Shown here: positions 1 through 64,000 of the stretch, in pieces
Layout of the letters: every line of letters starts with the position of its first letter
How positions within the stretch are numbered: position 1 is the first letter of the stretch
Assembly (NCBI GenBank): GCA_002687935.1
Contig: NZBN01000006.1
Coordinates: forward strand, 15,790-79,789
Length of the DNA stretch: 64,000 bases
Direction: 5' to 3'
DNA from: Methanobacteriota archaeon
GTDB taxonomy: Archaea > Undinarchaeota > Undinarchaeia > Undinarchaeales > Undinarchaeaceae
Position numbers and translations under genes: made by a program
Notes under the pieces: generated by a model
What the model was told of the DNA's origin: nothing
Database searches by the model: none
Seen by the model: the letters and a program-made list of their open reading frames with translations, nothing else

Positions 1-1
1 A

Positions 2-493
2 TTTGCGAAAGAACGAGGCTATGCTGTGTTCTATGTAGGTGGTCTTACGAAAGAAGAGCTTGAGAAGCGCGGACTTGAAGTGAATGAAGCTAATGAGAGG
101 GAAATCAGAGAAAGTTTGAGAAAGGAATTTGGAATGGATGTTTATGCGCAGAAGATTTCTGAGAAAATTGCTGCTTCAGGAGAGGAAATTATTCTTCTGG
201 ATGGTGTGAGGAGTTTTGAAGAGTATGAATTTCTGAGGAATAAGTACGGAAAGGACTTTTTGATGTTGAGTATTGTCGTTTCTCCTGATTTGCGCTATGA
301 AAGACTTATGAGCCGAGAGTTTAGAGGTCTTAGTAAAGAAGATTGTGTGAGTAGAGATATGTCTGAAATACGGAATATTAACCACGGCAATACTATAGCA
401 ATGGGAGATTATTATATTGTTAATGATGGAAGCGACAAAAGCGAGTTCAGGGAAAAGGTAAATGAAGTTCTTAATAAGCTTGTGGAATCATAA
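2..493 (+). CDS. P-loop nucleotide kinase-like protein (archaeal COG0237 / dephospho-CoA kinase-like), 5'-truncated by the window edge
   Basis: Frame is open from position 2 (FAKERGYAVFYVGG...). Motifs LDGVRSFEEY, RYERLMSR and DYYIVNDG are typical of this family; Walker A would lie before the window. Confidence 0.7.
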   Translation, partial: FAKERGYAVFYVGGLTKEELEKRGLEVNEANEREIRESLRKEFGMDVYAQKISEKIAASGEEIILLDGVRSFEEYEFLRNKYGKDFLMLSIVVSPDLRYERLMSREFRGLSKEDCVSRDMSEIRNINHGNTIAMGDYYIVNDGSDKSEFREKVNEVLNKLVES

Positions 494-537
494 GAAACTT
501 TATAAGGAAATAGATTATAGAAATAGAAGGGAGTAAG

Positions 538-795
538 ATGGCAAGAATTCCATTTAAAGAAGTTCAAACAAAAACAGTTGTTTCAGAGGGCGGAAGGATG
601 TTCGGAAAAGTCCTCGATATAACTGTGGATGTAGGAACTGGAGAATTGATTAACCTTATTGTTGAGCCGACAAAGTATATACTGGCTCATTTTGAGGATT
701 TGGTACGAGATAAGAAGGGAAGAATACTTTTGCCCTTCAGCGCAGTAACTGCTGTTGGAGACTTCGTTCTGGTAAACGAGAACGACGTTCTTTAA
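538..795 (+). CDS. PRC-barrel domain protein (CdpB-like)
   Basis: 85 aa with PRC-barrel pattern K-x-V-x-S-x-x-G-x-x-x-G-x-V-x-D-I...G...L-I-V-E-P...LLPFSAVTAVGDFVLV; SD-like GGGAG upstream. Confidence 0.85.
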   Translation: MARIPFKEVQTKTVVSEGGRMFGKVLDITVDVGTGELINLIVEPTKYILAHFEDLVRDKKGRILLPFSAVTAVGDFVLVNENDVL

Positions 796-814
796 ACTTA
801 AATTTTAAAAATAA

Positions 815-1147
815 TTAAGCTTCTAGTGCTTTTTCTAAGGTTTCTGAGAGACTTTCCTTTTGTTGGAGTCCCGTCATCTCTTCAATTATTTCGCCATTTT
901 TGAATATTTTTATGTTTGGGATTCCCATGACGCCGTAAGATTCGGCAAGTTCTTTGTTTTGGTCTACATCTATCTTGTAAAATTCAACCTTGCCTGTATA
1001 TTCTTCTGAAAGCTCATCGAGAATTGGTGTAAGAACCTTACAGGGACCGCACCAGGTAGCGAAAAAATCCACAAGTATTGGTGTAGAGCCCGGTGCATTG
1101 AGAATCTTCTCTGTAAAATCTGCTTCAGAGTCTATAATTTTCATCAT
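815..1147 (-). CDS. trxA: Thioredoxin
   Basis: DFFATWCGPCK active site and cis-Pro motif GIPN; 110 aa. Confidence 0.95.
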   Translation of the reverse strand: MMKIIDSEADFTEKILNAPGSTPILVDFFATWCGPCKVLTPILDELSEEYTGKVEFYKIDVDQNKELAESYGVMGIPNIKIFKNGEIIEEMTGLQQKESLSETLEKALEA

Positions 1148-1196
1148 AATATTTCTTCTTGGGAGGATTTTTTTATATGCTTTTCCTAAAAATAAT

Positions 1197-2141
1197 TTAT
1201 TCAGTTCTTACTGTGTCTGCCAAGTCCTGAGAACTGTTGTTGAGATTAATTAGATTTCGGAGAATTGGGCGTGTGTCTTTGTTTTTAGGAAATTTATCGT
1301 AGTTGATGTTTTTTCCCAAGGATATTGCCTCGAGAGCGAATGCTTCTTTCTTCTTGAAAAAACCCTTTGATGCCATTTGATTTAGTTCATATGAATTTTC
1401 TAAATAAGTTAGAACTTGTTTTTGTGTTGAAATATTTTTGAGTTTGAGGAGAGACTCGGCGATTGATTGCAGACTGTCCCCCATCTGTTCTATAAATCTT
1501 GCGACAAGCCTGTAATCTATACAGTCGGAAGCGGAAATCTTTTCATTGTCCCTCAGGCTTGGTGTTTCGAGGATTTTTCTTATTTGTCTGATAATTAGAA
1601 AGTACAGACGATTTACTTCTTCATCTCGTTGAACTACATCTTTTAAGAGAGTTTTTGAACCTGTTTTTAGTGATTTTAATATATCTTTGTGCATAACAGA
1701 AACTATTGTGTACATCCTTCTGACTGATTTTGAAATGGAAATTTCAGCAGGATTTAGAAGATTATGAATAGTCATCGTATTAGAGGCCTCCTCCATTATT
1801 TCGTAGCCGAGGAGAAAGCGGAGGGTGTTCTTTAATTCCATTTTCCTTTTTTCAAGTGATTCTTTTCCTTCGAAAATTTTTACTATGTCGTAGCCAAGTA
1901 GGTACTTTTCTAGGAGATGGCGCTCAATGTTTGGACCTGATATAATTTCCACTTCACTTGGATTTTTTGAATTGTGTTCGCCTATTCTTACAGTGAGTGA
2001 ACCGTCTCCGTTTTCAGATAAAGAAAGTTTTTCGCCCTTGCTAAGTTTTTGGCGATTTATCCATTTCTTAGGGAGAGAAATGACATAGGTTGAGCCCCCT
2101 GTTTTCTGTATTTTTCTTAATTCAGCCATCAGACAATACAT
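1197..2141 (-). CDS. AbrB/SpoVT-PhoU domain phosphate uptake regulator
   Basis: N-terminal RKIQKTGGSTYVISLPKKW (AbrB-like) followed by PhoU repeats (RDEEVNRLYFLIIRQ, RFIEQMGD). Confidence 0.9.
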   Translation of the reverse strand: MYCLMAELRKIQKTGGSTYVISLPKKWINRQKLSKGEKLSLSENGDGSLTVRIGEHNSKNPSEVEIISGPNIERHLLEKYLLGYDIVKIFEGKESLEKRKMELKNTLRFLLGYEIMEEASNTMTIHNLLNPAEISISKSVRRMYTIVSVMHKDILKSLKTGSKTLLKDVVQRDEEVNRLYFLIIRQIRKILETPSLRDNEKISASDCIDYRLVARFIEQMGDSLQSIAESLLKLKNISTQKQVLTYLENSYELNQMASKGFFKKKEAFALEAISLGKNINYDKFPKNKDTRPILRNLINLNNSSQDLADTVRTE

Positions 2142-2216
2142 CTAGGAAAACTATATTCACTATATATTTTAAGGCTTTGCACAGGTATATAAACGCAAGA
2201 TTCCAGTTCACTAAAG

Positions 2217-3371
2217 ATGGTAGTTGAAATTATAGAGCTTGGAAAGAAGAGAATAAGCTTGGTGGGAACTGCGCACGTTTCCAAGAAAAGCATTACTGAA
2301 GTCAAGAAAATTATAACGAAGGAAAAACCTGATTCTGTTGCAATTGAGCTCTGTCCCGGTCGTTATGAGCAATTGATAAGTGGTGACAGCTGGCAGGATA
2401 TGAAGATTAATGAAGTTTTGAAGAGTGGGAAGTCCCACATCTTGCTACTTCATCTGGTGCTGATGAATTTTCAGAGGAGAATTGGGAATGAATTGGGAGT
2501 AAAGCCAGGGGAAGAGATGTTAGAAGCTGCGAAATCCGCTGAAAAGGAGGGAAGTACTATTGTTTTTGCAGACAGACCAGTAGAACTTACCATGCAGAGA
2601 ATGTTATCTATGATGGGTCTTAAGGAAAAGGCGAAAATTATGATGCATTTTTTTTCAGGTATGTTTGAAGCACAGATTGATGAAGAATTGATAGAGAAGA
2701 TGAAGGAAAAGGATGTTCTTACAGAAGCAATTGAGACTTTGAGCGGCATTGCACCATCGGCGAAGAGGGTTCTTATTGATGAACGGGATTCTTATATGGC
2801 CGCGAGAATTCTTGAAGCAGATGGAGAGAATATTGTTGCTGTTGTTGGAGCAGGGCATGTTGAAGGAATTAAAAAACTTCTTGAGAATGGAGTTCTTGTA
2901 AAAGTTTCAACACGAGCAAAGGTGCAAAAGAAGAAAATTAGTGGACTTAGGATTGCGATGTATGCCATACCTGCTTTGTTTTTAGGAATTATTGGATATG
3001 GTTTGTATAGTGGAGGCGCTGAGTTAACTCTTACTCTATTGTTGTGGTGGTTCTTGATAAATGGTACACTTTCCGCGCTTGGAACGGCTCTTGCGCTTGG
3101 GCATCCTATTACGATAGTGTCTGCTTTTCTGGTAGCTCCCTTTACTTCATTAAATCCTATGATTGCGGCAGGATGGGTTACAGGCTATATTGAAGCCGTA
3201 GTAAGAGTTCCGAGAGTTCGTGATTTAGAAGGGCTTGGAAAACTTGATAATTGGAGGGCCTTTTGGAAAAATAGAGTAACCAGAATACTCCTTGTTGTTG
3301 TGCTTGCGAATGTTGGGAGCTCCATAGGAACTTTTGTTGCACTTCCTTATCTTTTAACCCTGCTTGGTTAA
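2217..3371 (+). CDS. TraB/GumN (pheromone-shutdown-like) family protein
   Basis: LVGTAHVS, VAIELC, LIDERDSYMA and VAVVGAGHVEG motifs; C-terminal TM region with PFTSLNPMIAAGW. Confidence 0.92.
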   Translation: MVVEIIELGKKRISLVGTAHVSKKSITEVKKIITKEKPDSVAIELCPGRYEQLISGDSWQDMKINEVLKSGKSHILLLHLVLMNFQRRIGNELGVKPGEEMLEAAKSAEKEGSTIVFADRPVELTMQRMLSMMGLKEKAKIMMHFFSGMFEAQIDEELIEKMKEKDVLTEAIETLSGIAPSAKRVLIDERDSYMAARILEADGENIVAVVGAGHVEGIKKLLENGVLVKVSTRAKVQKKKISGLRIAMYAIPALFLGIIGYGLYSGGAELTLTLLLWWFLINGTLSALGTALALGHPITIVSAFLVAPFTSLNPMIAAGWVTGYIEAVVRVPRVRDLEGLGKLDNWRAFWKNRVTRILLVVVLANVGSSIGTFVALPYLLTLLG

Positions 3372-3406
3372 AATAAGAGTTTAACTTTGAATTTTCTCGA
3401 AAACTT

Positions 3407-4600
3407 ATGCTAGAGACATTATTATTTGCAGGGCTTGGTTGTATTTTAGGAACTTTCACAGGCCTTGTTCCAGGAATTCATACGAATACACTTGCGATCA
3501 TTATTGTAGGACTGGCGCCGAATTTAACGAAGTTTAACTCAATATCGATTGCAGCTCTTTTAATGTCGATGGGAGTAGTCCACACGTTTCTTGATTTTAT
3601 TCCGAGTATATTGTTGGGAGTTCCTGAAGGAGAAAGTGCTCTGTCTGTTCTTCCTGGACATTCACTTTTGATTGAAGGGAGAGGGATTGAGGCAATTAGA
3701 TTGACTGCGTTTGGAAGTTTTTCTGCTCTTTTGATAACTCTTATTTTATTTCTCCCTGCTCTGAAGATTATGGAGGCAGTCTATCCTTTGGTTCAAGGGA
3801 ATATTTTATGGATTTTGATGGCAGTTGTTATTCTAAGTGTTTTGTCAGAAAAACGAATTGTTCTAGCAACTATAATTTTTCTGGTTTCTGGTTTTTTTGG
3901 ATATTTTACTTTAGAAGCTTCAGGAAGTCTAATTTTTCCTGCCCTTTCTGGGATGTTTGGAATCAGTACTATGTTGATTAGTTTGAAAAGTCAAGCATTT
4001 CCACCTGAGCAGGAGTTTTGGAAAGGGAGGATAAAGAAAGAAGATGTGTTTAGCTCTTTTCTTGGAGCATTTGCTGGAATTTTAGTTAGTATATTGCCAG
4101 GTATTGGAGCGGCGCAAGCTACGTATATTGTTCAGAATGTTAGAAATACAGAAAGAGAGGACTTTTTGATTTCTGTTTCCGGAGTAAATACTGCAAATAT
4201 TATTTTTACACTTGCAGTTATGCATACTGTTGGGAAGATGAGGTCTGGTTTAGTTATTGCAATAAAAGATATTTTTCCAGGAATTGGACTTGGGGATATT
4301 TTTGTACTTCTTGGTGTTATTCTATTTTCAGGGATTATTGCATACTTTCTGCAGGTGAAAATAGGTGAATTTGTTGCAAGGCGCTTGGGAAAAATTAGTG
4401 GGGAATCCTATAGAAAATTGACTCTTACGGTGATATTGTTTGTTGTAATTTTGGTTTTGATGATGACAGGATTCCGTGGGTTTGTTGTTTTAATAATTGG
4501 AACAGTAATCGGGTTTTTTCCGCCAAAACTTGGAGTCAGGCGAGCTCAGTGTATGGGCTTCTTTCTGATACCGGTTTTGTTGTTTTATAGTAAGCTATAA
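3407..4600 (+). CDS. Archaeal TctA-family (tripartite tricarboxylate transporter-like) membrane protein
   Basis: GLVPGIHTN, FLDFIPSILLGVP and VLPGHSLLIEGRG motifs; ~10 hydrophobic helices. Confidence 0.85.
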   Translation: MLETLLFAGLGCILGTFTGLVPGIHTNTLAIIIVGLAPNLTKFNSISIAALLMSMGVVHTFLDFIPSILLGVPEGESALSVLPGHSLLIEGRGIEAIRLTAFGSFSALLITLILFLPALKIMEAVYPLVQGNILWILMAVVILSVLSEKRIVLATIIFLVSGFFGYFTLEASGSLIFPALSGMFGISTMLISLKSQAFPPEQEFWKGRIKKEDVFSSFLGAFAGILVSILPGIGAAQATYIVQNVRNTEREDFLISVSGVNTANIIFTLAVMHTVGKMRSGLVIAIKDIFPGIGLGDIFVLLGVILFSGIIAYFLQVKIGEFVARRLGKISGESYRKLTLTVILFVVILVLMMTGFRGFVVLIIGTVIGFFPPKLGVRRAQCMGFFLIPVLLFYSKL

Positions 4601-4636
4601 ATATGTAGTTAGGAGATAAATGGTGAGTTGTGGGAA

Positions 4637-4954
4637 ATGGGTAAAGAAGATATAATTAAGAGAATTAATCGAATTGAACAAGAAGGGTTTGATAAAATTT
4701 CGTCTGCAGAAGCGAGAAAGGATATGAAACTTACTGAGGCAGGAAAATATGCGTCCGGGCTTCTTGAAAAATTTAATGAGAATTCCGTCACTTATGTACA
4801 GGAACGTATAGATACGGAGAGAAAAAATCAGATGAAGCGGGCAAGGAAGTCTGTTTCTGTGGCGGAGAAAAAAGCTGCCAAGCTTGAGGAATCGGCAAAG
4901 AAGAAGATGACGAAGGCGGTAGACTACATTTTTAAAGAATTTACGAGGGTTTAG
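4637..4954 (+). CDS. atpH: A1AO ATP synthase subunit H (G)
   Basis: Charged helical protein first in the operon; ATG at 4637 follows GGTGAG. The ORF track starts at a TTG at 4628. Confidence 0.75.
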   Translation: MGKEDIIKRINRIEQEGFDKISSAEARKDMKLTEAGKYASGLLEKFNENSVTYVQERIDTERKNQMKRARKSVSVAEKKAAKLEESAKKKMTKAVDYIFKEFTRV

Positions 4955-4957
4955 CTT

Positions 4958-6808
4958 ATGATAAAGACCCCAGAAAAGATGTGCAAAGTCTCAATTGCTG
5001 GTTCTAAGCGAGTTTTAGAGGATACAATAAGAATATTGCACGAGAAGGAAGCAGTTCATCTTCTTGATTACGCCAAAACAAAGAGTGAAAAGGAGGGGGG
5101 AGTTTTTTCTATAGGAAATTCTTTAGAGAGGGCAGAGAATCTTTCGAGTGCTCTTGTAAAAGCACGATCTCTTATGCGTATATTGGGAGTTGAAAGAGTA
5201 TCTTCAGCTCCTTCTTTGAAAGAGAGTGATAAAATAGTTGAAAAACGGATTGAGTGGCTACATTCCGTTGTATCTGGCCTGTTAGAGGAAATGGAGAAAA
5301 TTCAGGAAGAACTTGTGGAAATTGAAATTGCTAGAGAGACTCTTAAGTTTGTTGAGATAATTGGAACTGAGGTTGAAATTTTAAAGGAATCAAACGAGCT
5401 TGCCCTTTATATGGGATTTGTAAATAGTGATCCTGAAGCAGCTCTAAGTGATTTGACGAAGCGGTTTGAGTTTTTTTCCGGAAAGATGCGAGGAGAGGTT
5501 GCGTTTGCTCTCTTTATTGAAAGGGAGAAAGGACCTGAGGCGTTGGCTGAGTTAAAAAAACTAGGATACAGGGAAATTGAATTTCCAGATAATCTTGAAA
5601 AATATGGAACAAGGAAGAAATTGGAAAGGACTGCAAAAAGTAATGAATTGGAATTGCAGGATTTAAATAAGAAAATTACACGCTTTACTAGAGTGGAAGG
5701 TAAATTTCTGCAGAAGGCTGAGTATAGTTTGAAGAGAGCTAGTGAGAAGGCAGAGGCTCCTTTGCAATTTGCTATAAGTAATAATTCCTTCGTCATTGAA
5801 GGGTGGATACCTCGAAAAAGATATTCTTCTTTGGAGAAGACTTTGGTGACAGAGTTTAAGGATAAGATTCATATAGAATGTGAAGAAGCATCTGAAGAAG
5901 ATGGTTTGACACCTCCGACGGAACTTATAAATCCAAAAATTGTGGATTCTTTTGAAGTTTTTATAGATTTATATTCCAAACCTACTTACAAGGAAATTGA
6001 CCCGACCAATTTTATTTTCCTTACATTTCCATTATTCTTTGGTTTTATTTTAGGAGATGTGGGCTATGGATTCATAACACTTGCTCTCTTTGGATTTTTG
6101 AAAACGAAGATGAGGAGTGAAACTGGACGAGGATTAATGAATGCTTTGATACTGGCTTCTTTGGCAACAATTGTATTTGGTTTTGTATTTGGAGAATTTT
6201 TTGGTGTTGAACCCTATCACCCGCTGATACCGAGAGCCCATAATATTAACATGATGCTTGGGATTTCACTTGTAGTGGGAATTGTTCATATAAATTTAGG
6301 ATATTTACTTGGATTGATTAATGAATATAGAAAGGGGGGTATTGGTTATATGGTGCAACATACTGGTAGCTGGGTGTTTTTTGAGTTGGCAGCAATTCTT
6401 GTAATTTTGCAATATTTGGATATGTTGACATTTGCGTATTCAAATTATATTGTATATGGTGTTCTTGTGGCCTCAATTGCACTTCTTTACAAAGGACATG
6501 GGATAATTGGTATTATAGAATTGCCAGCAATATTGAGTAATATACTTTCATATGCGAGACTTTTCGCAGTCGGGCTTGCATCAGTTGCTCTTGCAATGGT
6601 CATTAATGACTTTACTGGTGTTTTCTTCTCTGCCGGTGGTTTTGGGTATGTGGCAGGGACAATAACTCTAGTTTTAGGACATACGATAAATATATTACTT
6701 GGAATTCTTGGTGGATTCCTTCAGTCATTGAGGCTTCATTATGTTGAGTTCTTCACGAAATTCTATAAAGGAGGAGGGGAGGCTTATCTGCCTTTCGGAA
6801 AAGAATAA
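4958..6808 (+). CDS. atpI: A1AO ATP synthase subunit I (a)
   Basis: PTYKEIDPT, FFGFILGDVGYG, ILSYARLFAVGLAS (essential Arg) and LRLHYVEFFTKFY. Confidence 0.97.
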   Translation: MIKTPEKMCKVSIAGSKRVLEDTIRILHEKEAVHLLDYAKTKSEKEGGVFSIGNSLERAENLSSALVKARSLMRILGVERVSSAPSLKESDKIVEKRIEWLHSVVSGLLEEMEKIQEELVEIEIARETLKFVEIIGTEVEILKESNELALYMGFVNSDPEAALSDLTKRFEFFSGKMRGEVAFALFIEREKGPEALAELKKLGYREIEFPDNLEKYGTRKKLERTAKSNELELQDLNKKITRFTRVEGKFLQKAEYSLKRASEKAEAPLQFAISNNSFVIEGWIPRKRYSSLEKTLVTEFKDKIHIECEEASEEDGLTPPTELINPKIVDSFEVFIDLYSKPTYKEIDPTNFIFLTFPLFFGFILGDVGYGFITLALFGFLKTKMRSETGRGLMNALILASLATIVFGFVFGEFFGVEPYHPLIPRAHNINMMLGISLVVGIVHINLGYLLGLINEYRKGGIGYMVQHTGSWVFFELAAILVILQYLDMLTFAYSNYIVYGVLVASIALLYKGHGIIGIIELPAILSNILSYARLFAVGLASVALAMVINDFTGVFFSAGGFGYVAGTITLVLGHTINILLGILGGFLQSLRLHYVEFFTKFYKGGGEAYLPFGKE

Positions 6809-6853
6809 ATAGAATGGAGAGAGACTCACAAGGTACGAAAAAGGAGGTATAGA

Positions 6854-7087
6854 ATGGCAGACGTTGGAACAGGACTTATTGCAATTGGTGCTGGCTTGTC
6901 ACTTGGATTGTCAGCTATTGGAGCAGGAATAGCAGAAAAATCCATTGGAGCAGCAGCAGTTGGTGCAATGGTAGAAGATGAAAAACATTTCGGAAAAGCT
7001 CTTCTGTTTACGGTTATTCCGGAAACTTTGGTTATTTTCGGGCTTGTTATTGCAATAATGGCATTGCAGCTCGCACAGCACGCATAA
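6854..7087 (+). CDS. atpK: A1AO ATP synthase subunit K (c), single-hairpin proteolipid
   Basis: 77 aa, two TM helices, IPETLVIFG with the ion-binding Glu; SD GGAGGT upstream. Confidence 0.97.
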   Translation: MADVGTGLIAIGAGLSLGLSAIGAGIAEKSIGAAAVGAMVEDEKHFGKALLFTVIPETLVIFGLVIAIMALQLAQHA

Positions 7088-7088
7088 G

Positions 7089-7652
7089 ATGGGACTTGAA
7101 GAAGTAGAGAAAGACATTCTCCAGAGGATTGAGTCTAAGTCTAAAGCTATAGATAGCTTGGGAGAAAGGGAAGCAGACTCTATAATAGCTGAGGCTCGGG
7201 ATGAGATAAAAAATCTGACAAAAAAGAGGAACTCAGAGCTTGAGAAGACTATTGAAGGTCTTGAAAAGAAGGAAACTGCTTTTTCGAATTTGCAGGCGAG
7301 GAAAATTAATCTTGATGTGAGGAAAAGGATAATGGAGTCAGCCTATTCTAAAGCTTTTGTAAAGGTAGAAAAGATCGCTATAGGGAAAAAACAGACTTTT
7401 CTGAAGGCTCTCCTTAAGAAAGGAAGGGGAGAGATTGATGCATTTGGTGTTTATACTAATGCAGAAGATAAGGCTCTTTTGAAGAAACTTGCACCGAATT
7501 TAAAGCATCTTGGAAATATTGAAACGAGTGGAGGATTTATTCTTGTTAATAAAGAAGGAAGTGTTCAAGTAGACTATACTTTTGAGACTATTTTTGAAGA
7601 AACGCAGAGAAGCTCTTTGAAGGGGGTGTCAGATATATTGTTTGGAAAATGA
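7089..7652 (+). CDS. atpE: A1AO ATP synthase subunit E
   Basis: MGLEEV start, long N-terminal helix, GGFILVNKEGSVQVDYTFE C-terminal motif; operon position. Confidence 0.93.
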   Translation: MGLEEVEKDILQRIESKSKAIDSLGEREADSIIAEARDEIKNLTKKRNSELEKTIEGLEKKETAFSNLQARKINLDVRKRIMESAYSKAFVKVEKIAIGKKQTFLKALLKKGRGEIDAFGVYTNAEDKALLKKLAPNLKHLGNIETSGGFILVNKEGSVQVDYTFETIFEETQRSSLKGVSDILFGK

Positions 7653-8683
7653 AGGTGAATAAGAAGTTTGCGGCGGGGCAGGGAGAAATAACTGGAGAGT
7701 ATTATTATGCAGGAACGAGAGCAAGGGCAGGTATTGCAAAGAGGATCAAGGATCTTGATTATGAACGTTTTATTAAAATGGGTGTAAGTGAGATTGTAAA
7801 ATTTTTGGAAGAGCGCGATTATAGAGAAGAAGTAGATACTCTTGGAATGAAATATAGTAAAGTTGAATTGGTTGAGAGGGCGCTTTACCAGAATTTTGCG
7901 CAGGTTATTGACAGCATTTTGAAATATGTTCCAGCGCAGTCACCACTTATCACTTATGTTGAAAAATATGATATAGATAATATAAAGGCTATATTACGGG
8001 GGAAGAGTTCAGGAAGAGGGAATGATGAATTAGAACGGGTTCTTATTCCTGCAGGAAATTTGACAAAGGAATTTTATTCTAATTTAATTGAGAATACTTC
8101 GTCAGTAGCTGAGGTAATTCAGGCCTTGAAAATGACTCAGTATTATAGAATTTTGGCTGGACTTGATATAAAAGATATTGAAAGTCTGGAGGATGCTTTA
8201 GACAGAGCTTATTATGAAAAATTATTGGAAGCAGGGGAGGCAGATTTTGAATTTATGGTCTTTGTAAAGGAAGAAATTGACATCAGAAATGCTGTAACTA
8301 TTCTCAGACTCAGTAGGTCAAAAACAAAGACTGAGAAGAAATATTTTATTAGTGGAGGAAATATTACAATGAAAAATCTTGCAAGTCTTTCTGAAAAAGA
8401 TTTGCCAGGTATGATTGATTTTTTCAAGAAGCAGAAATTTTGGAAATATGTAGACGGTGGAATTAAAGATGTTGGGAAAATGGAAAATGGTTTGAGAAAA
8501 TATCTTATGATGAGGAGTACAGTTTTATTGAGAGATTACAATCCGAATTTAAAAACTGTATTGGGATATATTGTTGTTAAAGAAAGAGAAATGGCAAATG
8601 TCAGAATGATTGTCAGGAGTAAGCAGATGAAAAGCGTAGAAGGGGAGGTGCTTGTGAGGTCAGGGATGTACCTTGGAAATTAA
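7649..8683 (+). CDS. atpC: A1AO ATP synthase subunit C
   Basis: YYYAGTRARA, YDIDNIKAILRGK, EIDIRNAVTILR and KEREMANVRMI; operon position. Confidence 0.93.
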   Translation: MKVNKKFAAGQGEITGEYYYAGTRARAGIAKRIKDLDYERFIKMGVSEIVKFLEERDYREEVDTLGMKYSKVELVERALYQNFAQVIDSILKYVPAQSPLITYVEKYDIDNIKAILRGKSSGRGNDELERVLIPAGNLTKEFYSNLIENTSSVAEVIQALKMTQYYRILAGLDIKDIESLEDALDRAYYEKLLEAGEADFEFMVFVKEEIDIRNAVTILRLSRSKTKTEKKYFISGGNITMKNLASLSEKDLPGMIDFFKKQKFWKYVDGGIKDVGKMENGLRKYLMMRSTVLLRDYNPNLKTVLGYIVVKEREMANVRMIVRSKQMKSVEGEVLVRSGMYLGN

Positions 8684-9002
8684 TATGGAAATTTCAATAA
8701 TTGGTGAAAGAGATTTCACACTTGGCTTCCAGTTGTGTGGAATAAAGAATATACAAAATGTTGAGAAGTCAGATTATACTAACTTCAATAAGGTATTCAC
8801 TGAGACTATAGAGAATTCTGATATAGGGATTGTTGTTGTTAATGAAACTTATTATCAAAAAATGCCTATTCAGATAAAGAAAAAGCTTGAAAAACTGGTT
8901 TCTCCAGTTGTAGTTGCTCTTTCTGATGAAGATAGTGCAGGTGGCTCTGATTTGAGGACTTTGATAAAAAGGAGTTTGGGAGTAGACCTATGGAAAGAAT
9001 GA
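8673..9002 (+). CDS. atpF: A1AO ATP synthase subunit F
   Basis: ISIIGERDFTLGFQLCGI and IKRSLGVDLW; true start may be the second Met at 8685. Confidence 0.93.
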   Translation: MEINMEISIIGERDFTLGFQLCGIKNIQNVEKSDYTNFNKVFTETIENSDIGIVVVNETYYQKMPIQIKKKLEKLVSPVVVALSDEDSAGGSDLRTLIKRSLGVDLWKE

Positions 9003-9032
9003 TAAAGTTTATTATTAAAAAGATGGGGGGTA

Positions 9033-10814
9033 GTGAATAAGATGGCGAAGGGAGAAATTTACAGGGTATCAGGACCGGTTGTTGTTGCTAGAGGTCTTGA
9101 TGCAAAAATGTATGATATTGTTAATGTTGGAGAAGAGGGTCTTCTTGGAGAGGTAATCAAGATAGACCAGGAAGATGTTGTTATACAGGTTTATGAGGAT
9201 ACGTCTGGAGTTAAGCCAGGGGAACCTGTAAAATCGACAGGAAGGCCGCTGGCAGTTCAGCTTGGTCCCGGACTTTTGACAAGTATTTATGATGGAATTC
9301 AGAGACCTTTGGAAGGTTTGAAGAAAGAAATGGGGGATTTCATTAAGAGGGGAGTTTTTATTGACGGGCTTGATATGAAGAAGAACTGGGACTTTAAAGC
9401 CTCTGTTAAGAAAGGAGATAAAGTAAGTGAGGGAGAAATTATCGGAACAGTTCAGGAAACTCCTGTTATAACACATAAAGTAATGGTGCCACCTGGAATG
9501 TCAGGAAAGATTCGGAAAATTGGTAATGGAAAGTTTACTGTAAAGGATACTGTAGCTGAGCTTGAGAGTGGAGAAAAAATAACAATGGCTCAGTACTGGC
9601 CTGTCAGGAAGCCAAGACCATATAAGGATAAATTAAGTCCAGATATTCCTCTGATAACTGGTCAAAGAATACTTGACACTTTTTTCCCTATTGCAAAGGG
9701 AGGAACTGCTGCAATTCCTGGAGGTTTCGGAACTGGAAAAACCGTTACTCAGCACCAACTTGCAAAGTGGGCAGATACTGACATAATTATTTTCATCGGT
9801 TGTGGAGAAAGGGGAAATGAAATGACTGAAGTTCTGGAAGAATTTCCAAAACTGACAGATCCGAAGACTGGAAAACCGATGATGGATAGAACTGTGCTTA
9901 TAGCAAATACATCCAATATGCCTGTAGCGGCAAGAGAGGCTTCGATTTATACAGGAATTACAATTGCTGAGTATTATAGAGATATGGGGTACGATGTTGC
10001 TCTGATGGCTGACTCGACTTCGAGATGGGCGGAAGCAATGAGGGAAATTTCATCTAGGCTTGAAGAAATGCCAGGAGAAGAAGGTTATCCTGCTTATCTT
10101 GCGGCAAAACTTTCACAATTCTATGAGAGAGCAGGGAGAGTTGAGTGTAATGGAAGGAAGGATTTTGGTTCAATTACAGTTGTTGGTGCAGTTTCACCCC
10201 CTGGTGGAGACTTCTCCGAGCCTGTTACTCAGAATACTCTGAGAGTTGCAAAGGTATTTTGGGCTTTGGATAGCAAGCTGGCTAATAAGAGACATTTCCC
10301 TTCGATAAATTGGCTCACATCTTATTCACTTTATACAAAGGGACTTGAAGACTGGTTCACAGAAAATATAGGAAAAGAATTTGTTGATAATCAGAAAGAA
10401 GGTATGGCACTCCTTCAGAAAGAAGCCCAATTACAGGAAATTGTGCAGATTGTTGGATCTGATGCTATACCTGAGAAGGACCAGATGGTTCTTGAAACTG
10501 CGAGATTGCTACGAGAGGGTTATCTTCAGCAGAACGCTTTTCACGATATAGATACTTATTGCAGTCTTGAGAGACAGATGATGATGATGAAATTTAATCT
10601 TGAATTTGGAAGGCAAGGTCAGAGTGCAGTTGAGGCAGGGGTTTCTATTGAGAAAATTGCAGATATGGACAGTAAAGCGGATTTCTTGCAGTTGAAGTTT
10701 GTGAGTGAGAAGGAATTCAAGGCGAAATATGACAAAGTGACTGATAAATTGAAGACAGAGTTTGCAAAGCTGATTAAGAATGTAGGCTCACTAAGTCAGG
10801 AGGAAACTAAATGA
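9033..10814 (+). CDS. atpA: A1AO ATP synthase subunit A (catalytic)
   Basis: P-loop [26 protein letters not shown] and [12 protein letters not shown]; no intein. Confidence 0.99.
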
Positions 10815-12178
10815 AAGAGTATAAAACAATAAATCAGGTTGCAGGACCTTTGATATTTCTGGAGAAAACTCATGAGGTAGGATATGGGGAGCTTGTTGAT
10901 ATTAAACTTTCAAATGGTGATAGGAAGCGAGGGCAGGTCCTTGATACATCGAAGGATATTGTTGTCGTTCAGGTTTTCGGAGAAACTGTAGGGATAGATA
11001 AGAAAGCATCCGTTAAATTTACAGGAGAAACTATAAAGTTAGGAGTTTCTGGAGACATGCTTGGAAGAGTCTTTTCAGGATTTGGAGTTCCTATTGATGG
11101 GGGACCTGAAATTATACCGGAGGACCGTTTGGATATAAATGGTGCTGCAATAAATCCATATTCGAGGAGTCCGCCATCTGACTTTATTCAGACAGGAATA
11201 TCAACAATTGATGGAATGAATACTCTTGTGAGAGGACAGAAATTACCTATTTTCTCAGGTTCAGGACTTCCGCATAACGATATCGCGCTTCAGATAGCAA
11301 GACAGGCGAAAGTTCCAGGTCAGGAAGGAGAATTCGCTGTTGTGTTCGCTGCAATGGGAATAACGAATGAAGAGGCAAAATACTTTATCAAGGATTTTGA
11401 AGAAACGGGAGCGCTTGAACATGCTGTTGTCTTCCTGAATCTTGCGAATGACCCTGCTGTTGAGAGAATTATTACTCCGAGACTTGCATTGACTACAGCT
11501 GAGTACCTTGCTTTTGAGAAAGGGATGCACGTTCTTGTTATACTTACAGATATGACAAACTATTGTGAAGCTCTGAGAGAGATTGGAGCTGCGAGAGAGG
11601 AGATTCCAGGGAGAAGGGGGTATCCAGGGTACATGTATACTGATTTGGCGAATTTGTATGAGAGAGCAGGTATTATACATGGAAAGAAGGGCTCAATTAC
11701 ACAGGTTCCTATATTGACGATGCCAGGAGACGATATAACTCATCCTATACCAGATCTTACAGGGTATATTACAGAAGGGCAGATTGTTCTTGGAAGAGAA
11801 TTGCACCGTTCAGGAATATATCCCTCTATTGATGTTCTTCCTTGTTTGTCAAGATTGATGAATTCTGGAATTGGGAAGGGGAAAACACGTGATGACCATA
11901 AAGATGTTTCTAACCAATTGTATGCAGGATATGCAGAAGGGCGAGAATTGAGAGGTCTGGTTTCTATTGTAGGAGAAGAAGCCCTCTCAGAGAGGGACAG
12001 GCGATTTCTTCGTTTTGCAGAAGCATTTGAAGACCTTTTAGTTAGGCAGGGACGGGAAGAAAACCGCTCGATTGAAGATACTTTGGATCTTGGATGGAAG
12101 ATGTTTTCCGATATTCTTGATGAGAAGGACCTTACAAGAATAGATCCTGAGGAAATAAAGAAGCGTCTAAAAAAATAA
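10811..12178 (+). CDS. atpB: A1AO ATP synthase subunit B
   Basis: [29 protein letters not shown] and [14 protein letters not shown]. Confidence 0.99.
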
Positions 12179-12179
12179 G

Positions 12180-12794
12180 ATGACAGAGGACATAAAACCA
12201 ACCAGATCTGAGCTAATAAAGCTCAAGCGAAAAATAAAACTGGCTAAAAATGGTTATGAACTTCTGAAGAAGAAGAAAGACGGACTTATCCAGGAATTCT
12301 TTTCAATTTTAGATGAGGTTAGGAAAAATAGAGAGGTTCTTGGTGGAATTCATAAAAAATCAGTAAATAGTCTTGAAGTGAGTAGGGCAATGGATGGAAC
12401 CCTGGCAGTAGAGTCGGCAGCCTTCTCTGTTACAAAGAATCCGGATATAAAAGTGCAGCCGAAAAATATAATGGGAGTTTCTGTTCCAGAGATTGAAATT
12501 GTACAAGGGACTGTACTTGATGAAAGAAATTATGGGATTATAGGAAGTTCTAGTTATATTGATAATGTTGTTGATGATTACCAGGAACTTCTTGAAAAAA
12601 TAGTTCTTAGCGCTGAAATGGAAACCGCAATGAAGAGGCTACTTCTTGAGATAGAAAAAACCAGACGTCGTGTAAGTGCTTTAGAATATATTGTTATACC
12701 TAGAATGGAAGGACAAGCAGAATTTATAAGATCCAGGCTTGAGGAATTGGAAAGAGAGAATTTATTCAAACTTAAGTTGATAAAGAAGAAGTAA
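12180..12794 (+). CDS. atpD: A1AO ATP synthase subunit D
   Basis: IKPTRSELIKLK and EIEKTRRRVSALEYIVIP. Confidence 0.97.
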   Translation: MTEDIKPTRSELIKLKRKIKLAKNGYELLKKKKDGLIQEFFSILDEVRKNREVLGGIHKKSVNSLEVSRAMDGTLAVESAAFSVTKNPDIKVQPKNIMGVSVPEIEIVQGTVLDERNYGIIGSSSYIDNVVDDYQELLEKIVLSAEMETAMKRLLLEIEKTRRRVSALEYIVIPRMEGQAEFIRSRLEELERENLFKLKLIKKK

Positions 12795-15700
12795 ATTTTT
12801 TCAGAGATTTTTGTTCTTTTGCTCCGAAGAGGGCGAGGATATTTTTATCAAAGGCATTAATTTCTTGTTCTAAGTAGGTTGATAAGTTGTATTTTTTTAT
12901 TAAATCCTGAGAAATGCCGAGATATTTTTCTATACTTCCGCGATGAACTGTTAGAGTGAGATTTCCGTCACAATTAGCACAGCTTCCGCTCAGTGGTGGA
13001 CGACGATATTTTGTATTGCACTTTGTGCACCTGACTTTTTGTTTTGAAAATTTTCTGAGATTTCCTTTTATATCTGGAAGGAAGTGGCTTTGAATTATTT
13101 TCTCTGCAACTATGTTTTCATTTACTGCAGATATTCTCTCGGCAAGATCCATTTGTTTTGCAAGTTTCTCCACCATTTGTCCTGAAGAATATACATTGAA
13201 ATGGGCACCAAGTCCTATATCGGAGGTGTCGTGAGTAAACCCCCAACCAATGAAGGGATTTTCATCATTTACAACATCACGGACTCTCTTCATATCTACA
13301 CTTGATGGTTCTGCAGTCCAAATTGTTGATTCATAGAATTTGAGCGAGTACTCTTCGACTATGTCCAAATCGTAGACTTCGTCATCTATTTCTAAGGGAT
13401 TTAATTCATTGGTTACGACAAGAGGAGCATCCATTCTTCCTCCTCGTCTGTCAGGAAGTAATTCTCTTGAGAAATTTAGAAAAGCATCAAGAAGTAACAT
13501 TATTGCATCTTCGTCGCCATCGCAGTCGCGTCTTTTGGCGTCGTGGAAGCAGGGATGTGCGTATCCGACGCGGGCCTTTGTGAAGCCTATTACTCGACCT
13601 ATTATACCTGTTGAAGTGTGAGGGGCAAGTGCTATTACATGACTTCCAATCATGTCGTCCCCTGTTTTTGCATTGTAGTAGGGCTGGAGACCATAATATT
13701 TTACAAGGAGGTCATCGACAAATTTTGATATATTTAGAAGGTATTCTCCTGCAGGGTTGTCTCCGTGGTTTGATAAGATTATGTCTTGAGGAAGGAGTTC
13801 AATTTCTTGTGAAGTTGAATTTACCTCCTTTCCGAAGCGGTCTTTTTGATAACCGAGTGCTTTCAGTTTTTCAAGTGAAATACCAACTTCCTTTGCTCTG
13901 AAGTGAGTAAGTGGGGCGTTTGTACTGTCGAATCTTATTGTACCGTCTTTGAAGGGGTAAACATTGTGGAGAGCTCTGAGCATTCCTTTTTCCAAGGGTT
14001 CGGGAATTTTGTTGCGACTACCCATACCGAGAACTCCCTTAAGAGGAGGGAGTTCCGGATTTCCAAGTTTTTGTGAGGCTTTTTCAAATATTGATTTTAT
14101 ATTGACCTGCTTTTTTTCGTGAGCCCGTGGAGGGATTTTACAGATTGGGCATTTTTCTTTTTTTGTCGCCCTTTTACACCGGGGACAGGTGGCAATTAAT
14201 TCTGTTGATGAATCACAGACAGAACATTTTGGATACATTTCAGAACGGTTGCAGGCTCTGCAGTAGAATTTTGCAACATCTATAAGAACGCTTGGTGTTT
14301 TTTCTACTGTTTTTCTTAAGTCACGTATTCTTCCTTTTCTTCCGCCGGTTGGGAAGAGTGCGTGGATAGCCGGGACCATTTTACGGGGCTTTGCTTTTTC
14401 AGGCCTACCCATCCTTGCACCAATTGTTGTGGGAATTCTGTCCATGATTTTTGTTTTGCATAATTCATTTATGATTTTGAGAGAGGATTTGTGAGAAGAA
14501 TTTCGTATTGCCTCTGTTGTTTCCAGTCCAATTGGGAGTTGATGGCGGAGTGCATCAGAATGTTTAGTTATGATTATGTTTTCTCCAGAGATTTTGTGGA
14601 ATATGCAGAGCTCTTCAAATATTTTTTTTATTTCTCGTGTGTTTTTCAAAGTAATATCTCCAGAAGTAGGTGCTTTTTCTAGAGCATTTGATAAATGTTC
14701 TAGACCTTTTTTTGATATATGTCTCCAGAGGAAAGTATATTTTGGGTGGAGGGGAATCTCATACTTTTCCGAGAATTTTAGTGCTTCTTCAAAATTTGGT
14801 AAAGGATAAGGACGTTTTAATGCATCTGAATCCTCCTCAGGATTTTTTTCAAAAATTTGTTTAGACCACCATTCTTCACAATATGAAGATGGGGGGAGTG
14901 GGTGGTTGTTTTCGACAAAATCGCCAGCTGATATAAGAATATCTCCTAGTTGTATTATTTTTACTACCTCATCTCTTAGTTCGAGGGCTTTTTCTACTGT
15001 ATCTACTTGGATAACTTCGCCAGAATCCAGCAAGACTGTCGGACCATTTATAGTATCACAAGGAGTTACGATTGCCGCTTTTCCAGGGAACTCCAGCCTT
15101 ATTTGAGTTCCAATTGCTATGAATTCATTGAGAATGTACATTAAAGCCGGGTTTAATGCTAGTGCTGCATAGCCGGTTGCACGGGTTCTTCCATAACGAA
15201 GAGTAAAGCCCCCTCTAGTGGAAGGAAACGCGAAAACCGGCCGTCCTGCAGGGACTTCGTTCAGATATTTAGCATGTTGGGGGGCTTCTTTTTCTTCCTC
15301 TAAAAGCTGTTTTGCCCAAACTTCTCCTTCATCAACTGCTTTGTGAATTATTTTTCCGAGACTGGCAGCGCCTTCATTTGTGATATCGGATATCCATTCA
15401 TGTTTTGGTATTTCCACTTTGAGGTGTTCACTTTTTGCTTTCTTTATTGCCAGAAGACCGTCAATCCAGCTCCAGTCAAGACCAAATTTTTCTTCAAGAT
15501 GTTTCAGACGTTTGTGAAGTTTTGGAGCTTTTTGTGCTATTCCCTCAGCTAGGACTAGACACATACCTCCTCTTAGTCTGTTTGTTTCAACACGAGGAAG
15601 GTCACGATAATTTGAAACCTCCACTTTTTCAGTTGGCTCTCCGTTGAGGCATATTGGAACGTTTCTGATTATTGTTTCTATTTCGTTTTCAGAGGGTTTG

Positions 15701-16269
15701 TATTGTAGATGGACTCTGCGGTGATACCAATTAATCTCTTCAATGTAACGGCGGACTTCGTCTTGTGTTGGTTTGAATTTACTGAGCCCGAGACATTTTC
15801 TAGTATAATCTGACATTACTACGGAAATGGCTTCTGCAGTTCCTCCTGCAGCCCGTATTGGACCTGCGTAATAGACAGAAAGATATTCTGTGTTATCAGG
15901 ATTTCGTCCTATGGTAACTTTTGCTATTCCTTCGAGTGGGGCTGCAACTGCCCCTTGAGTTAGATAAGCTAGAGATGCCCGGATCGCATTGTCAGCAGCT
16001 GTTTCTCGGTCTGGCTCTAATTTGACTAACTCTTCTATAAGTTTGAAAGCTACTTCCTCTTCTACTTCAGTATTTTTTCTTATTTCTCTGATGAGCTTGG
16101 CAAGCCCTTTGAGTTGGAGCAGACCTTCAACTTTTTCTTCTACATTGGTTGCTATGTATATTTCAGGTTCATTGGAAAAATCCAGTGCAGAGTTTCTTGC
16201 TTTTGAGGCTATATCAAACTCTTTCTGTGTTTGTTCTTTTATTGAATTTTTATATTCAGATAGGTTCAT
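12772..16269 (-). CDS. polC: DNA polymerase D large subunit (DP2)
   Basis: YYAGPIRAAGGTA, GGFTLRYGRTR, RMGRPEKAK, KDGTIRFD, KRRDCDGDED catalytic motif, RGGRMDAPL, Zn fingers and C-terminal PIP-like QKSLKKF. Confidence 0.99.
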   Translation of the reverse strand: MNLSEYKNSIKEQTQKEFDIASKARNSALDFSNEPEIYIATNVEEKVEGLLQLKGLAKLIREIRKNTEVEEEVAFKLIEELVKLEPDRETAADNAIRASLAYLTQGAVAAPLEGIAKVTIGRNPDNTEYLSVYYAGPIRAAGGTAEAISVVMSDYTRKCLGLSKFKPTQDEVRRYIEEINWYHRRVHLQYKPSENEIETIIRNVPICLNGEPTEKVEVSNYRDLPRVETNRLRGGMCLVLAEGIAQKAPKLHKRLKHLEEKFGLDWSWIDGLLAIKKAKSEHLKVEIPKHEWISDITNEGAASLGKIIHKAVDEGEVWAKQLLEEEKEAPQHAKYLNEVPAGRPVFAFPSTRGGFTLRYGRTRATGYAALALNPALMYILNEFIAIGTQIRLEFPGKAAIVTPCDTINGPTVLLDSGEVIQVDTVEKALELRDEVVKIIQLGDILISAGDFVENNHPLPPSSYCEEWWSKQIFEKNPEEDSDALKRPYPLPNFEEALKFSEKYEIPLHPKYTFLWRHISKKGLEHLSNALEKAPTSGDITLKNTREIKKIFEELCIFHKISGENIIITKHSDALRHQLPIGLETTEAIRNSSHKSSLKIINELCKTKIMDRIPTTIGARMGRPEKAKPRKMVPAIHALFPTGGRKGRIRDLRKTVEKTPSVLIDVAKFYCRACNRSEMYPKCSVCDSSTELIATCPRCKRATKKEKCPICKIPPRAHEKKQVNIKSIFEKASQKLGNPELPPLKGVLGMGSRNKIPEPLEKGMLRALHNVYPFKDGTIRFDSTNAPLTHFRAKEVGISLEKLKALGYQKDRFGKEVNSTSQEIELLPQDIILSNHGDNPAGEYLLNISKFVDDLLVKYYGLQPYYNAKTGDDMIGSHVIALAPHTSTGIIGRVIGFTKARVGYAHPCFHDAKRRDCDGDEDAIMLLLDAFLNFSRELLPDRRGGRMDAPLVVTNELNPLEIDDEVYDLDIVEEYSLKFYESTIWTAEPSSVDMKRVRDVVNDENPFIGWGFTHDTSDIGLGAHFNVYSSGQMVEKLAKQMDLAERISAVNENIVAEKIIQSHFLPDIKGNLRKFSKQKVRCTKCNTKYRRPPLSGSCANCDGNLTLTVHRGSIEKYLGISQDLIKKYNLSTYLEQEINAFDKNILALFGAKEQKSLKKFTSSLST

Positions 16270-17713
16270 TTTTGTAAAAATTTATTAGCTGCATTTCGCG
16301 GCTTTTCATATTTATTATAGGAAGATTTCCGGGTGTTGGTTCGTGCCCGCATAGTTCCTGGAAGTCTGTTTTACCCTGCCAAGTTCCTGAATTCAGCATT
16401 GTTACTCCGCGATAGTTCATAGCACCATTTGAATGAACATGACCTGTGTGAAATATATCTATATCACTTGGAATTACCATACTATCCTGTCCGCTTGTGA
16501 CCAAATCGGAACTGTATATAGGAGATAGGTGTCTTTTTTTGAGTAGAGCCAGCATAACTATTTCAGGGTGTTTGTAACCATCTTTGAAAGTTTTATCAGA
16601 AGCCACCATTGTATCTATGCTTGTTCCATGATAGAGTAGTGTGTTTAAACCACCCCCATCTGAGGAATGTATATTTACAAGAGAGGGGTTGCTGACCATT
16701 GTTACATTACTTAGTTCATTTAATTCAGGGGCTATGTCTTTAGTCAGAGGTGTTTGTGGTTGAGCTAGATGTGTGTAATCGTGGTTTCCGGGGCAAATTA
16801 TTATTTCAATATTTTCAGGTATTTTTGAAAGGAGTTTTGCCGCTTCTGTATATTGTTTTGTGATGTCAGATTCGTAGAGGCCTTCTTTTTGATTGGGGTA
16901 AACACCAACACCATCGACTAAATCTCCAGCTATGAAAATGTAATTTATATTATCTGTTATTTCCCTTTGTATATCACTTTCAACATCTGAATTGAACCAA
17001 TCGAGAAGGTCGTTAAACTCTTTTTTGAGAAATTTTTTACTTCCAATGTGTATGTCAGAAAGGAAGGCTGTATGGCTTGCATCAGAGAGTTTTTTCATGT
17101 GCCTTCCTGTTGGAAAGTCAGGTTGTATTATGTTGTTAGTAAAGAATATATCATCTCCCATGCTTCCTTCAAGCGCTATTACTTCATCAAGGACTATAGG
17201 CGCTGCCTGTTTGATTGCCTCTGGGCTTGTAGTAATTGTTTTTAGAGTCCCTGTTGGATCTTCTAACTCGAGTATGACGCTATTTTTAGTTATTCTTTTG
17301 TCAGAAACTATTCCAATTAAACTGCATTTTTCCCCTTTTGCTTTTTCTGCATGAGCAAGGGACATGGTATTATTGGTACGTGTGGAAAGAATTTTTTTGA
17401 AATAGTTGTATCTTGCTCTGAAGAAATCAGAAATTGTTTGGAGACCGTCTACATAAGGTGTTTTTGTGCAGTTTTGGAGTATGTTTACTTCTGTTTTAAA
17501 GGCTGAGCCAATTTTTCTTTCTGAAATTGATTGGGTTTTTGTGAAGTGTGTTGTTGTGATAAGAAATTCACCAGATTCTAGTTTTTTTATTGAATTTTCC
17601 AGTGCTTTTTTTGGCTCTTTTTGTTCAGCAATTAATCTGATAGCATCTGTTGTTATCTGTAGGTTTTTTTCTATAACCAGTTTCAGTAGATCTTTCTGTA
17701 GTTTTATATTCAT
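16256..17713 (-). CDS. polB: DNA polymerase D small proofreading subunit (DP1)
   Basis: OB fold plus calcineurin-like motifs SDIHIG, GDLVDG, PGNHD, YHG and GHVH; between cdc6 and DP2. Confidence 0.97.
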   Translation of the reverse strand: MNIKLQKDLLKLVIEKNLQITTDAIRLIAEQKEPKKALENSIKKLESGEFLITTTHFTKTQSISERKIGSAFKTEVNILQNCTKTPYVDGLQTISDFFRARYNYFKKILSTRTNNTMSLAHAEKAKGEKCSLIGIVSDKRITKNSVILELEDPTGTLKTITTSPEAIKQAAPIVLDEVIALEGSMGDDIFFTNNIIQPDFPTGRHMKKLSDASHTAFLSDIHIGSKKFLKKEFNDLLDWFNSDVESDIQREITDNINYIFIAGDLVDGVGVYPNQKEGLYESDITKQYTEAAKLLSKIPENIEIIICPGNHDYTHLAQPQTPLTKDIAPELNELSNVTMVSNPSLVNIHSSDGGGLNTLLYHGTSIDTMVASDKTFKDGYKHPEIVMLALLKKRHLSPIYSSDLVTSGQDSMVIPSDIDIFHTGHVHSNGAMNYRGVTMLNSGTWQGKTDFQELCGHEPTPGNLPIINMKSREMQLINFYKNEPI

Positions 17714-17721
17714 GTTGGAGT

Positions 17722-18915
17722 TCAGAGTAATTCGCCACGAAGTATTTCGGATGTTTTTTCCAGGGCGACAGGTGTCATATCTAGTTTTATTTTTCTTGTT
17801 CTTCCGTATCGTCCTTTTGAGACGACGAGGGAATTTATGACACCTAACATGTCCAATTCCGATATTAGGTCGGAGACACGTCTCTGAGTTAGTGGCACAA
17901 GGCCTATTTGCTTGCAGAGGTTATGGTAGACTTCAAATACCTCCCCTGTAGCAACTTCGTTTTTATTTAATTCTTTTAAGTAGATTATGCTGTAGAGTAC
18001 TATTTGTGATTGGCGGGGTTGTGTTTTTACAATTTCGACAACACGATCAATGTCTATTTTGCGCATTGCTCTGTCGACATGTCCTTCATTTACCTTTATG
18101 TCTACATTTCTTTCTGCGATTTCACAGGCAACCCTGAGAAGGTCTAATGCTCTTCGCACATCTCCGTGTTCCTGGGCGGCAAGAGCAGAGCATTTTGCTA
18201 TTGTTCCTTCTTCCAAAGAAGTTGGAGAAAGTGCTATGTCTGCTCTGTTTGCTAATATGTCCTGAATTTGTATGGCATTGTAAGGAGGAAATACTAATTC
18301 TTCTTCTGATAGGCTGGATTTTATTCGTGGGTCGAGATTGTTTGTGAAATTTAGGTCGTTTGAAATTCCAATTATACTTACTTGTGCATTTGAAAGTTCT
18401 GTATTTATTCTAGTTAGGTTATAAAGAACATCTGTCTCGACAAGAGTGTCTATCTCGTCCAGAACAATAATAAATACCCCACCAGCTTTGTTTATTTCTC
18501 TAAGAAATATTTTATATACTTCATCTGTTGGCAAACCAGTTGCTGGAACATCTACATCAATAAAACTTAGGAAACGCGCAAGAAGTCTATAGGGTGTATT
18601 TATTTTTTCCATTTTACAATTCATATAGAGGGTTTTAAGTGTTGTTTTTTGTTTTGTGGCCTTAGATTCTAGTTCCTGACAAACAAATTTAGAAACCAGT
18701 GTTTTTCCTGTTCCTGTTTTTCCATAAATAAATACATTAGATGGTCTGTCCCCACGAAGCCCAGGAGCTAAAATAGCAGCTAATTGGTTTATTTGTTCGT
18801 TTCTGTGTGGGACGTTTTCAGGTGTGTATGCGTCTTGTAAGGCTTGTTTTGAAATAAATAGTGATTGTTTACTTAGAAAGGAATCAAATAAATCTTCTAG
18901 TGTTTTTTGTTTCAT
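17722..18915 (-). CDS. cdc6: Orc1/Cdc6 replication initiator
   Basis: YTPENVPHRNEQI, Walker A GKTGTGKT, Walker B VLDEID, GDVRRALDLLR and C-terminal wH (KGRYGRTR). Start placed at ATG 18915 (MKQKTLEDLF); the longer ORF in the track runs through the origin. Confidence 0.97.
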   Translation of the reverse strand: MKQKTLEDLFDSFLSKQSLFISKQALQDAYTPENVPHRNEQINQLAAILAPGLRGDRPSNVFIYGKTGTGKTLVSKFVCQELESKATKQKTTLKTLYMNCKMEKINTPYRLLARFLSFIDVDVPATGLPTDEVYKIFLREINKAGGVFIIVLDEIDTLVETDVLYNLTRINTELSNAQVSIIGISNDLNFTNNLDPRIKSSLSEEELVFPPYNAIQIQDILANRADIALSPTSLEEGTIAKCSALAAQEHGDVRRALDLLRVACEIAERNVDIKVNEGHVDRAMRKIDIDRVVEIVKTQPRQSQIVLYSIIYLKELNKNEVATGEVFEVYHNLCKQIGLVPLTQRRVSDLISELDMLGVINSLVVSKGRYGRTRKIKLDMTPVALEKTSEILRGELL

Positions 18916-18930
18916 ACCTACCCACAATAT

Positions 18931-19400
18931 TTGCATAGGAAGTAAGGGTATAAATACCTTACTGGTTTTTCCAGACCCACCCACCCCTTTGTTTCCAGTG
19001 GAACAGCCAGTTGGTGGGGCGGTGTTTTTTGTTTTAAGCCCGATTAGACCGCTTTTAGTGGTTTTGTAGTGTTTTTGTCTTGTTTTTATCTTATTAAAAA
19101 GTAGTTTAGTGGTCTTTTTTGTTTTATTTTTTGTTTCATGGGGTGTTTTGGTGTTGTTTCTTGTTTTTGGGTTCTTTTCTTCCCTTTCCAAAGGAAATTG
19201 GGGGTTTTGTTGTGATTTTCCAGTGGAAGTTGGGGTTTTTTGTTTGGTTATATTATATATATTTATTAACTATATAGATAATAAATAAATAAATAAATAA
19301 AACCGAAAGACCACAAACAAACAACAAAAAAAGGAAAATAAGATAGAAAAAAGGAAAACACACATAAAAATAAAAAAAAGTTCTATATGAAATAAAGGGG
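18931..19400. promoter_or_regulatory. Replication origin oriC with ORB elements and DUE
   Basis: ORB on minus strand 18983-19004 (GTTCCACTGGAAACAAAGGGGT); plus-strand ORB-like boxes 19186-19204 (TTCCAAAGGAAATTGGGGG) and 19218-19235 (TTCCAGTGGAAGTTGGGG); degenerate boxes 18931-18949 and 19380-19400; near-pure AT stretch ~19248-19302; directly upstream of cdc6-DP1-DP2. Confidence 0.9.
19248..19302. repeat. AT-rich unwinding element with (TAAA)n microsatellite
   Basis: TATATTATATATATTTATTAACTATATAGATAATAAATAAATAAATAAATAAAA read directly. Confidence 0.8.
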
Positions 19401-19430
19401 ACTGAGACCTAAAAAACCATAAACAAACAA

Positions 19431-19910
19431 TTAACCATATGTTTTATGTGGCCGCGAAATATTAGACTCATTTACACCACTTTTTTTATGTTCTTTATCA
19501 CTACTCACTTCTTTACCCAAACTACCTTTATTTGTAAATTTATCATCCATTTTTCTGGGTTTTTCTTTATATTTTAAACCAAGTACTCGCATAGCACTAA
19601 AAACAGAATCGGGTATTTCGATAACTAAATTTGGATCTAAGGAATAGTATTTTCGTGTGCTGGTACTTCCCCATGTATAATTTCCTTGTATTTGTTCTAT
19701 TCCATATTCCTTAAATTCATCTTGTTGTACGCCTTTTTTCAAATGATAGTAAATTTGCCGGGCTTCAAGTGGCTCAAAAGCCAGAAGATATACTTTATGT
19801 ATTTCATAACCATAAGCACAACCAAGCGCTCCAAGTATCTGCTTTATTTTCTCTCGTATTGGGCTTCCAACAGGTCGTCCGCGACTGTCTTTCTTCGTTT
19901 CTAGAACCAT
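19431..19910 (-). CDS. Conserved archaeal winged-helix protein of unknown function, adjacent to oriC
   Basis: RGRPxGSPIRxxIxxILxxLGxAYGYEIHKVY...RQIYYHLKKG...TWGSTSTRKYYSL gives a wHTH pattern with a wing; low-complexity C-terminal tail. Confidence 0.75.
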   Translation of the reverse strand: MVLETKKDSRGRPVGSPIREKIKQILGALGCAYGYEIHKVYLLAFEPLEARQIYYHLKKGVQQDEFKEYGIEQIQGNYTWGSTSTRKYYSLDPNLVIEIPDSVFSAMRVLGLKYKEKPRKMDDKFTNKGSLGKEVSSDKEHKKSGVNESNISRPHKTYG

Positions 19911-20080
19911 TATTGTCTATATGGATAATAAATAATAAACTTTATATATCTTCCCAAAACCCCACACAAAACATATTAATAAGCCAACTATCATTAATTT
20001 AGCCTGGATTTGAACCATAACACAGTTAGGCTGCGAATTAGGAAACGTGATGAACTTTTTGTGGATCAGATTAAACTAGA

Positions 20081-21484
20081 ATGAAAGAATACACAAAACA
20101 CAATAGAAAACAAAAACCCCAAAAAGGAAAAACAGACGCAGTAAAAAACCAAAAAATCGACCTCAGTTCTGTTGGCACCTTCAAAAAACTTGGAATAGCG
20201 GAGCCACTCTTAATGTCAATAGCAGAACAAGGCTTCGAAGAACCAACAGAAATACAAGAAAAATCAATCCCTGCAGTTTTATCTGGTAAAGATTTAATGG
20301 CAAAGGCAGCTACAGGCTCAGGAAAAACACTATCTTTCGGTGCTGGCATAATCCAAAACACAGAACAGAAAAAAGGTCTTCAGGCACTTGTTCTTACTCC
20401 TACAAGAGAGTTAGCAATACAGGCAGCAAAGGCACTGAAAGAATTTTCAAAACACAAATCCCTCAAAGTAACTGCAGTATATGGGGGGGTTTCAATAAGT
20501 AATCAAATACAAGCCCTTCGTCGTGTTGAAATTGCGGTTGCAACACCTGGTAGACTTCTTGACCACATGGAAAGAGGCACAATAAACCTAGATTCTATCA
20601 ACATACTAGTTTTAGATGAGGCAGACCGAATGCTAGATATGGGCTTCATAGATGATGTCCAGAAAATAATCCGAGCCTGCCCAAAAAACAGACAGACCTT
20701 ACTCTTTTCCGCCACACTCTCCTCTGGTGTAAAAAGACTTGCAAGAAAATATATGAGAGACCCACAGGAAGTATTTGCCGAGTCTTTCGTAGACCCCACA
20801 AAACTGGAACAAATTTATTATGATATTGAGGACAGACTAAAATTTTCACTTCTTCTACATCTTCTCAAAAATGAAGAGTCAGAGCTCGTAATGGTGTTCT
20901 GCAACACAAGACGTTTTGTTGATTTTGTATCTAAACATCTAAATGAAAGAGGTATAAACACAATGGCAATCCATGGAGGTTTCAGACAGGCAAAAAGAAC
21001 AAAAACAATGGACAAATTTCATTCTCAAAACGTCCAAGTCCTTGTTTGCACAGACGTAGCAGCCAGAGGTCTAGACATACCTATGGTTTCTCATGTCTAC
21101 AATTTTGACATACCAAAAGAAAGCAATCAATACATACACAGAATTGGTAGAACAGCAAGAGCAGGCAAAGAAGGAAAGGTAATAAACATACTTGGAAGCC
21201 GTGACTACGAAAATTTCAGAAAAGTGAAACAGGAAGCAATTGGGGATATTCCCCGTGCAGAGCTTCCAGATTTCGAAAAAATAATTATACAAGTCCCTAA
21301 AGGCCGTCCAAACAAAACAAAATATGGTTCAAGTAATAGACGTGGTCCAAATAGAAGAAGTAGTTCTTACAGAGGCAGTTCACAAAGAGGAGGCTCTCAC
21401 AGAAGAAGTGGCGGCTCAAAATCCTCCTCAAACAGACGCCCACAGAGAAGTTCAAACAGACCCTCATATAAGTCTAAAAGATAA
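20081..21484 (+). CDS. DEAD-box RNA helicase (DeaD/CshA-like)
   Basis: Q motif PTEIQ, ATGSGKT, PTRELA, DEAD, SAT, TDVAARGLD and HRIGRTAR; Arg/Ser/Gly-rich tail. Confidence 0.97.
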   Translation: MKEYTKHNRKQKPQKGKTDAVKNQKIDLSSVGTFKKLGIAEPLLMSIAEQGFEEPTEIQEKSIPAVLSGKDLMAKAATGSGKTLSFGAGIIQNTEQKKGLQALVLTPTRELAIQAAKALKEFSKHKSLKVTAVYGGVSISNQIQALRRVEIAVATPGRLLDHMERGTINLDSINILVLDEADRMLDMGFIDDVQKIIRACPKNRQTLLFSATLSSGVKRLARKYMRDPQEVFAESFVDPTKLEQIYYDIEDRLKFSLLLHLLKNEESELVMVFCNTRRFVDFVSKHLNERGINTMAIHGGFRQAKRTKTMDKFHSQNVQVLVCTDVAARGLDIPMVSHVYNFDIPKESNQYIHRIGRTARAGKEGKVINILGSRDYENFRKVKQEAIGDIPRAELPDFEKIIIQVPKGRPNKTKYGSSNRRGPNRRSSSYRGSSQRGGSHRRSGGSKSSSNRRPQRSSNRPSYKSKR

Positions 21485-21524
21485 GTCCCAAAACCTTTAA
21501 TATCAGAGAGACCACCTTCAAACT

Positions 21525-21944
21525 ATGCCAGCACCAAATGCACGCGAACTTGAAACACAATTAAGATCAATAAAAAAAACCATATTTGGTGCTCTAAATC
21601 CTGAAACAGGAGTTCTGGATAATAAAATAATATTTGAACAGGGAGAAACTCTCAAAACCTGGTTAGGTGATTTCGAAACCCTCTATTTAAATGAAGCCGC
21701 TTCAAAACCAAGTAAAACAGCCAAACTAAAAAAAGAAGGAGAAAAAATTATCGAATTTGGCTGGCATTGCTATGAAATCCTTGTGGAAGCAGACCTACAA
21801 TCTGGTGGCGCATCAAATCCTTCTCGTCGCTGGGAACCAATAGAATTTGGGACGGTTTTGGGAAATCTCAAGGAACAAATTGTATCTAATTTCACACAAT
21901 TAGAAAGCGACTACTCAACTTTTATTAAAACAATATTATTGTAG
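21525..21944 (+). CDS. Hypothetical protein
   Basis: 139 aa ORF with an upstream TTTAAT box and normal composition; no recognisable family. Confidence 0.6.
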   Translation: MPAPNARELETQLRSIKKTIFGALNPETGVLDNKIIFEQGETLKTWLGDFETLYLNEAASKPSKTAKLKKEGEKIIEFGWHCYEILVEADLQSGGASNPSRRWEPIEFGTVLGNLKEQIVSNFTQLESDYSTFIKTILL

Positions 21945-24110
21945 AGAATATTTAGATTCTATAACACTTCTTATTTCACTAGCTTTTTTCTTTCCTATTT
22001 TCTCAACAGCCATTAACTCTTCCTCACCTGCAGTAAATACTCCACTGACGCCACCAAATTCCTTCAAAAGTCTCTTGGCGAGAGAAGGTCCGACATTTGG
22101 AAGACTTTCTACAATATACTGCTGAGTTTCTGCAAGAAGTCTTGGCCTTGCCCCACTCCTCAGCCTTATTTCTCGCTTTTCATCAATCTGTTCTCTCTTA
22201 GCAATTTGGTGTATATACGCCGCAGTGTCCGAAACATCCTCACTCGTTACTATAGGAAGTTGAAAATCAATAGCTATTGTCGAAATCATCCCTCTTATAG
22301 CGTTTGGATGCAAATTCCTCTTATTGTAAAGTCCACTTCCTTCTACTATCAATAAAGGCCTTTCAAAAAGAGAGCACAAAGAAGTCACCTGATCCATCAA
22401 TCTCCCATCTACAATTGATTGCAGAAAATCATCAACACACTTTCTCTCAACCCCTACTCTATCAGAAAGTTGGAAATCTGCAACATCTAATTGCTTCAAT
22501 TGAATTTCACATCCAAATTTTGACAAAGCTTTCAAAATACCTGAACCAGATTCCCTTGAATCAGCAATAACAACTATCTTTTCCCCATTATTTTCAGAAA
22601 AAGTACCAAGAGTCTTCTGAGCTGCTGGTTTTAAATCAACTCCTCCTAAAGCCCGAACCATCCCCTCTTCCTTCTTTTTTGAGCTCCAATAATATGCTTC
22701 ATCTCTAGTCCCCTTTGACATCAATATAAACACATTCCCTGGAGAAGTTCTTGCAGTCCTTCCACTTCTCTGTATGCTCCGTATAGCACTCGGAACTGGC
22801 TCATAAAAAATAACACTCTCAACAACAGGAATATCCAAACCTTCTTCGCCAACAGAAGTTGCCACAAGAACTCTAAACTCACCTTTCTTAAATTTCTCAA
22901 TCTGACTTATCTGAACTTTCTGACTCTGCCCTTTTGTTCGTCTTCCTGTCTGTCCGATAAGCTTTCCTACCGAAATTCCTTTCTCTATTAAAAAATCCAC
23001 AATATTATCAACACTTGCTCTATAATTAGCAAAAACCAAAGCCTGCCCACCAGTATTTGAAATTATTTCATACAATTTCTCCATCTTGGGGTGCTCAAAC
23101 CCTACCTTGGCAAGACTATCAACTTCAGCAAAACACATTTTCATTCTCGGATCCGTTCTCAACCTTTGAGCTGCTTTCGTCGGATCGTTCTTAAGTTTTC
23201 TAAAATATTCCTGCAGAGGAACAATTCCCTGCGTCTCCAGAAGCTCCTGCGCATAATAAACCTTCATAGCCCCTGCGGCAATTGACATATATTTATACAA
23301 ATCAGGATTCTCTGCCGCATCCTTCGCCAAAGCTCCTTGCAATTTCAACAAATCAAGCTTCTTCACATACTTACTATTTCCTAAAAGCTCGGAAGCTCGC
23401 AAGCTTGCAATATTTTCCTTGAATACTTTATCAAGTGCCTCCTTCATCCGCATAAATTCTCTTGGCAAGTCAACATATACCCATTCCATCTTTCTTTTTC
23501 GGACATATGGCGCAACATCCTCATGCTCCCTACTCCTATACTCAATCTTTTCCAAAGAAAGCTCCTTACAAATTTTCTCAATATCCTCTTTCCGACTTCC
23601 CGGCGATGCAGTCAAAGCAAGAACTCTGGAAAATCGGGACTCCTCCATATATTTTTCAGCAATAAATGAATAAGGATATTCTCCAACCGCGCGATGAGCT
23701 TCATCAACAATTAAAAGCGAATAATCTTCTAAGGATAGAGTCTTCGACAACAAATCATTTTGAATAACTTGAGGAGTTGCGAAAATAAACTGCGCATCAT
23801 TATAAATCACCTTTCTCTTATCTGGTGAAATTTCTCCTGTCAGTGACACAAACTCATCGTCTCCAAACACAAAGGCATTCTCCCACACCTGTCTATGTTG
23901 TTCAACAAGAGGTTTCGTCGGAGCAACAAAAAGAACTCTCCCTTCTGGATGTTTTCCAAGCCTCTGCGCGGCTAAAAGAGCGGCAACAAAAGTTTTTCCT
24001 AAACCTGTCGGAAGCACAACTAATGTATTATTTTTTGCAGCAGTCCCCAAAATAGTCTCTTGATAGAGTCTCTTTTCTATTACTCCTTCTTTCAAAAACC
24101 CACTTCCCAT
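21936..24110 (-). CDS. hef: Hef helicase-nuclease (FANCM-like SF2 helicase + ERCC4 nuclease + HhH)
   Basis: LPTGLGKT, DEAHRA, TASPG, ATSVGEEGLD, QRSGRTAR, ADSRE...VERKCVDDF and HhH (LPNVGPSLA, KIGKKKA). Confidence 0.97.
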   Translation of the reverse strand: MGSGFLKEGVIEKRLYQETILGTAAKNNTLVVLPTGLGKTFVAALLAAQRLGKHPEGRVLFVAPTKPLVEQHRQVWENAFVFGDDEFVSLTGEISPDKRKVIYNDAQFIFATPQVIQNDLLSKTLSLEDYSLLIVDEAHRAVGEYPYSFIAEKYMEESRFSRVLALTASPGSRKEDIEKICKELSLEKIEYRSREHEDVAPYVRKRKMEWVYVDLPREFMRMKEALDKVFKENIASLRASELLGNSKYVKKLDLLKLQGALAKDAAENPDLYKYMSIAAGAMKVYYAQELLETQGIVPLQEYFRKLKNDPTKAAQRLRTDPRMKMCFAEVDSLAKVGFEHPKMEKLYEIISNTGGQALVFANYRASVDNIVDFLIEKGISVGKLIGQTGRRTKGQSQKVQISQIEKFKKGEFRVLVATSVGEEGLDIPVVESVIFYEPVPSAIRSIQRSGRTARTSPGNVFILMSKGTRDEAYYWSSKKKEEGMVRALGGVDLKPAAQKTLGTFSENNGEKIVVIADSRESGSGILKALSKFGCEIQLKQLDVADFQLSDRVGVERKCVDDFLQSIVDGRLMDQVTSLCSLFERPLLIVEGSGLYNKRNLHPNAIRGMISTIAIDFQLPIVTSEDVSDTAAYIHQIAKREQIDEKREIRLRSGARPRLLAETQQYIVESLPNVGPSLAKRLLKEFGGVSGVFTAGEEELMAVEKIGKKKASEIRSVIESKYSLQ

Positions 24111-24198
24111 AACACTATCTTGTTTTACATTCTATATATTTTAGTGCATCCTCAAAAACTATATAAGACCTACAATACTTCAGTAGTCGGTCACTATC

Positions 24199-24417
24199 AT
24201 GAAAAAATCGGTTCAAAAAAAACACGAAAAAACATTACCTACTTGGATGACTACACTTTCTAATAAAATTCTTCCCCCTCTCTTTTTCTTTTCCCTGGCA
24301 GTTCTAACTCTTCATTTGATGCCCCTCGCCGGAACAAAGGTTCTCAAACTCAATCTCGGAATACTCTCAATAACTTCCTCAACAATCTCTTTTTATCTCA
24401 CTATTCTCCTTCTCTAA
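24199..24417 (+). CDS. Possible small membrane protein
   Basis: 72 aa with a basic N-terminus and two hydrophobic segments; no competing ORF on the other strand, but no family recognised. Confidence 0.35.
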   Translation: MKKSVQKKHEKTLPTWMTTLSNKILPPLFFFSLAVLTLHLMPLAGTKVLKLNLGILSITSSTISFYLTILLL

Positions 24418-24449
24418 AACTTTATAAACATACTTGAATAATCTTTAAT

Positions 24450-24950
24450 ATGGGAGTCCGGGTACTATTTGGTGGAATTTTTAAAAAAATAAAAGGACGT
24501 TTTTCCGACGAAGATGATTTAGATGATGAAATTGGAACATCTGATGATCTTGATGATGAATTATCTGATGATGAATTATCTGATGATGAATTATCTGATG
24601 ATGATTTAGATGAGGATCTTGATGATGAAGAGTCACCCCTACAAACAATTCCTCAAACCCCAACAAAACCTGAACTACTCCCTTCTCTTGAATCTCAAAA
24701 AGAAGCCTCACTACCACAAACTCCACAAAGTTCTACTACACCACAAGATTCCGAAAAAATAGAGACAGAGTTGGCAACCATAAGAACTAAAATAGATTTA
24801 CTGGAATCTCATCTCCAGAATATAGAGAGTAAAGAAGCATTATACAAATCTGAGGCAGACCGCTATATGCAATACCTCACATATATCAGCGACAAACTTG
24901 ACAATTTGGCAAGGGAGCACACTGAAATAGAAAGGCTAGTTCGTCAATAA
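24450..24950 (+). CDS. Hypothetical protein: amphipathic N-terminus, acidic DDELS repeats, Pro/Gln/Thr linker, C-terminal coiled coil
   Basis: 166 aa; composition and heptad pattern read directly. Confidence 0.75.
   Translation: MGVRVLFGGIFKKIKGRFSDEDDLDDEIGTSDDLDDELSDDELSDDELSDDDLDEDLDDEESPLQTIPQTPTKPELLPSLESQKEASLPQTPQSSTTPQDSEKIETELATIRTKIDLLESHLQNIESKEALYKSEADRYMQYLTYISDKLDNLAREHTEIERLVRQ
24551..24610 (+). repeat. 15-bp tandem repeat (TGATGATGAATTATC)x3 plus a degenerate copy
   Basis: Perfect copies at 24551, 24566 and 24581; degenerate copy at 24596; in frame, encodes DDELS. Confidence 0.9.
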
Positions 24951-24952
24951 AT

Positions 24953-25549
24953 ATGCCAAGACGTAAAAACGAAGCTATCAGGGTCTCAAAGAGAAGTCTT
25001 TTAGCATTTTCTCTGGCTATTATTGGAATTATTGCATTCATTGTTCTTCTTCCCTTTCTAAAATGGGCTTCTCATGGAAGATATATGATTCTCCTTATAA
25101 TTTTCCTTGCCATCTTCATAACTCGCAGGGCAGATTCCTGGAAAGTTGGAATAGAAGTATTCTACCTCTCAGCCTTTTTATTAGCATATACTTACAATCT
25201 ATTCGTATCACTCGCCATATCTTTCTTTGCCTTCTATTTCGTCGTAAAAACAAAACCTTCTGAGGGAGCAGGAATAGTAATTCACAGTATAATGGTCACA
25301 ATACTTGCCACGACTGCGAGCGTTTTATCGGGGCATTTTGGAACAAGTTTGTCACAAACACAATTCTTTTGGTCCACATATATCTCCATACTTATTATTA
25401 TCTGGTTGGATGCTATAGTGGTATTCTTTTCTGCACCTGTTCCCCTCCCTAAAAATATCATAACACACTCTATGGGTAGCTTTGCTAATTACTTAATAAT
25501 CTCAAAAATAGGCTATCCCCTCTTCCTATACCTTCTCAGCCTGCAGTAA
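24953..25549 (+). CDS. Multi-pass membrane protein, unknown function (ECF S-component-like size and topology)
   Basis: 198 aa, ~6 TM helices; shares the GIE...Y pattern with 46982..47539. Confidence 0.6.
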   Translation: MPRRKNEAIRVSKRSLLAFSLAIIGIIAFIVLLPFLKWASHGRYMILLIIFLAIFITRRADSWKVGIEVFYLSAFLLAYTYNLFVSLAISFFAFYFVVKTKPSEGAGIVIHSIMVTILATTASVLSGHFGTSLSQTQFFWSTYISILIIIWLDAIVVFFSAPVPLPKNIITHSMGSFANYLIISKIGYPLFLYLLSLQ

Positions 25550-26866
25550 TTAGCGAGCTCTGATTATTTTATCAATCTGCGTTTTCACAGAACCAATATA
25601 ATTTTTTGGATCGAGAACTTCAATAAGTTCTTCTTCAGAAAGGTGTTCCCTTATCTTGGGTTTCTTCTTCAAAACTTCCATCAATTCAATATCTTTTTTA
25701 GAGCTCTCCAATGAAGCCTCTCTAATAATTGCATGTGCTTTATCTCGCTCCATACCTTTCTCAACAAGCTTCAACATAACCGCTTCTGACATAAAACGCC
25801 CCTTTGTTAGCGTTATATTTCGATGTATTTTATCAGGGTAGACATTTAGACCCTGCATTATCTGTGTTGTCTCTTCTATAACAAAATCCGTCAAAATAAA
25901 AGTTTCCGGAAAAATTATACCCTCACAACTGGAATTTGTTAAATCTCTTTCATGCTCAAGTGGAATATTCTCCAGAGCCGGAATAATGTTTGACCTTAGG
26001 TATCTGACAATCCCTGTAATTCTCTCCGACCTCCCGGGATTTCGCTTCTGAGGCATTCCTGCGCTCGCAATTCGCCCCTTCTTAAAAGGCTCTTCCAATT
26101 CTCCTATCTCAGTTCTCTGCATGTTCCTTATTTCTTTTGAAATTTTCTGAAGAGTCTGTCCTATCATAACTAAGGTAAAAATAACATCGGCATGTCTATC
26201 TCTCTGAATAACCTGTGTTGTCGCTCTAGAACTTTTCAGTCCAAATTCCTTCATTACTAAATCTTGTATTTTTGCAGCATTTTTCCCGAAACTTGCTCCT
26301 GTTCCAACAGCGCCTGTCATCTTACCATAGTGTATATTTTTCTTAGAGTTGTCTACCCTTTCCAACTGCCTGTCAATTTCACAGGACCAAACCGCAAACT
26401 TAAAGCCCAAAGTCGTTGGAACTGCGTGCTGTCCATGAGTCCTTCCTATTATAATCAAATCTCTATACTGCTTTGCCATATCCAGAAGAACCAATCTCAA
26501 ATTCTTAAGTCTTTTCTCAATTACACTTAATGCTTCTCCAAAAATAAGAGCCCACCCAGTATCAATTATATCATAAGATGTTGCTCCAAGGTGAACATAT
26601 TTTCCATATTCTCCTGATTTTTCGGCCAAGGCAGTTGAAACTGCAAGAATTCTGTGCTGCAGCTCTTCTTCTAACTCTCCAATCCTTTCAAGCTTTATTG
26701 TTTTCAAATTGGCATTTTTCCCAATAATATCTGCCGCTTTCTTAGGAATATTTCCAACAGATGCTTGCGCTTTTACGAGAGCTACCTCTATAGAAAGCCA
26801 TTTCTCAAGAATATGTTCTTCGGAGAAAATTTCCTCCATTTCCTTTGTTGTATGTATATTTTTCAT
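25550..26866 (-). CDS. purB: Adenylosuccinate lyase
   Basis: VHLGATSYDIID, GRTHGQHAVPTT, signature SAGMPQKRNP and HERDLTNSS. Confidence 0.96.
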   Translation of the reverse strand: MKNIHTTKEMEEIFSEEHILEKWLSIEVALVKAQASVGNIPKKAADIIGKNANLKTIKLERIGELEEELQHRILAVSTALAEKSGEYGKYVHLGATSYDIIDTGWALIFGEALSVIEKRLKNLRLVLLDMAKQYRDLIIIGRTHGQHAVPTTLGFKFAVWSCEIDRQLERVDNSKKNIHYGKMTGAVGTGASFGKNAAKIQDLVMKEFGLKSSRATTQVIQRDRHADVIFTLVMIGQTLQKISKEIRNMQRTEIGELEEPFKKGRIASAGMPQKRNPGRSERITGIVRYLRSNIIPALENIPLEHERDLTNSSCEGIIFPETFILTDFVIEETTQIMQGLNVYPDKIHRNITLTKGRFMSEAVMLKLVEKGMERDKAHAIIREASLESSKKDIELMEVLKKKPKIREHLSEEELIEVLDPKNYIGSVKTQIDKIIRAR

Positions 26867-26932
26867 ATGGATATTACCTTATTTTAAAAACCCAAAACAA
26901 GGCACATATACTTACATATGCTGACATAGCTT

Positions 26933-27502
26933 TTAAATCTTTACACCACTAAATATCCAGAAAGCGATGCCCATTGCCCCAGCCCAAACTCTCCAGTCCC
27001 ATTTAAAGACTTTTTGTCCATCAAGCGGATAAATTGGTATAAGATTAAAAATTGCAAGGAAGGAGTTCACATAAGCCCCAATCCATCCCAAAATTGCCAA
27101 AAAGTTATTATTTGTATACATAAAGGACATAAAAAATACTGCCAGAAGAACATTTATCATAGGTCCAACAACAGCAACCAAACCAACATTTCTATCTGAA
27201 TGTCTAACCCGGCCTCCAAAATAAACAGCACCCGGAGCTATAAAAGTCCATCCAAAAATCGACAGGAAGGCCGCAAATATAAGTCCCTCCTTCCACATCT
27301 TATAGTGCGCATGATAGCCTTTTTTCTGCGCCATAAACTTATGCCCCAATTCATGCAATATAAACCCTGGACCAATTGCAAGAATTGCAAAAATAAACAT
27401 CATAGGACTTCTCATTGAAACTGCTACAACAGCTGACATAACAAGAACGGAAATACTAAGATCCTGCAATTCCTGCTGTGTAAATCTTCCTCTCAAATTC
27501 AT
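26933..27502 (-). CDS. Site-2 protease (M50) family zinc metalloprotease
   Basis: HELGH, GP-x-I-N and FNLIPIYPLDG. Confidence 0.93.
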   Translation of the reverse strand: MNLRGRFTQQELQDLSISVLVMSAVVAVSMRSPMMFIFAILAIGPGFILHELGHKFMAQKKGYHAHYKMWKEGLIFAAFLSIFGWTFIAPGAVYFGGRVRHSDRNVGLVAVVGPMINVLLAVFFMSFMYTNNNFLAILGWIGAYVNSFLAIFNLIPIYPLDGQKVFKWDWRVWAGAMGIAFWIFSGVKI

Positions 27503-27584
27503 ATTGTTCCTTATTTTCTCTGTCTTATACTTTTTCCGACAAACTATTTAAACAAGAACCACTTAGTGAAAATTGGGAGAAATA

Positions 27585-27908
27585 ATGACAGTAACAAACT
27601 TGACAAACCTCACAGGAAAGGACGTTTACACACGCGGCGCTGAATACGTCGGAAAGGTGGAAGATGCAATGCTTGACACCGAAAAAGGAAGCATTTCCGG
27701 CTTTACAATTTCTATGGCTCCTGAAAGTTTCCTCTATAAAACACTTTCACAAGGGGAACAGGGAGTAAAGAAAAGCGTTCTAATCCCTTACAAGGAAATC
27801 CTTGCCTGCAAAGACATAGTCCTAGTAACAGCACCAAAACAACTACTTCCAAAACAGGCTGAAGAAGAAGACCACGACGAGTCTCCAATCCCCGGTCTAA
27901 TAGATTAA
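27585..27908 (+). CDS. PRC-barrel domain protein (CdpB1-like)
   Basis: LTGKDVYTRGAEYVGKVEDAMLD...VLIPYKEILACKDIVLV; ATG at 27585 (track starts at TTG 27573). Confidence 0.85.
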   Translation: MTVTNLTNLTGKDVYTRGAEYVGKVEDAMLDTEKGSISGFTISMAPESFLYKTLSQGEQGVKKSVLIPYKEILACKDIVLVTAPKQLLPKQAEEEDHDESPIPGLID

Positions 27909-27975
27909 TTTATTTATTTTTCATTAACAGCGCTAGCGCTGATTCTTCTCAAATAAGGGGATTCACCCCAAAAAC

Positions 27976-28386
27976 TTAGTTTGCCTGTTCTTCTTCGTTT
28001 TCAGTCGTTTCTTCTTCAACTTCTTCATCAGCTACAGGCTCTTCAGGAACAACTTCTTCAGCCGGTGCCTCTTCTTCATCAGCTACAGGCTCTTCAGGAA
28101 CAACTTCTTCAGCCTCAGAAGATTCTTCAACTGGTTCAGCTTGCGCCGAAACTTCGCCTGCCATTTCTTTTACCTTGGTGCAGATAAAATCTACAACCTC
28201 TGGTGCGAGCGGAACAGCAAAGCTTTTCTTGAAGCGCTTGCTTCCGTCAGGAGCGTAATATCCGCGCGAAATCGCCACGAACTCATTGCTGCCTTCTTCA
28301 GCAACAGCTTCCTTTCTTGCAACTTCTATGAAGTTGTTGTTTCCAAATTGTATTTCTTCTGTTTTCAGTGTTTTGAATTCTACCAT
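27976..28386 (-). CDS. Conserved archaeal hypothetical protein, possibly a PC4/Whirly-like beta-sheet fold, with an acidic tail
   Basis: FGNNNFIEVARK...FVAISRGYYAPDGSKRFKKSFAVP; SD GGAGG upstream; Glu-rich C-terminal ~60 aa. Confidence 0.7.
   Translation of the reverse strand: MVEFKTLKTEEIQFGNNNFIEVARKEAVAEEGSNEFVAISRGYYAPDGSKRFKKSFAVPLAPEVVDFICTKVKEMAGEVSAQAEPVEESSEAEEVVPEEPVADEEEAPAEEVVPEEPVADEEVEEETTENEEEQAN
28020..28114 (-). repeat. 44-bp direct repeat with 51-bp period, encoding AEEVVPEEPVADEE twice
   Basis: Identical segments at 28020-28063 and 28071-28114. Confidence 0.9.
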
Positions 28387-28523
28387 TGTATTTTCCTCCG
28401 TGTATGGAAACTAATCTTTTAAAATGCTCAAAAAAGACAATTCTAGTTTAATCAGTTTCCCTTTGCAATCTATGACTGTTTTATCTTGTTCTTAAGCTTT
28501 ATGTATGACTTGATGAAGGTGAC

Positions 28524-28899
28524 TCAGCGCCTGAATATTTTTTTCAAGGTCTTGATATCGTATCCTCTGGAACGTTCATCAATCAGTTGGAAAAGTCCTC
28601 CCTGCGCAACCATTAAACCAGCAATTGTAGCTCCTCCGGCTGCCCACATTGCTTGTCCAAAACCCCCTTCCTCAAAACCCATAAGAAAGGTTGCCATCAA
28701 TATCCCACTTACACTTATTGTGGAACCAACAACAATCATAAATGAAGACCACCCAAAAGTCCCCGGCTCCAGAAAGATCACTCTCTCCAATTCTATCAAA
28801 TGCAGGTCTTAGCTCAGGAAATACTTCATACAATTCAACAAGACCCTTGACTAATTTCTCTACACTTTCTTCAAAGCCTTATCTATCTTCTTTGGTCAT
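28524..28899 (-). pseudogene. Probably disrupted small membrane-protein gene (or two short ORFs)
   Basis: SD-led ATG at 28899 hits TAA after 6 codons, then stays open to 28672. A second frame (28799..28524) encodes two TM helices. Confidence 0.35.
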
Positions 28900-28907
28900 A
28901 GCCTCTC

Positions 28908-30371
28908 CTACAAAGTTCTCAAAAACTCGGAAATAACATGGACTCCTGCCCCAGTTCCCCCAAGCCCGAAATATGGCTTCGGTTCCGTCGTCCAGGCAGT
29001 CCCTGCAATATCAAGATGAACCCACTTACTTTCTCCAACAAAAGCCTCAAGGAAGGCCGCAGCACTCAGAGAACCTGCTTCACCCTTTCCTGAACCAATA
29101 TTTTTAACATCTGCAATTTTACTTTTCACCATTTCTCTATAATCCTCATGAATCGGCATCTGCCAGACCTTATCCCCTGTTCGTTCTCCAGCCTTTTTCA
29201 TTGTATCCATATGTTTCTGAGAGTTTCCAACCATTCCACTGTAAGTTGAGCCAAGCGCAACAACAACCGCTCCAGTCAAAGTTGCAATATCTATAATTAT
29301 TTCTGATTTCATCTCAGCTGCATATCCTAAAGCGTCAGAAAGAACAATACGTCCTTCAGCATCAGTATTAAGAACTTCAATTGTTTTCTTATTATAAGAT
29401 TTTATGATATCTCCCGGTAAATAAGCAGAAGCACTCGGTCGGTTCTCAGCACAGGCCATCAATCCAATAAGATTTCTCTTCAAACCACTCTTGGCAGCAA
29501 TTCTTATTATCCCAAGAATTGCAGCCGCTCCTGACATATCAAATTTCATTTCATCCAGAGCTCTCGACGGCTTTATTGAGATTCCACCCGTATCAAATGT
29601 TATTCCCTTTCCCACCAAAATAACAGGTTTCTCTCCCTTCTTTCCTCCATTATAATCAAGCTGAATCAGTCGCGGTTCATTGACACTACCTCTACCAACT
29701 GCCAAAATTCCATTCATTCCCTTCTTCTCAAGTTCTTTCTTTCCTAAAACAGAAACCTTTAATTTCAGTTCTTTTCCCATTCTCTGAGCTTCGCTTGCAA
29801 GATATGCAGGCGTAACAACTGCAGGCGGAAAATTCTGAAGCTGCCGAGTATAATTTATTGACTCAGCTACAAGAAGACCATAATCAACACTATTCTTATC
29901 TCCAGAAAGTATAGAAACCGCTAAGCTCTTCTCAATATCTTCTTTTGTAACATAATCATCAAAAACATAGTCTGCAAGAACACAGGCCTCGGCGAGAGCA
30001 TGCGAAACATCACTCAATTTCTCCTTGCACGAGGGTATGGAGATTGCAAGAGATTCTGCTTTCAAAGCCTTCGCAGATTTGACAGCTAGTCCTCCATAAT
30101 TTCTCACATGGTCAAGTTCAAACTCTTCCTTCTTTCCGACTCCTATCAGAAGGAGACTCTCAGCTGCAATCTTTCCATAAGTCTGAAACACATAAGTCTC
30201 TCCACGCTTACCTGAAAACTTTTTAAGCTTAATTATCTTTGAAATGGTGCTTCCTAAACTACTGTCAATTTTCTGCAATTCTTTTGGAAGACCTACACCT
30301 TCAAAAACAGCAAATGTAAGAACTTCAGCCTTTGCCTTTCCCAGAATTTCTCCTGCAACTTTGAGCTTCAT
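28908..30371 (-). CDS. pepA: Leucyl aminopeptidase (M17)
   Basis: VGKGITFDTGG, MKFDMSGAA, NTDAEGRIVLSD, DIATLTGA and WVHLDIAGT. Confidence 0.97.
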   Translation of the reverse strand: MKLKVAGEILGKAKAEVLTFAVFEGVGLPKELQKIDSSLGSTISKIIKLKKFSGKRGETYVFQTYGKIAAESLLLIGVGKKEEFELDHVRNYGGLAVKSAKALKAESLAISIPSCKEKLSDVSHALAEACVLADYVFDDYVTKEDIEKSLAVSILSGDKNSVDYGLLVAESINYTRQLQNFPPAVVTPAYLASEAQRMGKELKLKVSVLGKKELEKKGMNGILAVGRGSVNEPRLIQLDYNGGKKGEKPVILVGKGITFDTGGISIKPSRALDEMKFDMSGAAAILGIIRIAAKSGLKRNLIGLMACAENRPSASAYLPGDIIKSYNKKTIEVLNTDAEGRIVLSDALGYAAEMKSEIIIDIATLTGAVVVALGSTYSGMVGNSQKHMDTMKKAGERTGDKVWQMPIHEDYREMVKSKIADVKNIGSGKGEAGSLSAAAFLEAFVGESKWVHLDIAGTAWTTEPKPYFGLGGTGAGVHVISEFLRTL

Positions 30372-30394
30372 AAATCCAAATATGGCTCAGCCCT

Positions 30395-31147
30395 TTATAT
30401 CTTTTTCAACCACTCGCCAAAGTCAATTATTCCATGCTCAAATCCCTCAATTGCAATCGGTGTTATTGAAATTTTTCTCTCATCATGTAAAGTATAAATA
30501 TCTGTTCCTGGCTCTTCCGTCGGTTCTATTACCCCCCCAATAACATAAACACTGTCCTCAACTTCTTTCAAGAGTGGAGTAACATATTCTTCCCCAAGCC
30601 TCGTAACTTCAATTCCCTTCGGTTCTCCAATCGGAACATTAACATTAAGCATTTTAACATCTCCTGGCAGTCCCTTTTCAATAATCCCAGAAACGAGCTT
30701 CTTCACAATTTTCTGAGCTTCCTCAAATAAATGATTCCCCTCCATATTATGCGCTTCCTCCGGTGTCGCTTCAATACTCACTGCAATCGAAGGAACTCCC
30801 AAATTCGCCGCTTCAAACGCGGCGCCACAGGTCCCTGAACGCATCAATGCATGTATCCCCAAATTCGCACCAATATTTATTCCTGAAACCACAAGATCAA
30901 CATCTTTCACAAGCTTCGTCATTCCTATAAAAACACAGTCTACTGGCACACCGTCTACAGAAAAATGATTATCATCTTTCTTATGGACTCTGACAGGACT
31001 TCCAAGTGTAAATCCTCTCCCTGTAGCACTCTTCTGGCTCGAAGGCGCAACAACAACAACCTCTCCGAGCTCTGACATAGCCTCTTCAAGTGCCTTAATT
31101 CCCGGCGCATCTATCCCGTCATCATTTGTAACCAATATTTTCTTCAT
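30395..31147 (-). CDS. surE: 5'/3'-nucleotidase SurE
   Basis: ILVTNDDGI, VVAPSSQKSATG, VVSGINIGANLG and SGTCGAA; start placed at ATG 31147. Confidence 0.96.
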   Translation of the reverse strand: MKKILVTNDDGIDAPGIKALEEAMSELGEVVVVAPSSQKSATGRGFTLGSPVRVHKKDDNHFSVDGVPVDCVFIGMTKLVKDVDLVVSGINIGANLGIHALMRSGTCGAAFEAANLGVPSIAVSIEATPEEAHNMEGNHLFEEAQKIVKKLVSGIIEKGLPGDVKMLNVNVPIGEPKGIEVTRLGEEYVTPLLKEVEDSVYVIGGVIEPTEEPGTDIYTLHDERKISITPIAIEGFEHGIIDFGEWLKKI

Positions 31148-31182
31148 AATCGACCTAGTTTCCGCTTCTATTAACACTTTGC

Positions 31183-31255
31183 TCTCACATCTTTGTGAGG
31201 ATTAAACGACCTTTCCTCAGAAAAGTCGGTCGATTCAGCCTCAGCATAGCGGTTT
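31183..31255. repeat. ~72-bp dispersed repeat, copy A
   Basis: TCTCACA-tctt-TGTGAG...TTAA...CGACCTTTCC...AAAGTC.GT...TTCA...CAGCATAGCG.TTT; aligns by eye with 34127-34198. Confidence 0.75.
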
Positions 31256-31801
31256 GCAGAGAAAATCATCAAAAACCTATAAATCGAAAACCAATAGCCT
31301 GCGCCCATCTCTCACCTTTCACCCTTCTCCTCAAATTTCAGCCATTTCCTCAAGCTTCCTCTCACATTTCCAATTTCCTATATTATTCTCCATATCTCAC
31401 TACCTAAAAATCCAAAAACATCAATCTATGTCTCACATTTACACCTTTTACACCTATATTTCCTCCTCACAGCTCACACAGACAGCAGATCCATTCTCAA
31501 AACACTCAAAATCTCCAAACATCAAAATAAAAGCGAAAAAACATCTCTCACATTCGAGACAATTCCCTTGGAGGGCCCACCTCTAAAAACGCCTCAAAGC
31601 TCCTGAAAATCCGGCTCTCTAGAAGTTTCCTTCAAATTCCAATAAAAATCTACAATTTTACACGAAATCCCTCAAAATTATCCGTCATATATGTAAACAG
31701 GACATAAGCTACCGATTTACTTAAAATATTAATACGTCACCTTACATGTCACCTTACATAATATTCCTAATATATTTATACTATAAACCGCTATGCTTAA
31801 G

Positions 31802-32408
31802 CATGGGAATATTCGACTTCATCAAGCCAAAAAAGAAGAAATCCGTAAAGAAAGCGTCAAGTAAAGGGAAGACCCGTAAACCCACGGGTCAGAAGCGTCT
31901 CCAGACAAAGGCGACACAAAACTCCCTACAGACTCACCAGATACCGAAAAAAAGAGCAAATATAGTCGTAATCGACCCAAAAATAGAAGCAAAAACCGAA
32001 ATAGAAGACCCACTTATCTCAATTTCTCGGCAACTCACAAAAATCCAGGACGCTCTCGAAAAAAGCCACACCACTATACAAACCGGCATGCAGAGCCTCA
32101 GAGACGATCATCACACAATCATAGAACGGCAGGTTACGCCCGATAATGTGGCAGAAGCTTTCGAAAACCACAAGCGAGAACTCGAAACTGAGAAAACAAA
32201 CATAGAAACTGAGCTCGATATACTCGAAATTGATCAGAAAATACTTGATTCTCTCAAGGAAAAAAAGCTCCGCAGCATAACGGTTTCTGAAGAATTAAAC
32301 CTCTCCCGGCAGTACACGGCCTCAAGACTCTCTCACTTAATAGATTCAGGCTTTGTAAAGCGCACGAAGCGCGGCAGAAGTGTATACTACTCGCTAATTA
32401 CTTCGTAA
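31802..32408 (+). CDS. Protein with amphipathic N-terminus, basic linker, coiled coil and C-terminal winged HTH
   Basis: MGIFDFIK..., heptad region, then DQKILDSLKEKKLRSITVSEELNLSRQYTASRLSHLIDSGFVKRTKRGRSVYY (ArsR/MarR-like wHTH). Start placed at ATG 31802 after TATA-like 31771-31780. Confidence 0.8.
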
Positions 32409-32445
32409 AATCTTCTAAAAACAAGGCTAAGCCTCACAAATAGGC

Positions 32446-32559
32446 CTAGACTCCCATCTTACGCTTTCTGTGGGCTCTCTTCCTTCGTCTAATCTTCTTT
32501 TTGACCCACTTCCAGCGCTGCCTACCCTTTTTCTTCCATTTTCTTGGCTTGCTCTTCAT
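32446..32559 (-). CDS. rpl41e: Ribosomal protein eL41 (L41e, also called eS32); absent from the ORF track
   Basis: Manual translation [37 protein letters not shown] matches the archaeal pattern [14 protein letters not shown]; GGAGAG SD upstream. Confidence 0.9.
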
Positions 32560-32685
32560 AGATGCTCTCCTATCCTTATGCTCGCTTATATCTTTTTGTA
32601 TTTTTCAAATCTTCCATATAATATACCTTCAAAACATACTATTTAATCCACATTTTTCAAACAGTATCTTCTCAGAACCCTAAAA

Positions 32686-33198
32686 TTATCTCTCACGTTT
32701 TCCTTCCTCAACTATGGCGCTTGCTCTCGCTTTTGCGGTTTCAACAATACTCTCATACTCTCTCGCAAGATGCCCAAAGAACTTTGAAAACTGAGTACTT
32801 GGCCTTATAATATTTTGGTAATGCTTCTGCGTCGATTTGGAGTGATGGAAGCGCCGCCTCTCGGTTTTCACCATTCCGACTCGCCTCAACCTTGGTAATA
32901 TCACATTATAAAATGTCGCCTTCGAAAAATTATTATCCCTTAGAAATGCGCCGACCTGCTCACCCTCTAACTCAAGCTCTTCAAGAAGAAGCGCCATAAA
33001 TGCTTTGGAAACTTCATAATATTTCGCTTGATACTGGTCTGGAAAAACAATCTGCAATATCTGCTCCATCTCAAGCCGGACATTCTGACCGTACTTCCAC
33101 TGATCTCGGAGCTTTCTAATGTCAGACAGCCAGAGAGCTTCCTTACTTGGTATTCCCCGCGAAGCAGGCTGCATACCACTATGATGTTTTTCTGCCAT
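32686..33198 (-). CDS. Conserved archaeal winged-helix-like protein
   Basis: NNFSKATFYNVILPRLRRVGMVKTERR reads as a recognition helix plus wing; GGAGG SD. Confidence 0.7.
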   Translation of the reverse strand: MAEKHHSGMQPASRGIPSKEALWLSDIRKLRDQWKYGQNVRLEMEQILQIVFPDQYQAKYYEVSKAFMALLLEELELEGEQVGAFLRDNNFSKATFYNVILPRLRRVGMVKTERRRFHHSKSTQKHYQNIIRPSTQFSKFFGHLAREYESIVETAKARASAIVEEGKRER

Positions 33199-33396
33199 AG
33201 TTCCTCCTAATGCCTTGGACTATTTAACTTTAACCAAATTCGGCTTCTAAAAAACCAGCGGTCTATTATAATGGTGTGCTGCTGGAAATCTCAGTGCTGG
33301 AGGCTTGCCCAGGCGCTTGAAGTTCCAAAAAAGCGCCTAAAACAGAGTTTTTAACAAAAATATAGGGCTCCCAGACCCAATAAAGCGAAAAAATCT

Positions 33397-33417
33397 ATAA
33401 CACCATAATGGTGTTAT
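33397..33417. promoter_or_regulatory. 21-bp palindrome ATAACACCAT-A-ATGGTGTTAT (operator-like)
   Basis: Perfect 10-bp arms with a 1-bp spacer; half-site ATAATGGTGT recurs near 33268. Confidence 0.55.
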
Positions 33418-33767
33418 TCTGCTTCTCCTTCAGAACCTTCAACAACACTCTCTACTGGAAGCATTCTCTTCGGAATTCTCCTAGTCAGCAGTATCTCAAA
33501 CTCATCAGCCAGGTCCTTACCGTGATCTGTCAGCTCAACAAACTTAGTCCTTCCCTCTTTATTAAAGGTGACTAAGCCGAGCTCCTCCATCTTCATAAGA
33601 AGTTTTACAGTGTGAGCATAGGTGCAGTCTATCTCTTTTGCGAGCGCAAGAGCATAAGGCTTCTCACCCGAGCCAATACTGACAAGAAGCCTTGCCGGCT
33701 TCGGCCGCAGAAAAAGATTCTCCAGCGTCGCTTGATGCTGGTTTTCCTCGAGTGTTTCTGTTCCCAT
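33414..33767 (-). CDS. MarR-like winged-helix transcription regulator
   Basis: LFLRPKPARLLV...YALALAKEIDCTYAHTVKLLMKMEELGLVTFNKEGRTKFVELTDHG. Confidence 0.88.
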   Translation of the reverse strand: MGTETLEENQHQATLENLFLRPKPARLLVSIGSGEKPYALALAKEIDCTYAHTVKLLMKMEELGLVTFNKEGRTKFVELTDHGKDLADEFEILLTRRIPKRMLPVESVVEGSEGEAE

Positions 33768-34126
33768 GTGAGGATTTAAGTTTCGGTTCCTATTATACTT
33801 TATGCATTTTCAGAATATACTTTTCAAACACTATATTAAAGAAATCATAATTAAAAAATAGATTTTCAAATAAAACCTGAGTCCGAGAAACGAAAGTTTC
33901 GGGAAAACCAGTAGCTGTAGAGCAAGTAAAAAACAGCGTGCATATACTTCCTATATACATCGAAAAGCCAAATGTGAGACATAAGTCAAGCAGTTTATGT
34001 GTTGAGTCGAAGAAGCTGGAGAGCTCTGAAGCCCGGCGCAGCGAGAGTCCAGCAAAATCAGAAGCACGAAATGCTTTGTGAGAGAAGAATCGAAAAATAT
34101 AGCTTCCAAAAGCTCTGACAGAGGAA

Positions 34127-34198
34127 TCTCACAAAAATGTGAGACTTAACCCGACCTTTTCCAAGAAAGTCAGTTTTTCAAACGCAGCATAGCGATTT
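34127..34198. repeat. ~72-bp dispersed repeat, copy B
   Basis: TCTCACA-aaaa-TGTGAGA...TTAA...CGACCTTTTCC...AAAGTCAGT...TTCA...CAGCATAGCGATTT; same orientation as copy A. Confidence 0.75.
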
Positions 34199-34215
34199 AA
34201 AATATCATAAAAACT

Positions 34216-34473
34216 CTACTCAGCTTCATAAAGATGCCTCCAAGCCGGCATCTTCCTCAAATGTTGATTGACCACTTCTTGAGCTTCCGTAGTTCCTATA
34301 TCATCCCTACTGACAGCAAAATCTACCATCCCCTTCTTTATTTCCTCAAAACTATTCAAATTTCCGTCTCCATCTGTACAAAAATCACAGTATGGATTGC
34401 CCGCAAAGCCGCCACCGTGGTTCTTTTCGCTATGCATCGGCCTGTTACAAGATTCACAGGGATTTCCTTCCAT
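34216..34473 (-). CDS. Putative zinc-ribbon domain protein
   Basis: CESCNRPM...YCDFCTDGDG...MPAWR pattern of the stand-alone CxxC..CxxC zinc-ribbon family. Confidence 0.8.
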   Translation of the reverse strand: MEGNPCESCNRPMHSEKNHGGGFAGNPYCDFCTDGDGNLNSFEEIKKGMVDFAVSRDDIGTTEAQEVVNQHLRKMPAWRHLYEAE

Positions 34474-34524
34474 GAAACATCATAAACCATTAACATTTAT
34501 ATCACTTCCTCCCTATCATCTTCT

Positions 34525-35796
34525 ATGATTGATATCAGCCTCCTCAGAGACAATCCTGAGCTTTTCAAGGACGACCTCCGCAAGAGAAAAGAACCACAAA
34601 ACATAATCGACGATGTCCTAAAACTCGACAAGGAATGGAGAAATCTTCTTACAGACCGAGACAATCTCAAAGCAGAGAGGAACACGGTAAATCTTGAGAT
34701 AGCGAAGCTCAAACAGGCCAAAAAGCCAGCAGAAAAGGAAATAAAGGCAATGCAAGCTATCGCTTCAAAAATCAAGAAGGCAGATGAAAAAACCGAGAAA
34801 AAACTCACAGAACGTGATGAACTTCTCTACACACTCCCAAATTTAATGCACGATTCCGTCCCCCCTGGAGAAGACGACAAGGACAATGTAGTCATAAAAA
34901 CAATCGGGAAAAAAACTACAATAAAAAAACCCCTAGACCACATAGACCTTGGTTTGAAACACAATCTTTTTGACACAGAAAGAGCCGCAAAAACTTCCGG
35001 GGCAAGATTCTACTTCCTAAAAAACGAAGGCGCCGAACTTGAAATGGCTCTTGCTCAGTACGCAATGAAAACCCTCATAGAAGAGGGTTTTACTCCAATG
35101 ATTCCACCAGTCTTAGTAAGAGAAGAGGTAATGTACGGCGTCGGTATGCTTCCCAAGTCCAGAAATGAGATTTTCAAAATAGAAAATGAAGACCTCTACC
35201 TCGTTCTTACAGCAGAGCACGCCATCGGCGGCTACCTAATGAATGAAAGCTTCGAAAAGACAGAGCTTCCAATTCGTCTCGCTGGTCTTTCAAGTTGCTT
35301 TCGCACAGAAGCGGGAAGCCACGGTCGAGACACAAAAGGAATCTTCAGAGTTCACCAGTTTCAAAAAGTTGAGATGTTTTCATTCACAGAGCCCGAAAAG
35401 TCCTGGAAGGAACACGAAAAACTCCTTGCAGTAGCCGAAAAACTGGTAAAGGACCTCAAAATCCCTTACAGAGTTGTAAACATCTGCACAGGAGATTTGG
35501 GAAATATCGCATCAAAGAAATACGACATAGAAGCATGGCTTCCTGGACAGGGCAAGTACAGAGAAATAATTTCCTGCAGTAATTGCACAGACTACCAGGC
35601 ACGTCGACTCAATATCAAATACAGACCCCAACCCGGAGATAAGGGAATACCTATCCACACCCTTAACAGTACAGCTCTAGCCCTCGGAAGAACAATCGTC
35701 GCAATTCTCGAAAACCACCAGCAAGCAGATGGAACAATAAAAGTTCCAAAAGTTCTTCATCCCTACATGTCAACAAAAGTAATTGGCAAGAAATAA
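34525..35796 (+). CDS. serS: Seryl-tRNA synthetase
   Basis: N-terminal coiled coil, motif 2 FRTEAGSHGRDTKGIFRVHQFQKVE, EIISCSNCTDYQARR and HTLNSTALA. Confidence 0.98.
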   Translation: MIDISLLRDNPELFKDDLRKRKEPQNIIDDVLKLDKEWRNLLTDRDNLKAERNTVNLEIAKLKQAKKPAEKEIKAMQAIASKIKKADEKTEKKLTERDELLYTLPNLMHDSVPPGEDDKDNVVIKTIGKKTTIKKPLDHIDLGLKHNLFDTERAAKTSGARFYFLKNEGAELEMALAQYAMKTLIEEGFTPMIPPVLVREEVMYGVGMLPKSRNEIFKIENEDLYLVLTAEHAIGGYLMNESFEKTELPIRLAGLSSCFRTEAGSHGRDTKGIFRVHQFQKVEMFSFTEPEKSWKEHEKLLAVAEKLVKDLKIPYRVVNICTGDLGNIASKKYDIEAWLPGQGKYREIISCSNCTDYQARRLNIKYRPQPGDKGIPIHTLNSTALALGRTIVAILENHQQADGTIKVPKVLHPYMSTKVIGKK

Positions 35797-36436
35797 AAAT
35801 TCTCCACGTTTGAGCGAAATGAACAATCAGGAAAAATTAGAGCAGATACGGAAAAACATTCTTGAAAACACAAACTTGGCTCTCAGAGAAAGCGCCGCAA
35901 ATCTCGTCTTCGGAAAAGGAAATTCAGATGCTGAAATACTTATAATCGGCGAAGCTCCCGGAGAAAAAGAGGACTTACAAGGAATTCCTTTCGTCGGCAG
36001 AGCCGGAAAAGAGCTCGATAAACTTCTTCACATGATAAATATCTCTCTCGAAGAGGTTTACATCGCTAATATTCTAAAATACAGACCTCCAAAGAACCGA
36101 GATCCGAAGCAAAGCGAAATAGAAGAACATACTCCTTACTTAATAGAACAAATAATGGCAATCCAGCCAAAAGTGATAGTAACTCTCGGCAATTTCGCAA
36201 CAAAATTCGTCCTCGCCGGCTTTGACTCAAATAAAATGAAGGAAATAGAGGGAATCGCAAAAGTCCGAGGAACTCCAGTCAAAATTTCTCTTGGCAACAG
36301 CAAATTCACAGTAATTCCAATCTACCACCCCGCTGCTATACTCTATAGACCTGCCTGGAGAGAACAGCTGGAGAAAGATTTCCAAAAAATTGGACAAGTT
36401 CTCCAGGAAAAAGATAAGTACCGTGGTGAACAATAG
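35783..36436 (+). CDS. udg: Family-4-like uracil-DNA glycosylase lacking the Fe-S cysteines
   Basis: IIGEAPG, PFVGRAG, ANILKYRPPKNRDP, TLGNFA and YHPAAILY; the protein has no Cys. True start may be ATG 35819. Confidence 0.9.
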   Translation: MARNKNSPRLSEMNNQEKLEQIRKNILENTNLALRESAANLVFGKGNSDAEILIIGEAPGEKEDLQGIPFVGRAGKELDKLLHMINISLEEVYIANILKYRPPKNRDPKQSEIEEHTPYLIEQIMAIQPKVIVTLGNFATKFVLAGFDSNKMKEIEGIAKVRGTPVKISLGNSKFTVIPIYHPAAILYRPAWREQLEKDFQKIGQVLQEKDKYRGEQ

Positions 36437-36553
36437 AAATTATGAGTATTGACCTGCTTGCCTACGCAATATTTTCCGGAAAATTAATTCTCTTCGTCAT
36501 ATTTTTCGCCATAGGACTCTCCTTTCTCAAATTATTCAAATAAAAAGAAATTA

Positions 36554-36916
36554 TCATTTCTGCAAGTGCTTCGGATTTTCCTTATGGTGAGTTCTTAAAC
36601 CACCACTAAACTTCTTAGGAATATGCTTTAGTTCATGTATCAAAACATTATCCTGCCTCTCTTTCGAAAGCTTGTCATATCTTTCAGAGAGAACTTCTAT
36701 AACATAACGTGGCGGCATAAAGAGAGCCATCTGCCAAATTTTCGGAAAACTCCAGATTCTAGCCAATATTCTCTCTGATTTTGAGCCACGGCTCCGGAAG
36801 CAATATATTTTGCTTGGATCCACATTTGCAAAGCCCTGCTCCGCGATAAGCTCAACAAGTCGCCTTTTCACATCAGGAGCCGGCTCATACGCAATAACCA
36901 TAAAAGCAATTAGCAA
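36554..36916 (-). CDS. Putative small metallopeptidase (HExxH)
   Basis: ARIWSFPKIWQMAL...YVIEVLSERYDKLS...VLIHELKHIP. Confidence 0.8.
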   Translation of the reverse strand: MLIAFMVIAYEPAPDVKRRLVELIAEQGFANVDPSKIYCFRSRGSKSERILARIWSFPKIWQMALFMPPRYVIEVLSERYDKLSKERQDNVLIHELKHIPKKFSGGLRTHHKENPKHLQK

Positions 36917-36954
36917 TACTGAAATATATAAGTGAGGAATCTATAGTCCTAGCT

Positions 36955-37995
36955 ATGGTAGCAGCTTCAGACTTAATATTGGCGGCTGGAAATGAATACA
37001 TACAATCCGCATTTTATGCGATGCTTACTGTCTTTGCCGCAATAGCTATGCGATATCTTACCGGAACACTCCTTGGAACCTTCCTTGGAAAGTTTGGCAG
37101 AGGCCGCGTCCTCGTAGCCAAAGTTGGTTCAATTCTTTCATTCATTATTCTCCTCTTCGGTCTCAGCGCGTCACTCTCACCACTCACAGTACTTGCACCT
37201 TATCTGTTACTTATCAATAAAATAATCCACACAATAATTGTTATAATTGCTATCAGAGTTGCAATGCTACTCTCCGACAAGGCAATAGACCGCTGGATAA
37301 AGAAGTGGGCTGAAAAATCAGAGGACACGACAGATGACCAAATAATCGCACTCCTTCACAAACTGACAAAAGCTATTGGAATAATAATTGCAGGTGTAAT
37401 AATTCTTGATGTATGGGGGGCAGATATAGGTCCTCTACTAGCATCTCTGGGAATCGCCGGTCTTGCAATCGCCTTCGCTATGCAGAGCACCCTCGGAAAT
37501 CTCTTCGGTGGCGTTTCAATTATAGTCGACCGCTCTGTCAGACCAGGAGACGTAGTCGAAATTGACACAACAATGGGAACTGTCGAGGACGTCGGACTTA
37601 GAAGCACAAGAATAAGGACTTTCACAAATGAGCTTATCGTCATACCAAACGGACAGGTAGCCGATGCAAAAATCATAAATCACATTCTCCCAAGCAAGAG
37701 AGTTCGACTTGACATCCCCCTCGGCGTTGCATATGGCAGTGATGTAGAAAAAGTCAAGAAAACAGTTCTCAAATCACTTGAAGGAATTGATAATGTCCTA
37801 AAAGAGCCAAAACCAATGGTAAGGTTCACCAATATGGGAGACAGCGCCTTGGAATTCAAAGTTTACATTTGGATAAACCGTTTCCAGAACAAATTCCTTG
37901 TAAAAGACATTGCAAATACTACAATTTACAAAGCTCTAAACAAAGCAAAGATAGCAATACCATTCCCACAGATGGACGTGCATCTTAAAAAATGA
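36955..37995 (+). CDS. mscS: Small-conductance mechanosensitive channel
   Basis: GIAGLAIAFAMQSTLGNLFGG, GTVEDVGLRSTRIRT, IPNGQV and GVAYGSD. Confidence 0.96.
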   Translation: MVAASDLILAAGNEYIQSAFYAMLTVFAAIAMRYLTGTLLGTFLGKFGRGRVLVAKVGSILSFIILLFGLSASLSPLTVLAPYLLLINKIIHTIIVIIAIRVAMLLSDKAIDRWIKKWAEKSEDTTDDQIIALLHKLTKAIGIIIAGVIILDVWGADIGPLLASLGIAGLAIAFAMQSTLGNLFGGVSIIVDRSVRPGDVVEIDTTMGTVEDVGLRSTRIRTFTNELIVIPNGQVADAKIINHILPSKRVRLDIPLGVAYGSDVEKVKKTVLKSLEGIDNVLKEPKPMVRFTNMGDSALEFKVYIWINRFQNKFLVKDIANTTIYKALNKAKIAIPFPQMDVHLKK

Positions 37996-38789
37996 GCCCA
38001 AATAACAAGGCAGAGGATTTTATGACAAAGAATCCGGAGACTATAAGTCCGGATGCAGTCTTAGAAGAGATTCTTCCTAAAATGAAAGAAAGAAGACGTG
38101 ACGGTCTTCTCGTCGTCAAGGGAAAAAACCTAGTCGGCATACTATTTTACGTTGACACACTTCTTCAGAGTCCAAAAACAAAGGTCAGTGAAGTAATGGA
38201 GAAGAAAGTCGTTGCGGTCCCTCCTGAAATGGATATGCAGGGTGTTGCAAGACTGATGTTCAGAAGGGGTTTTTCACGACTCCCTGTCGTTGATGAAAAA
38301 GGAAAACTTCTCGGACTTTTAAGAAACTATGATGTCATAAGAGCAAGTATAGAGCGCGTAACTCCTAGAAAAATAGAAACAACAAAAAAAATGATTTCCA
38401 GCGTCCACAAAATTGAAATATCTATAAAGAAGGATGAGATAAAAATTGAAACTCTCTTACCAACCCAGTCCAAAGTATACCTTGACGAACTCAGAGCCCG
38501 AGAATACGAACTACAAAAGGGACTTGCAGAACCAATTCTCATTATCAGAAATGGCTCCAGGGAAATTTTAGTCGACGGTCATCATCGTGTTGTCGCTGCT
38601 ACAAATCTCGGAATCAAAACCATGAAAGCCCATGTTATAATCCCTGACAAAGAAATATCACTCGGTCTTGAAAAAAGCGCTGCAAAACAGGGCCTCAAAA
38701 GTGCAAAAGATATTGAAATTGTCGATGGATATTCTCCTTATGCCTTGCCTCTAGTTCTCGAAGACGGCGAGGTGAAAAAACTTGTCTAA
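37992..38789 (+). CDS. CBS-pair + ParB/Srx-like domain protein
   Basis: Two CBS domains, then LLPTQSKVY...EPILII...LVDGHHRVVAA. Confidence 0.88.
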   Translation: MSPNNKAEDFMTKNPETISPDAVLEEILPKMKERRRDGLLVVKGKNLVGILFYVDTLLQSPKTKVSEVMEKKVVAVPPEMDMQGVARLMFRRGFSRLPVVDEKGKLLGLLRNYDVIRASIERVTPRKIETTKKMISSVHKIEISIKKDEIKIETLLPTQSKVYLDELRAREYELQKGLAEPILIIRNGSREILVDGHHRVVAATNLGIKTMKAHVIIPDKEISLGLEKSAAKQGLKSAKDIEIVDGYSPYALPLVLEDGEVKKLV

Positions 38790-39531
38790 ATTTTCCATCC
38801 TCTACCGAGAGGATACTGCATCACTAAACATTTTCGAGCATTGCTCAGAAATAGGTCTCAAAGACCTCTGTTTAAAAGTTGAAAAAGAGGTAATGTTCAT
38901 AGATGAGCCTAAGTCCTCAGCTGAAGTTTTCATAGTGGCTTCCAGTCACTTCAGTTCCGCAGGAAACCCAGCTCTTGTAACACATCCAACAGGAAACTGG
39001 GGTAAAGCAGAACTTGGCGGAGAAGAACGAAATCTCTCCTACACTTATCCAGCCGGTCAGAAAAAAGGTCTACAACAGTTTGCTCAAAATCCTTTGGAAG
39101 GCTTCGAAGTATCTATGGAAGTTACTCATCACGGTCCGACAAAGTGGAAAAAACCATTATTTTTCATAGAAATAGGAAGCTCAGAACGAGAATGGAAAAT
39201 AAAAAAGGCCGGTGAGCTAGTAGCATCTGCAATTTCAGAAATAATAGACGACTCTGATGAATACGACAATGCAGTAGCTTTCGGTGGAACACACTACTGT
39301 CCCAGCTTCAACAGAATACAAATAGAAAACCCCAATATTGCAATAGGACATATTGCCCCCAGATATGCTTCTGAATTTCTCACGGAAGAAATAATTTTAG
39401 AAGCAGTTACAAAAAGCAGTGCAGAAATTGCAATAATTGACTGGAAGGGTCTCAAAAGTGAGGCACGAAAAAAAGTACTTTCAACACTCGAAGCCTCTGG
39501 AATAGAATGGAAAAAGACTTCAGAACTGTAG
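38782..39531 (+). CDS. dtdA: Archaeal D-aminoacyl-tRNA deacylase (DTD2)
   Basis: SSHFS, LVTHPTGNW, EVTHHGPT, FIEIGSSEREW, FGGTHY and IDWKG. Confidence 0.93.
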   Translation: MSKFSILYREDTASLNIFEHCSEIGLKDLCLKVEKEVMFIDEPKSSAEVFIVASSHFSSAGNPALVTHPTGNWGKAELGGEERNLSYTYPAGQKKGLQQFAQNPLEGFEVSMEVTHHGPTKWKKPLFFIEIGSSEREWKIKKAGELVASAISEIIDDSDEYDNAVAFGGTHYCPSFNRIQIENPNIAIGHIAPRYASEFLTEEIILEAVTKSSAEIAIIDWKGLKSEARKKVLSTLEASGIEWKKTSEL

Positions 39532-39564
39532 GTTTTTATACAGGGAGAACCACCCAATATCTGC

Positions 39565-39637
39565 AGCCCCGTGGTGTAGTGGTCAATCATACCGGGTTTT
39601 GGTCCCGGCGACCTCGGTTCGAATCCGAGCGGGGCTA
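39565..39637 (+). tRNA. tRNA-Gln(TTG)
   Basis: Acceptor AGCCCCG/CGGGGCT (A1-U72, typical of archaeal Gln), anticodon stem CCGGG/CCCGG with loop TT-TTG-GT, T arm CTCGG-TTCGAAT-CCGAG; no intron, CCA not encoded. Confidence 0.95.
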
Positions 39638-39642
39638 TTCAA

Positions 39643-39885
39643 ATGAAACTGTACATATACGAAACATGCCCCTACTGTATGAAAGTTAGAACTGCAATGA
39701 AGGAGCTTGGCTATGAGGAAGGAAAGGATATACTTCTTCTTGATGCCAGTCAGGAAGAAAATGCAAACAAACTCGTCGAACTCGGCGGAAAGCTCCAAGT
39801 TCCCTTCCTCGTAGATGGGGAAAGAATGATGTATGAAAGTTCTGCCATAGTGGAGTATCTTCGTGAAAAGAAAAATCAAAATTGA
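39643..39885 (+). CDS. Glutaredoxin-like protein
   Basis: CPYC active site, QVPFL and MYESSAIVEYL. Confidence 0.9.
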   Translation: MKLYIYETCPYCMKVRTAMKELGYEEGKDILLLDASQEENANKLVELGGKLQVPFLVDGERMMYESSAIVEYLREKKNQN

Positions 39886-40957
39886 TGTAGAGGTTATATG
39901 GGACGCTGTAGAAATGCCCAAGCCTCTCCGAACGCACTGCAAAACTGTCAAAAAAAGCTGTGACAAAGTCATAGAGACCTTAGAAGCCCGCGGAATTTAT
40001 CCTGACAAAGAAATTGTAAATTATGGTGCTCTTCTCCACGATGTCGGAAGAGTCATAGACGGTGGCGTAAGACAAGGACTTGAGGGTTACAATATACTTC
40101 TTGAACTCGGCGTCCCCGAAGAAATAGCACTCTGTGCAAGAAACCACGTCGGTTCTGGAATCCCAAAAGAGGAAGCAGTTGAAAAAGGACTGCCTGAGGA
40201 AGATTTCATACCTGAAACACTTGAGCAAAAAATAGTCGCCTATGGCGACAATCTTGTGGCCTTTGACAAAATAACAAACTATTCTGAATTCAGAGCCGGT
40301 TTTGTAGAAAAATTTGGAGAAGTTTCAACACAGGTTGCAATGAGCGACCTTCTCCACTCTGAATTGACTGATTTCATAAGTCGTGATGAAATGCTAAATA
40401 TAGAAAAAGCCGCCGAAATTCCAGTCCGCCAGCTTATGGACAATGTTGGAAAAGAAATCGCCAAAATTATAGATGGAAAATTCAGTGTCGAAGGGAAAAA
40501 CATAGAAATTTACTGCGGTCCGGGAAATAATGGAGGGGACGGTTATTCAGCAGCACTCTATCTTAAAGAAAAAGGTGCAAATATTGAAATTTTATCCTTT
40601 GGAAATCCAAAAAGCCCAGAGTCAAAGGACTTCAAAAGTTTATCGCTTGAAAAAAACATAAATCTCGCACTAGTTCTCAATTCAAAAGACCTTGCAACAC
40701 CAGAAGCAGACATAATTATTGACTGCCTTCTCGGAACTGGATTAGAGGGTCCTGTAAAAGAGCCAATAAAGAGCGCAATATCTAAAATAAACAATTCAAG
40801 TGCAGTCATCGTCTCTGTCGATGTACCTTCCGGAATAGGAAGCAAAGTCCACGTAAATCCTGATTTGACTCTTGCTCTTCACAAAATAAAAAGAAAAATG
40901 GTCGGCTTCGGAAAAGTCGGCGATACATTAATCCTCAACATGGGAATTGAAAACTAA
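39863..40957 (+). CDS. HD-domain hydrolase fused to YjeF_N (NAD(P)HX epimerase-like)
   Basis: N-half: H..TV, LLHDVGR, NHVGSGI, EQKIVAYGDN. C-half: LMDNVG, CGPGNNGGDG, DCLLGTG, SVDVPSG. One uninterrupted frame; start uncertain. Confidence 0.85.
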   Translation: MKRKIKIDVEVIWDAVEMPKPLRTHCKTVKKSCDKVIETLEARGIYPDKEIVNYGALLHDVGRVIDGGVRQGLEGYNILLELGVPEEIALCARNHVGSGIPKEEAVEKGLPEEDFIPETLEQKIVAYGDNLVAFDKITNYSEFRAGFVEKFGEVSTQVAMSDLLHSELTDFISRDEMLNIEKAAEIPVRQLMDNVGKEIAKIIDGKFSVEGKNIEIYCGPGNNGGDGYSAALYLKEKGANIEILSFGNPKSPESKDFKSLSLEKNINLALVLNSKDLATPEADIIIDCLLGTGLEGPVKEPIKSAISKINNSSAVIVSVDVPSGIGSKVHVNPDLTLALHKIKRKMVGFGKVGDTLILNMGIEN

Positions 40958-41631
40958 TTTTTCTCAGAAAGAACATACAAATCTTCAAAAAGATTTTCCT
41001 GAGACAGCTTTATTCTACTTTCATTTGCCAGATGTAAAAGAGGCATTAGAGTATTTATCATATCTTCCCTGTTCTTGGAAGGTAATAGCTCATCAAAGTG
41101 TATTTTTCCTCCCTCACTTTCCATTATTTTCTTATAGAGTGCCTCTATCTGCTCAGTTATATCAATTTCATCAAAAACCAGAACAAAGGGCTCTATCTTC
41201 ACTTTCTTCTCTTTAGGTCTCATAGAAACCTCCAATTTCCCTATAAGGTCTTCAAGCGTTACCTTTCTGAGATGCTTTCTCTTAGTGATTAAAGTAAGAA
41301 GAGGAACTTCCTCACTCGGTCCGCTCTCTTCTTCTTCATCTCCAAACAAAAAGTCTTCATCACCACTAAGAAGCTCCTCATACGCTTCCCTTTCTTCAGC
41401 ATCAACTAACCTGTCTGATTTCATCCTAAGAAGAATAGCCGCCGCCAAAAGAAGTCTTGCCGGAACCTTGAGGTCAAACTCTTTCATCTCGTTTATTCTT
41501 TCTGTATATTTTTCAGTAAGCCGAGATATGTCAATATCCCAGGGGTCCAGATTTTCCGAGCGCACAATATCCAGAAGAACATATTCCCAGGCACGTTCAC
41601 TCTGCAATATCTGATCCAGATTAAGTTCCAT
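40954..41631 (-). CDS. scpA: Kleisin ScpA
   Basis: LDPWDIDISRLTEKY, LLLAAAILLRMKS and LMPLLHLANESRIKLSQENLFED; coupled to smc. Confidence 0.93.
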   Translation of the reverse strand: MELNLDQILQSERAWEYVLLDIVRSENLDPWDIDISRLTEKYTERINEMKEFDLKVPARLLLAAAILLRMKSDRLVDAEEREAYEELLSGDEDFLFGDEEEESGPSEEVPLLTLITKRKHLRKVTLEDLIGKLEVSMRPKEKKVKIEPFVLVFDEIDITEQIEALYKKIMESEGGKIHFDELLPSKNREDMINTLMPLLHLANESRIKLSQENLFEDLYVLSEKN

Positions 41632-44120
41632 TAATTAATTTGTCCTCCTTTCTCATCCAATTCACTCATATCCATTCCAACCAACTGGGAGGTTCCTCCG
41701 TCAGTCATTGAAACACCAAATAATCTGTCTGCTTTCTTTATGACTGCATTATTATGACTAACCAGAAGCACCTGAGAGTCCTTCATAATATCTGTCAGAA
41801 GATTTATGAATCTCATGGAGTTATTTTGGTCAAGAGCGGCATCAACTTCATCCAGAACATAGAAATGTGCAGGTTTGTATCTCTGTAGGGCGAAGATGAA
41901 AGCCAAGGCAGTTACAACCTTTTCTCCGCCGCTAAGAAGTTCTAAACCTGTGATTTTTTTCCCTGCAGGACTTGCCTTTATATTCAGTCCTCCGGAAAGC
42001 GGGTCCTCCCCATTTTCAAGATAAAGTACTCCTTCTCCATTTACAGAGAGTCTCGGGAAAATTGCACTGAATTCCTCAGAGACTTTGTCGAAAACTTCCA
42101 TAAAGACTCCTTTCTTCTTTAACTCAATTTCTTCTATAAATTCAAGAACCACATTCCGTTCTTCCTGGAGTTTTGTAAATCGCTCATTGAAAGATTCAAA
42201 ATCCGCAAAAGACACTTTATAGAGCTCTATGGCTTTCATATTAACAGGCTCTATTTTTTCCATCTGCCTTTTTATTGCAGAAAGACTCCTTTCCATCTTA
42301 TCAGCATCTATCTCCTGCATTTCCCTCCCCTCAAATTTCTGCATACTTATCTGCAAATCAGTAAGCCCTGCATCAACTCTGGCCTTTTCTATCCTCAAAT
42401 CCCCAATGGACCTACGAATATTATCTCTCCGGGAAGAAAACTCATCCCGTTTAAGCTTAAGGCCGTTTATATTTTCCTGGAGTTTCTCCCTCTCTTTCTG
42501 GAAACCTTCAAAATCCTGTCCAAGTTGTTCAGACTGAACTTTCTTATGTTTCAGTTCTTTCTCATTTTCTGAAGTTTGAAGCTGTATTTCACCAATCTCG
42601 TCCAATAATTTATCCCTACTTTTTACATATTCATCTATTTCTGAGCTTGCTGTTTTTCGCCTTCTCTTAAATCCACCAGTTATTGCTCCGCTTTTCTCTG
42701 CAACATCTCCGTCGAGCGAAACCATTCTAAGCTTTCCAACAAGACCACGCACTTCCTTTAATCCACTAACAATGTAGGTATTTCCAAGAACATAACTGAA
42801 AACATTGCTGTAGCGTTCGTCAAAACTTACGAGCTTTCTTGCAGGACCAACTATCCCATTCCCACTTCTTGGTTCTGGCCTGGGTCCCTTCACCTTATTA
42901 ATCGGAAGGAAGGTGGCTCTTCCCATTTTTTCATCTTTCAGGAACTTGACACAGCTTATTGCAATGTCTTCATTTTCAACGACAATAAAATTATTCCTAC
43001 TTCCAAGTGCTGACTCAATAGCGACCGCATATTTCTGGTCTACTGTAAAAAGCGAACCCACAGTTCCGTGAACTCCGTCTATCTCATCCTTCAGTGTATC
43101 ACAGAGAGCACTCGTCCTTTCACCACTCATTGACTGGAGTTTTGCTATAAGCCCGTCAAGATGGGATATTTCTGACTGCTTTGACTCAATCTTATTCTGA
43201 TTTATTGATATTTGTCCATTAAGATGCTCAATTTCAGTTCGTATATTTACTCTATCTTCTCCGCCCTCTGTTATGAGTTTTGAATCTATATCAGAAAGAT
43301 GAGCCTCCTTACTTTCAAGCTCAGTACTGGCCTTAGAAAATTCAGTCTCTGCTTCAGATAATTTCCCCTCCTCTCCTCCTAACTTTTCCTTAAATCTAGC
43401 CTCTTCCTTCTCAATATTCTTGAGTTTCGTATAAAGAAGATTAGCTTCTGTTTCAACAAGCTCTTCCTTTAGCTCAAGATAAGTTTCAGCATCTTCCTTC
43501 TCAGTTTTCAGACTACTCAAATGCTTCTTACGTTCTCCCATCACAATTATGAGCTCCTTAACTCGTGATTCCACAACATCAAGATCTTTCAGAGCCTTCA
43601 ATTTCTTATCATCGTACTCGGATATCCCTGAAATGTCATCCAAAATCTGGCGCCTCTCCACAGGATCCATATCAATAAAATTCGTAACATCTCCTTGCAA
43701 GATTATATTGTGCCCGTCCGGGTCAAAATCGGAGAAGGACAGCAAATCAACAATCTCAGTCCTCGTAACTTTCTTCCCGTTTATTCTGTAACTCATCGTC
43801 CCTTTCTGAGTCAGTCTTCTGCTGATACAAACTTCATCTTCATCATACGGGAGTTTCTTCGCTGTATTGTCAAGAATCAGAGAAACTTCAGTTTTTGCAG
43901 CTGGCTTCTTCCCCTTCCCTCCATTGAAAATCAACTGGGTAAGTTTTCCAGCTCTCATAGATTTTGCAGAGGTTTTTCCAAGAACAAAACAAATTGCATC
44001 ACTAATGTTTGATTTTCCGGATCCATTCGGACCGACTACTGCTGTAAAACCTTTAGAAAGTGGAATAGACAATCTCTTGTCAAAAGATTTGAAACCCTCA
44101 AGCTCAAGTCGTTTTATCAT
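41631..44120 (-). CDS. smc: SMC protein with short arms (829 aa)
   Basis: Walker A GPNGSGKSN, Q-loop ILQGDV, hinge (GVHGTVGSLF, AIESALG, GRATFLP), signature LSGGEK and Walker B/D-loop VLDEVDAALD. Confidence 0.96.
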   Translation of the reverse strand: MIKRLELEGFKSFDKRLSIPLSKGFTAVVGPNGSGKSNISDAICFVLGKTSAKSMRAGKLTQLIFNGGKGKKPAAKTEVSLILDNTAKKLPYDEDEVCISRRLTQKGTMSYRINGKKVTRTEIVDLLSFSDFDPDGHNIILQGDVTNFIDMDPVERRQILDDISGISEYDDKKLKALKDLDVVESRVKELIIVMGERKKHLSSLKTEKEDAETYLELKEELVETEANLLYTKLKNIEKEEARFKEKLGGEEGKLSEAETEFSKASTELESKEAHLSDIDSKLITEGGEDRVNIRTEIEHLNGQISINQNKIESKQSEISHLDGLIAKLQSMSGERTSALCDTLKDEIDGVHGTVGSLFTVDQKYAVAIESALGSRNNFIVVENEDIAISCVKFLKDEKMGRATFLPINKVKGPRPEPRSGNGIVGPARKLVSFDERYSNVFSYVLGNTYIVSGLKEVRGLVGKLRMVSLDGDVAEKSGAITGGFKRRRKTASSEIDEYVKSRDKLLDEIGEIQLQTSENEKELKHKKVQSEQLGQDFEGFQKEREKLQENINGLKLKRDEFSSRRDNIRRSIGDLRIEKARVDAGLTDLQISMQKFEGREMQEIDADKMERSLSAIKRQMEKIEPVNMKAIELYKVSFADFESFNERFTKLQEERNVVLEFIEEIELKKKGVFMEVFDKVSEEFSAIFPRLSVNGEGVLYLENGEDPLSGGLNIKASPAGKKITGLELLSGGEKVVTALAFIFALQRYKPAHFYVLDEVDAALDQNNSMRFINLLTDIMKDSQVLLVSHNNAVIKKADRLFGVSMTDGGTSQLVGMDMSELDEKGGQIN

Positions 44121-44169
44121 TTTAACAAGGAATCAGTAGTTAGTGATGGCTTAAATCTCTTATTGGAAG

Positions 44170-45483
44170 CTAAGGTGTGAGCCTTTTCAGGTCTCTCGGA
44201 AAGAGAACAGTTTCTCGTACATTTTCCACTCCAGCTATAAGCATTGTAAGCCTGTCAACACCTATTGCCCAGCCAGCATGGGGCGGCATTCCATATTCGT
44301 AGAATTTTATTATATCTGCAAATTCCGCAGGATTAAGATCTTTCGCTTTAAGGTTTTCTATATATTGCGCCGCTTCGTGAACCCTTCTTCCACCTGAGGA
44401 TATTTCAACACCCTCCATAAACAAGTCAAATCCATAGGAGATTTTTGGATTGTCTTCACGGTGCGCTATATAGAATGGTTTCATATCCATAGGATAATCG
44501 TGAACAATAACTGGACCCTTAAAATGGTCTGTTATCATCTTTTCATGTTCCCTGCTAGTATCGTCTCCCCACTTAATTTTTACTCCCTGTTTATCAAGAA
44601 ACTCTACAGCCTCATCATATGTAATTCTCTTAAATGGAATTTTAGGAATTTTTATCTTCTGTCCTAACATCTCAAGCGCTTCCATCTGCTTCTCTGAAAC
44701 GTCAGAATAAATTCTATTAATTACCCCTTCTAAAATTTCCCAAGTGTCTTCCTCTGTTGCAAAACCTAGTTCAATATCCATTTGTGTAACTTCGGAAAGA
44801 TGATGTATGGTGTCTGATGGTTCAGCCCTAAAAACATGCCCAATTTCAAAAACTCTTTCAAAACAGGCAGTCATCAATTCCTTGTAAAGTTGAGGACTCT
44901 GTCTCAAAAAAGCCTCTTTATCATAATAAGATACTGGAAAGAGTGCCGCCCCTCCTTCTGAAGCCGAGGCAATTATTTTAGGAGATTCAATTTCCATAAG
45001 TCCCTGCTCAGTAAAATACTCTCTTGCAGATTCAAGAATCTGATTTCTTATTTTGAAAACAGCAACACTCTTCGGCTTCCTCAGGTCAAGAACTCTTGAA
45101 TTCAGCCTAGTGTCAAGATCTGAAGGAGTTTTTTCAGTTATCTCAAGAGGAAGTGGGGTCTTTGATTTGTTCAAAACAAAAATTTCCTCTGCCAGAACTT
45201 CAACTCCCCTGTTCGTTTTCGTGCTCTTCTTTATTTTTCCTTTAATTGCAATTACATCCTCTCTGTTCAGTTCCTGCGCAATTTCAAAAGCCTTCTTCGT
45301 CTTTGAAAGAAAAGTTACTTGACAGTCTCCACTTCTGTCGGAAAGAACAACAAAAACCAGATTTCCAAGAAGCCGTATTTCTCTTGCCCAGCCCATAAGC
45401 ACGGCGTCTTTTCCGTCCATAGCTGGAACTATTTCAGAAGCATAATGCGTCTTTCTGAGTTTCCCTATATTGTCCAAGTCCAT
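44170..45483 (-). CDS. aspS: Aspartyl-tRNA synthetase (archaeal type)
   Basis: OB anticodon domain, RLNSRVLDLR, LRQSPQLYKE, FRAEPS and GMPPHAGWAIGVDR. Confidence 0.96.
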   Translation of the reverse strand: MDLDNIGKLRKTHYASEIVPAMDGKDAVLMGWAREIRLLGNLVFVVLSDRSGDCQVTFLSKTKKAFEIAQELNREDVIAIKGKIKKSTKTNRGVEVLAEEIFVLNKSKTPLPLEITEKTPSDLDTRLNSRVLDLRKPKSVAVFKIRNQILESAREYFTEQGLMEIESPKIIASASEGGAALFPVSYYDKEAFLRQSPQLYKELMTACFERVFEIGHVFRAEPSDTIHHLSEVTQMDIELGFATEEDTWEILEGVINRIYSDVSEKQMEALEMLGQKIKIPKIPFKRITYDEAVEFLDKQGVKIKWGDDTSREHEKMITDHFKGPVIVHDYPMDMKPFYIAHREDNPKISYGFDLFMEGVEISSGGRRVHEAAQYIENLKAKDLNPAEFADIIKFYEYGMPPHAGWAIGVDRLTMLIAGVENVRETVLFPRDLKRLTP

Positions 45484-45749
45484 TAGATATTAAAGAAAAG
45501 AACCCAAGTGAAGAGCCAGAAGCTTACAAAGGGATAGAGCGCATTTGCAAGCCACCACTTCTTGGTATACTCCACTTCAGGGTAAAGAGTTGGTATAAGC
45601 CTTGAGCTGAGTTGCGAAGAAGTCGCCAGTAAAATAATTGCCATAAGGAATGTAGTCATCCCTCCTCCCATTAAATTAGAAGTAAAACCTGCAATAGTTC
45701 CAAGTCCTACATGCACCAATGCCGTTTTCTGCTCTACTCCAAATTTCAT
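45483..45749 (-). CDS. Small 3-TM protein, archaeal EMC6-like
   Basis: 88 aa; HVGLGTIAGF...YPFVSFWLFTWVLFFN pattern. Family assignment is from memory only. Confidence 0.6.
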   Translation of the reverse strand: MKFGVEQKTALVHVGLGTIAGFTSNLMGGGMTTFLMAIILLATSSQLSSRLIPTLYPEVEYTKKWWLANALYPFVSFWLFTWVLFFNI

Positions 45750-46405
45750 TTGTATTCTCCTAAACTTTTCTGTGTCTTAGCTTCCAAGTGTACTGAAACA
45801 GTTTTCCAACTGTGCCTAACCCACTCAGGAAAGCTATTATGTTCATTAATCCAGCGTGTTAAAAACTCTTTCGTTAGAGGGTCACTTGGATAACCACTTC
45901 CAAAATCACCTACTTCTTCCTTCAATTCAGAAATAGCCTCCTCTCTCGCTTCTTTTGCAAGTATTGAAGCGGCACTTACTATAGGATATGTCGAATCTGC
46001 CTTATGCTCAATAACAAGCTTCGCTTCAACACTAAGATGCTTTGCAAGTCTTCCTTGATATTTTAAAGGAGTAGTATCAACTGCATCAATAAAAACAGTG
46101 TCTGGCTTGAGATTATTTATTATCTTAGAACTTTTGATTGCCTCGAGTTCGTTGAGATTTATTCCAACTTCCTTCGAACTGTCAATTTCTGCCGCAGAAA
46201 CTCTTTCAAGCTGAGAATCCGCCAAAATTTGAGGCAATTTCTCGTGTAATTCCCCCCTCTGTTTGTGACTCAACAATTTAGAATCTCTAACTCCAATTTC
46301 TCTTAATTTTTCTTCGTCCTTCTCATCTATGAGAGCACCGGCAATAATTAAAGGTCCTATTACAGCACCTCTTCCTGCCTCATCTATCCCCATAATTCTT
46401 TTCAT
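45746..46405 (-). CDS. rnhB: Ribonuclease HII
   Basis: GIDEAGRG, VRDSK, KADSTYPIVSAASILAK, GSGYPSDP and C-terminal PIP-like QKSLGEY; start placed at ATG 46405. Confidence 0.97.
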   Translation of the reverse strand: MKRIMGIDEAGRGAVIGPLIIAGALIDEKDEEKLREIGVRDSKLLSHKQRGELHEKLPQILADSQLERVSAAEIDSSKEVGINLNELEAIKSSKIINNLKPDTVFIDAVDTTPLKYQGRLAKHLSVEAKLVIEHKADSTYPIVSAASILAKEAREEAISELKEEVGDFGSGYPSDPLTKEFLTRWINEHNSFPEWVRHSWKTVSVHLEAKTQKSLGEYK

Positions 46406-46577
46406 AGAAATACTTCGATGGAATAGTTTAAATATAATAGTAGCCAGGTTCAAAAGAAGCAAATGCTTTCAGAAACACCTAAATCAAAGCGATAATAGAA
46501 TTCAACTGGTTTTAAAGTGTTCGCTGGTTTTTCAGACCTTTCCACTCTACTCCGAGTTTTACTCAAAGGAGGTAAAA

Positions 46578-46745
46578 ATGACAAAATGCATCGAATGTGA
46601 AGCAGAAATAAGTCTGCCAGAAGGCCTTGGAAAAGGAAGTGATGTCATCGACTGCCCAGAGTGTGGAGTCGAGCTTGAAGTAGTCAATGCCGAAAGCGGA
46701 GAACTAAGGGTTGCTGAAGTTGAAGGCGAAGACTGGGGACAATAA
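46578..46745 (+). CDS. lysW: LysW-type amino-group carrier protein, ending EDWGQ
   Basis: MTKCIEC...DCPECGVELEVV...EGEDWGQ*, 55 aa; SD GGAGGT at 46568-46573. Confidence 0.9.
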   Translation: MTKCIECEAEISLPEGLGKGSDVIDCPECGVELEVVNAESGELRVAEVEGEDWGQ

Positions 46746-46841
46746 ATGCTACGTGTAGGTTTCCTCTACTCCAAGATAAGACCTGATGAAAAACTGCTCC
46801 TGAAGAATACATCGAGTGGAAATTTACAGAAATTTTATTGA
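46746..46841 (+). pseudogene. lysX: N-terminal remnant of LysX/ArgX ATP-grasp ligase
   Basis: ATG directly after the lysW stop; MLRVGFLYSKIRPDEKLLL resembles the LysX N-terminus (LY-x-x-IRPDE), then stops at 31 aa instead of ~280. Confidence 0.75.
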
Positions 46842-46890
46842 TATTCTAACCAAAACCGTTAAATAGACAGTCCATCAGAGACTTTTATCT

Positions 46891-46965
46891 AGCGGGATGG
46901 GGCAGCTTGGAGTGCCCGTCGGGCTCATAACCCGGAGGTCGATGGTTCAAATCCATCTCCCGCTA
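46891..46965 (+). tRNA. Initiator tRNA-Met(CAT)
   Basis: A1-U72 acceptor AGCGGGA/TCCCGCT, three consecutive G-C pairs in the anticodon stem, loop CT-CAT-AA, T loop TTCAAAT. Confidence 0.96.
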
Positions 46966-46981
46966 CTAAGGTCATACTATT

Positions 46982-47539
46982 ATGCCAGAGAAAATCCAGG
47001 TAAAAGTGCCTGATTCGTGGATACATTTTTCTAAAGCAGGAGTCTCAATTCTCATTATGCTCCTCCTTGTCAGGCTCGGATTCGGAGTAACCTGGAGCAC
47101 ACTTCTCACCATATTAGCCTATATCGCTGCGGGTATGCTCTCAAGACTCCCTGTCAGATATGGCGGCTCTCCAGTCGCCGGTATAGAACTTGCTACAACT
47201 CTGACAATTATTAGCTCAATACAATACGGTCCAATGGCTGGCTCAATAGTCGGCGCTTTTTCATACGGCCTTCCTATAATGTATACAAGAGAATCTCCAA
47301 GTGATGTTTTTGTCGGAACTCTTGGCTACATTGTAATAGGACTTTTTGCAGGCGGTCTCTACGGAATGCTCGGAAACCTCGCGATGACAGCTCTTGTGAT
47401 AGTTATTCTATATGACTTAATTGAAAATCTCATATACCTCACAATAGGCCATTCACTAATAGGTTGTATAAAATTCTCAGTAATTCACATACCTTCAGTC
47501 TATTTAATAACTAAATATCTCGGCGCAATTCTCCTTTAA
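46982..47539 (+). CDS. Multi-pass membrane protein (ECF S-component-like)
   Basis: 185 aa, ~6 TM helices; GIELATTLTIISSIQYGPMAGSIVG resembles the S-component GPxxGxxxG helix. Confidence 0.6.
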   Translation: MPEKIQVKVPDSWIHFSKAGVSILIMLLLVRLGFGVTWSTLLTILAYIAAGMLSRLPVRYGGSPVAGIELATTLTIISSIQYGPMAGSIVGAFSYGLPIMYTRESPSDVFVGTLGYIVIGLFAGGLYGMLGNLAMTALVIVILYDLIENLIYLTIGHSLIGCIKFSVIHIPSVYLITKYLGAILL

Positions 47540-47574
47540 AAAAACTGAGAGGGGCTTTCGCCCCAACTCCTAAA

Positions 47575-47865
47575 TTATATCTTGTTTATTCTCTCAACTC
47601 CAGACTTTCGGACAACCGGTTTCTTAACCTTTGCAGGTAGCCAGCTTGGTCTGTTTTCTGGTGCGTTAACGACCGTTACTGAGCCCTTGAAACAGTGGAC
47701 TGAGTAAGTTCCGTCCTTATTTCTGCGTCCCCGTTCTCTTAGCATAATGCTGGAGTTTCCACGAGTTGCAGCCTTAAGAGCAGCCTGTCTTGGTGAAGAG
47801 CCACTGAAAACGTGCTCTGTATCACCACTCTTGTTCCTTAGAACATAGTATTTCTTTTCTGCCAT
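47575..47865 (-). CDS. Non-histone chromosomal protein MC1
   Basis: YVLRN...VFSGSSPRQAALKAA...LRERG...VHCFKG...APENRPSWLP...KPVVRK; SD GGAGGTG before ATG 47865. Confidence 0.93.
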   Translation of the reverse strand: MAEKKYYVLRNKSGDTEHVFSGSSPRQAALKAATRGNSSIMLRERGRRNKDGTYSVHCFKGSVTVVNAPENRPSWLPAKVKKPVVRKSGVERINKI

Positions 47866-48001
47866 AATTTCCACCTCCTATGACTTACCGCATGATAGCG
47901 GTTTTGAACAAAAACTGTTATGGGCTACCTCTTTATAAGTATATCGATTAGAAAAAAATCTAAAATGAAACGCAAGATACGGGTTTTCCAGAAAATTTCC
48001 C

Positions 48002-48331
48002 CTAATTTTGCAATGAAAGTATTGCCTTTGCTATATCATTCCCAGAGTTCTTAAGAGCTTCACGAGCTGCATCTTCAGAAACACCAGCCTGCTGAACCAC
48101 CATTTCAATATCAGAATCGCTAGGTTCTACCTCTCCTTCAGAAACTGTCCCTGATATCTGAAAACTGTCCTGACCTTGCATATTCATCTTCGCAACTTGA
48201 GGTTCACTAATTATTATCTGACCGCCATCTCGAAGCTTTATGAGAACTTCCTCAGCGTCAATTTCATCGACGCTCATACCCATTCTCTTCATGGCTTTCT
48301 CAAGCTGTTTTGGATTTAGATTTGGAAGCAC
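48002..48331 (-). CDS. nac: Nascent polypeptide-associated complex protein
   Basis: NPKQLEKAMKRMG, NAC domain, and C-terminal UBA (DIEMVVQQAGVSEDAAREAL...DIAKAILSL). Confidence 0.93.
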   Translation of the reverse strand: MLPNLNPKQLEKAMKRMGMSVDEIDAEEVLIKLRDGGQIIISEPQVAKMNMQGQDSFQISGTVSEGEVEPSDSDIEMVVQQAGVSEDAAREALKNSGNDIAKAILSLQN

Positions 48332-49715
48332 TCTTTTTCACCCCTTTCTTCTTTACAGCTGATTTTTTCCCAGTCTTTTTATCCTTTACTACAGCTTTTG
48401 GTTTTAGTGTTTTTCGTTCTGCCTCAGCTTTTTTAGGAGTCTCAGAAACAGAACTTGCGCCTGTTTTCTCCCGGTTCTTCTCGATTATATGCCTCAAAAA
48501 GGTATAATCCATCGCAAGGACGCCAGGTTTCTTCTTCAGGAATCTTGGCTTTATTGAACCAATTATAAAATTTATCCCCTTATCTGATGCATTTGTTACC
48601 ATCTTCTGTTCAAGAGGTCCATCTACAAGGATTCCTTGGAACTGACCCTCTGAAAGATTATTGACAACTTCGTTCAAATCTCCTTTAGGAATACTTCCAA
48701 CCTTCTTGAATTTTGAGCCTGTTTGCTTCAGAAGAAAAGCGTCTCCACTTCCCCTAAAGTCATCTGTGACAAGCTTGTTAAGAGCTTCCATTTCAGGACT
48801 TATTTCGATCTGAGGTCTTGGTCTGTCCTCTCTCCTTCGGTCTCTGTCACGTCCCCGCCCATTTCTTCTATCATCCCTTCTTGGTGAACGTTCTTTTCCA
48901 AGGAATACATCAAGAGGAACTTGGTTTCTAAGAGCTTTCAGAATTTCTTTCTGTGTAATTTCTTCTACTTCAGTTCCATTAGGGGCAACTGAGACTGCTG
49001 ATATATCTACAAGATTCTTCAGAGCCTTCAATATCAAAACTCCTCCACGGTCACCGTCCAGGAATGCAGTTATTTTCTTTCCTTTAGTTAGCTCCTTTAG
49101 TGACTCAGGAACTTTTGTTCCTCCAGTACTCAAACAATTCCCGATTCCACATTTTAGAAGGTTTAGAACATCTGCCCTTCCCTCTACAAGAATGATTTCA
49201 TCTGAGCTCTCTATATCAGGTCCGCCTGCAAGCTTGTCAGGTCCATAATCTCTTATTTCACCTGTCTTTATTGCAGTTTGAACCATAGAAGATAATTCCT
49301 GTGATTCAGGAACTCCAGCTCCAAGCTTCTCTAGAAGTGTCTTGGCTCTGTCCACAACATAGTCTCTCTTTGAAGACCTCACGTCTTCAATAGCTTCAAC
49401 AGTTATAGTAGAATTACTTGGGCCTATTCTTTCAATTGTTTCAAGACCGGCCGCTATTAATGCGGTATTTTCTTTACTCAAAGAAGTTGGAATTTCAATT
49501 TTTCCTGTTGTTTTGCCGTCTTTAATTTCCAGCTCAACCTCTATTCTCCCAATTCTTCCGTTCTTTTGAAGTTCGCGAAGGTCAAGGTCTTCTCCGAGCA
49601 GACCCTCTGTCTGTCCAAAGACTGCACCGATTACATCAGGACGCTCAACCACTCCAGTAGTGGAAATTTTAGCGCGAACCATATATTTTATTGCTGCTAC
49701 TCCGATTTTTGCCAT
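48300..49715 (-). CDS. dnaG: Archaeal DnaG (TOPRIM primase-like, exosome-associated)
   Basis: GVVERPDVIGAVFGQTEGLLG, GRIGRIEV, LVEGRADV and FLDGDRGG; Lys-rich tail; start placed at ATG 49715. Confidence 0.95.
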   Translation of the reverse strand: MAKIGVAAIKYMVRAKISTTGVVERPDVIGAVFGQTEGLLGEDLDLRELQKNGRIGRIEVELEIKDGKTTGKIEIPTSLSKENTALIAAGLETIERIGPSNSTITVEAIEDVRSSKRDYVVDRAKTLLEKLGAGVPESQELSSMVQTAIKTGEIRDYGPDKLAGGPDIESSDEIILVEGRADVLNLLKCGIGNCLSTGGTKVPESLKELTKGKKITAFLDGDRGGVLILKALKNLVDISAVSVAPNGTEVEEITQKEILKALRNQVPLDVFLGKERSPRRDDRRNGRGRDRDRRREDRPRPQIEISPEMEALNKLVTDDFRGSGDAFLLKQTGSKFKKVGSIPKGDLNEVVNNLSEGQFQGILVDGPLEQKMVTNASDKGINFIIGSIKPRFLKKKPGVLAMDYTFLRHIIEKNREKTGASSVSETPKKAEAERKTLKPKAVVKDKKTGKKSAVKKKGVKKSASKSKSKTA

Positions 49716-49768
49716 CGTTTTACCTCTTTTTCGGGTAGCGCTCAAGAGAAAAGTATTCTGAAGACCTT

Positions 49769-50065
49769 TTAGAGGTCGTTCTCCTGTTCTTTCTGTCGTT
49801 TTCCGGGGGAGAAAGTAGATATTACTTCTTCCCACCTTGAGTCTGACTCCAGCACCTTTATCTTCGAGGTGCCACCCGATATGATGTGAATGGAAGGCTT
49901 CCTTCCAGTTGATTTCCGTATGGTTTTTTTAAGAAACGAAAGGAGTTCCTTGTTTGCCTTTCCATCTCTCGCTTCTGATTGAACCCACACAGTGAGTTCA
50001 TGAGATCTGATCACCTCTGCTCTCTGGCTTGGCGACCGCGGCTTTACTTTTACAGTAAACCTCAT
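49769..50065 (-). CDS. DUF167/YggU family protein
   Basis: VKVKPRS...VWVQSEARDGKANKELLSFL...IISGGTSKIKVL. Confidence 0.85.
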   Translation of the reverse strand: MRFTVKVKPRSPSQRAEVIRSHELTVWVQSEARDGKANKELLSFLKKTIRKSTGRKPSIHIISGGTSKIKVLESDSRWEEVISTFSPGKRQKEQENDL

Positions 50066-50071
50066 GATTAG

Positions 50072-50155
50072 TACCCAACTCGTTGCTAACTCCCAATTTC
50101 ATAGACTGGCTAAGGCCGTCCTCCATTGAGTAACCCTCGCAACGAGAATTGGGTA
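50072..50155 (-). ncRNA. Candidate structured RNA or 5' leader upstream of yggU-dnaG-nac
   Basis: 15-bp closing stem (50072-50086 pairs with 50139-50155, 2-nt bulge) plus inner stems; TATA-like TTATTTATA on the minus strand at 50184-50176. Confidence 0.45.
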
Positions 50156-50214
50156 TGAATTAGTCGGATTACTACTATAAATAAGTATTTTTGAGCCTGT
50201 TTAAAAATCTAAGC

Positions 50215-50778
50215 TCAGTCAGAAGATGTTGCACAGGACCTGCATATAAGTCCGCTTCCAACTCTTACAATCTCCTCTGCAAAGTTTCCACAATTTTCAC
50301 AGTTTCCGGAAGATGTCTCTCCAAGATATTCATTAACTCCATCAAGCTTTATAGACACAATTTCCATCAATAATTCAAGCTCAGATGGCGCTATCTTGGC
50401 TATATCTTCAGAAGTTACTATTCCTTTTAATTCATCATTCTCAACAACAGGCAGTTTCCTTATTTTATTAGAGCCCATTACTTTTGCCGCATCTATTATA
50501 CTAGAATCTGGAGAAATTGTGAACAAAGGCTTCGACATAACCTCCCCTACTTTCGTAGAGTCCATATCTGTAGCATTTGCAACAAAAATAACAAAGTCAT
50601 GCTCTGTAACTATTCCTAGTGCTTCACTTCCTTCTACAACTATAACCGCTCCAATATCCTTATCTCTCATAAGTTTGGAAGCCTCCAAGAGAGAACTCTC
50701 CGGACTTATAGTTATAACTGGGGATGTCATAGAATCTCTTACAGAAACATCTGCTGATTTCAAGTCCTTTGCTGCCAT
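50215..50778 (-). CDS. CBS-pair protein with C-terminal zinc ribbon
   Basis: Two CBS domains (VRDSMTSPVITI, RKLPVV..GIVT) and CENCG...CRSC. Confidence 0.9.
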   Translation of the reverse strand: MAAKDLKSADVSVRDSMTSPVITISPESSLLEASKLMRDKDIGAVIVVEGSEALGIVTEHDFVIFVANATDMDSTKVGEVMSKPLFTISPDSSIIDAAKVMGSNKIRKLPVVENDELKGIVTSEDIAKIAPSELELLMEIVSIKLDGVNEYLGETSSGNCENCGNFAEEIVRVGSGLICRSCATSSD

Positions 50779-50874
50779 ATCTCCTCAAAATAATTAACTC
50801 CTGCTACTATAAAACCATTGTCTTAATATTTTTTTTAAAAAAGCTTTTTAGGCAGTTTAACATAAGATTAGTTT

Positions 50875-51363
50875 ATGATTCTTGGAAATTCTGAGATAAA
50901 GCGTCTGATTAGGGATGTAAAACTCATAGAAGCTCATGAGGAAAAAAACGTACAGGGAGCGGGCGTTGACTTCCGGGCACGGACTTTTTACAGACCTGCC
51001 GGCGATACAAAAGTTCACAAAGAGAGTCGAACCCTTCCTGAAATAAGCGAAATAGAAGGCGACAAAATTACCCTGGCTCCAAATGAATTGATTCTCGTCG
51101 AAACTATGGAAAAAGTGAATATGCCCTCAGATATAGCAGCAAGGATACTCCCTCGTTCAACTCTCTGTCGCTGTGGCGTTTACCTTCTTACAGCATTCGT
51201 TGACCCTGGTTTCAGCGGGCGTCTTACGGTTGGTCTGAAGAATATGTCAAATCACAGTTTCGAGCTCGAGAAAGGGGCAAGAATAATGCAGATTATGTTT
51301 GAGAAGACTGAAGGTGACACAGTCGACTATGCCGGAAGATATCAGGGTGGAAAAGTAGTATAA
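50875..51363 (+). CDS. dut: Trimeric dUTPase / dCTP-deaminase superfamily protein, probably dUTPase
   Basis: GVDFR, PRSTLCRCG, VDPGFSGRL and YAGRYQG; lacks the TLE catalytic Glu of dCTP deaminases. Confidence 0.75.
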   Translation: MILGNSEIKRLIRDVKLIEAHEEKNVQGAGVDFRARTFYRPAGDTKVHKESRTLPEISEIEGDKITLAPNELILVETMEKVNMPSDIAARILPRSTLCRCGVYLLTAFVDPGFSGRLTVGLKNMSNHSFELEKGARIMQIMFEKTEGDTVDYAGRYQGGKVV

Positions 51364-51564
51364 TCAGCGTTTTGCAAGGACAACATCTTCCTTTCTTACT
51401 GTTTTTCTTTTTGCATGGCTGGCATAAGATACAGCCTTTCTCGCAATCTCAAGTGTTTGTTCTTCTACAGTGTCTCTTAATCTTTCAGCAGCATCCTCTG
51501 AAACACGTCCTGCTCCTGCTTTTTTCAAAAGACGCTCAAAAGGAGCAATAGGAAGTTCTGCCAT
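51364..51564 (-). CDS. Archaeal histone (HMf-like)
   Basis: [23 protein letters not shown]...[12 protein letters not shown]; 66 aa. Confidence 0.97.
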
Positions 51565-51634
51565 AATCTTATATTGGAAAAAACTGTTAAATACTTGTCG
51601 GAATTGTTAATAAGCTCCCTCTCCAATTCATTTT

Positions 51635-52501
51635 ATGTTCGGATACCTAGCTCTCGCAGTACTCATTTCCGGTTCACTAATCGGAAGCTGGACAGACATA
51701 AAAATACGTGAAGTTTCCAATTGGCTGTCCTTCGGTTTAATATTCTCAATGCTGGCAATCCGTCTTGGTCAAGGTCTATATCTTGGGCAGTATGGCTATC
51801 TCTTTGAAACTGCAAGCGCAGGACTATTTTTCCTGGCTCTTGGAGTTATTCTTTTCTATTCTGGTCAGTGGGGCGGCGCAGATTGGAAACTCTTAACTGC
51901 ATATGGTATAGGTTTCGGTTCATTGTGGGGAGAGTTCCATCCAATCTTCGAACCTATCTGGCCCTTCTACTTAACACTTTTAATGAACATACTTATTGTC
52001 TCAGTTCTTTACACACTACCTCTCGCTCTTTTCTACGCTTTTAGAAACAAGAAAGTTTTGGCAAAATGCAGAAAGGCAGTGGGAAGAAATGAAAATTTAG
52101 CTATCCTATTAGGTTTCGGAGTTTCCGCCATAGCAGTATTCTATACAGGAGAATCCGTCTTATGGGTATTCGCAGTTCTCCCCCCCCTCTATGCACTTTC
52201 AAAATTCCTTCACCCTATTGAAAGCACCTATCTTACAAAACTTAAGACAATAAATGAGCTCGTCGAATTCGACATCCCCGTAAAAGATTTAAAAGTCGCC
52301 GGAAAGCTCATTATTTCTTCAAAAGGACCAAATGGAATGACACCTGCGAATCTTAAAGAGCTAAAAAAACTTGCAAAAGCAAAAAAGATTACTGGAACAA
52401 TGCGTGTTAAATGGGGTTTCCCCCTGGCTCCTGCATTTCCAATCGGTCTGGCAATAAGTTTAATCTTTGGAGACTTTGTTATAGCTTTGGCAGCTCTTTA
52501 G
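51635..52501 (+). CDS. Type IV prepilin/prearchaellin peptidase (A24)
   Basis: TDIKIREVSN (Asp1), WGGADWKLL (GxGD-like Asp2) and C-terminal GFPLAPAFPIG. Confidence 0.9.
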   Translation: MFGYLALAVLISGSLIGSWTDIKIREVSNWLSFGLIFSMLAIRLGQGLYLGQYGYLFETASAGLFFLALGVILFYSGQWGGADWKLLTAYGIGFGSLWGEFHPIFEPIWPFYLTLLMNILIVSVLYTLPLALFYAFRNKKVLAKCRKAVGRNENLAILLGFGVSAIAVFYTGESVLWVFAVLPPLYALSKFLHPIESTYLTKLKTINELVEFDIPVKDLKVAGKLIISSKGPNGMTPANLKELKKLAKAKKITGTMRVKWGFPLAPAFPIGLAISLIFGDFVIALAAL

Positions 52502-53436
52502 AAATAATCAAAAAGAGTTCCTTTTGTTTTTCGCTTTCCATTGGATGCGTGAACTTCCCTAGCCCGCTTTACTGTGTCTAAAATTTTATTTCTCTCTATA
52601 TCTGAAGGGAACCAAGCTCCTGATTTCTGCATTGTAAAGCTTGCAAGTGCACTTCCAAGCCAGCCAGCTCTGGCAACATTTCCACTTTTTAAATATTCCG
52701 AAATAAATCCACCTGCAAAACTGTCTCCACACCCAGTAGTATCAGTTCTGCTCGTTTTCAGAGCAGGAAATAGGTGTATTTTTCTGCTAGTACAAATTGC
52801 AGAGCCAAGCTCCCCTTTCGTAAGAACTATTATCTTAGGTCCCTTCCTCTGAACAGCTTTCACAGCGTCATAAATATTTTCCTCATTTGAAATTGATGAA
52901 ATTTCGTGATTATTGCAGAAAAGTATGTCTGTCTTTTTTAGAAGGTCAATAAACTTATCGGCATAGGAATCAGAATAGGTTGACCAAAGTGTCAGAGATA
53001 CTGTCCGTTTCCCTCTGTTTGAAAGGCTCTCTAGGAAATTCTCCTGATGCTCCGGTCTCGCCGCGGAAAGGTGAACGTGCTGCGAATTTCTATATGAGTC
53101 TGGCATATCTGAAAAAGATAATATTGCATCTGAGCTAAATACTTCATTGAAATTTATTAGTCTCTTATTTCGATTATAGGACAACTCAAAACGTGTTGAT
53201 GCTTTTTTCTTTCCAAGACCTAATGTATCGACTCCTGCCTTCCTAAGCTCAGAAAGCCAATCAGAAGGGTAGTCTCTCCCTAACTTAGATACAATTCCAC
53301 ATTTAGCCCCGTTTGCTGCCGCGGCAGTGGCAACCGCCGCCGCAGAGCCTCCTGGAACTCTGTAACATTTTTTATCAACTAAAATAGTGTCAATGGAGAT
53401 GTTTCCGACTGTAACAAGGTCAAACTTTGATGCCAT
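52498..53436 (-). CDS. PfkB/ribokinase-family kinase with C-terminal PIP-like motif
   Basis: GGSAAAVA, FCNNHE, TKGELGS and DTTGCGDSFAGGF; ends KTKGTLFDYF. Confidence 0.9.
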   Translation of the reverse strand: MASKFDLVTVGNISIDTILVDKKCYRVPGGSAAAVATAAAANGAKCGIVSKLGRDYPSDWLSELRKAGVDTLGLGKKKASTRFELSYNRNKRLINFNEVFSSDAILSFSDMPDSYRNSQHVHLSAARPEHQENFLESLSNRGKRTVSLTLWSTYSDSYADKFIDLLKKTDILFCNNHEISSISNEENIYDAVKAVQRKGPKIIVLTKGELGSAICTSRKIHLFPALKTSRTDTTGCGDSFAGGFISEYLKSGNVARAGWLGSALASFTMQKSGAWFPSDIERNKILDTVKRAREVHASNGKRKTKGTLFDYF

Positions 53437-53492
53437 ATTGAATCTCCCACTTCAAATAAAATAGATATTTGGAGGTTAAATAATTGTTCCTA

Positions 53493-55049
53493 TTACTCCA
53501 AAATTATTTCAATTATTCTGGCGTAAGCCGGTCTTGCTATAAGAATTCCGACTAATACTCCAAGTATTGTTACTATTGCGAAGCCCCTAAGAGCATATAG
53601 ACCTGAGAATGCAGGATAAGCAAGGGACAGCATGGCAGCTATAGTTGTTGAAGCAGCCACCATAATTATAGTAAAAGCTTTCTTAATGTTCCTTCTCAGA
53701 TTCCACAACTTCTCCTTTCCACCTCTCAGAGCCCAGTCTGTAATAATTATTTGCTGGTCGACCCCTGTTCCAACAGCGGCAATAATTCCGGCAATTGCAG
53801 GAAGGTCTATTGACCACTTTATTAAAGATGCCATTCCAAGAATTATGAGAACTTCAGAGCCCACTATCAACATTATTGGAAGAGTTATCCTTAGAAGTCT
53901 GTATCTTATTAATACTACAAGTCCTACGGCCAAAAGAGCCCCCAATGCAGAAATTACAGCACCTCTTAAAAAATCCTTTCCTAATTTAGGATCTATATAA
54001 TCCTGTGATACAATTCTTAATTCCTTAATTTCCCCTGGAAGTCGTCCTGCTTCAAGAACAATCTGAACTTCTTCAGCGAGCTCTTGTCCACCTGTCTGAA
54101 CAACAAGGTCCTTAGTAACTTCTCCAAATTTCCAGGTTTGATAAAGAGAAAATGATGCAGGGGCTGAAAAAGTTTCTCTATCATCCAGTAGCATTCTTAT
54201 ATTTGGAAGGCAGATTCCTCCTGCAATGGTTGAGCTGGCACAACCATAACCTTCTGAGCAGTCAGTGTCCGAAGTGCACGAAGACGGACTTTCCGATGAA
54301 GTGCCGACATAAACATCCCTGAGCTGTCCTGCTGCCTTTGTATTAATTGTAAAAGGAACTTCCCATGAACCAGACTGGACGTTTTTCTGTGGCTCCCCAA
54401 TCGGAGGCACTATAGCCTCTCCTGAGAAAACAGACTCATTAATAATTTTTAACTCGAATTTTCCTACAGATTTTACAATTCCAACAACCTTTTCCGAACC
54501 TTCGCCTGCCATTTCAACATCAATGAAACTTCTTCCGGATGCATCTCCAATTGTTCGTACAACCATATTCTTCAGCCCATATACATTGAGTCTCGCCGTA
54601 AGAACTGAGGCAGTCGAATCAAGAACCTCCTGGCTTATTGGACTTCCATCAACGGTTATTGGCTCAAGTGTTACTCTGGCACCACCCTTTAAGTCCAATC
54701 CAAAATCAAGATTTACTCTGGATGTTTCTCTTACAGTTATCCCTGGGTCTGTAGTATTTGTCAGAATCCCTCTGTAAGTTCCTCCTTTTGTCTTAATTGT
54801 AACTTGTGAATCAGAAACAAGTTCAGATACTGTTGAAGTATACTGGCTCAGAGTTTTTATTGAATTTCCATTCAGCTCATACAGGAATTCCCCTTCCTCA
54901 ATTCCTGCAAAGACAGAATTGTCAGAAACATAGGCAACTTCAATTCCATCTGACTGATAGGTTGGCAGGACAAAGAGAGATATAACTATGAAGAAGCTGA
55001 GGATCAAAACCCTTGGATGCTTCAATATCCTCTTTATTTTTGATGCCAT
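53493..55049 (-). CDS. secD: Protein translocase subunit SecD
   Basis: FGLDLKGG, ARLNVYGL, LEAGRLP and IAAVGTGVDQQIII; PDZ-like N-terminal part; start placed at ATG 55049, overlapping the secF stop. Confidence 0.93.
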   Translation of the reverse strand: MASKIKRILKHPRVLILSFFIVISLFVLPTYQSDGIEVAYVSDNSVFAGIEEGEFLYELNGNSIKTLSQYTSTVSELVSDSQVTIKTKGGTYRGILTNTTDPGITVRETSRVNLDFGLDLKGGARVTLEPITVDGSPISQEVLDSTASVLTARLNVYGLKNMVVRTIGDASGRSFIDVEMAGEGSEKVVGIVKSVGKFELKIINESVFSGEAIVPPIGEPQKNVQSGSWEVPFTINTKAAGQLRDVYVGTSSESPSSCTSDTDCSEGYGCASSTIAGGICLPNIRMLLDDRETFSAPASFSLYQTWKFGEVTKDLVVQTGGQELAEEVQIVLEAGRLPGEIKELRIVSQDYIDPKLGKDFLRGAVISALGALLAVGLVVLIRYRLLRITLPIMLIVGSEVLIILGMASLIKWSIDLPAIAGIIAAVGTGVDQQIIITDWALRGGKEKLWNLRRNIKKAFTIIMVAASTTIAAMLSLAYPAFSGLYALRGFAIVTILGVLVGILIARPAYARIIEIILE

Positions 55050-55897
55050 AGTAGAAGATTTCCGTTTAGTATCCATGTGTTTACAAGGTCTGCCATCAGT
55101 CCTATAAGAAGAACCAATCCAATTTGCTGAAGAACAATAGAGTTTGACAAAATAACCAGTGCCAACATGGCAGATATGGTACTTGCGCTCATCACAAGGC
55201 CAGTTTTCATCGCGTCATATATTCTGTCGATAACTTGTCCACCCGATTCTTTCAAAATTTTATTCGCAAGAAGTATATTCGAATCAACTCCATATCCAAG
55301 AATCATCAGGAGTGCAGCAATTGTTGCCAGAGACAACTTTATTCCAAATAAGGACATAAATCCCAATATAATTAAAATATCACAGAAAATTGCAAGAACC
55401 ACTGTAAAAGAAGGATAGGGTGTTCTGAAATAAATGAATACAACACTGGCCATGAAAAGGAAGGCAAATGTAAATGCCCACTTTGCCTGCCCCCAGAAAG
55501 TTGTTGCCAGTGATGAGCCGAGCATCTTTATTGAATATGTATTTGGAGTAAGAGTAATTCCAAAATAATCTTCTGCGGCTTCTACCATTTCAGAACCTTC
55601 TAGGTCACCACTGGCCGATATTATCACAGTTTCCTGTTGTCTTGAGGCAGGGTTCGTAGTCGTTACAACATCAACGTCGGCTACTCCTAAAAAATCTCTA
55701 ATATTAGATTCTGCGTCAGAAATATCAATAGATTTTGAATAGTGAATTGTTATCTGCGTTCCACCCTCTAAATCTATCCCCTTAACAAGAACTTCTCCCG
55801 TAGTGTTATAATTTACAAAAAGCATCGTAATGGAGCCCAGAATTAGAATGATGGGTATAATTACAAGTTTTTTATATGTTGATTCTGAAATCCTCAT
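55034..55897 (-). CDS. secF: Protein translocase subunit SecF
   Basis: GIDLEGGTQI, ALLMILGYGVDSNIL and MKTGLVMSAST. Confidence 0.93.
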   Translation of the reverse strand: MRISESTYKKLVIIPIILILGSITMLFVNYNTTGEVLVKGIDLEGGTQITIHYSKSIDISDAESNIRDFLGVADVDVVTTTNPASRQQETVIISASGDLEGSEMVEAAEDYFGITLTPNTYSIKMLGSSLATTFWGQAKWAFTFAFLFMASVVFIYFRTPYPSFTVVLAIFCDILIILGFMSLFGIKLSLATIAALLMILGYGVDSNILLANKILKESGGQVIDRIYDAMKTGLVMSASTISAMLALVILSNSIVLQQIGLVLLIGLMADLVNTWILNGNLLLWHQK

Positions 55898-55940
55898 AGC
55901 AACGTTGCATATAAATCAGAAGGTATTAATAACTTAGCCT

Positions 55941-56912
55941 ATGGCTTCAGAAATATACAGCAGACAAGAGTTGATTATCGGAAAAGAAGCTCAGAAAAAA
56001 CTTGAAAAATCGAAAGTCTGCATAGTTGGCGTCGGCGGAACTGGCAGTGCAGTCGCAGAACTCCTCGGTAGGGCAGGTGTAAGTCTTACTCTTATAGACA
56101 GAGATATAGTCGAAAAGAGCAATCTTGGCCGTCAAATACTTTATTCAGAAAAAGACATAGGAAATCTCAAAGCCCTCTCTGCAAGAAAAAATATACTTTC
56201 TGCAAACCCCGTGGTAAAAATAGAAGCAGTAAATGATGAGTTAAACACAGAAAATGCAGAAAAGCTTTTAGGTTCTGACCTAATTATCGACTGCACAGAC
56301 AATATGGCTGCCCGATTTCTGATAAATGAAGTTTCACTCAAAAAGAAAATTCCATGGATATATACTGGAGCAATAAAAAATGAGGGATTAGTTGCAATTT
56401 TCTCAGGAATGGGAAATCCTTGCTTTCGTTGTATGGTTCCACGAGTTCCAAAAGCAGGGAGCCTCGAAATCTGCTCAACATCAGGAGTTCTCGGACCTCT
56501 TCCATCTGTCGTTGGAAGTATTACTGCAAGAAAGACAATAGAAATTTTGCTTGAAGGTCCAGAAAACGGAAGCCTTCTAAAAATAGGAGAGAACTTCGAA
56601 AACCTACAAATCAAAGGGCGTGAATGGTGCGATACATGCCGTAAAGAATTTCCAATACTGGAGGGCAGAGAAAATCTTAACAACTCGATACAGTTCTGCG
56701 GAGCAATTGTTCTAAAAAGTGATATTCCCTTTTCAGAAGCAAAGAAAAGGATAAAGAAAAATTCCAAAATCATCTCATCAAGTAATACTGTAATTGTCAC
56801 AGAATACAAAAAATCAAGAATAATAATTCTAAAAAGCGGAAAAATCATCTTCAGAAATCTCAAAACAAAGAAGGAAGCAAATATTATATATTCAAAACTA
56901 ATTGGTAATTGA
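55941..56912 (+). CDS. ThiF/MoeB/UbaA E1-like activating enzyme
   Basis: YSRQ, GVGGTGS, DRDIVEKSNLGRQ, DCTDN, PCFRC...CSTSGVLG...CDTC; C-terminal extension. Confidence 0.92.
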   Translation: MASEIYSRQELIIGKEAQKKLEKSKVCIVGVGGTGSAVAELLGRAGVSLTLIDRDIVEKSNLGRQILYSEKDIGNLKALSARKNILSANPVVKIEAVNDELNTENAEKLLGSDLIIDCTDNMAARFLINEVSLKKKIPWIYTGAIKNEGLVAIFSGMGNPCFRCMVPRVPKAGSLEICSTSGVLGPLPSVVGSITARKTIEILLEGPENGSLLKIGENFENLQIKGREWCDTCRKEFPILEGRENLNNSIQFCGAIVLKSDIPFSEAKKRIKKNSKIISSSNTVIVTEYKKSRIIILKSGKIIFRNLKTKKEANIIYSKLIGN

Positions 56913-57129
56913 TAAAATGTCAGTATTACTAGACCGTTGGAGAAGAAAGCACATAGTTCTATTTTCTCTTATTATTGGTCTTTCAACTCTCTCCTTTGCC
57001 TGGGGAACCTGGAGGTTAATGGACATTTACTTATTTCCAAGTAGCCCTGAGATCGCTGCCTGGTCCGCAATTTTCCTTGGCTTTTTCATACTCTCAATAA
57101 CTGGTTTTGTTAGCAAGGAATTAATATGA
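56902..57129 (+). CDS. Small two-TM membrane protein
   Basis: 75 aa, overlaps both neighbours as in a coupled operon. Confidence 0.6.
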   Translation: MVIDKMSVLLDRWRRKHIVLFSLIIGLSTLSFAWGTWRLMDIYLFPSSPEIAAWSAIFLGFFILSITGFVSKELI

Positions 57130-57869
57130 AAATAAAGAAAAATGATTTGGTTCTCCTCATTGGAGATCGTGACTATCTTGTTCAGGCAGGCTCAGGGAAA
57201 TTCGGAACCCGTAGAGGTGAAATTGATCTAAAAGAACTTAGCAAAAAGAAATACGGCGATACTGTAAAAACCCACATGGGTCAGGCCTATGTTGCAGTAA
57301 AACCCAGAACTGGCGATATTCTAAAGAAAATAAAAAGAGCGCCCCAAATAATCGGTTTAAAGGACGCCGGCTACATCACAGGCCGAGTCTGCCTTGGAAA
57401 GGACGATGTAGTCCTGGAAGCAGGCTCAGGCTCTGCAGCAATGACCATTTTCATGTCAGGCATTGCAAAAAAAGTTATTTCCTACGAAATTCGAAAAGAC
57501 TTTTATAAAATCGCAAAGGGAAATCTTGAAAGATTCGGAATTAAAAACGTAACAATAAAAAACAAAAGTGCGAACAAAGGCTTCACTGAAAAAAACGCAG
57601 ACTTGGTGCTTCTAGACATGGGTTCTCCTGAACTCGTAATTCCACATATTCCAAAATCCTTAAATCCCGGAGGATACCTAATCGTTTATTCCCCAGTAAT
57701 AGAGCAGATTCAGCGAGTCTATGATTCAATAAACCAGAGCAAGTCCTTCACAATCCCTGAAACTGAAGAAGTAATGATGAGGCGCTGGGACATTGGCGGA
57801 AACAAGACAAGACCAAAGACCCAGATGCTTGGTCACACAGCTTTCCTGACATTTTCCAGACGAATTTAG
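57126..57869 (+). CDS. trmI: tRNA (adenine-57/58-N1)-methyltransferase
   Basis: RAPQIIGLKD, LEAGSGSAAM, YEIRKDF, LLDMGSP and RPKTQMLGHTAFL. Confidence 0.92.
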   Translation: MKIKKNDLVLLIGDRDYLVQAGSGKFGTRRGEIDLKELSKKKYGDTVKTHMGQAYVAVKPRTGDILKKIKRAPQIIGLKDAGYITGRVCLGKDDVVLEAGSGSAAMTIFMSGIAKKVISYEIRKDFYKIAKGNLERFGIKNVTIKNKSANKGFTEKNADLVLLDMGSPELVIPHIPKSLNPGGYLIVYSPVIEQIQRVYDSINQSKSFTIPETEEVMMRRWDIGGNKTRPKTQMLGHTAFLTFSRRI

Positions 57870-57900
57870 AAATCCTTTTAAGCTTTCAATCAAAGAATAA

Positions 57901-58836
57901 TTGGGAGAAATGGCACTAAAAGGAAAAGATATCATAACTCTAAAAGATATCACAAAGGAAGATATAAACTTCATTCTCGAAAACGCAGAAATTTTTGAAG
58001 AGAAATTAAAGAAGGAACCTCTCAAAGTTCTTGAGGGAAAAATACTCGCAACAATTTTTCTTGAGCCTTCAACAAGAACAAGACTTTCCTTCGAAAGTGC
58101 AATGCACAAACTTGGCGGGCGTGTTCTGACAGTTTCAAAAGATGAAATGACCTCTCTCGCAAAAGGAGAAAATCTTTCTGATATGGCAAGAGTAATAGAA
58201 GGCTACTGCGATGTCATAACAATTCGAACTCCTATTGAAGGTGCTCCAAAAATGATTGCTGACAGAGTCAGCGTCCCTGTAATAAATGGAGGCGATGGAG
58301 CCCATGCCCACCCAACTCAGCCCTTCCTTGACTTATACACTATGAAGAAGGAATTCGGAAAGCTCGAAGGTCTAAAAGTCGCAATTATTGGTGATTTGAA
58401 ATACGGAAGAACTGTCCACTCTCTTGTATACGCCCTTGCTATGGTGGGAGTTGAAATGGTCTTCGTATCTCCAGAAGAGCTCAGAATGCCCTCTTCCATA
58501 ACAAAAGTTCTCAAAAATGAATTCGGTATTGAAGTAGAAGAAAAAAGTGAACTTGAAGAAGTTATCCCTGAAGTTGATGTTCTCTATATGACTAGAATCC
58601 AGAGAGAAAGATTTCCCCACGAAAGTGAGTATGAAAAAGTTAGAAATATTTACAGACTAGACAGTAAAATTCTAAAGAATGCAAAAGAGGGAATGAAAAT
58701 ACTACACCCTCTCCCAAGAATAGACGAAATTGCTCCGGAACTCGATGCAACAAAATATGCCTGTTATTTCAGCCAGGCGCACAATGGAGTTCCAGTCCGT
58801 ATGGCAATACTTGCAGGAGTTTTAGGAAAAATATGA
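57901..58836 (+). CDS. pyrB: Aspartate carbamoyltransferase catalytic subunit
   Basis: FLEPSTRTRLSF, HPTQ, GDLKYGRTVHSL, TRIQRER and HPLPR. Confidence 0.98.
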   Translation: MGEMALKGKDIITLKDITKEDINFILENAEIFEEKLKKEPLKVLEGKILATIFLEPSTRTRLSFESAMHKLGGRVLTVSKDEMTSLAKGENLSDMARVIEGYCDVITIRTPIEGAPKMIADRVSVPVINGGDGAHAHPTQPFLDLYTMKKEFGKLEGLKVAIIGDLKYGRTVHSLVYALAMVGVEMVFVSPEELRMPSSITKVLKNEFGIEVEEKSELEEVIPEVDVLYMTRIQRERFPHESEYEKVRNIYRLDSKILKNAKEGMKILHPLPRIDEIAPELDATKYACYFSQAHNGVPVRMAILAGVLGKI

Positions 58837-59297
58837 CTGAAAAAAACGAGCCAAAAGTTAGCAGAATAAAAAACGGAACAGTTCTGGACCATCTAAACGA
58901 AGGTTCTGCACAAAGAATACTTGAAATGATTGGCGTCAACAGTGATTATGGAAACACCGTAATCGTACTGATGGGCTCTATGAGTAAATCGATGGAGAGA
59001 AAAGATGTCATCAAAATCGAGGATAAATTTCTTGAACCTGAAGAAACCAGAATGCTTGCCCTCATTGCACCAAATGCAACAATTAGCATAATTAAAAATT
59101 ATAACATTGCAAGCAAAACAAAAGTTAGTCTTCCAAAAAAATTCATAGGAGTCGGCAAATGCCCGAATCCAAAATGTACTACAAATCAAAATGAGCCAAT
59201 TTCTCCTGTTTTCAATGTTGAAACAAAAACCCCACTTACACTTAGATGTGTTTTCTGCGAAAACGTAGTTAAAAGCTCCGATATATCATCTCATTAA
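58833..59297 (+). CDS. pyrI: Aspartate carbamoyltransferase regulatory subunit
   Basis: IKNGTVLDH, KDVIKIE and Zn site CPNPKC...LRCVFC. Confidence 0.97.
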   Translation: MTEKNEPKVSRIKNGTVLDHLNEGSAQRILEMIGVNSDYGNTVIVLMGSMSKSMERKDVIKIEDKFLEPEETRMLALIAPNATISIIKNYNIASKTKVSLPKKFIGVGKCPNPKCTTNQNEPISPVFNVETKTPLTLRCVFCENVVKSSDISSH

Positions 59298-59410
59298 CCT
59301 GCAAAACAATTCAATTCAAAATAGAAAAGGTCGTCATCAAGCAAAACATTGAAAACAGGGTGGAGTTCTTCTAAAATACTATCTTCTTCAAATTCCACCA
59401 CTTCTTTCAT
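59294..59410 (-). CDS. Possible small acidic protein (38 aa), not in the ORF track
   Basis: MKEVVEFEEDSILEELHPVFNVLLDDDLFYFELNCFAG*; its ATG overlaps the HMGR stop as ATGA. Confidence 0.35.
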   Translation of the reverse strand: MKEVVEFEEDSILEELHPVFNVLLDDDLFYFELNCFAG

Positions 59411-60600
59411 AATTTCTCATTGGGGTCTGAATTATTTAAACCTGACGAAGTGCCCATTTTCTCAGATTCAATTTTTCTTGCATGCAATTTCATATGCCCT
59501 TTCTGAATGCCTTCACTTGTCAGCGCTTTCAGCGCCGCGAAATTCTGACACAACCCGACTGCACCTGCAATCTCAGCCAACTCTGCCGCGGAAGAAATTC
59601 CAAGAACCTTTAAATTTGTCTTCGCAACTGGATGAATTTTTGTTGCTCCTCCTACAATTCCGACGGCCATTGGAACTTCAAGCTCACCGACTAAATCTCC
59701 CTCACTATTTTTACTAAAACTTGTAACAGGAATATAACTTTCTCCCTTTCCTGCATAAGAATGAACTCCTGCCTCAACAGCTCTCGTATCATTTCCTGTT
59801 GCGAGAACAAGAGCGGAAATTCCATTCATCACTCCTTTATTGTGAGTCGATGCTCTGTAAATATCAGTCTTTGCTATCTCTGAAACATCAACTATTGCAT
59901 CAACAATTTCCTCTCCTCCTAGCTCTTCTTTGTCAAAAACAGCCGAGCTCTTCACAAGTCTGTGAACAGCAAGGTTCGAAAGAATTCTCAACACAGCTTT
60001 CCCTCCTGACAACTCTTCGAGAAGAGGTGCAATTCTCTCCGCCATTGTATTAACCGCATTTGCTCCCATGGCATCTCTGCAGTCCACAAGCAGATGAACC
60101 ACCATAGTTTTCCCAAGCTTCCTAATCTCCAAACCCTTTGCACCTCCTCCAAGACTTACTAAAGTGCTGTCACAGGAATTACAAGTTTCAATAATGTTAT
60201 CTTTTTCAGAAAGTATTTTCTCCTCTGCTTCATCTTGATTACTAACTCCTGAAAGATGAATCTGCCCTATCATTACTGGAGTGGTAGCCTCGGATTTAAT
60301 TCCTCCCCTTACACGAGAAATTTTTGCCGCGTTACTAGCTGCAGCAATAACTGACGGTTCTTCTGTCGCCATTGGAATAATGTAATCTTTTCCATTTATC
60401 AGAAAATTTGCGGCAAAACCCAAGGGAATTGGGAATGAACCAACTACATTTTCAACCATCTTATCAGCCTGCTCTGTCGTAAGATAAGATTTTTCAAGAA
60501 ATCTCCGCTCTTCTTCAGAAATCCCTGAAAACTCTGCAATAATATCGAGCCTTTCTTTTGGGCTCAGTTTATAAAAACCCGGAATTCTTGAAGAAGTCAT
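59407..60600 (-). CDS. mvaA: HMG-CoA reductase, class II
   Basis: SSRIPGFYKL, ENVVG, TEEPSVIAAAS, DAMGANAVN, THNKGVMNG and EGIQKGHMKLHA. Confidence 0.95.
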   Translation of the reverse strand: MTSSRIPGFYKLSPKERLDIIAEFSGISEEERRFLEKSYLTTEQADKMVENVVGSFPIPLGFAANFLINGKDYIIPMATEEPSVIAAASNAAKISRVRGGIKSEATTPVMIGQIHLSGVSNQDEAEEKILSEKDNIIETCNSCDSTLVSLGGGAKGLEIRKLGKTMVVHLLVDCRDAMGANAVNTMAERIAPLLEELSGGKAVLRILSNLAVHRLVKSSAVFDKEELGGEEIVDAIVDVSEIAKTDIYRASTHNKGVMNGISALVLATGNDTRAVEAGVHSYAGKGESYIPVTSFSKNSEGDLVGELEVPMAVGIVGGATKIHPVAKTNLKVLGISSAAELAEIAGAVGLCQNFAALKALTSEGIQKGHMKLHARKIESEKMGTSSGLNNSDPNEKL

Positions 60601-60989
60601 TTTCGTGGTCTGAATTTATATCCGTAGCTTATTGCCCCGGCCTTTCCATCTTCAGATATTTTTCGGAAACAAGATTCAACTTCCGCCCCAATATTTACCT
60701 CTCCTTTATGGGCATCAACTATCTGGGCTGTAAGTCTGGGACCTTCCTCGAGCTCAATTATTGCAAGATAGTAGGGAGTTTCATGTTCAAAACCCTCTGC
60801 CGCCGCGTGTATTTTTGTATAGGTCAGTATCTTACCAAATCCACTAAGCTTACTGGCTTCAAAATCAGATTCACCGCAGTCCTTACACCTTTCTCTCCTT
60901 GGAACGTTGATTAAATTACAGCCAGTACATTTTCCACCTGTTAGATTATATCTCACAGGTATCTCTCTCCAGAAGCGTGAAACACTCAT
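60597..60989 (-). CDS. DUF35 Zn-ribbon/OB-fold scaffold protein
   Basis: [14 protein letters not shown]...[12 protein letters not shown] and YGYKFRP; directly after the thiolase. Confidence 0.95.
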
Positions 60990-62146
60990 CGTGAAAATAT
61001 ATGGACAGCAGCAGTTCCGCCCGAACCCCCTACATTATGTGTCAAAACATATTCTACATCATCTATCTGCCTTTCTCCTGCTTCTCCCCTAAGTTGAAGT
61101 GAAGCCTCTATCGCCTGTGCGATTCCGGTTGCTCCGACTGGATGACCTTTCGTTTTCAGTCCGCCTGATGTATTTACAGGCATTGAGCCCTTAAGTCCGG
61201 TCTCTCCCTGCTCAGTAAACTTGCCGCCGTCTCCTTTCTCACAGAATCCAAGGTCTTCAATAGCGCAGAGCTCGGCAATCGTAAAACAGTCGTGAACTTC
61301 AGCCGCTCCAATATCCTTTGAAGTAAGTCCAGCCTGCTTATACGCCTGTCTTCCTGCCTCAACTGTTGCATTAAGAGTCGTCAAAGATTTTCTAGAATGA
61401 AGTGAAAGTGTATCAGAAGCCTGCCCTGAACCCGCTATCCACACAGGATTTTCACAGAGCTCCTTTGCTTTCTCTGCACTTGCCAGAACAAGCGCAGCTG
61501 CCCCGTCGCTCACAGGTGAGCAGTCAAAAAGTCTCAAGGGATCAGCCACCATCGGTGATGAAAGAACAGAATCAATTGTTATCTCCTTCTGAAATTGAGC
61601 CTTAGGATTTTTAGAACCATTATAATGATTTTTCACAGAGACACTTGCAAGTTGTTCTTCAGTAGTTCCAAATTCGTGCATATGCCGTCTTGCAATCATT
61701 GCATAAAGTCCCGGAAAAGTTGCACCAAAACCAGCCTCCCACTCCTGGTCAGCCGCAGTTGCAAGAGCGCCTGTAGTCCTCGACGGAAGAACATCTGTCA
61801 TTTTCTCAGCCCCTGCGGCTATAACTACATCGTGCATTCCGGATTTTATAGACATATATGCAGTCCTCAATGCCAGCCCTCCTGAGGCGCAGGCTGCTTC
61901 GACTCTGGTCGCCGGTTGAGGTGTCAGATTAGAATGGTCCATAATCAATGAAGCAAGATGCTCCTGTCCTATAAATTGCCCTGCACTCATATTTCCCCCA
62001 AACAGTGCTCCAACTTCTTCAGACTTGATTCCGGCATCTTCAAGAGCTCCAGCTCCAGCTTCAACGAAAAGCTGTCTGAATGAGCGATCCCACAACTCCC
62101 CAAACTTCGTCATTCCTATTCCAATTATTGCTACTTCCTGACTCAT
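60986..62146 (-). CDS. Acetoacetyl-CoA thiolase (archaeal type)
   Basis: [38 protein letters not shown] and HNVGG. Confidence 0.96.
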
Positions 62147-63186
62147 TCTGTCTTTATTTTCCCCCTATATTTTGCATAAGTTGCATAGTCAATGTAGTGC
62201 TTGTGCTCTATCTGAGATTCAACAGATGGTGCATTCTCCCTTACTTCTTTCAGACGTCCTGTTGCCTCCAAAATAAAGCTATCAGAACCTGCTCCAGAGC
62301 CATAGGACGTAAGAAGAATTTTATCTCCTTCTTCAGCTTGATCAAGAACTGCGGCAAGTCCAAGAACACTCGCTCCTGAATAAGTATTTCCTATCCTTTC
62401 AACCAAAAGCGAGGGAGAAACCTGCTCCTCTGTAAATCCAAGTTTCTTCGCTGCAATCCTCGGAAACTTCCCATTAGGTTGGTGAGGAACAAAATACTTG
62501 AAATCCTTAACTTCGTATTCTGAATCTTTGAGAATCTGCTCAGTACAGCTTACAATATGCTTGAAGTATGCCGGTTCTCCTGTGAATCTTCCTCCATGTT
62601 TCGGATAGGACTGACCCGGTCTCCTCCAGAAATCAGGAGTATCCGTCGTAAAAGAAGTGGTGCTTTCAATCTTCGCCAGCAACTTATCCTTTCCAATAAT
62701 AAATGCAGCTCCTCCGGCTGCTGCAGTATATTCAAGAGCATCGCTCGGAGCACCTTGCGAAGTATCAGCTCCTACTGCAAGCCCGTATTCTGCCATTCCT
62801 GAGCCAACAAGTCCCATACAAATCTGCATTCCAGCAGTTCCCGCCTTACATGCAAATTCCAAATCAGCCGCTGTCATAATTGGAGTTGCTTCAATAGCCT
62901 CAGCAACAATTGTAGAGCTTGGCTTTACTGAATAAGGATGCGACTCAGAGCCAACATAAACAGCTCCAATTTTGTCAGGCTCAATATCAGCAAGAGCCAG
63001 TGCATTTCTCGATGCTTCAGTCGCTATCGTTACAGCATCTTCATCAGGTCCCGGAACAGACTTCTCACTAATCATTAAACCTTTCTTAATTGACTCAGGA
63101 TTTGCTCCCCAAACACGGGCTATTTCCTCGGCCTTAATTCTATAATAAGGTATGTAGCTTCCATACCCCACAATTCCCACATCCAT
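62143..63186 (-). CDS. mvaS: HMG-CoA synthase
   Basis: [15 protein letters not shown] (catalytic Cys), [14 protein letters not shown] and SYGSGAGSD. Confidence 0.97.
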
Positions 63187-63259
63187 CGCCTTGAAGGTTA
63201 GTTTATCTTTATTTAAATCTTTGGAGAAACTTTAAGAACACTTAAAGCTAATATGAGTT

Positions 63260-63379
63260 ATGGCATTTCCCTTTGAAAAAAAACTCTGTTGCGTTTGCGA
63301 GAAAAAAACTGCAATGGGCAAGGAATATGATGGTAAGTGGTATTGCTCTATGAAGTGCTATCGCAAAAACAAGGATTGA
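63260..63379 (+). CDS. Small TRASH/YHS-like metal-binding protein (39 aa), not in the ORF track
   Basis: MAFPFEKKLCCVCEKKTAMGKEYDGKWYCSMKCYRKNKD*; CxxC...YCSxxC; upstream TTTAAG/TTAAAG boxes. Confidence 0.65.
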   Translation: MAFPFEKKLCCVCEKKTAMGKEYDGKWYCSMKCYRKNKD

Positions 63380-63382
63380 AGT

Positions 63383-64000
63383 TTAAAGATTAAACAACTT
63401 CTTCTTCAGTTTAACTACATCTGAATTTTCCTCAAAATAAGTTCTTAGCGGTTTCAGATAATCTGACATTGCCCCGGAAACGGCCTTCTTCAAGTCTGCC
63501 GGATGCAAATCTCCCTTCTTGAAAGAATCTTCCAGTTCTTCATAAGTTTTAAAACTCAAATCCCCACCATACTTCTCAGGACGCTCGGCCTTTAGCTTAC
63601 CAAGCCTCGGGAAAATAATATATCTGGCAATCTGAAGAACAGGATTCCCTTCTACATCTTCAGCCGTACAATAAGCCTTGTTCATTTTCTTTTCAATTAC
63701 TTCAGGACTGTCATCTACCATTATCATCGTCTCAGGAAGGGAACTACTCATTTTGTTTCCTGGACCCTTCAGCGAAACTATCAACGGTGTATGGACACAG
63801 GTTGGTGCCTTATACCCGAGTTTCGGTAGTTCCTCTCTCGCAACCATATGGATTTTTCTCTGCTCTATCCCCCCATAGGCAATATCAAGCTTCATATGAG
63901 CTATATCAAGTGACTGCATTAGAGGATAAAACATCTGAGAAACATGGGCGTGCTCAACATCTCTCGCCACCTGCTGCATACTCCTCATCGCCCGATTTAC
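63383..64000 (-). CDS. tyrS: Tyrosyl-tRNA synthetase, 5'-truncated by the window edge
   Basis: YPLMQSLD, GGIEQRKIHMVARE, KMSSS and LHPADLK; frame open to 64000. Confidence 0.96.
   Translation of the reverse strand, partial: VNRAMRSMQQVARDVEHAHVSQMFYPLMQSLDIAHMKLDIAYGGIEQRKIHMVAREELPKLGYKAPTCVHTPLIVSLKGPGNKMSSSLPETMIMVDDSPEVIEKKMNKAYCTAEDVEGNPVLQIARYIIFPRLGKLKAERPEKYGGDLSFKTYEELEDSFKKGDLHPADLKKAVSGAMSDYLKPLRTYFEENSDVVKLKKKLFNL

Follow-up and report, generated by a model that had tools for sequence, protein, structure and literature searches.

Bacterial chromosomes change strand composition at oriC and dif, the leading strand holding more G than C and more T than A, and this skew is attributed to cytosine deamination on the lagging-strand template. 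Mammalian skew N-domains combine a sharp jump at an efficient origin with a gradual reversal between origins. In Pyrococcus abyssi and the Thermococcales, the gene order at the origin is oriC-cdc6-dp1-dp2. PolD-bearing archaea such as Pyrococcus are reported to show bacterial skew polarity (PMC1868953), and in the DPANN archaeon Forterrea, whose origin adjoins cdc6, the pattern is likewise of bacterial type (PMC5905446). The opposite arrangement has been described in haloarchaea, where GC skew is inverted and the leading strand has an excess of C at assumed or proven origins (PMC1868953; PMC2841640). The haloarchaeal set used for comparison here comprises Haloferax volcanii, Halobacterium NRC-1, Natronomonas and Haloquadratum (Norais et al. 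2007, PMC1868953; Hartman et al. 2010, PMC2841640; Paravel et al. 2026, PMC12999951). The origins of H. volcanii were mapped by ARS assays (PMC1868953; PMC2841640), and its ori3 coincides with a peak in cumulative GC skew, both at third positions and in non-coding DNA (PMC12999951). A recent survey of reference genomes found archaea to be largely without strand-specific mutational skews, GC skew being mostly a matter of gene orientation (PMC12999951).

Here we describe a strand-composition switch in a small, uncultivated DPANN archaeon of the Undinarchaeota, within a stretch of 64,000 nucleotides (the window) that belongs to contig C6 of an assembly of 11 contigs, 666 kb and 87% completeness.

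Strand composition switches at one point irrespective of gene orientation

Along the + strand, raw GC skew ranges from +0.2 to +0.4 at 1-13 kb and from +0.06 to +0.09 over the minus-strand genes at 13-19 kb. Beyond about 19 kb it stays negative as far as the window end, except for small positive stretches at 38-41 and 56-59 kb. The cumulative GC skew of the window has its maximum at 18-20 kb. The original prediction held that strand and codon skew flip near 19.25 kb and that the + strand stays C/A-rich from there to the window end, and gene-by-gene analysis of the whole of contig C6 agrees with it: on the left, 33 of 34 genes have a positive + strand GC3 skew, and on the right 47 of 50 have a negative one (Mann-Whitney p = 1.4e-14). 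The extreme tracts that it placed inside the origin are also present, with 78% G+T at 19005-19245 and 76% A+C at 19270-19430. Gene orientation alone does not explain this third-position inflection, since a weighted regression of GC3 skew over the genes of contig C6 gave an effect of -0.369 for side and only +0.056 for orientation (R2 0.86). At 4-fold sites on the contig the side effect is -0.42, AT3 skew flips in the opposite sense (+0.123 per side), and intergenic DNA goes from +0.15 on the left to -0.14 on the right. When genes are pooled by orientation, + strand GC3 skew in the left arm amounts to +0.48 (+ genes) and +0.31 (- genes); the corresponding values in the right arm are -0.32 and -0.39. 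The skew step at 19.25 kb is independent of orientation and is present at synonymous and non-coding sites.

The position and size of the switch were examined by composition walks and by a genome-wide scan in which, at each of the 547 gene boundaries, 8 genes were compared with the next 8. Over the entire 64-kb window, the keto walk (G+T minus A+C) reaches its maximum at 19267, within a 58-bp AT-rich element, and the G-C walk peaks at 19406. The step at the 19.25-kb switch is -0.94 (6.7 SD) and is the largest in the genome, the runner-up in either direction being 0.32. Like bacterial skew, this is an orientation-independent step in both GC and AT at a replication landmark, and, as in strongly skewed bacteria, its effect extends to third positions, non-coding DNA and the usage of amino acids; unlike bacterial skew, it comes without a matching sharp terminus step and without gene-strand bias.

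The switch lies on a predicted Orc1/Cdc6 origin module

The features at and around the switch are collected in Table 1. The cdc6 gene is the sole one found in the assembly (a single Cdc6_C match in the genome). The ORF list starts it at a TTG at 19191, an extension that overruns the ORBs; from the ATG at 18915 it encodes a normal protein of 397 aa, and relatives align from residue 1 of this form. The gene order beside the element is cdc6-DP1-DP2, and the AT-rich element sits to the right of the ORB pair, not between inverted ORBs. Elsewhere in the assembly the ORB-plus-G-string motif has only one weak match, on contig C2. An adjacent initiator gene, several ORBs, some of them inverted, and an AT-rich candidate unwinding element are all found here, as would be expected of an Orc1/Cdc6-dependent ORB-DUE origin. 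The gene identities checked in the window were borne out (A-type ATPase subunits, PolD DP2/DP1, Cdc6, DEAD helicase, Hef, SerS and a thiolase/HMG-CoA-synthase-like gene pair); pyrB was not located. Gene orientation gives no support to reading the site as an origin: coding bases directed away from it make up only 44%, against 56% directed towards it.

Table 1. Coordinates of the features in the window
Feature	Position	Strand	Description
Left arm	1..18915	.	+ strand G/T-rich at synonymous sites in both gene orientations
PolD large subunit (DP2)	12772..16269	-	Pfam PolC_DP2_N, central and catalytic domains, E 1e-100 to 1e-120
PolD small subunit (DP1)	16256..17713	-	Pfam Metallophos + DNA_pol_E_B
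orc1/cdc6 initiator gene	17722..18915	-	Pfam Cdc6_C, Cdc6_lid and AAA domains
ORB element	18968..19003	-	TTCCACTGGAA, then ACAAA, then G-string
T/G-rich tract	19004..19184	+	78% keto; short T/G repeats, some copies 11 nt apart
Two ORB elements	19185..19240	+	TTCCAAAGGAA + G-string; TTCCAGTGGAA + G-string
AT-rich presumed unwinding element (DUE)	19245..19302	.	A/T at 54/58 bases; contains the composition switch point
A/C-rich tract	19303..19430	+	77% amino; mirrors the T/G tract
159-aa ORF	19431..19910	-	Without Pfam family; first gene of the right arm
Right arm	19431..64000	.	+ strand C/A-rich at synonymous sites in both gene orientations

The locus resembles the Pyrococcus oriC in its cdc6-DP1-DP2 order, its TTCCAGTGGAA-type ORBs around an AT-rich stretch and its single origin, but its polarity is opposite to the bacterial polarity reported there. 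As in haloarchaea, the cumulative GC skew maximum lies at the cdc6-linked candidate origin; it does so for total, third-position and non-coding skew, which would give the leading strand an excess of C. Unlike haloarchaea, this is a DPANN lineage of non-halophile type with a genome of about 0.7 Mb and a single Cdc6, its origin is predicted from sequence whereas those of H. volcanii were mapped experimentally, and its amplitude is far larger (GC3 skew ±0.4-0.5, against an H. volcanii signal described as weak). Inverted polarity at origins is already known from haloarchaea, and here it is far stronger. Because the flip falls on a canonical cdc6-ORB-DUE module, it ties inverted polarity directly to the textbook origin module.

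The bias is mutational and involves A>G/T>C changes

We compared skews in 374 orthologue pairs between the genome studied here (G000) and a relative (G011). The skews of the paired genes are uncorrelated (r = 0.04), and the difference within a pair tracks the difference in local context with a slope of 0.97 (r = 0.77, p = 2e-75). In G000, for instance, the ATPase operon adjoins the origin and has a skew of +0.5; in G011 it is located elsewhere and the value is about +0.1. The bias is set by chromosomal position and strand and not by the gene concerned, and since orthologues adopt the skew of their current position, it is mutational.

Substitution rates were estimated by maximum likelihood in three genomes under the UNREST model and the strand-symmetric (STRSYM) model, and UNREST rejected strand symmetry (2dlnL = 316.6). 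On the G/T-rich strand the ratio of A>G to T>C is 2.55 (CI 1.94-3.05), and this excess is seen on both arms and in both gene orientations. The bacterial type of skew would have C>T exceed G>A on that strand; the ratio is 1.06 (bootstrap CI 0.76-1.45), and this symmetry, which is a further difference from bacteria, rules out cytosine deamination as the driver. Not C>T but A:T>G:C is the asymmetric class, seen as A>G on the G/T-rich strand and, equivalently, as T>C on the C/A-rich one. For haloarchaea, we found no substitution-spectrum data with which this A>G/T>C class could be compared. The original prediction had offered a PolD-based replisome with opposite mutational asymmetry as one reading of the flip. 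Of the two readings that it gave, a different mutational asymmetry fits best, and strand symmetry is rejected by these rates. A tie to PolD is not supported, since the genome also encodes PolB, PolD-bearing archaea such as Pyrococcus are reported to have bacterial polarity and the DPANN archaeon Forterrea has a bacterial-type pattern.

The switch is conserved in related genomes

Ten assemblies of the same order, from four families, were compared. In all 10 loci tested, GC3 skew is positive to the left and negative to the right of the homologous position; the proposed comparison of polarity among related genomes therefore returned the same flip in the same place. Of the 10 order members examined, 8 have ORB-like boxes together with an AT-rich stretch upstream of cdc6, and in most relatives the ORBs are canonical (TTCCAGTGGAA, then ATAAAGGGG). 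Five related contigs of 39-110 kb have the maximum of their G-C or keto walk upstream of cdc6, at a distance of 336-813 bp. In G011 and another relative, G005, the step amounts to 0.3-0.5 on each side and holds to about 40-50 kb; the scan step in G011 is -0.67, against -0.94 in G000.

No sharp opposite (negative-to-positive) step greater than 0.33 was found in G000 or G011, where contig gaps could hide one; such changes are gradual in both genomes. Skew amplitude is greatest on the contigs that carry cdc6 and drops to about 0-0.15 over roughly half of each genome. The combination of a single sharp jump, at a fixed start, with a gradual, low-amplitude return elsewhere recalls mammalian N-domains, but the sign of the jump is opposite, and scale and replication programme differ. 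The origin contig is the richest in conserved genes (76% against 50% for the rest, p = 7e-6) and the contig with the gradual reverse change is the poorest (29%, p = 1.6e-4). The richness of the origin contig matches the placement of core genes near origins, a pattern that PMC4640148 cites for Sulfolobus.

An active origin with inverted polarity is the probable explanation

These data suggest that the site at 18916-19430 is probably the Orc1/Cdc6 origin of the chromosome, that it is active and that its skew polarity is inverted in the way already published for haloarchaea. The site would fire and forks would leave it in both directions. The original prediction reasoned correctly that firing of the ORB/cdc6 site would mean that the strand synthesized continuously away from it is C/A-rich, contrary to the bacterial rule; the skew maximum at the cdc6-ORB site is at odds with bacterial-type skew, and the sign of the step opposite to it, only if the site is the origin. 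Replication-linked, strand-asymmetric mutation would then push synonymous sites, intergenic DNA and even amino-acid usage, with drift to G/T on the strand equal to the nascent lagging strand and to C/A on the strand equal to the nascent leading strand. The asymmetry may come from unequal fidelity or damage on the two templates: T:dGTP mispairs could be commoner during lagging-strand synthesis or, alternatively, adenine damage could be heavier on the leading-strand template. A single sharp step with a gradual return is expected from a fixed start and unfixed termination, and the fading of skew elsewhere may mean that fork direction is no longer fixed away from the origin, because termination is dispersed or initiation does not depend on the origin. 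In a simple single-origin replicon the skew should stay constant as far as the terminus, and the observed fading needs an extra assumption.

The original prediction had also raised the possibility that the cdc6/ORB site is dormant and lies where forks converge. On this reading the site would be a dormant or rarely used origin, the leading strand would be G/T-rich, as the bacterial and eukaryotic rule has it, the bound initiator or another feature would stop forks, and initiation would occur elsewhere or be dispersed. The polarity is indeed that of a terminus under the bacterial rule, a fixed two-sided barrier with dispersed initiation would give one sharp step whose amplitude fades with distance, and the 56% of coding bases that point towards the site fit as well. 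Human replication-associated asymmetry has an A>G excess on the leading strand, a sign which, if applicable here, would speak for converging forks. Some archaea (Thermococcus, Haloferax) can do without their origin or leave it unused. Origin-independent replication in archaea is mentioned in PMC12999951. We nevertheless regard convergence as unlikely. Archaea are not known to have a fork trap. The switch is a single sharp step and falls on the AT-rich unwinding element itself, within tens of bp; a search of the genome found neither XerA nor a dif-like site; G000 and G011 yielded no second ORB cluster or Cdc6 and no comparable sharp opposite step; and the region is rich in core genes, as origins are. 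The bacterial rule rests on a C>T asymmetry that is absent here, so its sign need not transfer.

The site could also be an origin whose skew records an origin-proximal process, strongest within about 50-100 kb, in place of ordinary fork passage. Initiation might abort repeatedly, for instance, or the helicase might uncouple from the polymerase and so expose the leading-strand template. The polarity fits damage to that template, and amplitude in G000 and G011, greatest on the cdc6 contigs, is weak or lacking over about half of the genome, but the step in G005 stays at 0.3-0.46 to 50 kb without decay, the contigs are unordered, so that distance from the origin is not established, and the mechanism is speculative; we give this reading a low probability, below that of convergence. 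It is very improbable that the flip has no link to replication and arose from codon-usage selection, transcription asymmetry, a recent inversion or a chimeric assembly join. Its one support is the general fact that gene orientation contributes to archaeal skew (PMC12999951), while the orientation effect here is 0.056 against 0.369 for side, intergenic DNA flips as well, orthologues adopt the skew of their current location and the same flip recurs in 10 independent assemblies.

Implications for archaeal replication

The Undinarchaeota lineage is a clear counter-example to the survey of reference genomes (PMC12999951), as its skew is large, orientation-independent, positional and measurably mutational. 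In at least some DPANN archaea, an origin can be located within tens of bases from sequence alone, and when GC skew is used to curate metagenome-assembled genomes, the bacterial rule that the minimum marks the origin would swap the labels of origin and terminus. The inverted polarity of haloarchaea is not tied to halophily. With A>G/T>C as the asymmetric class, the differences between archaeal leading- and lagging-strand synthesis can be approached in concrete terms.

Returning to the reading of the site as an active origin, a fuller and only tentative proposal is that the canonical Orc1/Cdc6 origin of the Undinarchaeota fires, that its inverted skew is among the strongest in any archaeon (GC3 ±0.4-0.5) and that the cause is an A:T>G:C bias on one template and not cytosine deamination. 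If this is true, lagging-strand synthesis or damage to the leading template would dominate mutation in Undinarchaeota cells. The fading of the skew would be a fossil map of fork direction, with copying in a fixed direction only in the 100-200 kb around oriC and the remainder copied by forks of either direction. The lineage would be a good natural system for asking whether fixed-direction copying in archaea occurs only near oriC.

A sharp compositional switch upstream of cdc6

The original prediction placed a reversal of strand composition near 19.25 kb, and the computed skews bear this out. Raw GC skew of the plus strand is positive to ~19 kb and mostly negative beyond, cumulative GC skew peaks at 18-20 kb, and over the whole cdc6-bearing contig (C6) the plus-strand third-position GC (GC3) skew is above zero in 33 of the 34 left-arm genes and below zero in 47 of the 50 right-arm genes (Mann-Whitney p = 1.4e-14 for left versus right per-gene values). 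The keto walk, cumulative G+T minus A+C, reaches its maximum for the full 64-kb window at 19267, within the AT-rich element, and the T/G and A/C tracts originally noticed by eye were both recovered (Table). In a step scan of 547 gene boundaries genome-wide, the step here, -0.94, corresponds to 6.7 SD, and the runner-up in either direction is 0.32.

Gene orientation was ruled out as the cause of the switch by a length-weighted regression, in which the side coefficient was -0.369 versus +0.056 for orientation (R2 0.86). Across the boundary on C6, third-position AT (AT3) skew switches in the complementary sense, 4-fold degenerate sites show a side effect of -0.42, and intergenic DNA shifts from +0.15 on the left to -0.14 on the right. 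Codon positions 1 and 2 and amino-acid usage likewise carry the bias, proteins encoded on the G/T-rich strand being enriched in Val, Gly, Ala and Glu and depleted in Pro, His and Asn. Coding bases co-oriented with forks departing from the site make up 44% of C6, and a rough hand tally of the remaining skewed contigs found gene strands without bias.

Anatomy of the probable origin region

The source assembly (G000) comprises 666,542 bp in 11 contigs, with about 40% G+C and 87% completeness; the window spans positions 15790-79789 of its contig C6. The nearest named relatives retrieved for its Cdc6 are from DPANN and other archaea, with identity of at most 56%, and none of them belongs to the order of G000. 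Three origin recognition-type boxes (ORBs) and the AT-rich stretch occupy an intergenic region of 515 bp. In each ORB a G-string follows a dyad of the TTCCAGTGGAA type, and this combined motif is unique to the origin region in the assembly except for one weak match. The 87%-complete assembly yielded neither another ORB cluster nor a second Cdc6, as would mark a second origin.

Features of the probable origin region and adjoining reading frames
Feature	Position	Strand	Remarks
PolD DP2, PolD DP1, orc1/cdc6	left of switch	-	
cdc6 ORF as listed	17722-19191	-	489 aa from TTG
ATG of cdc6	18915	-	397-aa Cdc6
ORB	18968-19003	-	
T/G tract	19005-19245		G+T 78%
T/G-rich repeats	19043-19177		TTTAGTGGTTTTGTAGTG-like units
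Two ORBs	19185-19240	+	
AT-rich stretch	19245-19302		58 bp, 93% A+T
A/C tract	19270-19430		A+C 76%
ORF	19431-19910	-	159 aa
ORF	21525-21944	+	139 aa

The listed cdc6 ORF overlaps the origin repeats. Translation from the internal ATG gives a Cdc6 of normal length that can be aligned to its relatives from residue 1, and the 92 extra N-terminal residues are read-through of T/G-rich, ORB-containing origin DNA. Gene callers may over-extend cdc6 at this locus; an open frame of 515 aa was seen in the genome search. The inverted ORB is separated from the direct pair by the short T/G-rich repeats, some of them spaced 11 nt and others 40-41 nt apart, a helical-repeat spacing that hints at a possible protein-binding or bending array. 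The two ORFs adjoining the origin flank a DEAD-box helicase gene and are without a Pfam family.

The skew follows position rather than gene

Coding-strand GC3 skew in G000 was compared with that in a related assembly of the same order (G011), fetched almost whole (712 kb), over 374 reciprocal-best orthologue pairs. The skews of orthologues are uncorrelated (r = 0.04), a gene's skew correlates with that of its neighbours (r = 0.72), and the difference between orthologues follows the difference in local context with a slope of 0.97 (r = 0.77, p = 2e-75). Of the 35 pairs whose two members occupy strong contexts of opposite sign, most also differ in the sign of their own skew. The ATPase operon adjoins the origin in G000, where its skew is +0.5; in G011 it lies elsewhere and has about +0.1. 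This comparison rules out gene-specific codon selection, and the bias is mutational.

Syntenic blocks were also seen in opposite strand contexts, for example 54-79 kb of C6 and 7-47 kb of contig C8 in G011, with most genes opposite-signed; therefore, intra-arm inversions or translocations are common in the order and the skew is then reset.

The asymmetric substitution class

Two assemblies of the same genus (G001 and G002), separated by a 4-fold distance of 0.15 and each 0.40 from G000, are collinear with the window. A non-reversible UNREST model was fitted in IQ-TREE to 5,158 shared 4-fold sites oriented on the G/T-rich strand, and it was favoured over a strand-symmetric model (2dlnL = 316.6). 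With three taxa only, stationarity assumed and codon selection possible, the ratio of A>G to T>C on the G/T-rich strand was 2.55 (bootstrap 95% CI 1.94-3.05). The left arm gave 2.66 and the right arm 2.48; genes coded on the G/T-rich strand gave 2.22, versus 3.64 for opposite-strand genes. The ratio of C>T to G>A was 1.06 (CI 0.76-1.45). Three-taxon parsimony, which suggested an excess of G>A over C>T on the G/T-rich strand, was dropped for the maximum-likelihood fit because a skewed composition and an outgroup this distant (synonymous distance 0.40) bias its polarisation.

Bacterial skew is classically driven by deamination of cytosine on the exposed template. Since C>T and G>A are symmetric here, that process is not the source of this skew, and the bacterial sign rule therefore need not hold. 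The loss of a repair gene was also considered: UDG, EndoV and PolB are all encoded, a search of the 87%-complete assembly gave no NucS, and no simple loss fits.

Skew across the genome and at other cdc6 loci

In both G000 and G011 there is one sharp step, at cdc6, and strong skew occurs on few contigs besides the one with cdc6; |GC3 skew| is at most 0.15 over about half of each genome. The skew distribution of the weak contigs is unimodal, so they are not a scramble of ±0.4 blocks. Negative skew gives way to positive only gradually, as it does across contig C8 of G000. Because synteny between the two assemblies is too fragmented to order contigs, we infer rather than observe that the skew decays with distance from the origin. 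A plain single-origin replicon gives no account of the fading over much of the genome.

Several other contigs of G000 show local features. On C2 (173 kb), plus-strand AT3 skew is -0.1/-0.2 at 0-62 kb and +0.11/+0.19 at 75-173 kb, changing at about 62-75 kb in both gene orientations, with GC3 skew near zero throughout. The polarity, T-rich left and A-rich right, agrees with that of AT skew at the cdc6 origin; Cdc6 is not encoded there, and the single weak ORB-like match of the assembly lies close by (C2:75404). A run of 28 co-oriented plus-strand genes at 24.6-41.3 kb of C2 has a plus-strand GC3 skew of +0.18 between flanks of about 0, producing the genome's second-largest steps (±0.32); a highly expressed gene cluster, through its expression or codon usage, is the probable cause. 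The small contigs C1, C5 and C9 carry 38 ORFs, all without a reciprocal-best orthologue in G011, and C5 is strongly skewed (-0.36) despite this. Such contigs may consist of variable or mobile DNA, or the G011 assembly may lack the corresponding regions.

Across the region upstream of cdc6, GC3 skew passes from positive (left) to negative (right) at all 10 order-level loci fetched, from four families, irrespective of the strand of cdc6 in the contig. The step is 0.3-0.5 per side and sustained to about 40-50 kb in G005 and G011, and weaker in G008 and G009. The G-C or keto walk peaks globally 336-813 bp upstream of cdc6 in five contigs (39-110 kb), and ORB boxes followed by ATAAAGGGG, together with an AT-rich stretch, recur upstream of the gene across the order.

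The 55 cdc6 loci compared outside the order were mixed, with bacterial-type flips at L085 and L119 and inverted flips at L060 and L086. Five DPANN-type loci from public MAGs (L124, L058, L125, L097 and L071) have very strong, orientation-independent skews with no sign change at cdc6; on either side of the gene, GC3 skew is +0.59/+0.60 in a Pacearchaeota MAG among them, and AT3 skew is +0.61/+0.72 at L097. In these non-flipping lineages the skew switch is not marked by the cdc6 gene.

Direction of the replication forks

The simplest account, and on the sequence evidence probably the correct one, is that the site would be an active oriC with inverted polarity. An unlikely alternative of bacterial sign, in which a fixed fork barrier lies at a silent origin and initiation is dispersed, predicts the same skew profile. 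Gene conservation bears on the choice independently of skew: the cdc6 contig is richest in genes common to G011 (76% versus 50% of the rest, p = 7e-6) and C8, the contig of gradual sign return, is poorest (29%, p = 1.6e-4), a pattern that weakly favours an active origin. As for terminus genes, XerA and the Phage_integrase family gave no match in the 87%-complete assembly, nor did the Thermococcales dif consensus at up to 3 mismatches.

The suggestion that a PolD-based replisome causes the reversed asymmetry of an active oriC did not hold up: PolB is encoded as well, and PolD-bearing lineages are reported with bacterial skew polarity (PMC1868953, PMC5905446). Inverted polarity at archaeal origins is already known. 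It is found at haloarchaeal origins (PMC1868953), and in H. volcanii the cumulative GC skew at third positions and in non-coding DNA has a maximum at ori3 (PMC12999951). In the literature we found no description of inverted polarity for this lineage, nor of this amplitude or the asymmetric substitution class. A recent general statement holds that archaea carry little strand-specific mutational skew (PMC12999951), and the skew of this genome contradicts it.

Follow-up and report, generated by a model that had tools for sequence, protein, structure and literature searches.

Archaeal winged-helix regulators of the Ss-LrpB type control their own genes through multiple sites. In the partition systems TubR/tubC, ParR/parC, omega of pSM19035, AspA, and SegB, repeat arrays lie beside the gene of the DNA-binding protein and are also autoregulatory. 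A further class, proteins of the origin-tether type comparable to RicO, includes RocS, RacA, and Noc. The archaeal regulator EarA has repeated TACATA sites (PMC10665913), and AspA of pNOB8 and SegB of Sulfolobus are centromere-binding proteins (PMC5120986, PMC8682754). RicO of S. aureus joins a DNA-binding domain and a membrane helix to a coiled coil; its nine 18-bp ricS sites lie within a ~700-kb region flanking oriC (bioRxiv 10.64898/2026.03.06.710092).

The locus considered here lies in a 64,000-nucleotide stretch (the window) from the 666,542-bp genome of a tiny marine archaeon of the Undinarchaeota, and it encodes three proteins that we call wH1, P2, and P3. It shares with ArsR/SmtB, MarR, Lrs14/AbfR, Ss-LrpB, and EarA a small winged helix–turn–helix (wHTH) protein and several copies of a short word upstream of the regulated gene; some sites, close to TATA-like boxes, may also resemble those regulators' operators at their own promoters. 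Unlike in those systems, the arrays here lie 110–690 bp from the start codon, are strictly polar and irregular, and cluster nowhere else; three regulators and at least four motifs share a single conserved island, and no target outside it is visible; and wH1 adds a long coiled coil and an N-terminal hydrophobic/poly-Lys tip. Like wH1, TubR and AspA have the winged-helix fold. In the partition systems as a group, cognate repeats of uniform orientation lie upstream of the protein's own gene, but the repeats are regularly phased and a motor (ParA, ParM, or TubZ) is encoded alongside, whereas here spacing is irregular and no motor is linked. RicO/ricS has in common with the locus a DNA-binding domain, a coiled coil, a short terminal peptide, the lack of an adjoining motor gene, and perhaps origin-proximal sites. 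RicO, however, is bacterial and carries its membrane helix at the C terminus, the reverse of the wH1 domain order; its sites range over ~700 kb rather than a single 3-kb locus; and membrane binding by wH1 is unsupported by a hydrophobic-moment test. On comparative sequence grounds, we lean toward reading the locus as a conserved module of three winged-helix proteins and their own cis sites, with putative docking arrays that would make it a self-regulating nucleoprotein island.

Organization of the locus

The features are as follows (window coordinates; strand where assigned).

31183–31255, left composite element: palindrome 31184–31199, middle inverted repeat, and motif 2 GCATAGCGGTTT at 31244–31255
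31287–31298, plus strand, motif 2 copy AAAACCAATAGC
31360–31552, plus strand, left polar array: five CTCACA words (31361, 31432, 31466, 31473, 31547) pointing toward wH1, 255–442 bp before its ATG
31736–31796, plus strand, wH1 core promoter region: tandem 12-mers GTCACCTTACAT, twice, at 31736–31759
31775–31780, plus strand, TATA-like TTTATA of wH1, read by eye from the sequence
31785–31796, plus strand, motif 2 AAACCGCTATGC, directly before the wH1 ATG
31803–32408, plus strand, wH1, with weak TrmB/HTH_24 and ArsR/Lrs14 matches
32428–32441, plus strand, single high-scoring CTCACA site, TAAGCCTCACAAAT, in the gap separating the stop codons of wH1 and eL41
32446–32559, minus strand, eL41 ribosomal protein gene (E 3e-8 to archaeal L41e chains)
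32686–33198, minus strand, P2, an extended winged helix whose wing and C-terminal helix are both long
33199–33413, minus strand, P3–P2 spacer with motif 4, the perfect palindrome AACACCAT-A-ATGGTGTT at 33399–33415, overlapping the P3 stop
33414–33767, minus strand, P3, a small MarR/HTH_27-type winged helix (HTH_27 E 1e-5)
33768–34126, minus strand, right flank, 92–93% identical within the genus
~33885–33905, right flank, hairpin whose stem is wholly replaced in genome G001 with the structure kept
33904–33915, right flank, motif 2 copy
33973–33978 and 34077–34082, minus strand, right-flank CTCACA words pointing toward P3
34127–34198, right composite element: palindrome 34128–34143 and motif 2 variant GCATAGCGATTT at 34187–34198

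The preliminary description of this DNA recognized three wHTH genes with eL41 between them. That arrangement stands, but the wH1 start that it gave, 31802, is one base early and is corrected to 31803. Profile matches and AF2 models assign the winged-helix fold to all three module proteins. eL41 is a passenger, seen at this place in no genus but this one, apart from a partial match in G011. Open reading frames (ORFs) and family scans across 29–36.5 kb likewise show no ParA, integrase, or transposase, and no ATPase; the two AAA_31 ATPase genes of the genome are both on other contigs (C2 and C7). The feature of ParABS, SegAB, and AspA-ParBA systems, an ATPase encoded with the DNA-binding protein, is thus not found at the locus. 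Viral or defense identity was considered and rejected, with PHROGs and PADLOC returning generic wHTH matches only.

The module proteins

From N to C terminus, wH1 consists of a hydrophobic tip and poly-Lys tract, a disordered linker, two long helices, and an ArsR/Lrs14-like winged helix, for which ArsR/SmtB structures are matched by Foldseek at E 3e-4. Compared with the archaeal centromere protein AspA, its profile gives E 7e-5, a match no better than that to ArsR proteins. The N-terminal M-G-h-h-x-h-h plus poly-Lys pattern is kept across the family, as is the overall architecture of tip and basic tract, long helices, and wHTH, distant relatives included in both cases. In most members, the helical hydrophobic moment of the N-terminal peptide does not exceed that of shuffled sequences, and AF2 places a 4-residue helix there at low confidence. 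The wH1 N terminus also resembles a PIP-like LFDFL; a predicted wH1–PCNA complex scored 0.13, which weighs neither way.

P2 (AF2 model pLDDT 81) has an invariant N-terminal peptide, SRG(I/V)PSKE, and no match in a copy of Pfam that was searched without the AF_0843 model. Its best structural matches are TFE-alpha/TFIIE-alpha, at Z 8.8–10 over 100–120 residues with the long wing and C-terminal helix included; Fur, PadR, and MarR domains score nearly level, and winged-helix matches overall reach Z 8–10. Identity with TFE-alpha was rejected: P2 has no TFIIE_alpha Pfam match, and the canonical TFE-alpha gene is elsewhere (G000:C10:37945-38190). TFE-alpha has a zinc ribbon, whereas P2 contains no cysteines and therefore has none. 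P2 is probably a distant relative of Pfam family AF_0843 (PF27297), as suggested by its alignment with an AF_0843-annotated protein (hhalign E 4e-5, probability 70%, 94 columns) and an Atlas feature score of 0.91.

The CTCACA arrays and accompanying motifs

The two flanks (31148–31802 and 33768–34215), described earlier as unusually long, are indeed long (655 and 448 bp compared with a median ORF gap of ~52 bp) but not unique; by a rough ORF-gap count, the genome holds 21 gaps of at least 400 bp. Their top shared 7-mer core is CTCACA, which belongs to an asymmetric consensus of about 13 bp, wAAcT-CTCACA-ww, and recurs at irregular intervals of 7–120 bp. Genome-wide, CTCACAWW has 93 matches, and solely in the two flanks does it reach at least three per 600 bp. 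The copies of TCTCACATTT first reported at 31360 and 31431, with the complement at 33970 and 34135, prove to be four of the five exact copies in the genome, and the partial copy reported at 31546 reads TCTCACATTC. The left-array words form conservation islands in the genus alignment. Within the genus, the right flank is conserved like coding DNA, beyond what motif islands alone would need. Small ORFs in that flank were rejected as coding, being broken by indels in G001 and G002, and a G-depletion of the flanks is inconsistent across genomes. The site TAAGCCTCACAAAT ranks third of 258 genome sites under a matrix trained on other genomes.

The ~72-bp element noted in both flanks is confirmed as a direct repeat of ~74–78% identity, but rather than forming an independent unit it combines two of the motifs, CTCACA and an AAACCGnTAGC-type motif 2. 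A search with nhmmer finds the element nowhere else in the genome, and the CTCACA-N4-TGTGAG palindrome occurs there just twice, at 31184 and 34128. The left composite element is situated 36 bp upstream of the surE ATG. The palindrome stems are kept in G001 and G002 with a variable loop, and in another genus the relative orientation of the composite elements between the flanks is opposite. At least three further motifs, rare or unique outside the locus, are found at the promoters. The promoter motifs include ATGTnAA-type repeats (wH1) and the ACACCAT-N-ATGGTGT palindrome (P2), with ACACCAT-type half-sites in the P3–P2 spacer at the P2 promoter; AAACCGnTAGC is present in both flanks, and the proximal words include ATGTAAG/CCTTACAT. 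At both wH1 and P2, the TATA-like box has conserved words on its flanks, and the main array lies far upstream.

Conservation of the module and its sites

Eleven further genomes of the order preserve the gene order wH1> <P2 <P3 along with the long flanks and the word, and, in keeping with the cluster first described, no genome of the order that has the three genes shows them unlinked. The motif is strongly enriched at the locus, whereas elsewhere, both in this genome and in relatives, its frequency is that of background: the two flanks hold 10 of the 38 genome matches in G009 and 11 of 35 in G006. Two conditions that the preliminary description named as refuting its proposal, unlinked genes in relatives and a motif at background frequency, are therefore contradicted by the data. 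Across 21 flanks from 12 genomes, 80 copies are in the sense of the gene downstream, wH1 or P3, and 8 of the 88 are antisense; with one genome per genus, the counts are 52 and 5. Only the motif islands are conserved, the spacers between them varying freely, and across genera conservation is limited to short words.

Beyond the order, the arrays travel with wH1. In G014, G015, and G016, which represent three further families of the phylum, each full-length homologue of wH1 has 3–7 sense copies 240–540 bp upstream, and the matches listed for the first two of these genomes include no other CTCACA cluster. In each of these families, only one array was seen, upstream of wH1, and therefore a loop between two flanks is not obligate. 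P2 and P3 were not detected beside these homologues; the convergent wH1 neighbors were considered as P2 relatives and rejected, with negative hhalign results. In a distant archaeon, the wH1-like gene P0079 has six copies of AAAAAGTGAGAG around and inside it and a seventh in a neighboring spacer, with CCTTTACA words upstream. A gene of the AF_0843 family 1.1 kb away aligns to P2 (hhalign E 4e-5, probability 70%) and is probably a P2 relative. CTCACA arrays are absent from the two loci of distant P2 homologues examined outside the order (G025 and G030) and from the long gap upstream of the distant homologue P0096, where an apparent tRNA gene was seen by eye; in G027, the spacer of a partial pair of wH1-like and P3-like genes contains no CTCACA at all.

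The reported distance of 12–15 kb between the cluster and oriC is also correct: oriC, with canonical ORB boxes, is at 18916–19430 and adjoins orc1, the two together occupying 17.7–19.4 kb of the window. The distance is not an independent signal, because the general synteny around the locus (SerRS, aminopeptidase) is conserved as well.

Discussion

That the repeats are candidate binding sites for the module proteins, as first proposed, is well supported by comparative evidence, since the genes stay linked and the motif is enriched at the locus only. The sites, their uniqueness, their polarity, and their inheritance along with the genes are observed; we infer which protein pairs with which motif and that self-regulation is the output of the module. 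A module protein, most likely wH1, would dock as monomers or head-to-tail units on a docking array of 3–7 irregular, gene-directed copies, 110–690 bp upstream of wH1 and, within the order, of P3. The promoter motifs would be operators by which the three proteins control one another, and the outcome would be a self-contained, cross-regulated nucleoprotein island 12–25 kb from oriC. For an archaeal operator or activator site, the arrays are unusually far from the wH1 core promoter. Because the wH1 recognition helix (SRQY... or SRTW..., depending on the order) and the proximal ATGTnAA word change between orders with CTCACA constant, the proximal word may be the one that wH1 recognizes, leaving CTCACA to some other factor. 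It is also odd, in a 0.67-Mb genome, to find three regulators with no visible target beyond themselves; the scattered single high-scoring sites elsewhere may be real targets.

The arrays could instead be centromere-like or tethering landmarks near the origin, with the tip and poly-Lys tract, coiled coil, and winged helix of wH1 holding this one chromosomal place at the membrane or at a partner structure and autoregulation a by-product, as it is for many proteins that bind centromeres. We regard this as unlikely. It fits a site cluster that is unique in the genome, a module that in six genomes, drawn from three families, is 12–25 kb away from orc1, and a wH1 architecture kept in distant relatives, and by analogy it appears to mirror RicO of S. 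aureus. The profile match to AspA (E ~1e-4) points the same way but is no better than that to ArsR proteins, no ParA-type gene is linked, and the N-terminal peptide of most members has no helical amphipathicity above shuffles. Moreover, conserved local synteny weakens the distance to oriC as a signal, the distant genome of P0079 has no Orc1 gene within 10 kb, and the sites sit in one 3-kb locus, whereas ricS and parS are spread over the origin domain. In its broadest form, which we hold with comparable doubt, wH1 would be an uncharacterized multi-phylum family in which each member marks one locus by a polar CTCTCAC-type array at its own gene, and the complex would be a motor-less centromere or anchor of the origin-proximal chromosome in small archaea without linked ParA or SegA.

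Long leaders or separate non-coding RNAs in the flanks, with CUCACA as an RNA motif, would explain both the strict polarity relative to the downstream gene and the irregular spacing. The 92–93% identity of the right flank within the genus, the hairpin near 33885–33905, retained in G001 on a wholly different stem, and modest folding z-scores (−1.9 to −4.6 overall; −1.9 and −2.6 for long folds of the right flank) are consistent with such RNAs. However, the locus yields no Rfam match at the gathering score or at E 5 and no tRNA by ARAGORN; and RNAalifold, given six copies of the 72-bp element, finds support for the palindrome alone, with zero compensatory pairs. Cross-genus conservation is limited to short words, most flanks have sense-strand runs of at least five T between array and gene, and TATA-like boxes read by eye stand 25–35 bp before the wH1 and P3 start codons, with none conserved within or upstream of the left array in an alignment read by eye. 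RNA is therefore an improbable basis for the arrays. Some archaeal origins use winged-helix initiators, such as WhiP at oriC3 of Sulfolobus, and direct-repeat arrays next to winged-helix genes, together with a palindrome built from the same half-site, may recall iteron plasmids, the inverted repeat serving as operator. A secondary origin or iteron-type replicon remnant is nonetheless very improbable: the word is unlike the ORB boxes of the genome, its spacing is irregular (7–120 bp), cumulative GC skew does not turn at the locus, no AT-rich unwinding block stands out there, and ORFs and family scans link no Rep, Orc, or MCM gene. A canonical Orc1 origin was rejected outright, the ORB boxes being 12 kb away. 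Less probable still is an integrated or decayed mobile element with att-like direct repeats, as might be imagined from the 72-bp repeat bracketing a 2.9-kb segment of small genes. The segment, which holds eL41, is at the same place across the order, and wH1 with its array recurs across the phylum; the repeats are merely ~74–78% alike and the composite element is inverted between the flanks in another genus; no integrase is seen; and PHROGs and PADLOC give generic wHTH matches only. Judged from these sequences, synteny appears effectively to refute a mobile origin.

Chromosome organization and segregation in DPANN archaea are poorly known, and few DPANN regulators have known sites. The module that we favor as a self-regulating docking system pairs a protein family with a DNA word phylum-wide, at one clustered, strictly oriented locus per genome near the origin, and the pairing is directly testable on synthetic DNA using recombinant protein, no culture of the organism being needed. 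If self-regulation is its only output, a genome of 0.67 Mb would be devoting a remarkably elaborate circuit of three regulators to the task; should the nucleoprotein complex be the end in itself, the module would correspond in archaea to the origin tethers of bacteria, RicO among them.

Organization of the locus

The genome that carries the window consists of 11 contigs totaling 666,542 bp. Three winged-helix protein genes (wH1, P2, and P3) lie at the locus between two non-coding flanks, together with eL41.

Features of the locus (window positions)
30395-31147, minus strand: surE
31148-31802: non-coding flank A (left), 655 bp
31803-32408, plus strand: wH1
32446-32559, minus strand: eL41, genuine (E 3e-8 to archaeal L41e chains)
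32686-33198, minus strand: P2
33199-33413: P3-P2 spacer, 215 bp
33414-33767, minus strand: P3
33768-34215: non-coding flank B (right), 448 bp
34216-34473, minus strand: Zn-ribbon gene

As wH1 is convergent with P3 and P2, flank A lies upstream of wH1 and flank B upstream of P3. P2 and P3 adjoin in each of the 11 other genomes of the order in which they occur, with wH1 beside them; the preliminary description had named unlinked genes in relatives as a ground for refutation. Long upstream gaps recur (300-810 bp for wH1, 285-660 bp for P3). The eL41-P2 spacer (32560-32685) is 91% identical in the same-genus genome G001 and is replaced in a second, G002 (L026:7087-7352; 19.5% identity over the aligned part), where the P2 open frame is longer (197 aa).

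CTCACA arrays in the flanks

The locus repeats are real and beyond chance. The decamer and its complement were recovered at the positions first described, with four of five genome copies in the locus. The palindrome CTCACA-N4-TGTGAG occurs in the genome only at 31184 and 34128, and the element of ~72 bp was found twice, once in each flank, and nowhere else. A background frequency for the motif is not what we see: of 93 CTCACAWW words genome-wide, clusters of at least three per 600 bp form only in the two flanks. Of the 258 sites scored genome-wide with a matrix trained only on other genomes' sites, the 30 best include eight at the locus, one of them between the wH1 and eL41 stops.

Between genera, flank DNA similarity is gone, yet the same word populates the flanks. 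TCTCACA is by far the most frequent 7-mer shared among flanks of the order, the site consensus being wAAcT-CTCACA-ww, and the two flanks hold 10 of 38 genome-wide CTCACAWW matches in G009 and 11 of 35 in G006, both of the same order. CTCACA points toward the downstream gene 80 times and away from it 8 times (52 and 5 when a single genome represents each genus), although related genomes are non-independent and such motif and polarity counts overstate significance. The wrong-way words lie mostly at the distal ends of flanks.

Several further motifs accompany the arrays. In the "72-bp element", the CTCACA palindrome is combined with a word of AAACCGnTAGC type (motif 2), 5 or 6 of whose about 21 loose genome matches fall in the locus. 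The same combination (CTCACA, about 45 nt, GCTATCGGTTT) is also found in both flanks of genus g4, inverted between them. ATGTnAA-type words are dense at the wH1 core promoter in every lineage, with a lineage-dependent central base; in the window, GTCACCTTACAT occurs twice (31736-31759). A perfect 8+1+8 palindrome, AACACCAT-A-ATGGTGTT (33399-33415), lies in the P3-P2 spacer; it overlaps the P3 stop, is followed by a T run, and is the sole genome match to the half-site palindrome pattern searched. Because copies of its half-site are conserved throughout the order in the P2 promoter and the opening P2 codons, this palindrome may act as terminator and operator alike.

The three proteins

From the N terminus, wH1 has a short helix, a Lys-rich disordered segment (residues 7-69), a pair of long helices (residues 70-151), and, at the C terminus, an ArsR/Lrs14-like winged helix. 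P3 is a small winged helix of HTH_27 type. A family search with P2 gave no match. Its model (pLDDT 81) shows an extended winged helix in which both the wing and the C-terminal helix are long; the closest structures are TFIIE-alpha/TFE-alpha (Z 8.8-10) and the Fur, PadR, and MarR domains. P2 is not TFE-alpha, as it has no cysteines and the canonical TFE-alpha gene is on another contig. Within an otherwise disordered region of low model confidence, P2 residues 13-24 (33127-33162, minus strand) form an invariant peptide, SRG(I/V)PSKE(S/A)LW, which looks like a docking peptide for some partner.

wH1 beyond the order

Three more families of the phylum, represented by G014, G015, and G016, also have full-length wH1 homologues that share the N terminus, each with three to seven sense-oriented CTCACA words 240-540 bp upstream of the start and with no P2 or P3 detectable beside it. 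An exhaustive profile search returned only 102 wH1 relatives in 1.8 billion representatives, many of which keep an N-terminal M-G-h-h-x-h-h and basic tract. One distant member outside the phylum, P0079 (GCA_964652335.1, L069:2501-3292), has six AAAAAGTGAGAG copies upstream of and inside its gene and a seventh in a neighboring spacer, all in one orientation; the complement of AAAAAGTGAGAG holds CTCTCAC. The in-gene copies encode repeated KSERS peptides in a disordered linker, and the DNA word rather than the peptide may be what is conserved. The locus also carries CCTTTACA words resembling those of the window's wH1 promoter and a dense TTACGTAA/TTGACATGT array directly downstream of the gene (L069:3293-3461). 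Judged from these homologues and P0079, the CTCACA-type array travels with the wH1 family. The wH1-P2 link may also be old, since an AF_0843-family gene 1.1 kb from P0079 aligns to P2 (hhalign E 4e-5, probability 70%; an Atlas lead). Separately, the long gap upstream of P0096, another distant wH1-like gene, holds an apparent tRNA gene with an insert (L066:1020-1125) and, 100 bp upstream of it, a partial direct copy.

What the arrays might be

A mobile element is rejected in view of the conserved synteny, the eL41 gene within the segment, repeats of about 74-78% identity, and the absence of a visible integrase. The locus is not the Orc1 origin either; canonical ORB boxes (TTTCCAGTGGAA then a G run) stand next to orc1, at 18.9-19.4 kb, and the cumulative skew has no turning point here. 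Nor does it contain a catalogued RNA. An RNA component would fit the right flank, which is 92-93% identical within the genus, similar to adjoining coding DNA, and in which one hairpin (33885-33905, with equivalents in L025 and L026) keeps its shape with the whole stem swapped: GAAAC/GTTTC in G000, the window's genome, and in G002, ACTAAA/TTTAGT in G001, a motif 2 copy adjoining. However, transcription of the array flank as a long leader RNA is unlikely given sense-strand runs of at least five T between arrays and genes in most flanks, no conserved TATA-like box upstream of the left array in an alignment read by eye, and RNAalifold support for the palindrome only. A structured surE leader is possible on the minus strand: the 14-nt segment immediately preceding the surE start codon is 86% complementary to 14 nt of the left 72-bp element (31148-31235), and pairing of the two would enclose the two hairpins.

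Four unusual features would allow a structural role akin to that of RicO/ricS, the origin-region tether protein and sites of S. aureus (bioRxiv 10.64898/2026.03.06.710092): the arrays lie far from the promoters, they are strictly polar although freely spaced, the genome has no further CTCACA cluster, and the locus is 12-25 kb from orc1 in six genomes. Nothing observed speaks directly for such a role: no motor gene is linked to the locus, the wH1 N-terminal peptide is not measurably amphipathic, synteny around the locus is conserved generally, and no orc1 gene lies within 10 kb of the P0079 locus. Trial docking of the wH1 N terminus to PCNA pointed neither way.

The reading with the best support takes the arrays as putative cognate docking sites of the module's proteins. 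The preliminary description had suggested that the repeats may be such binding sites; comparative evidence from co-inheritance and clustering favors this, and binding itself we infer. The most likely reader of CTCACA is wH1, since word and protein are inherited together even where no P2 or P3 is seen. This assignment is weakened by the wH1 recognition helix, which varies between orders as the proximal word at the wH1 promoter does, whereas CTCACA stays constant. The motifs close to the promoters would be operators of a cross-regulated three-gene circuit.
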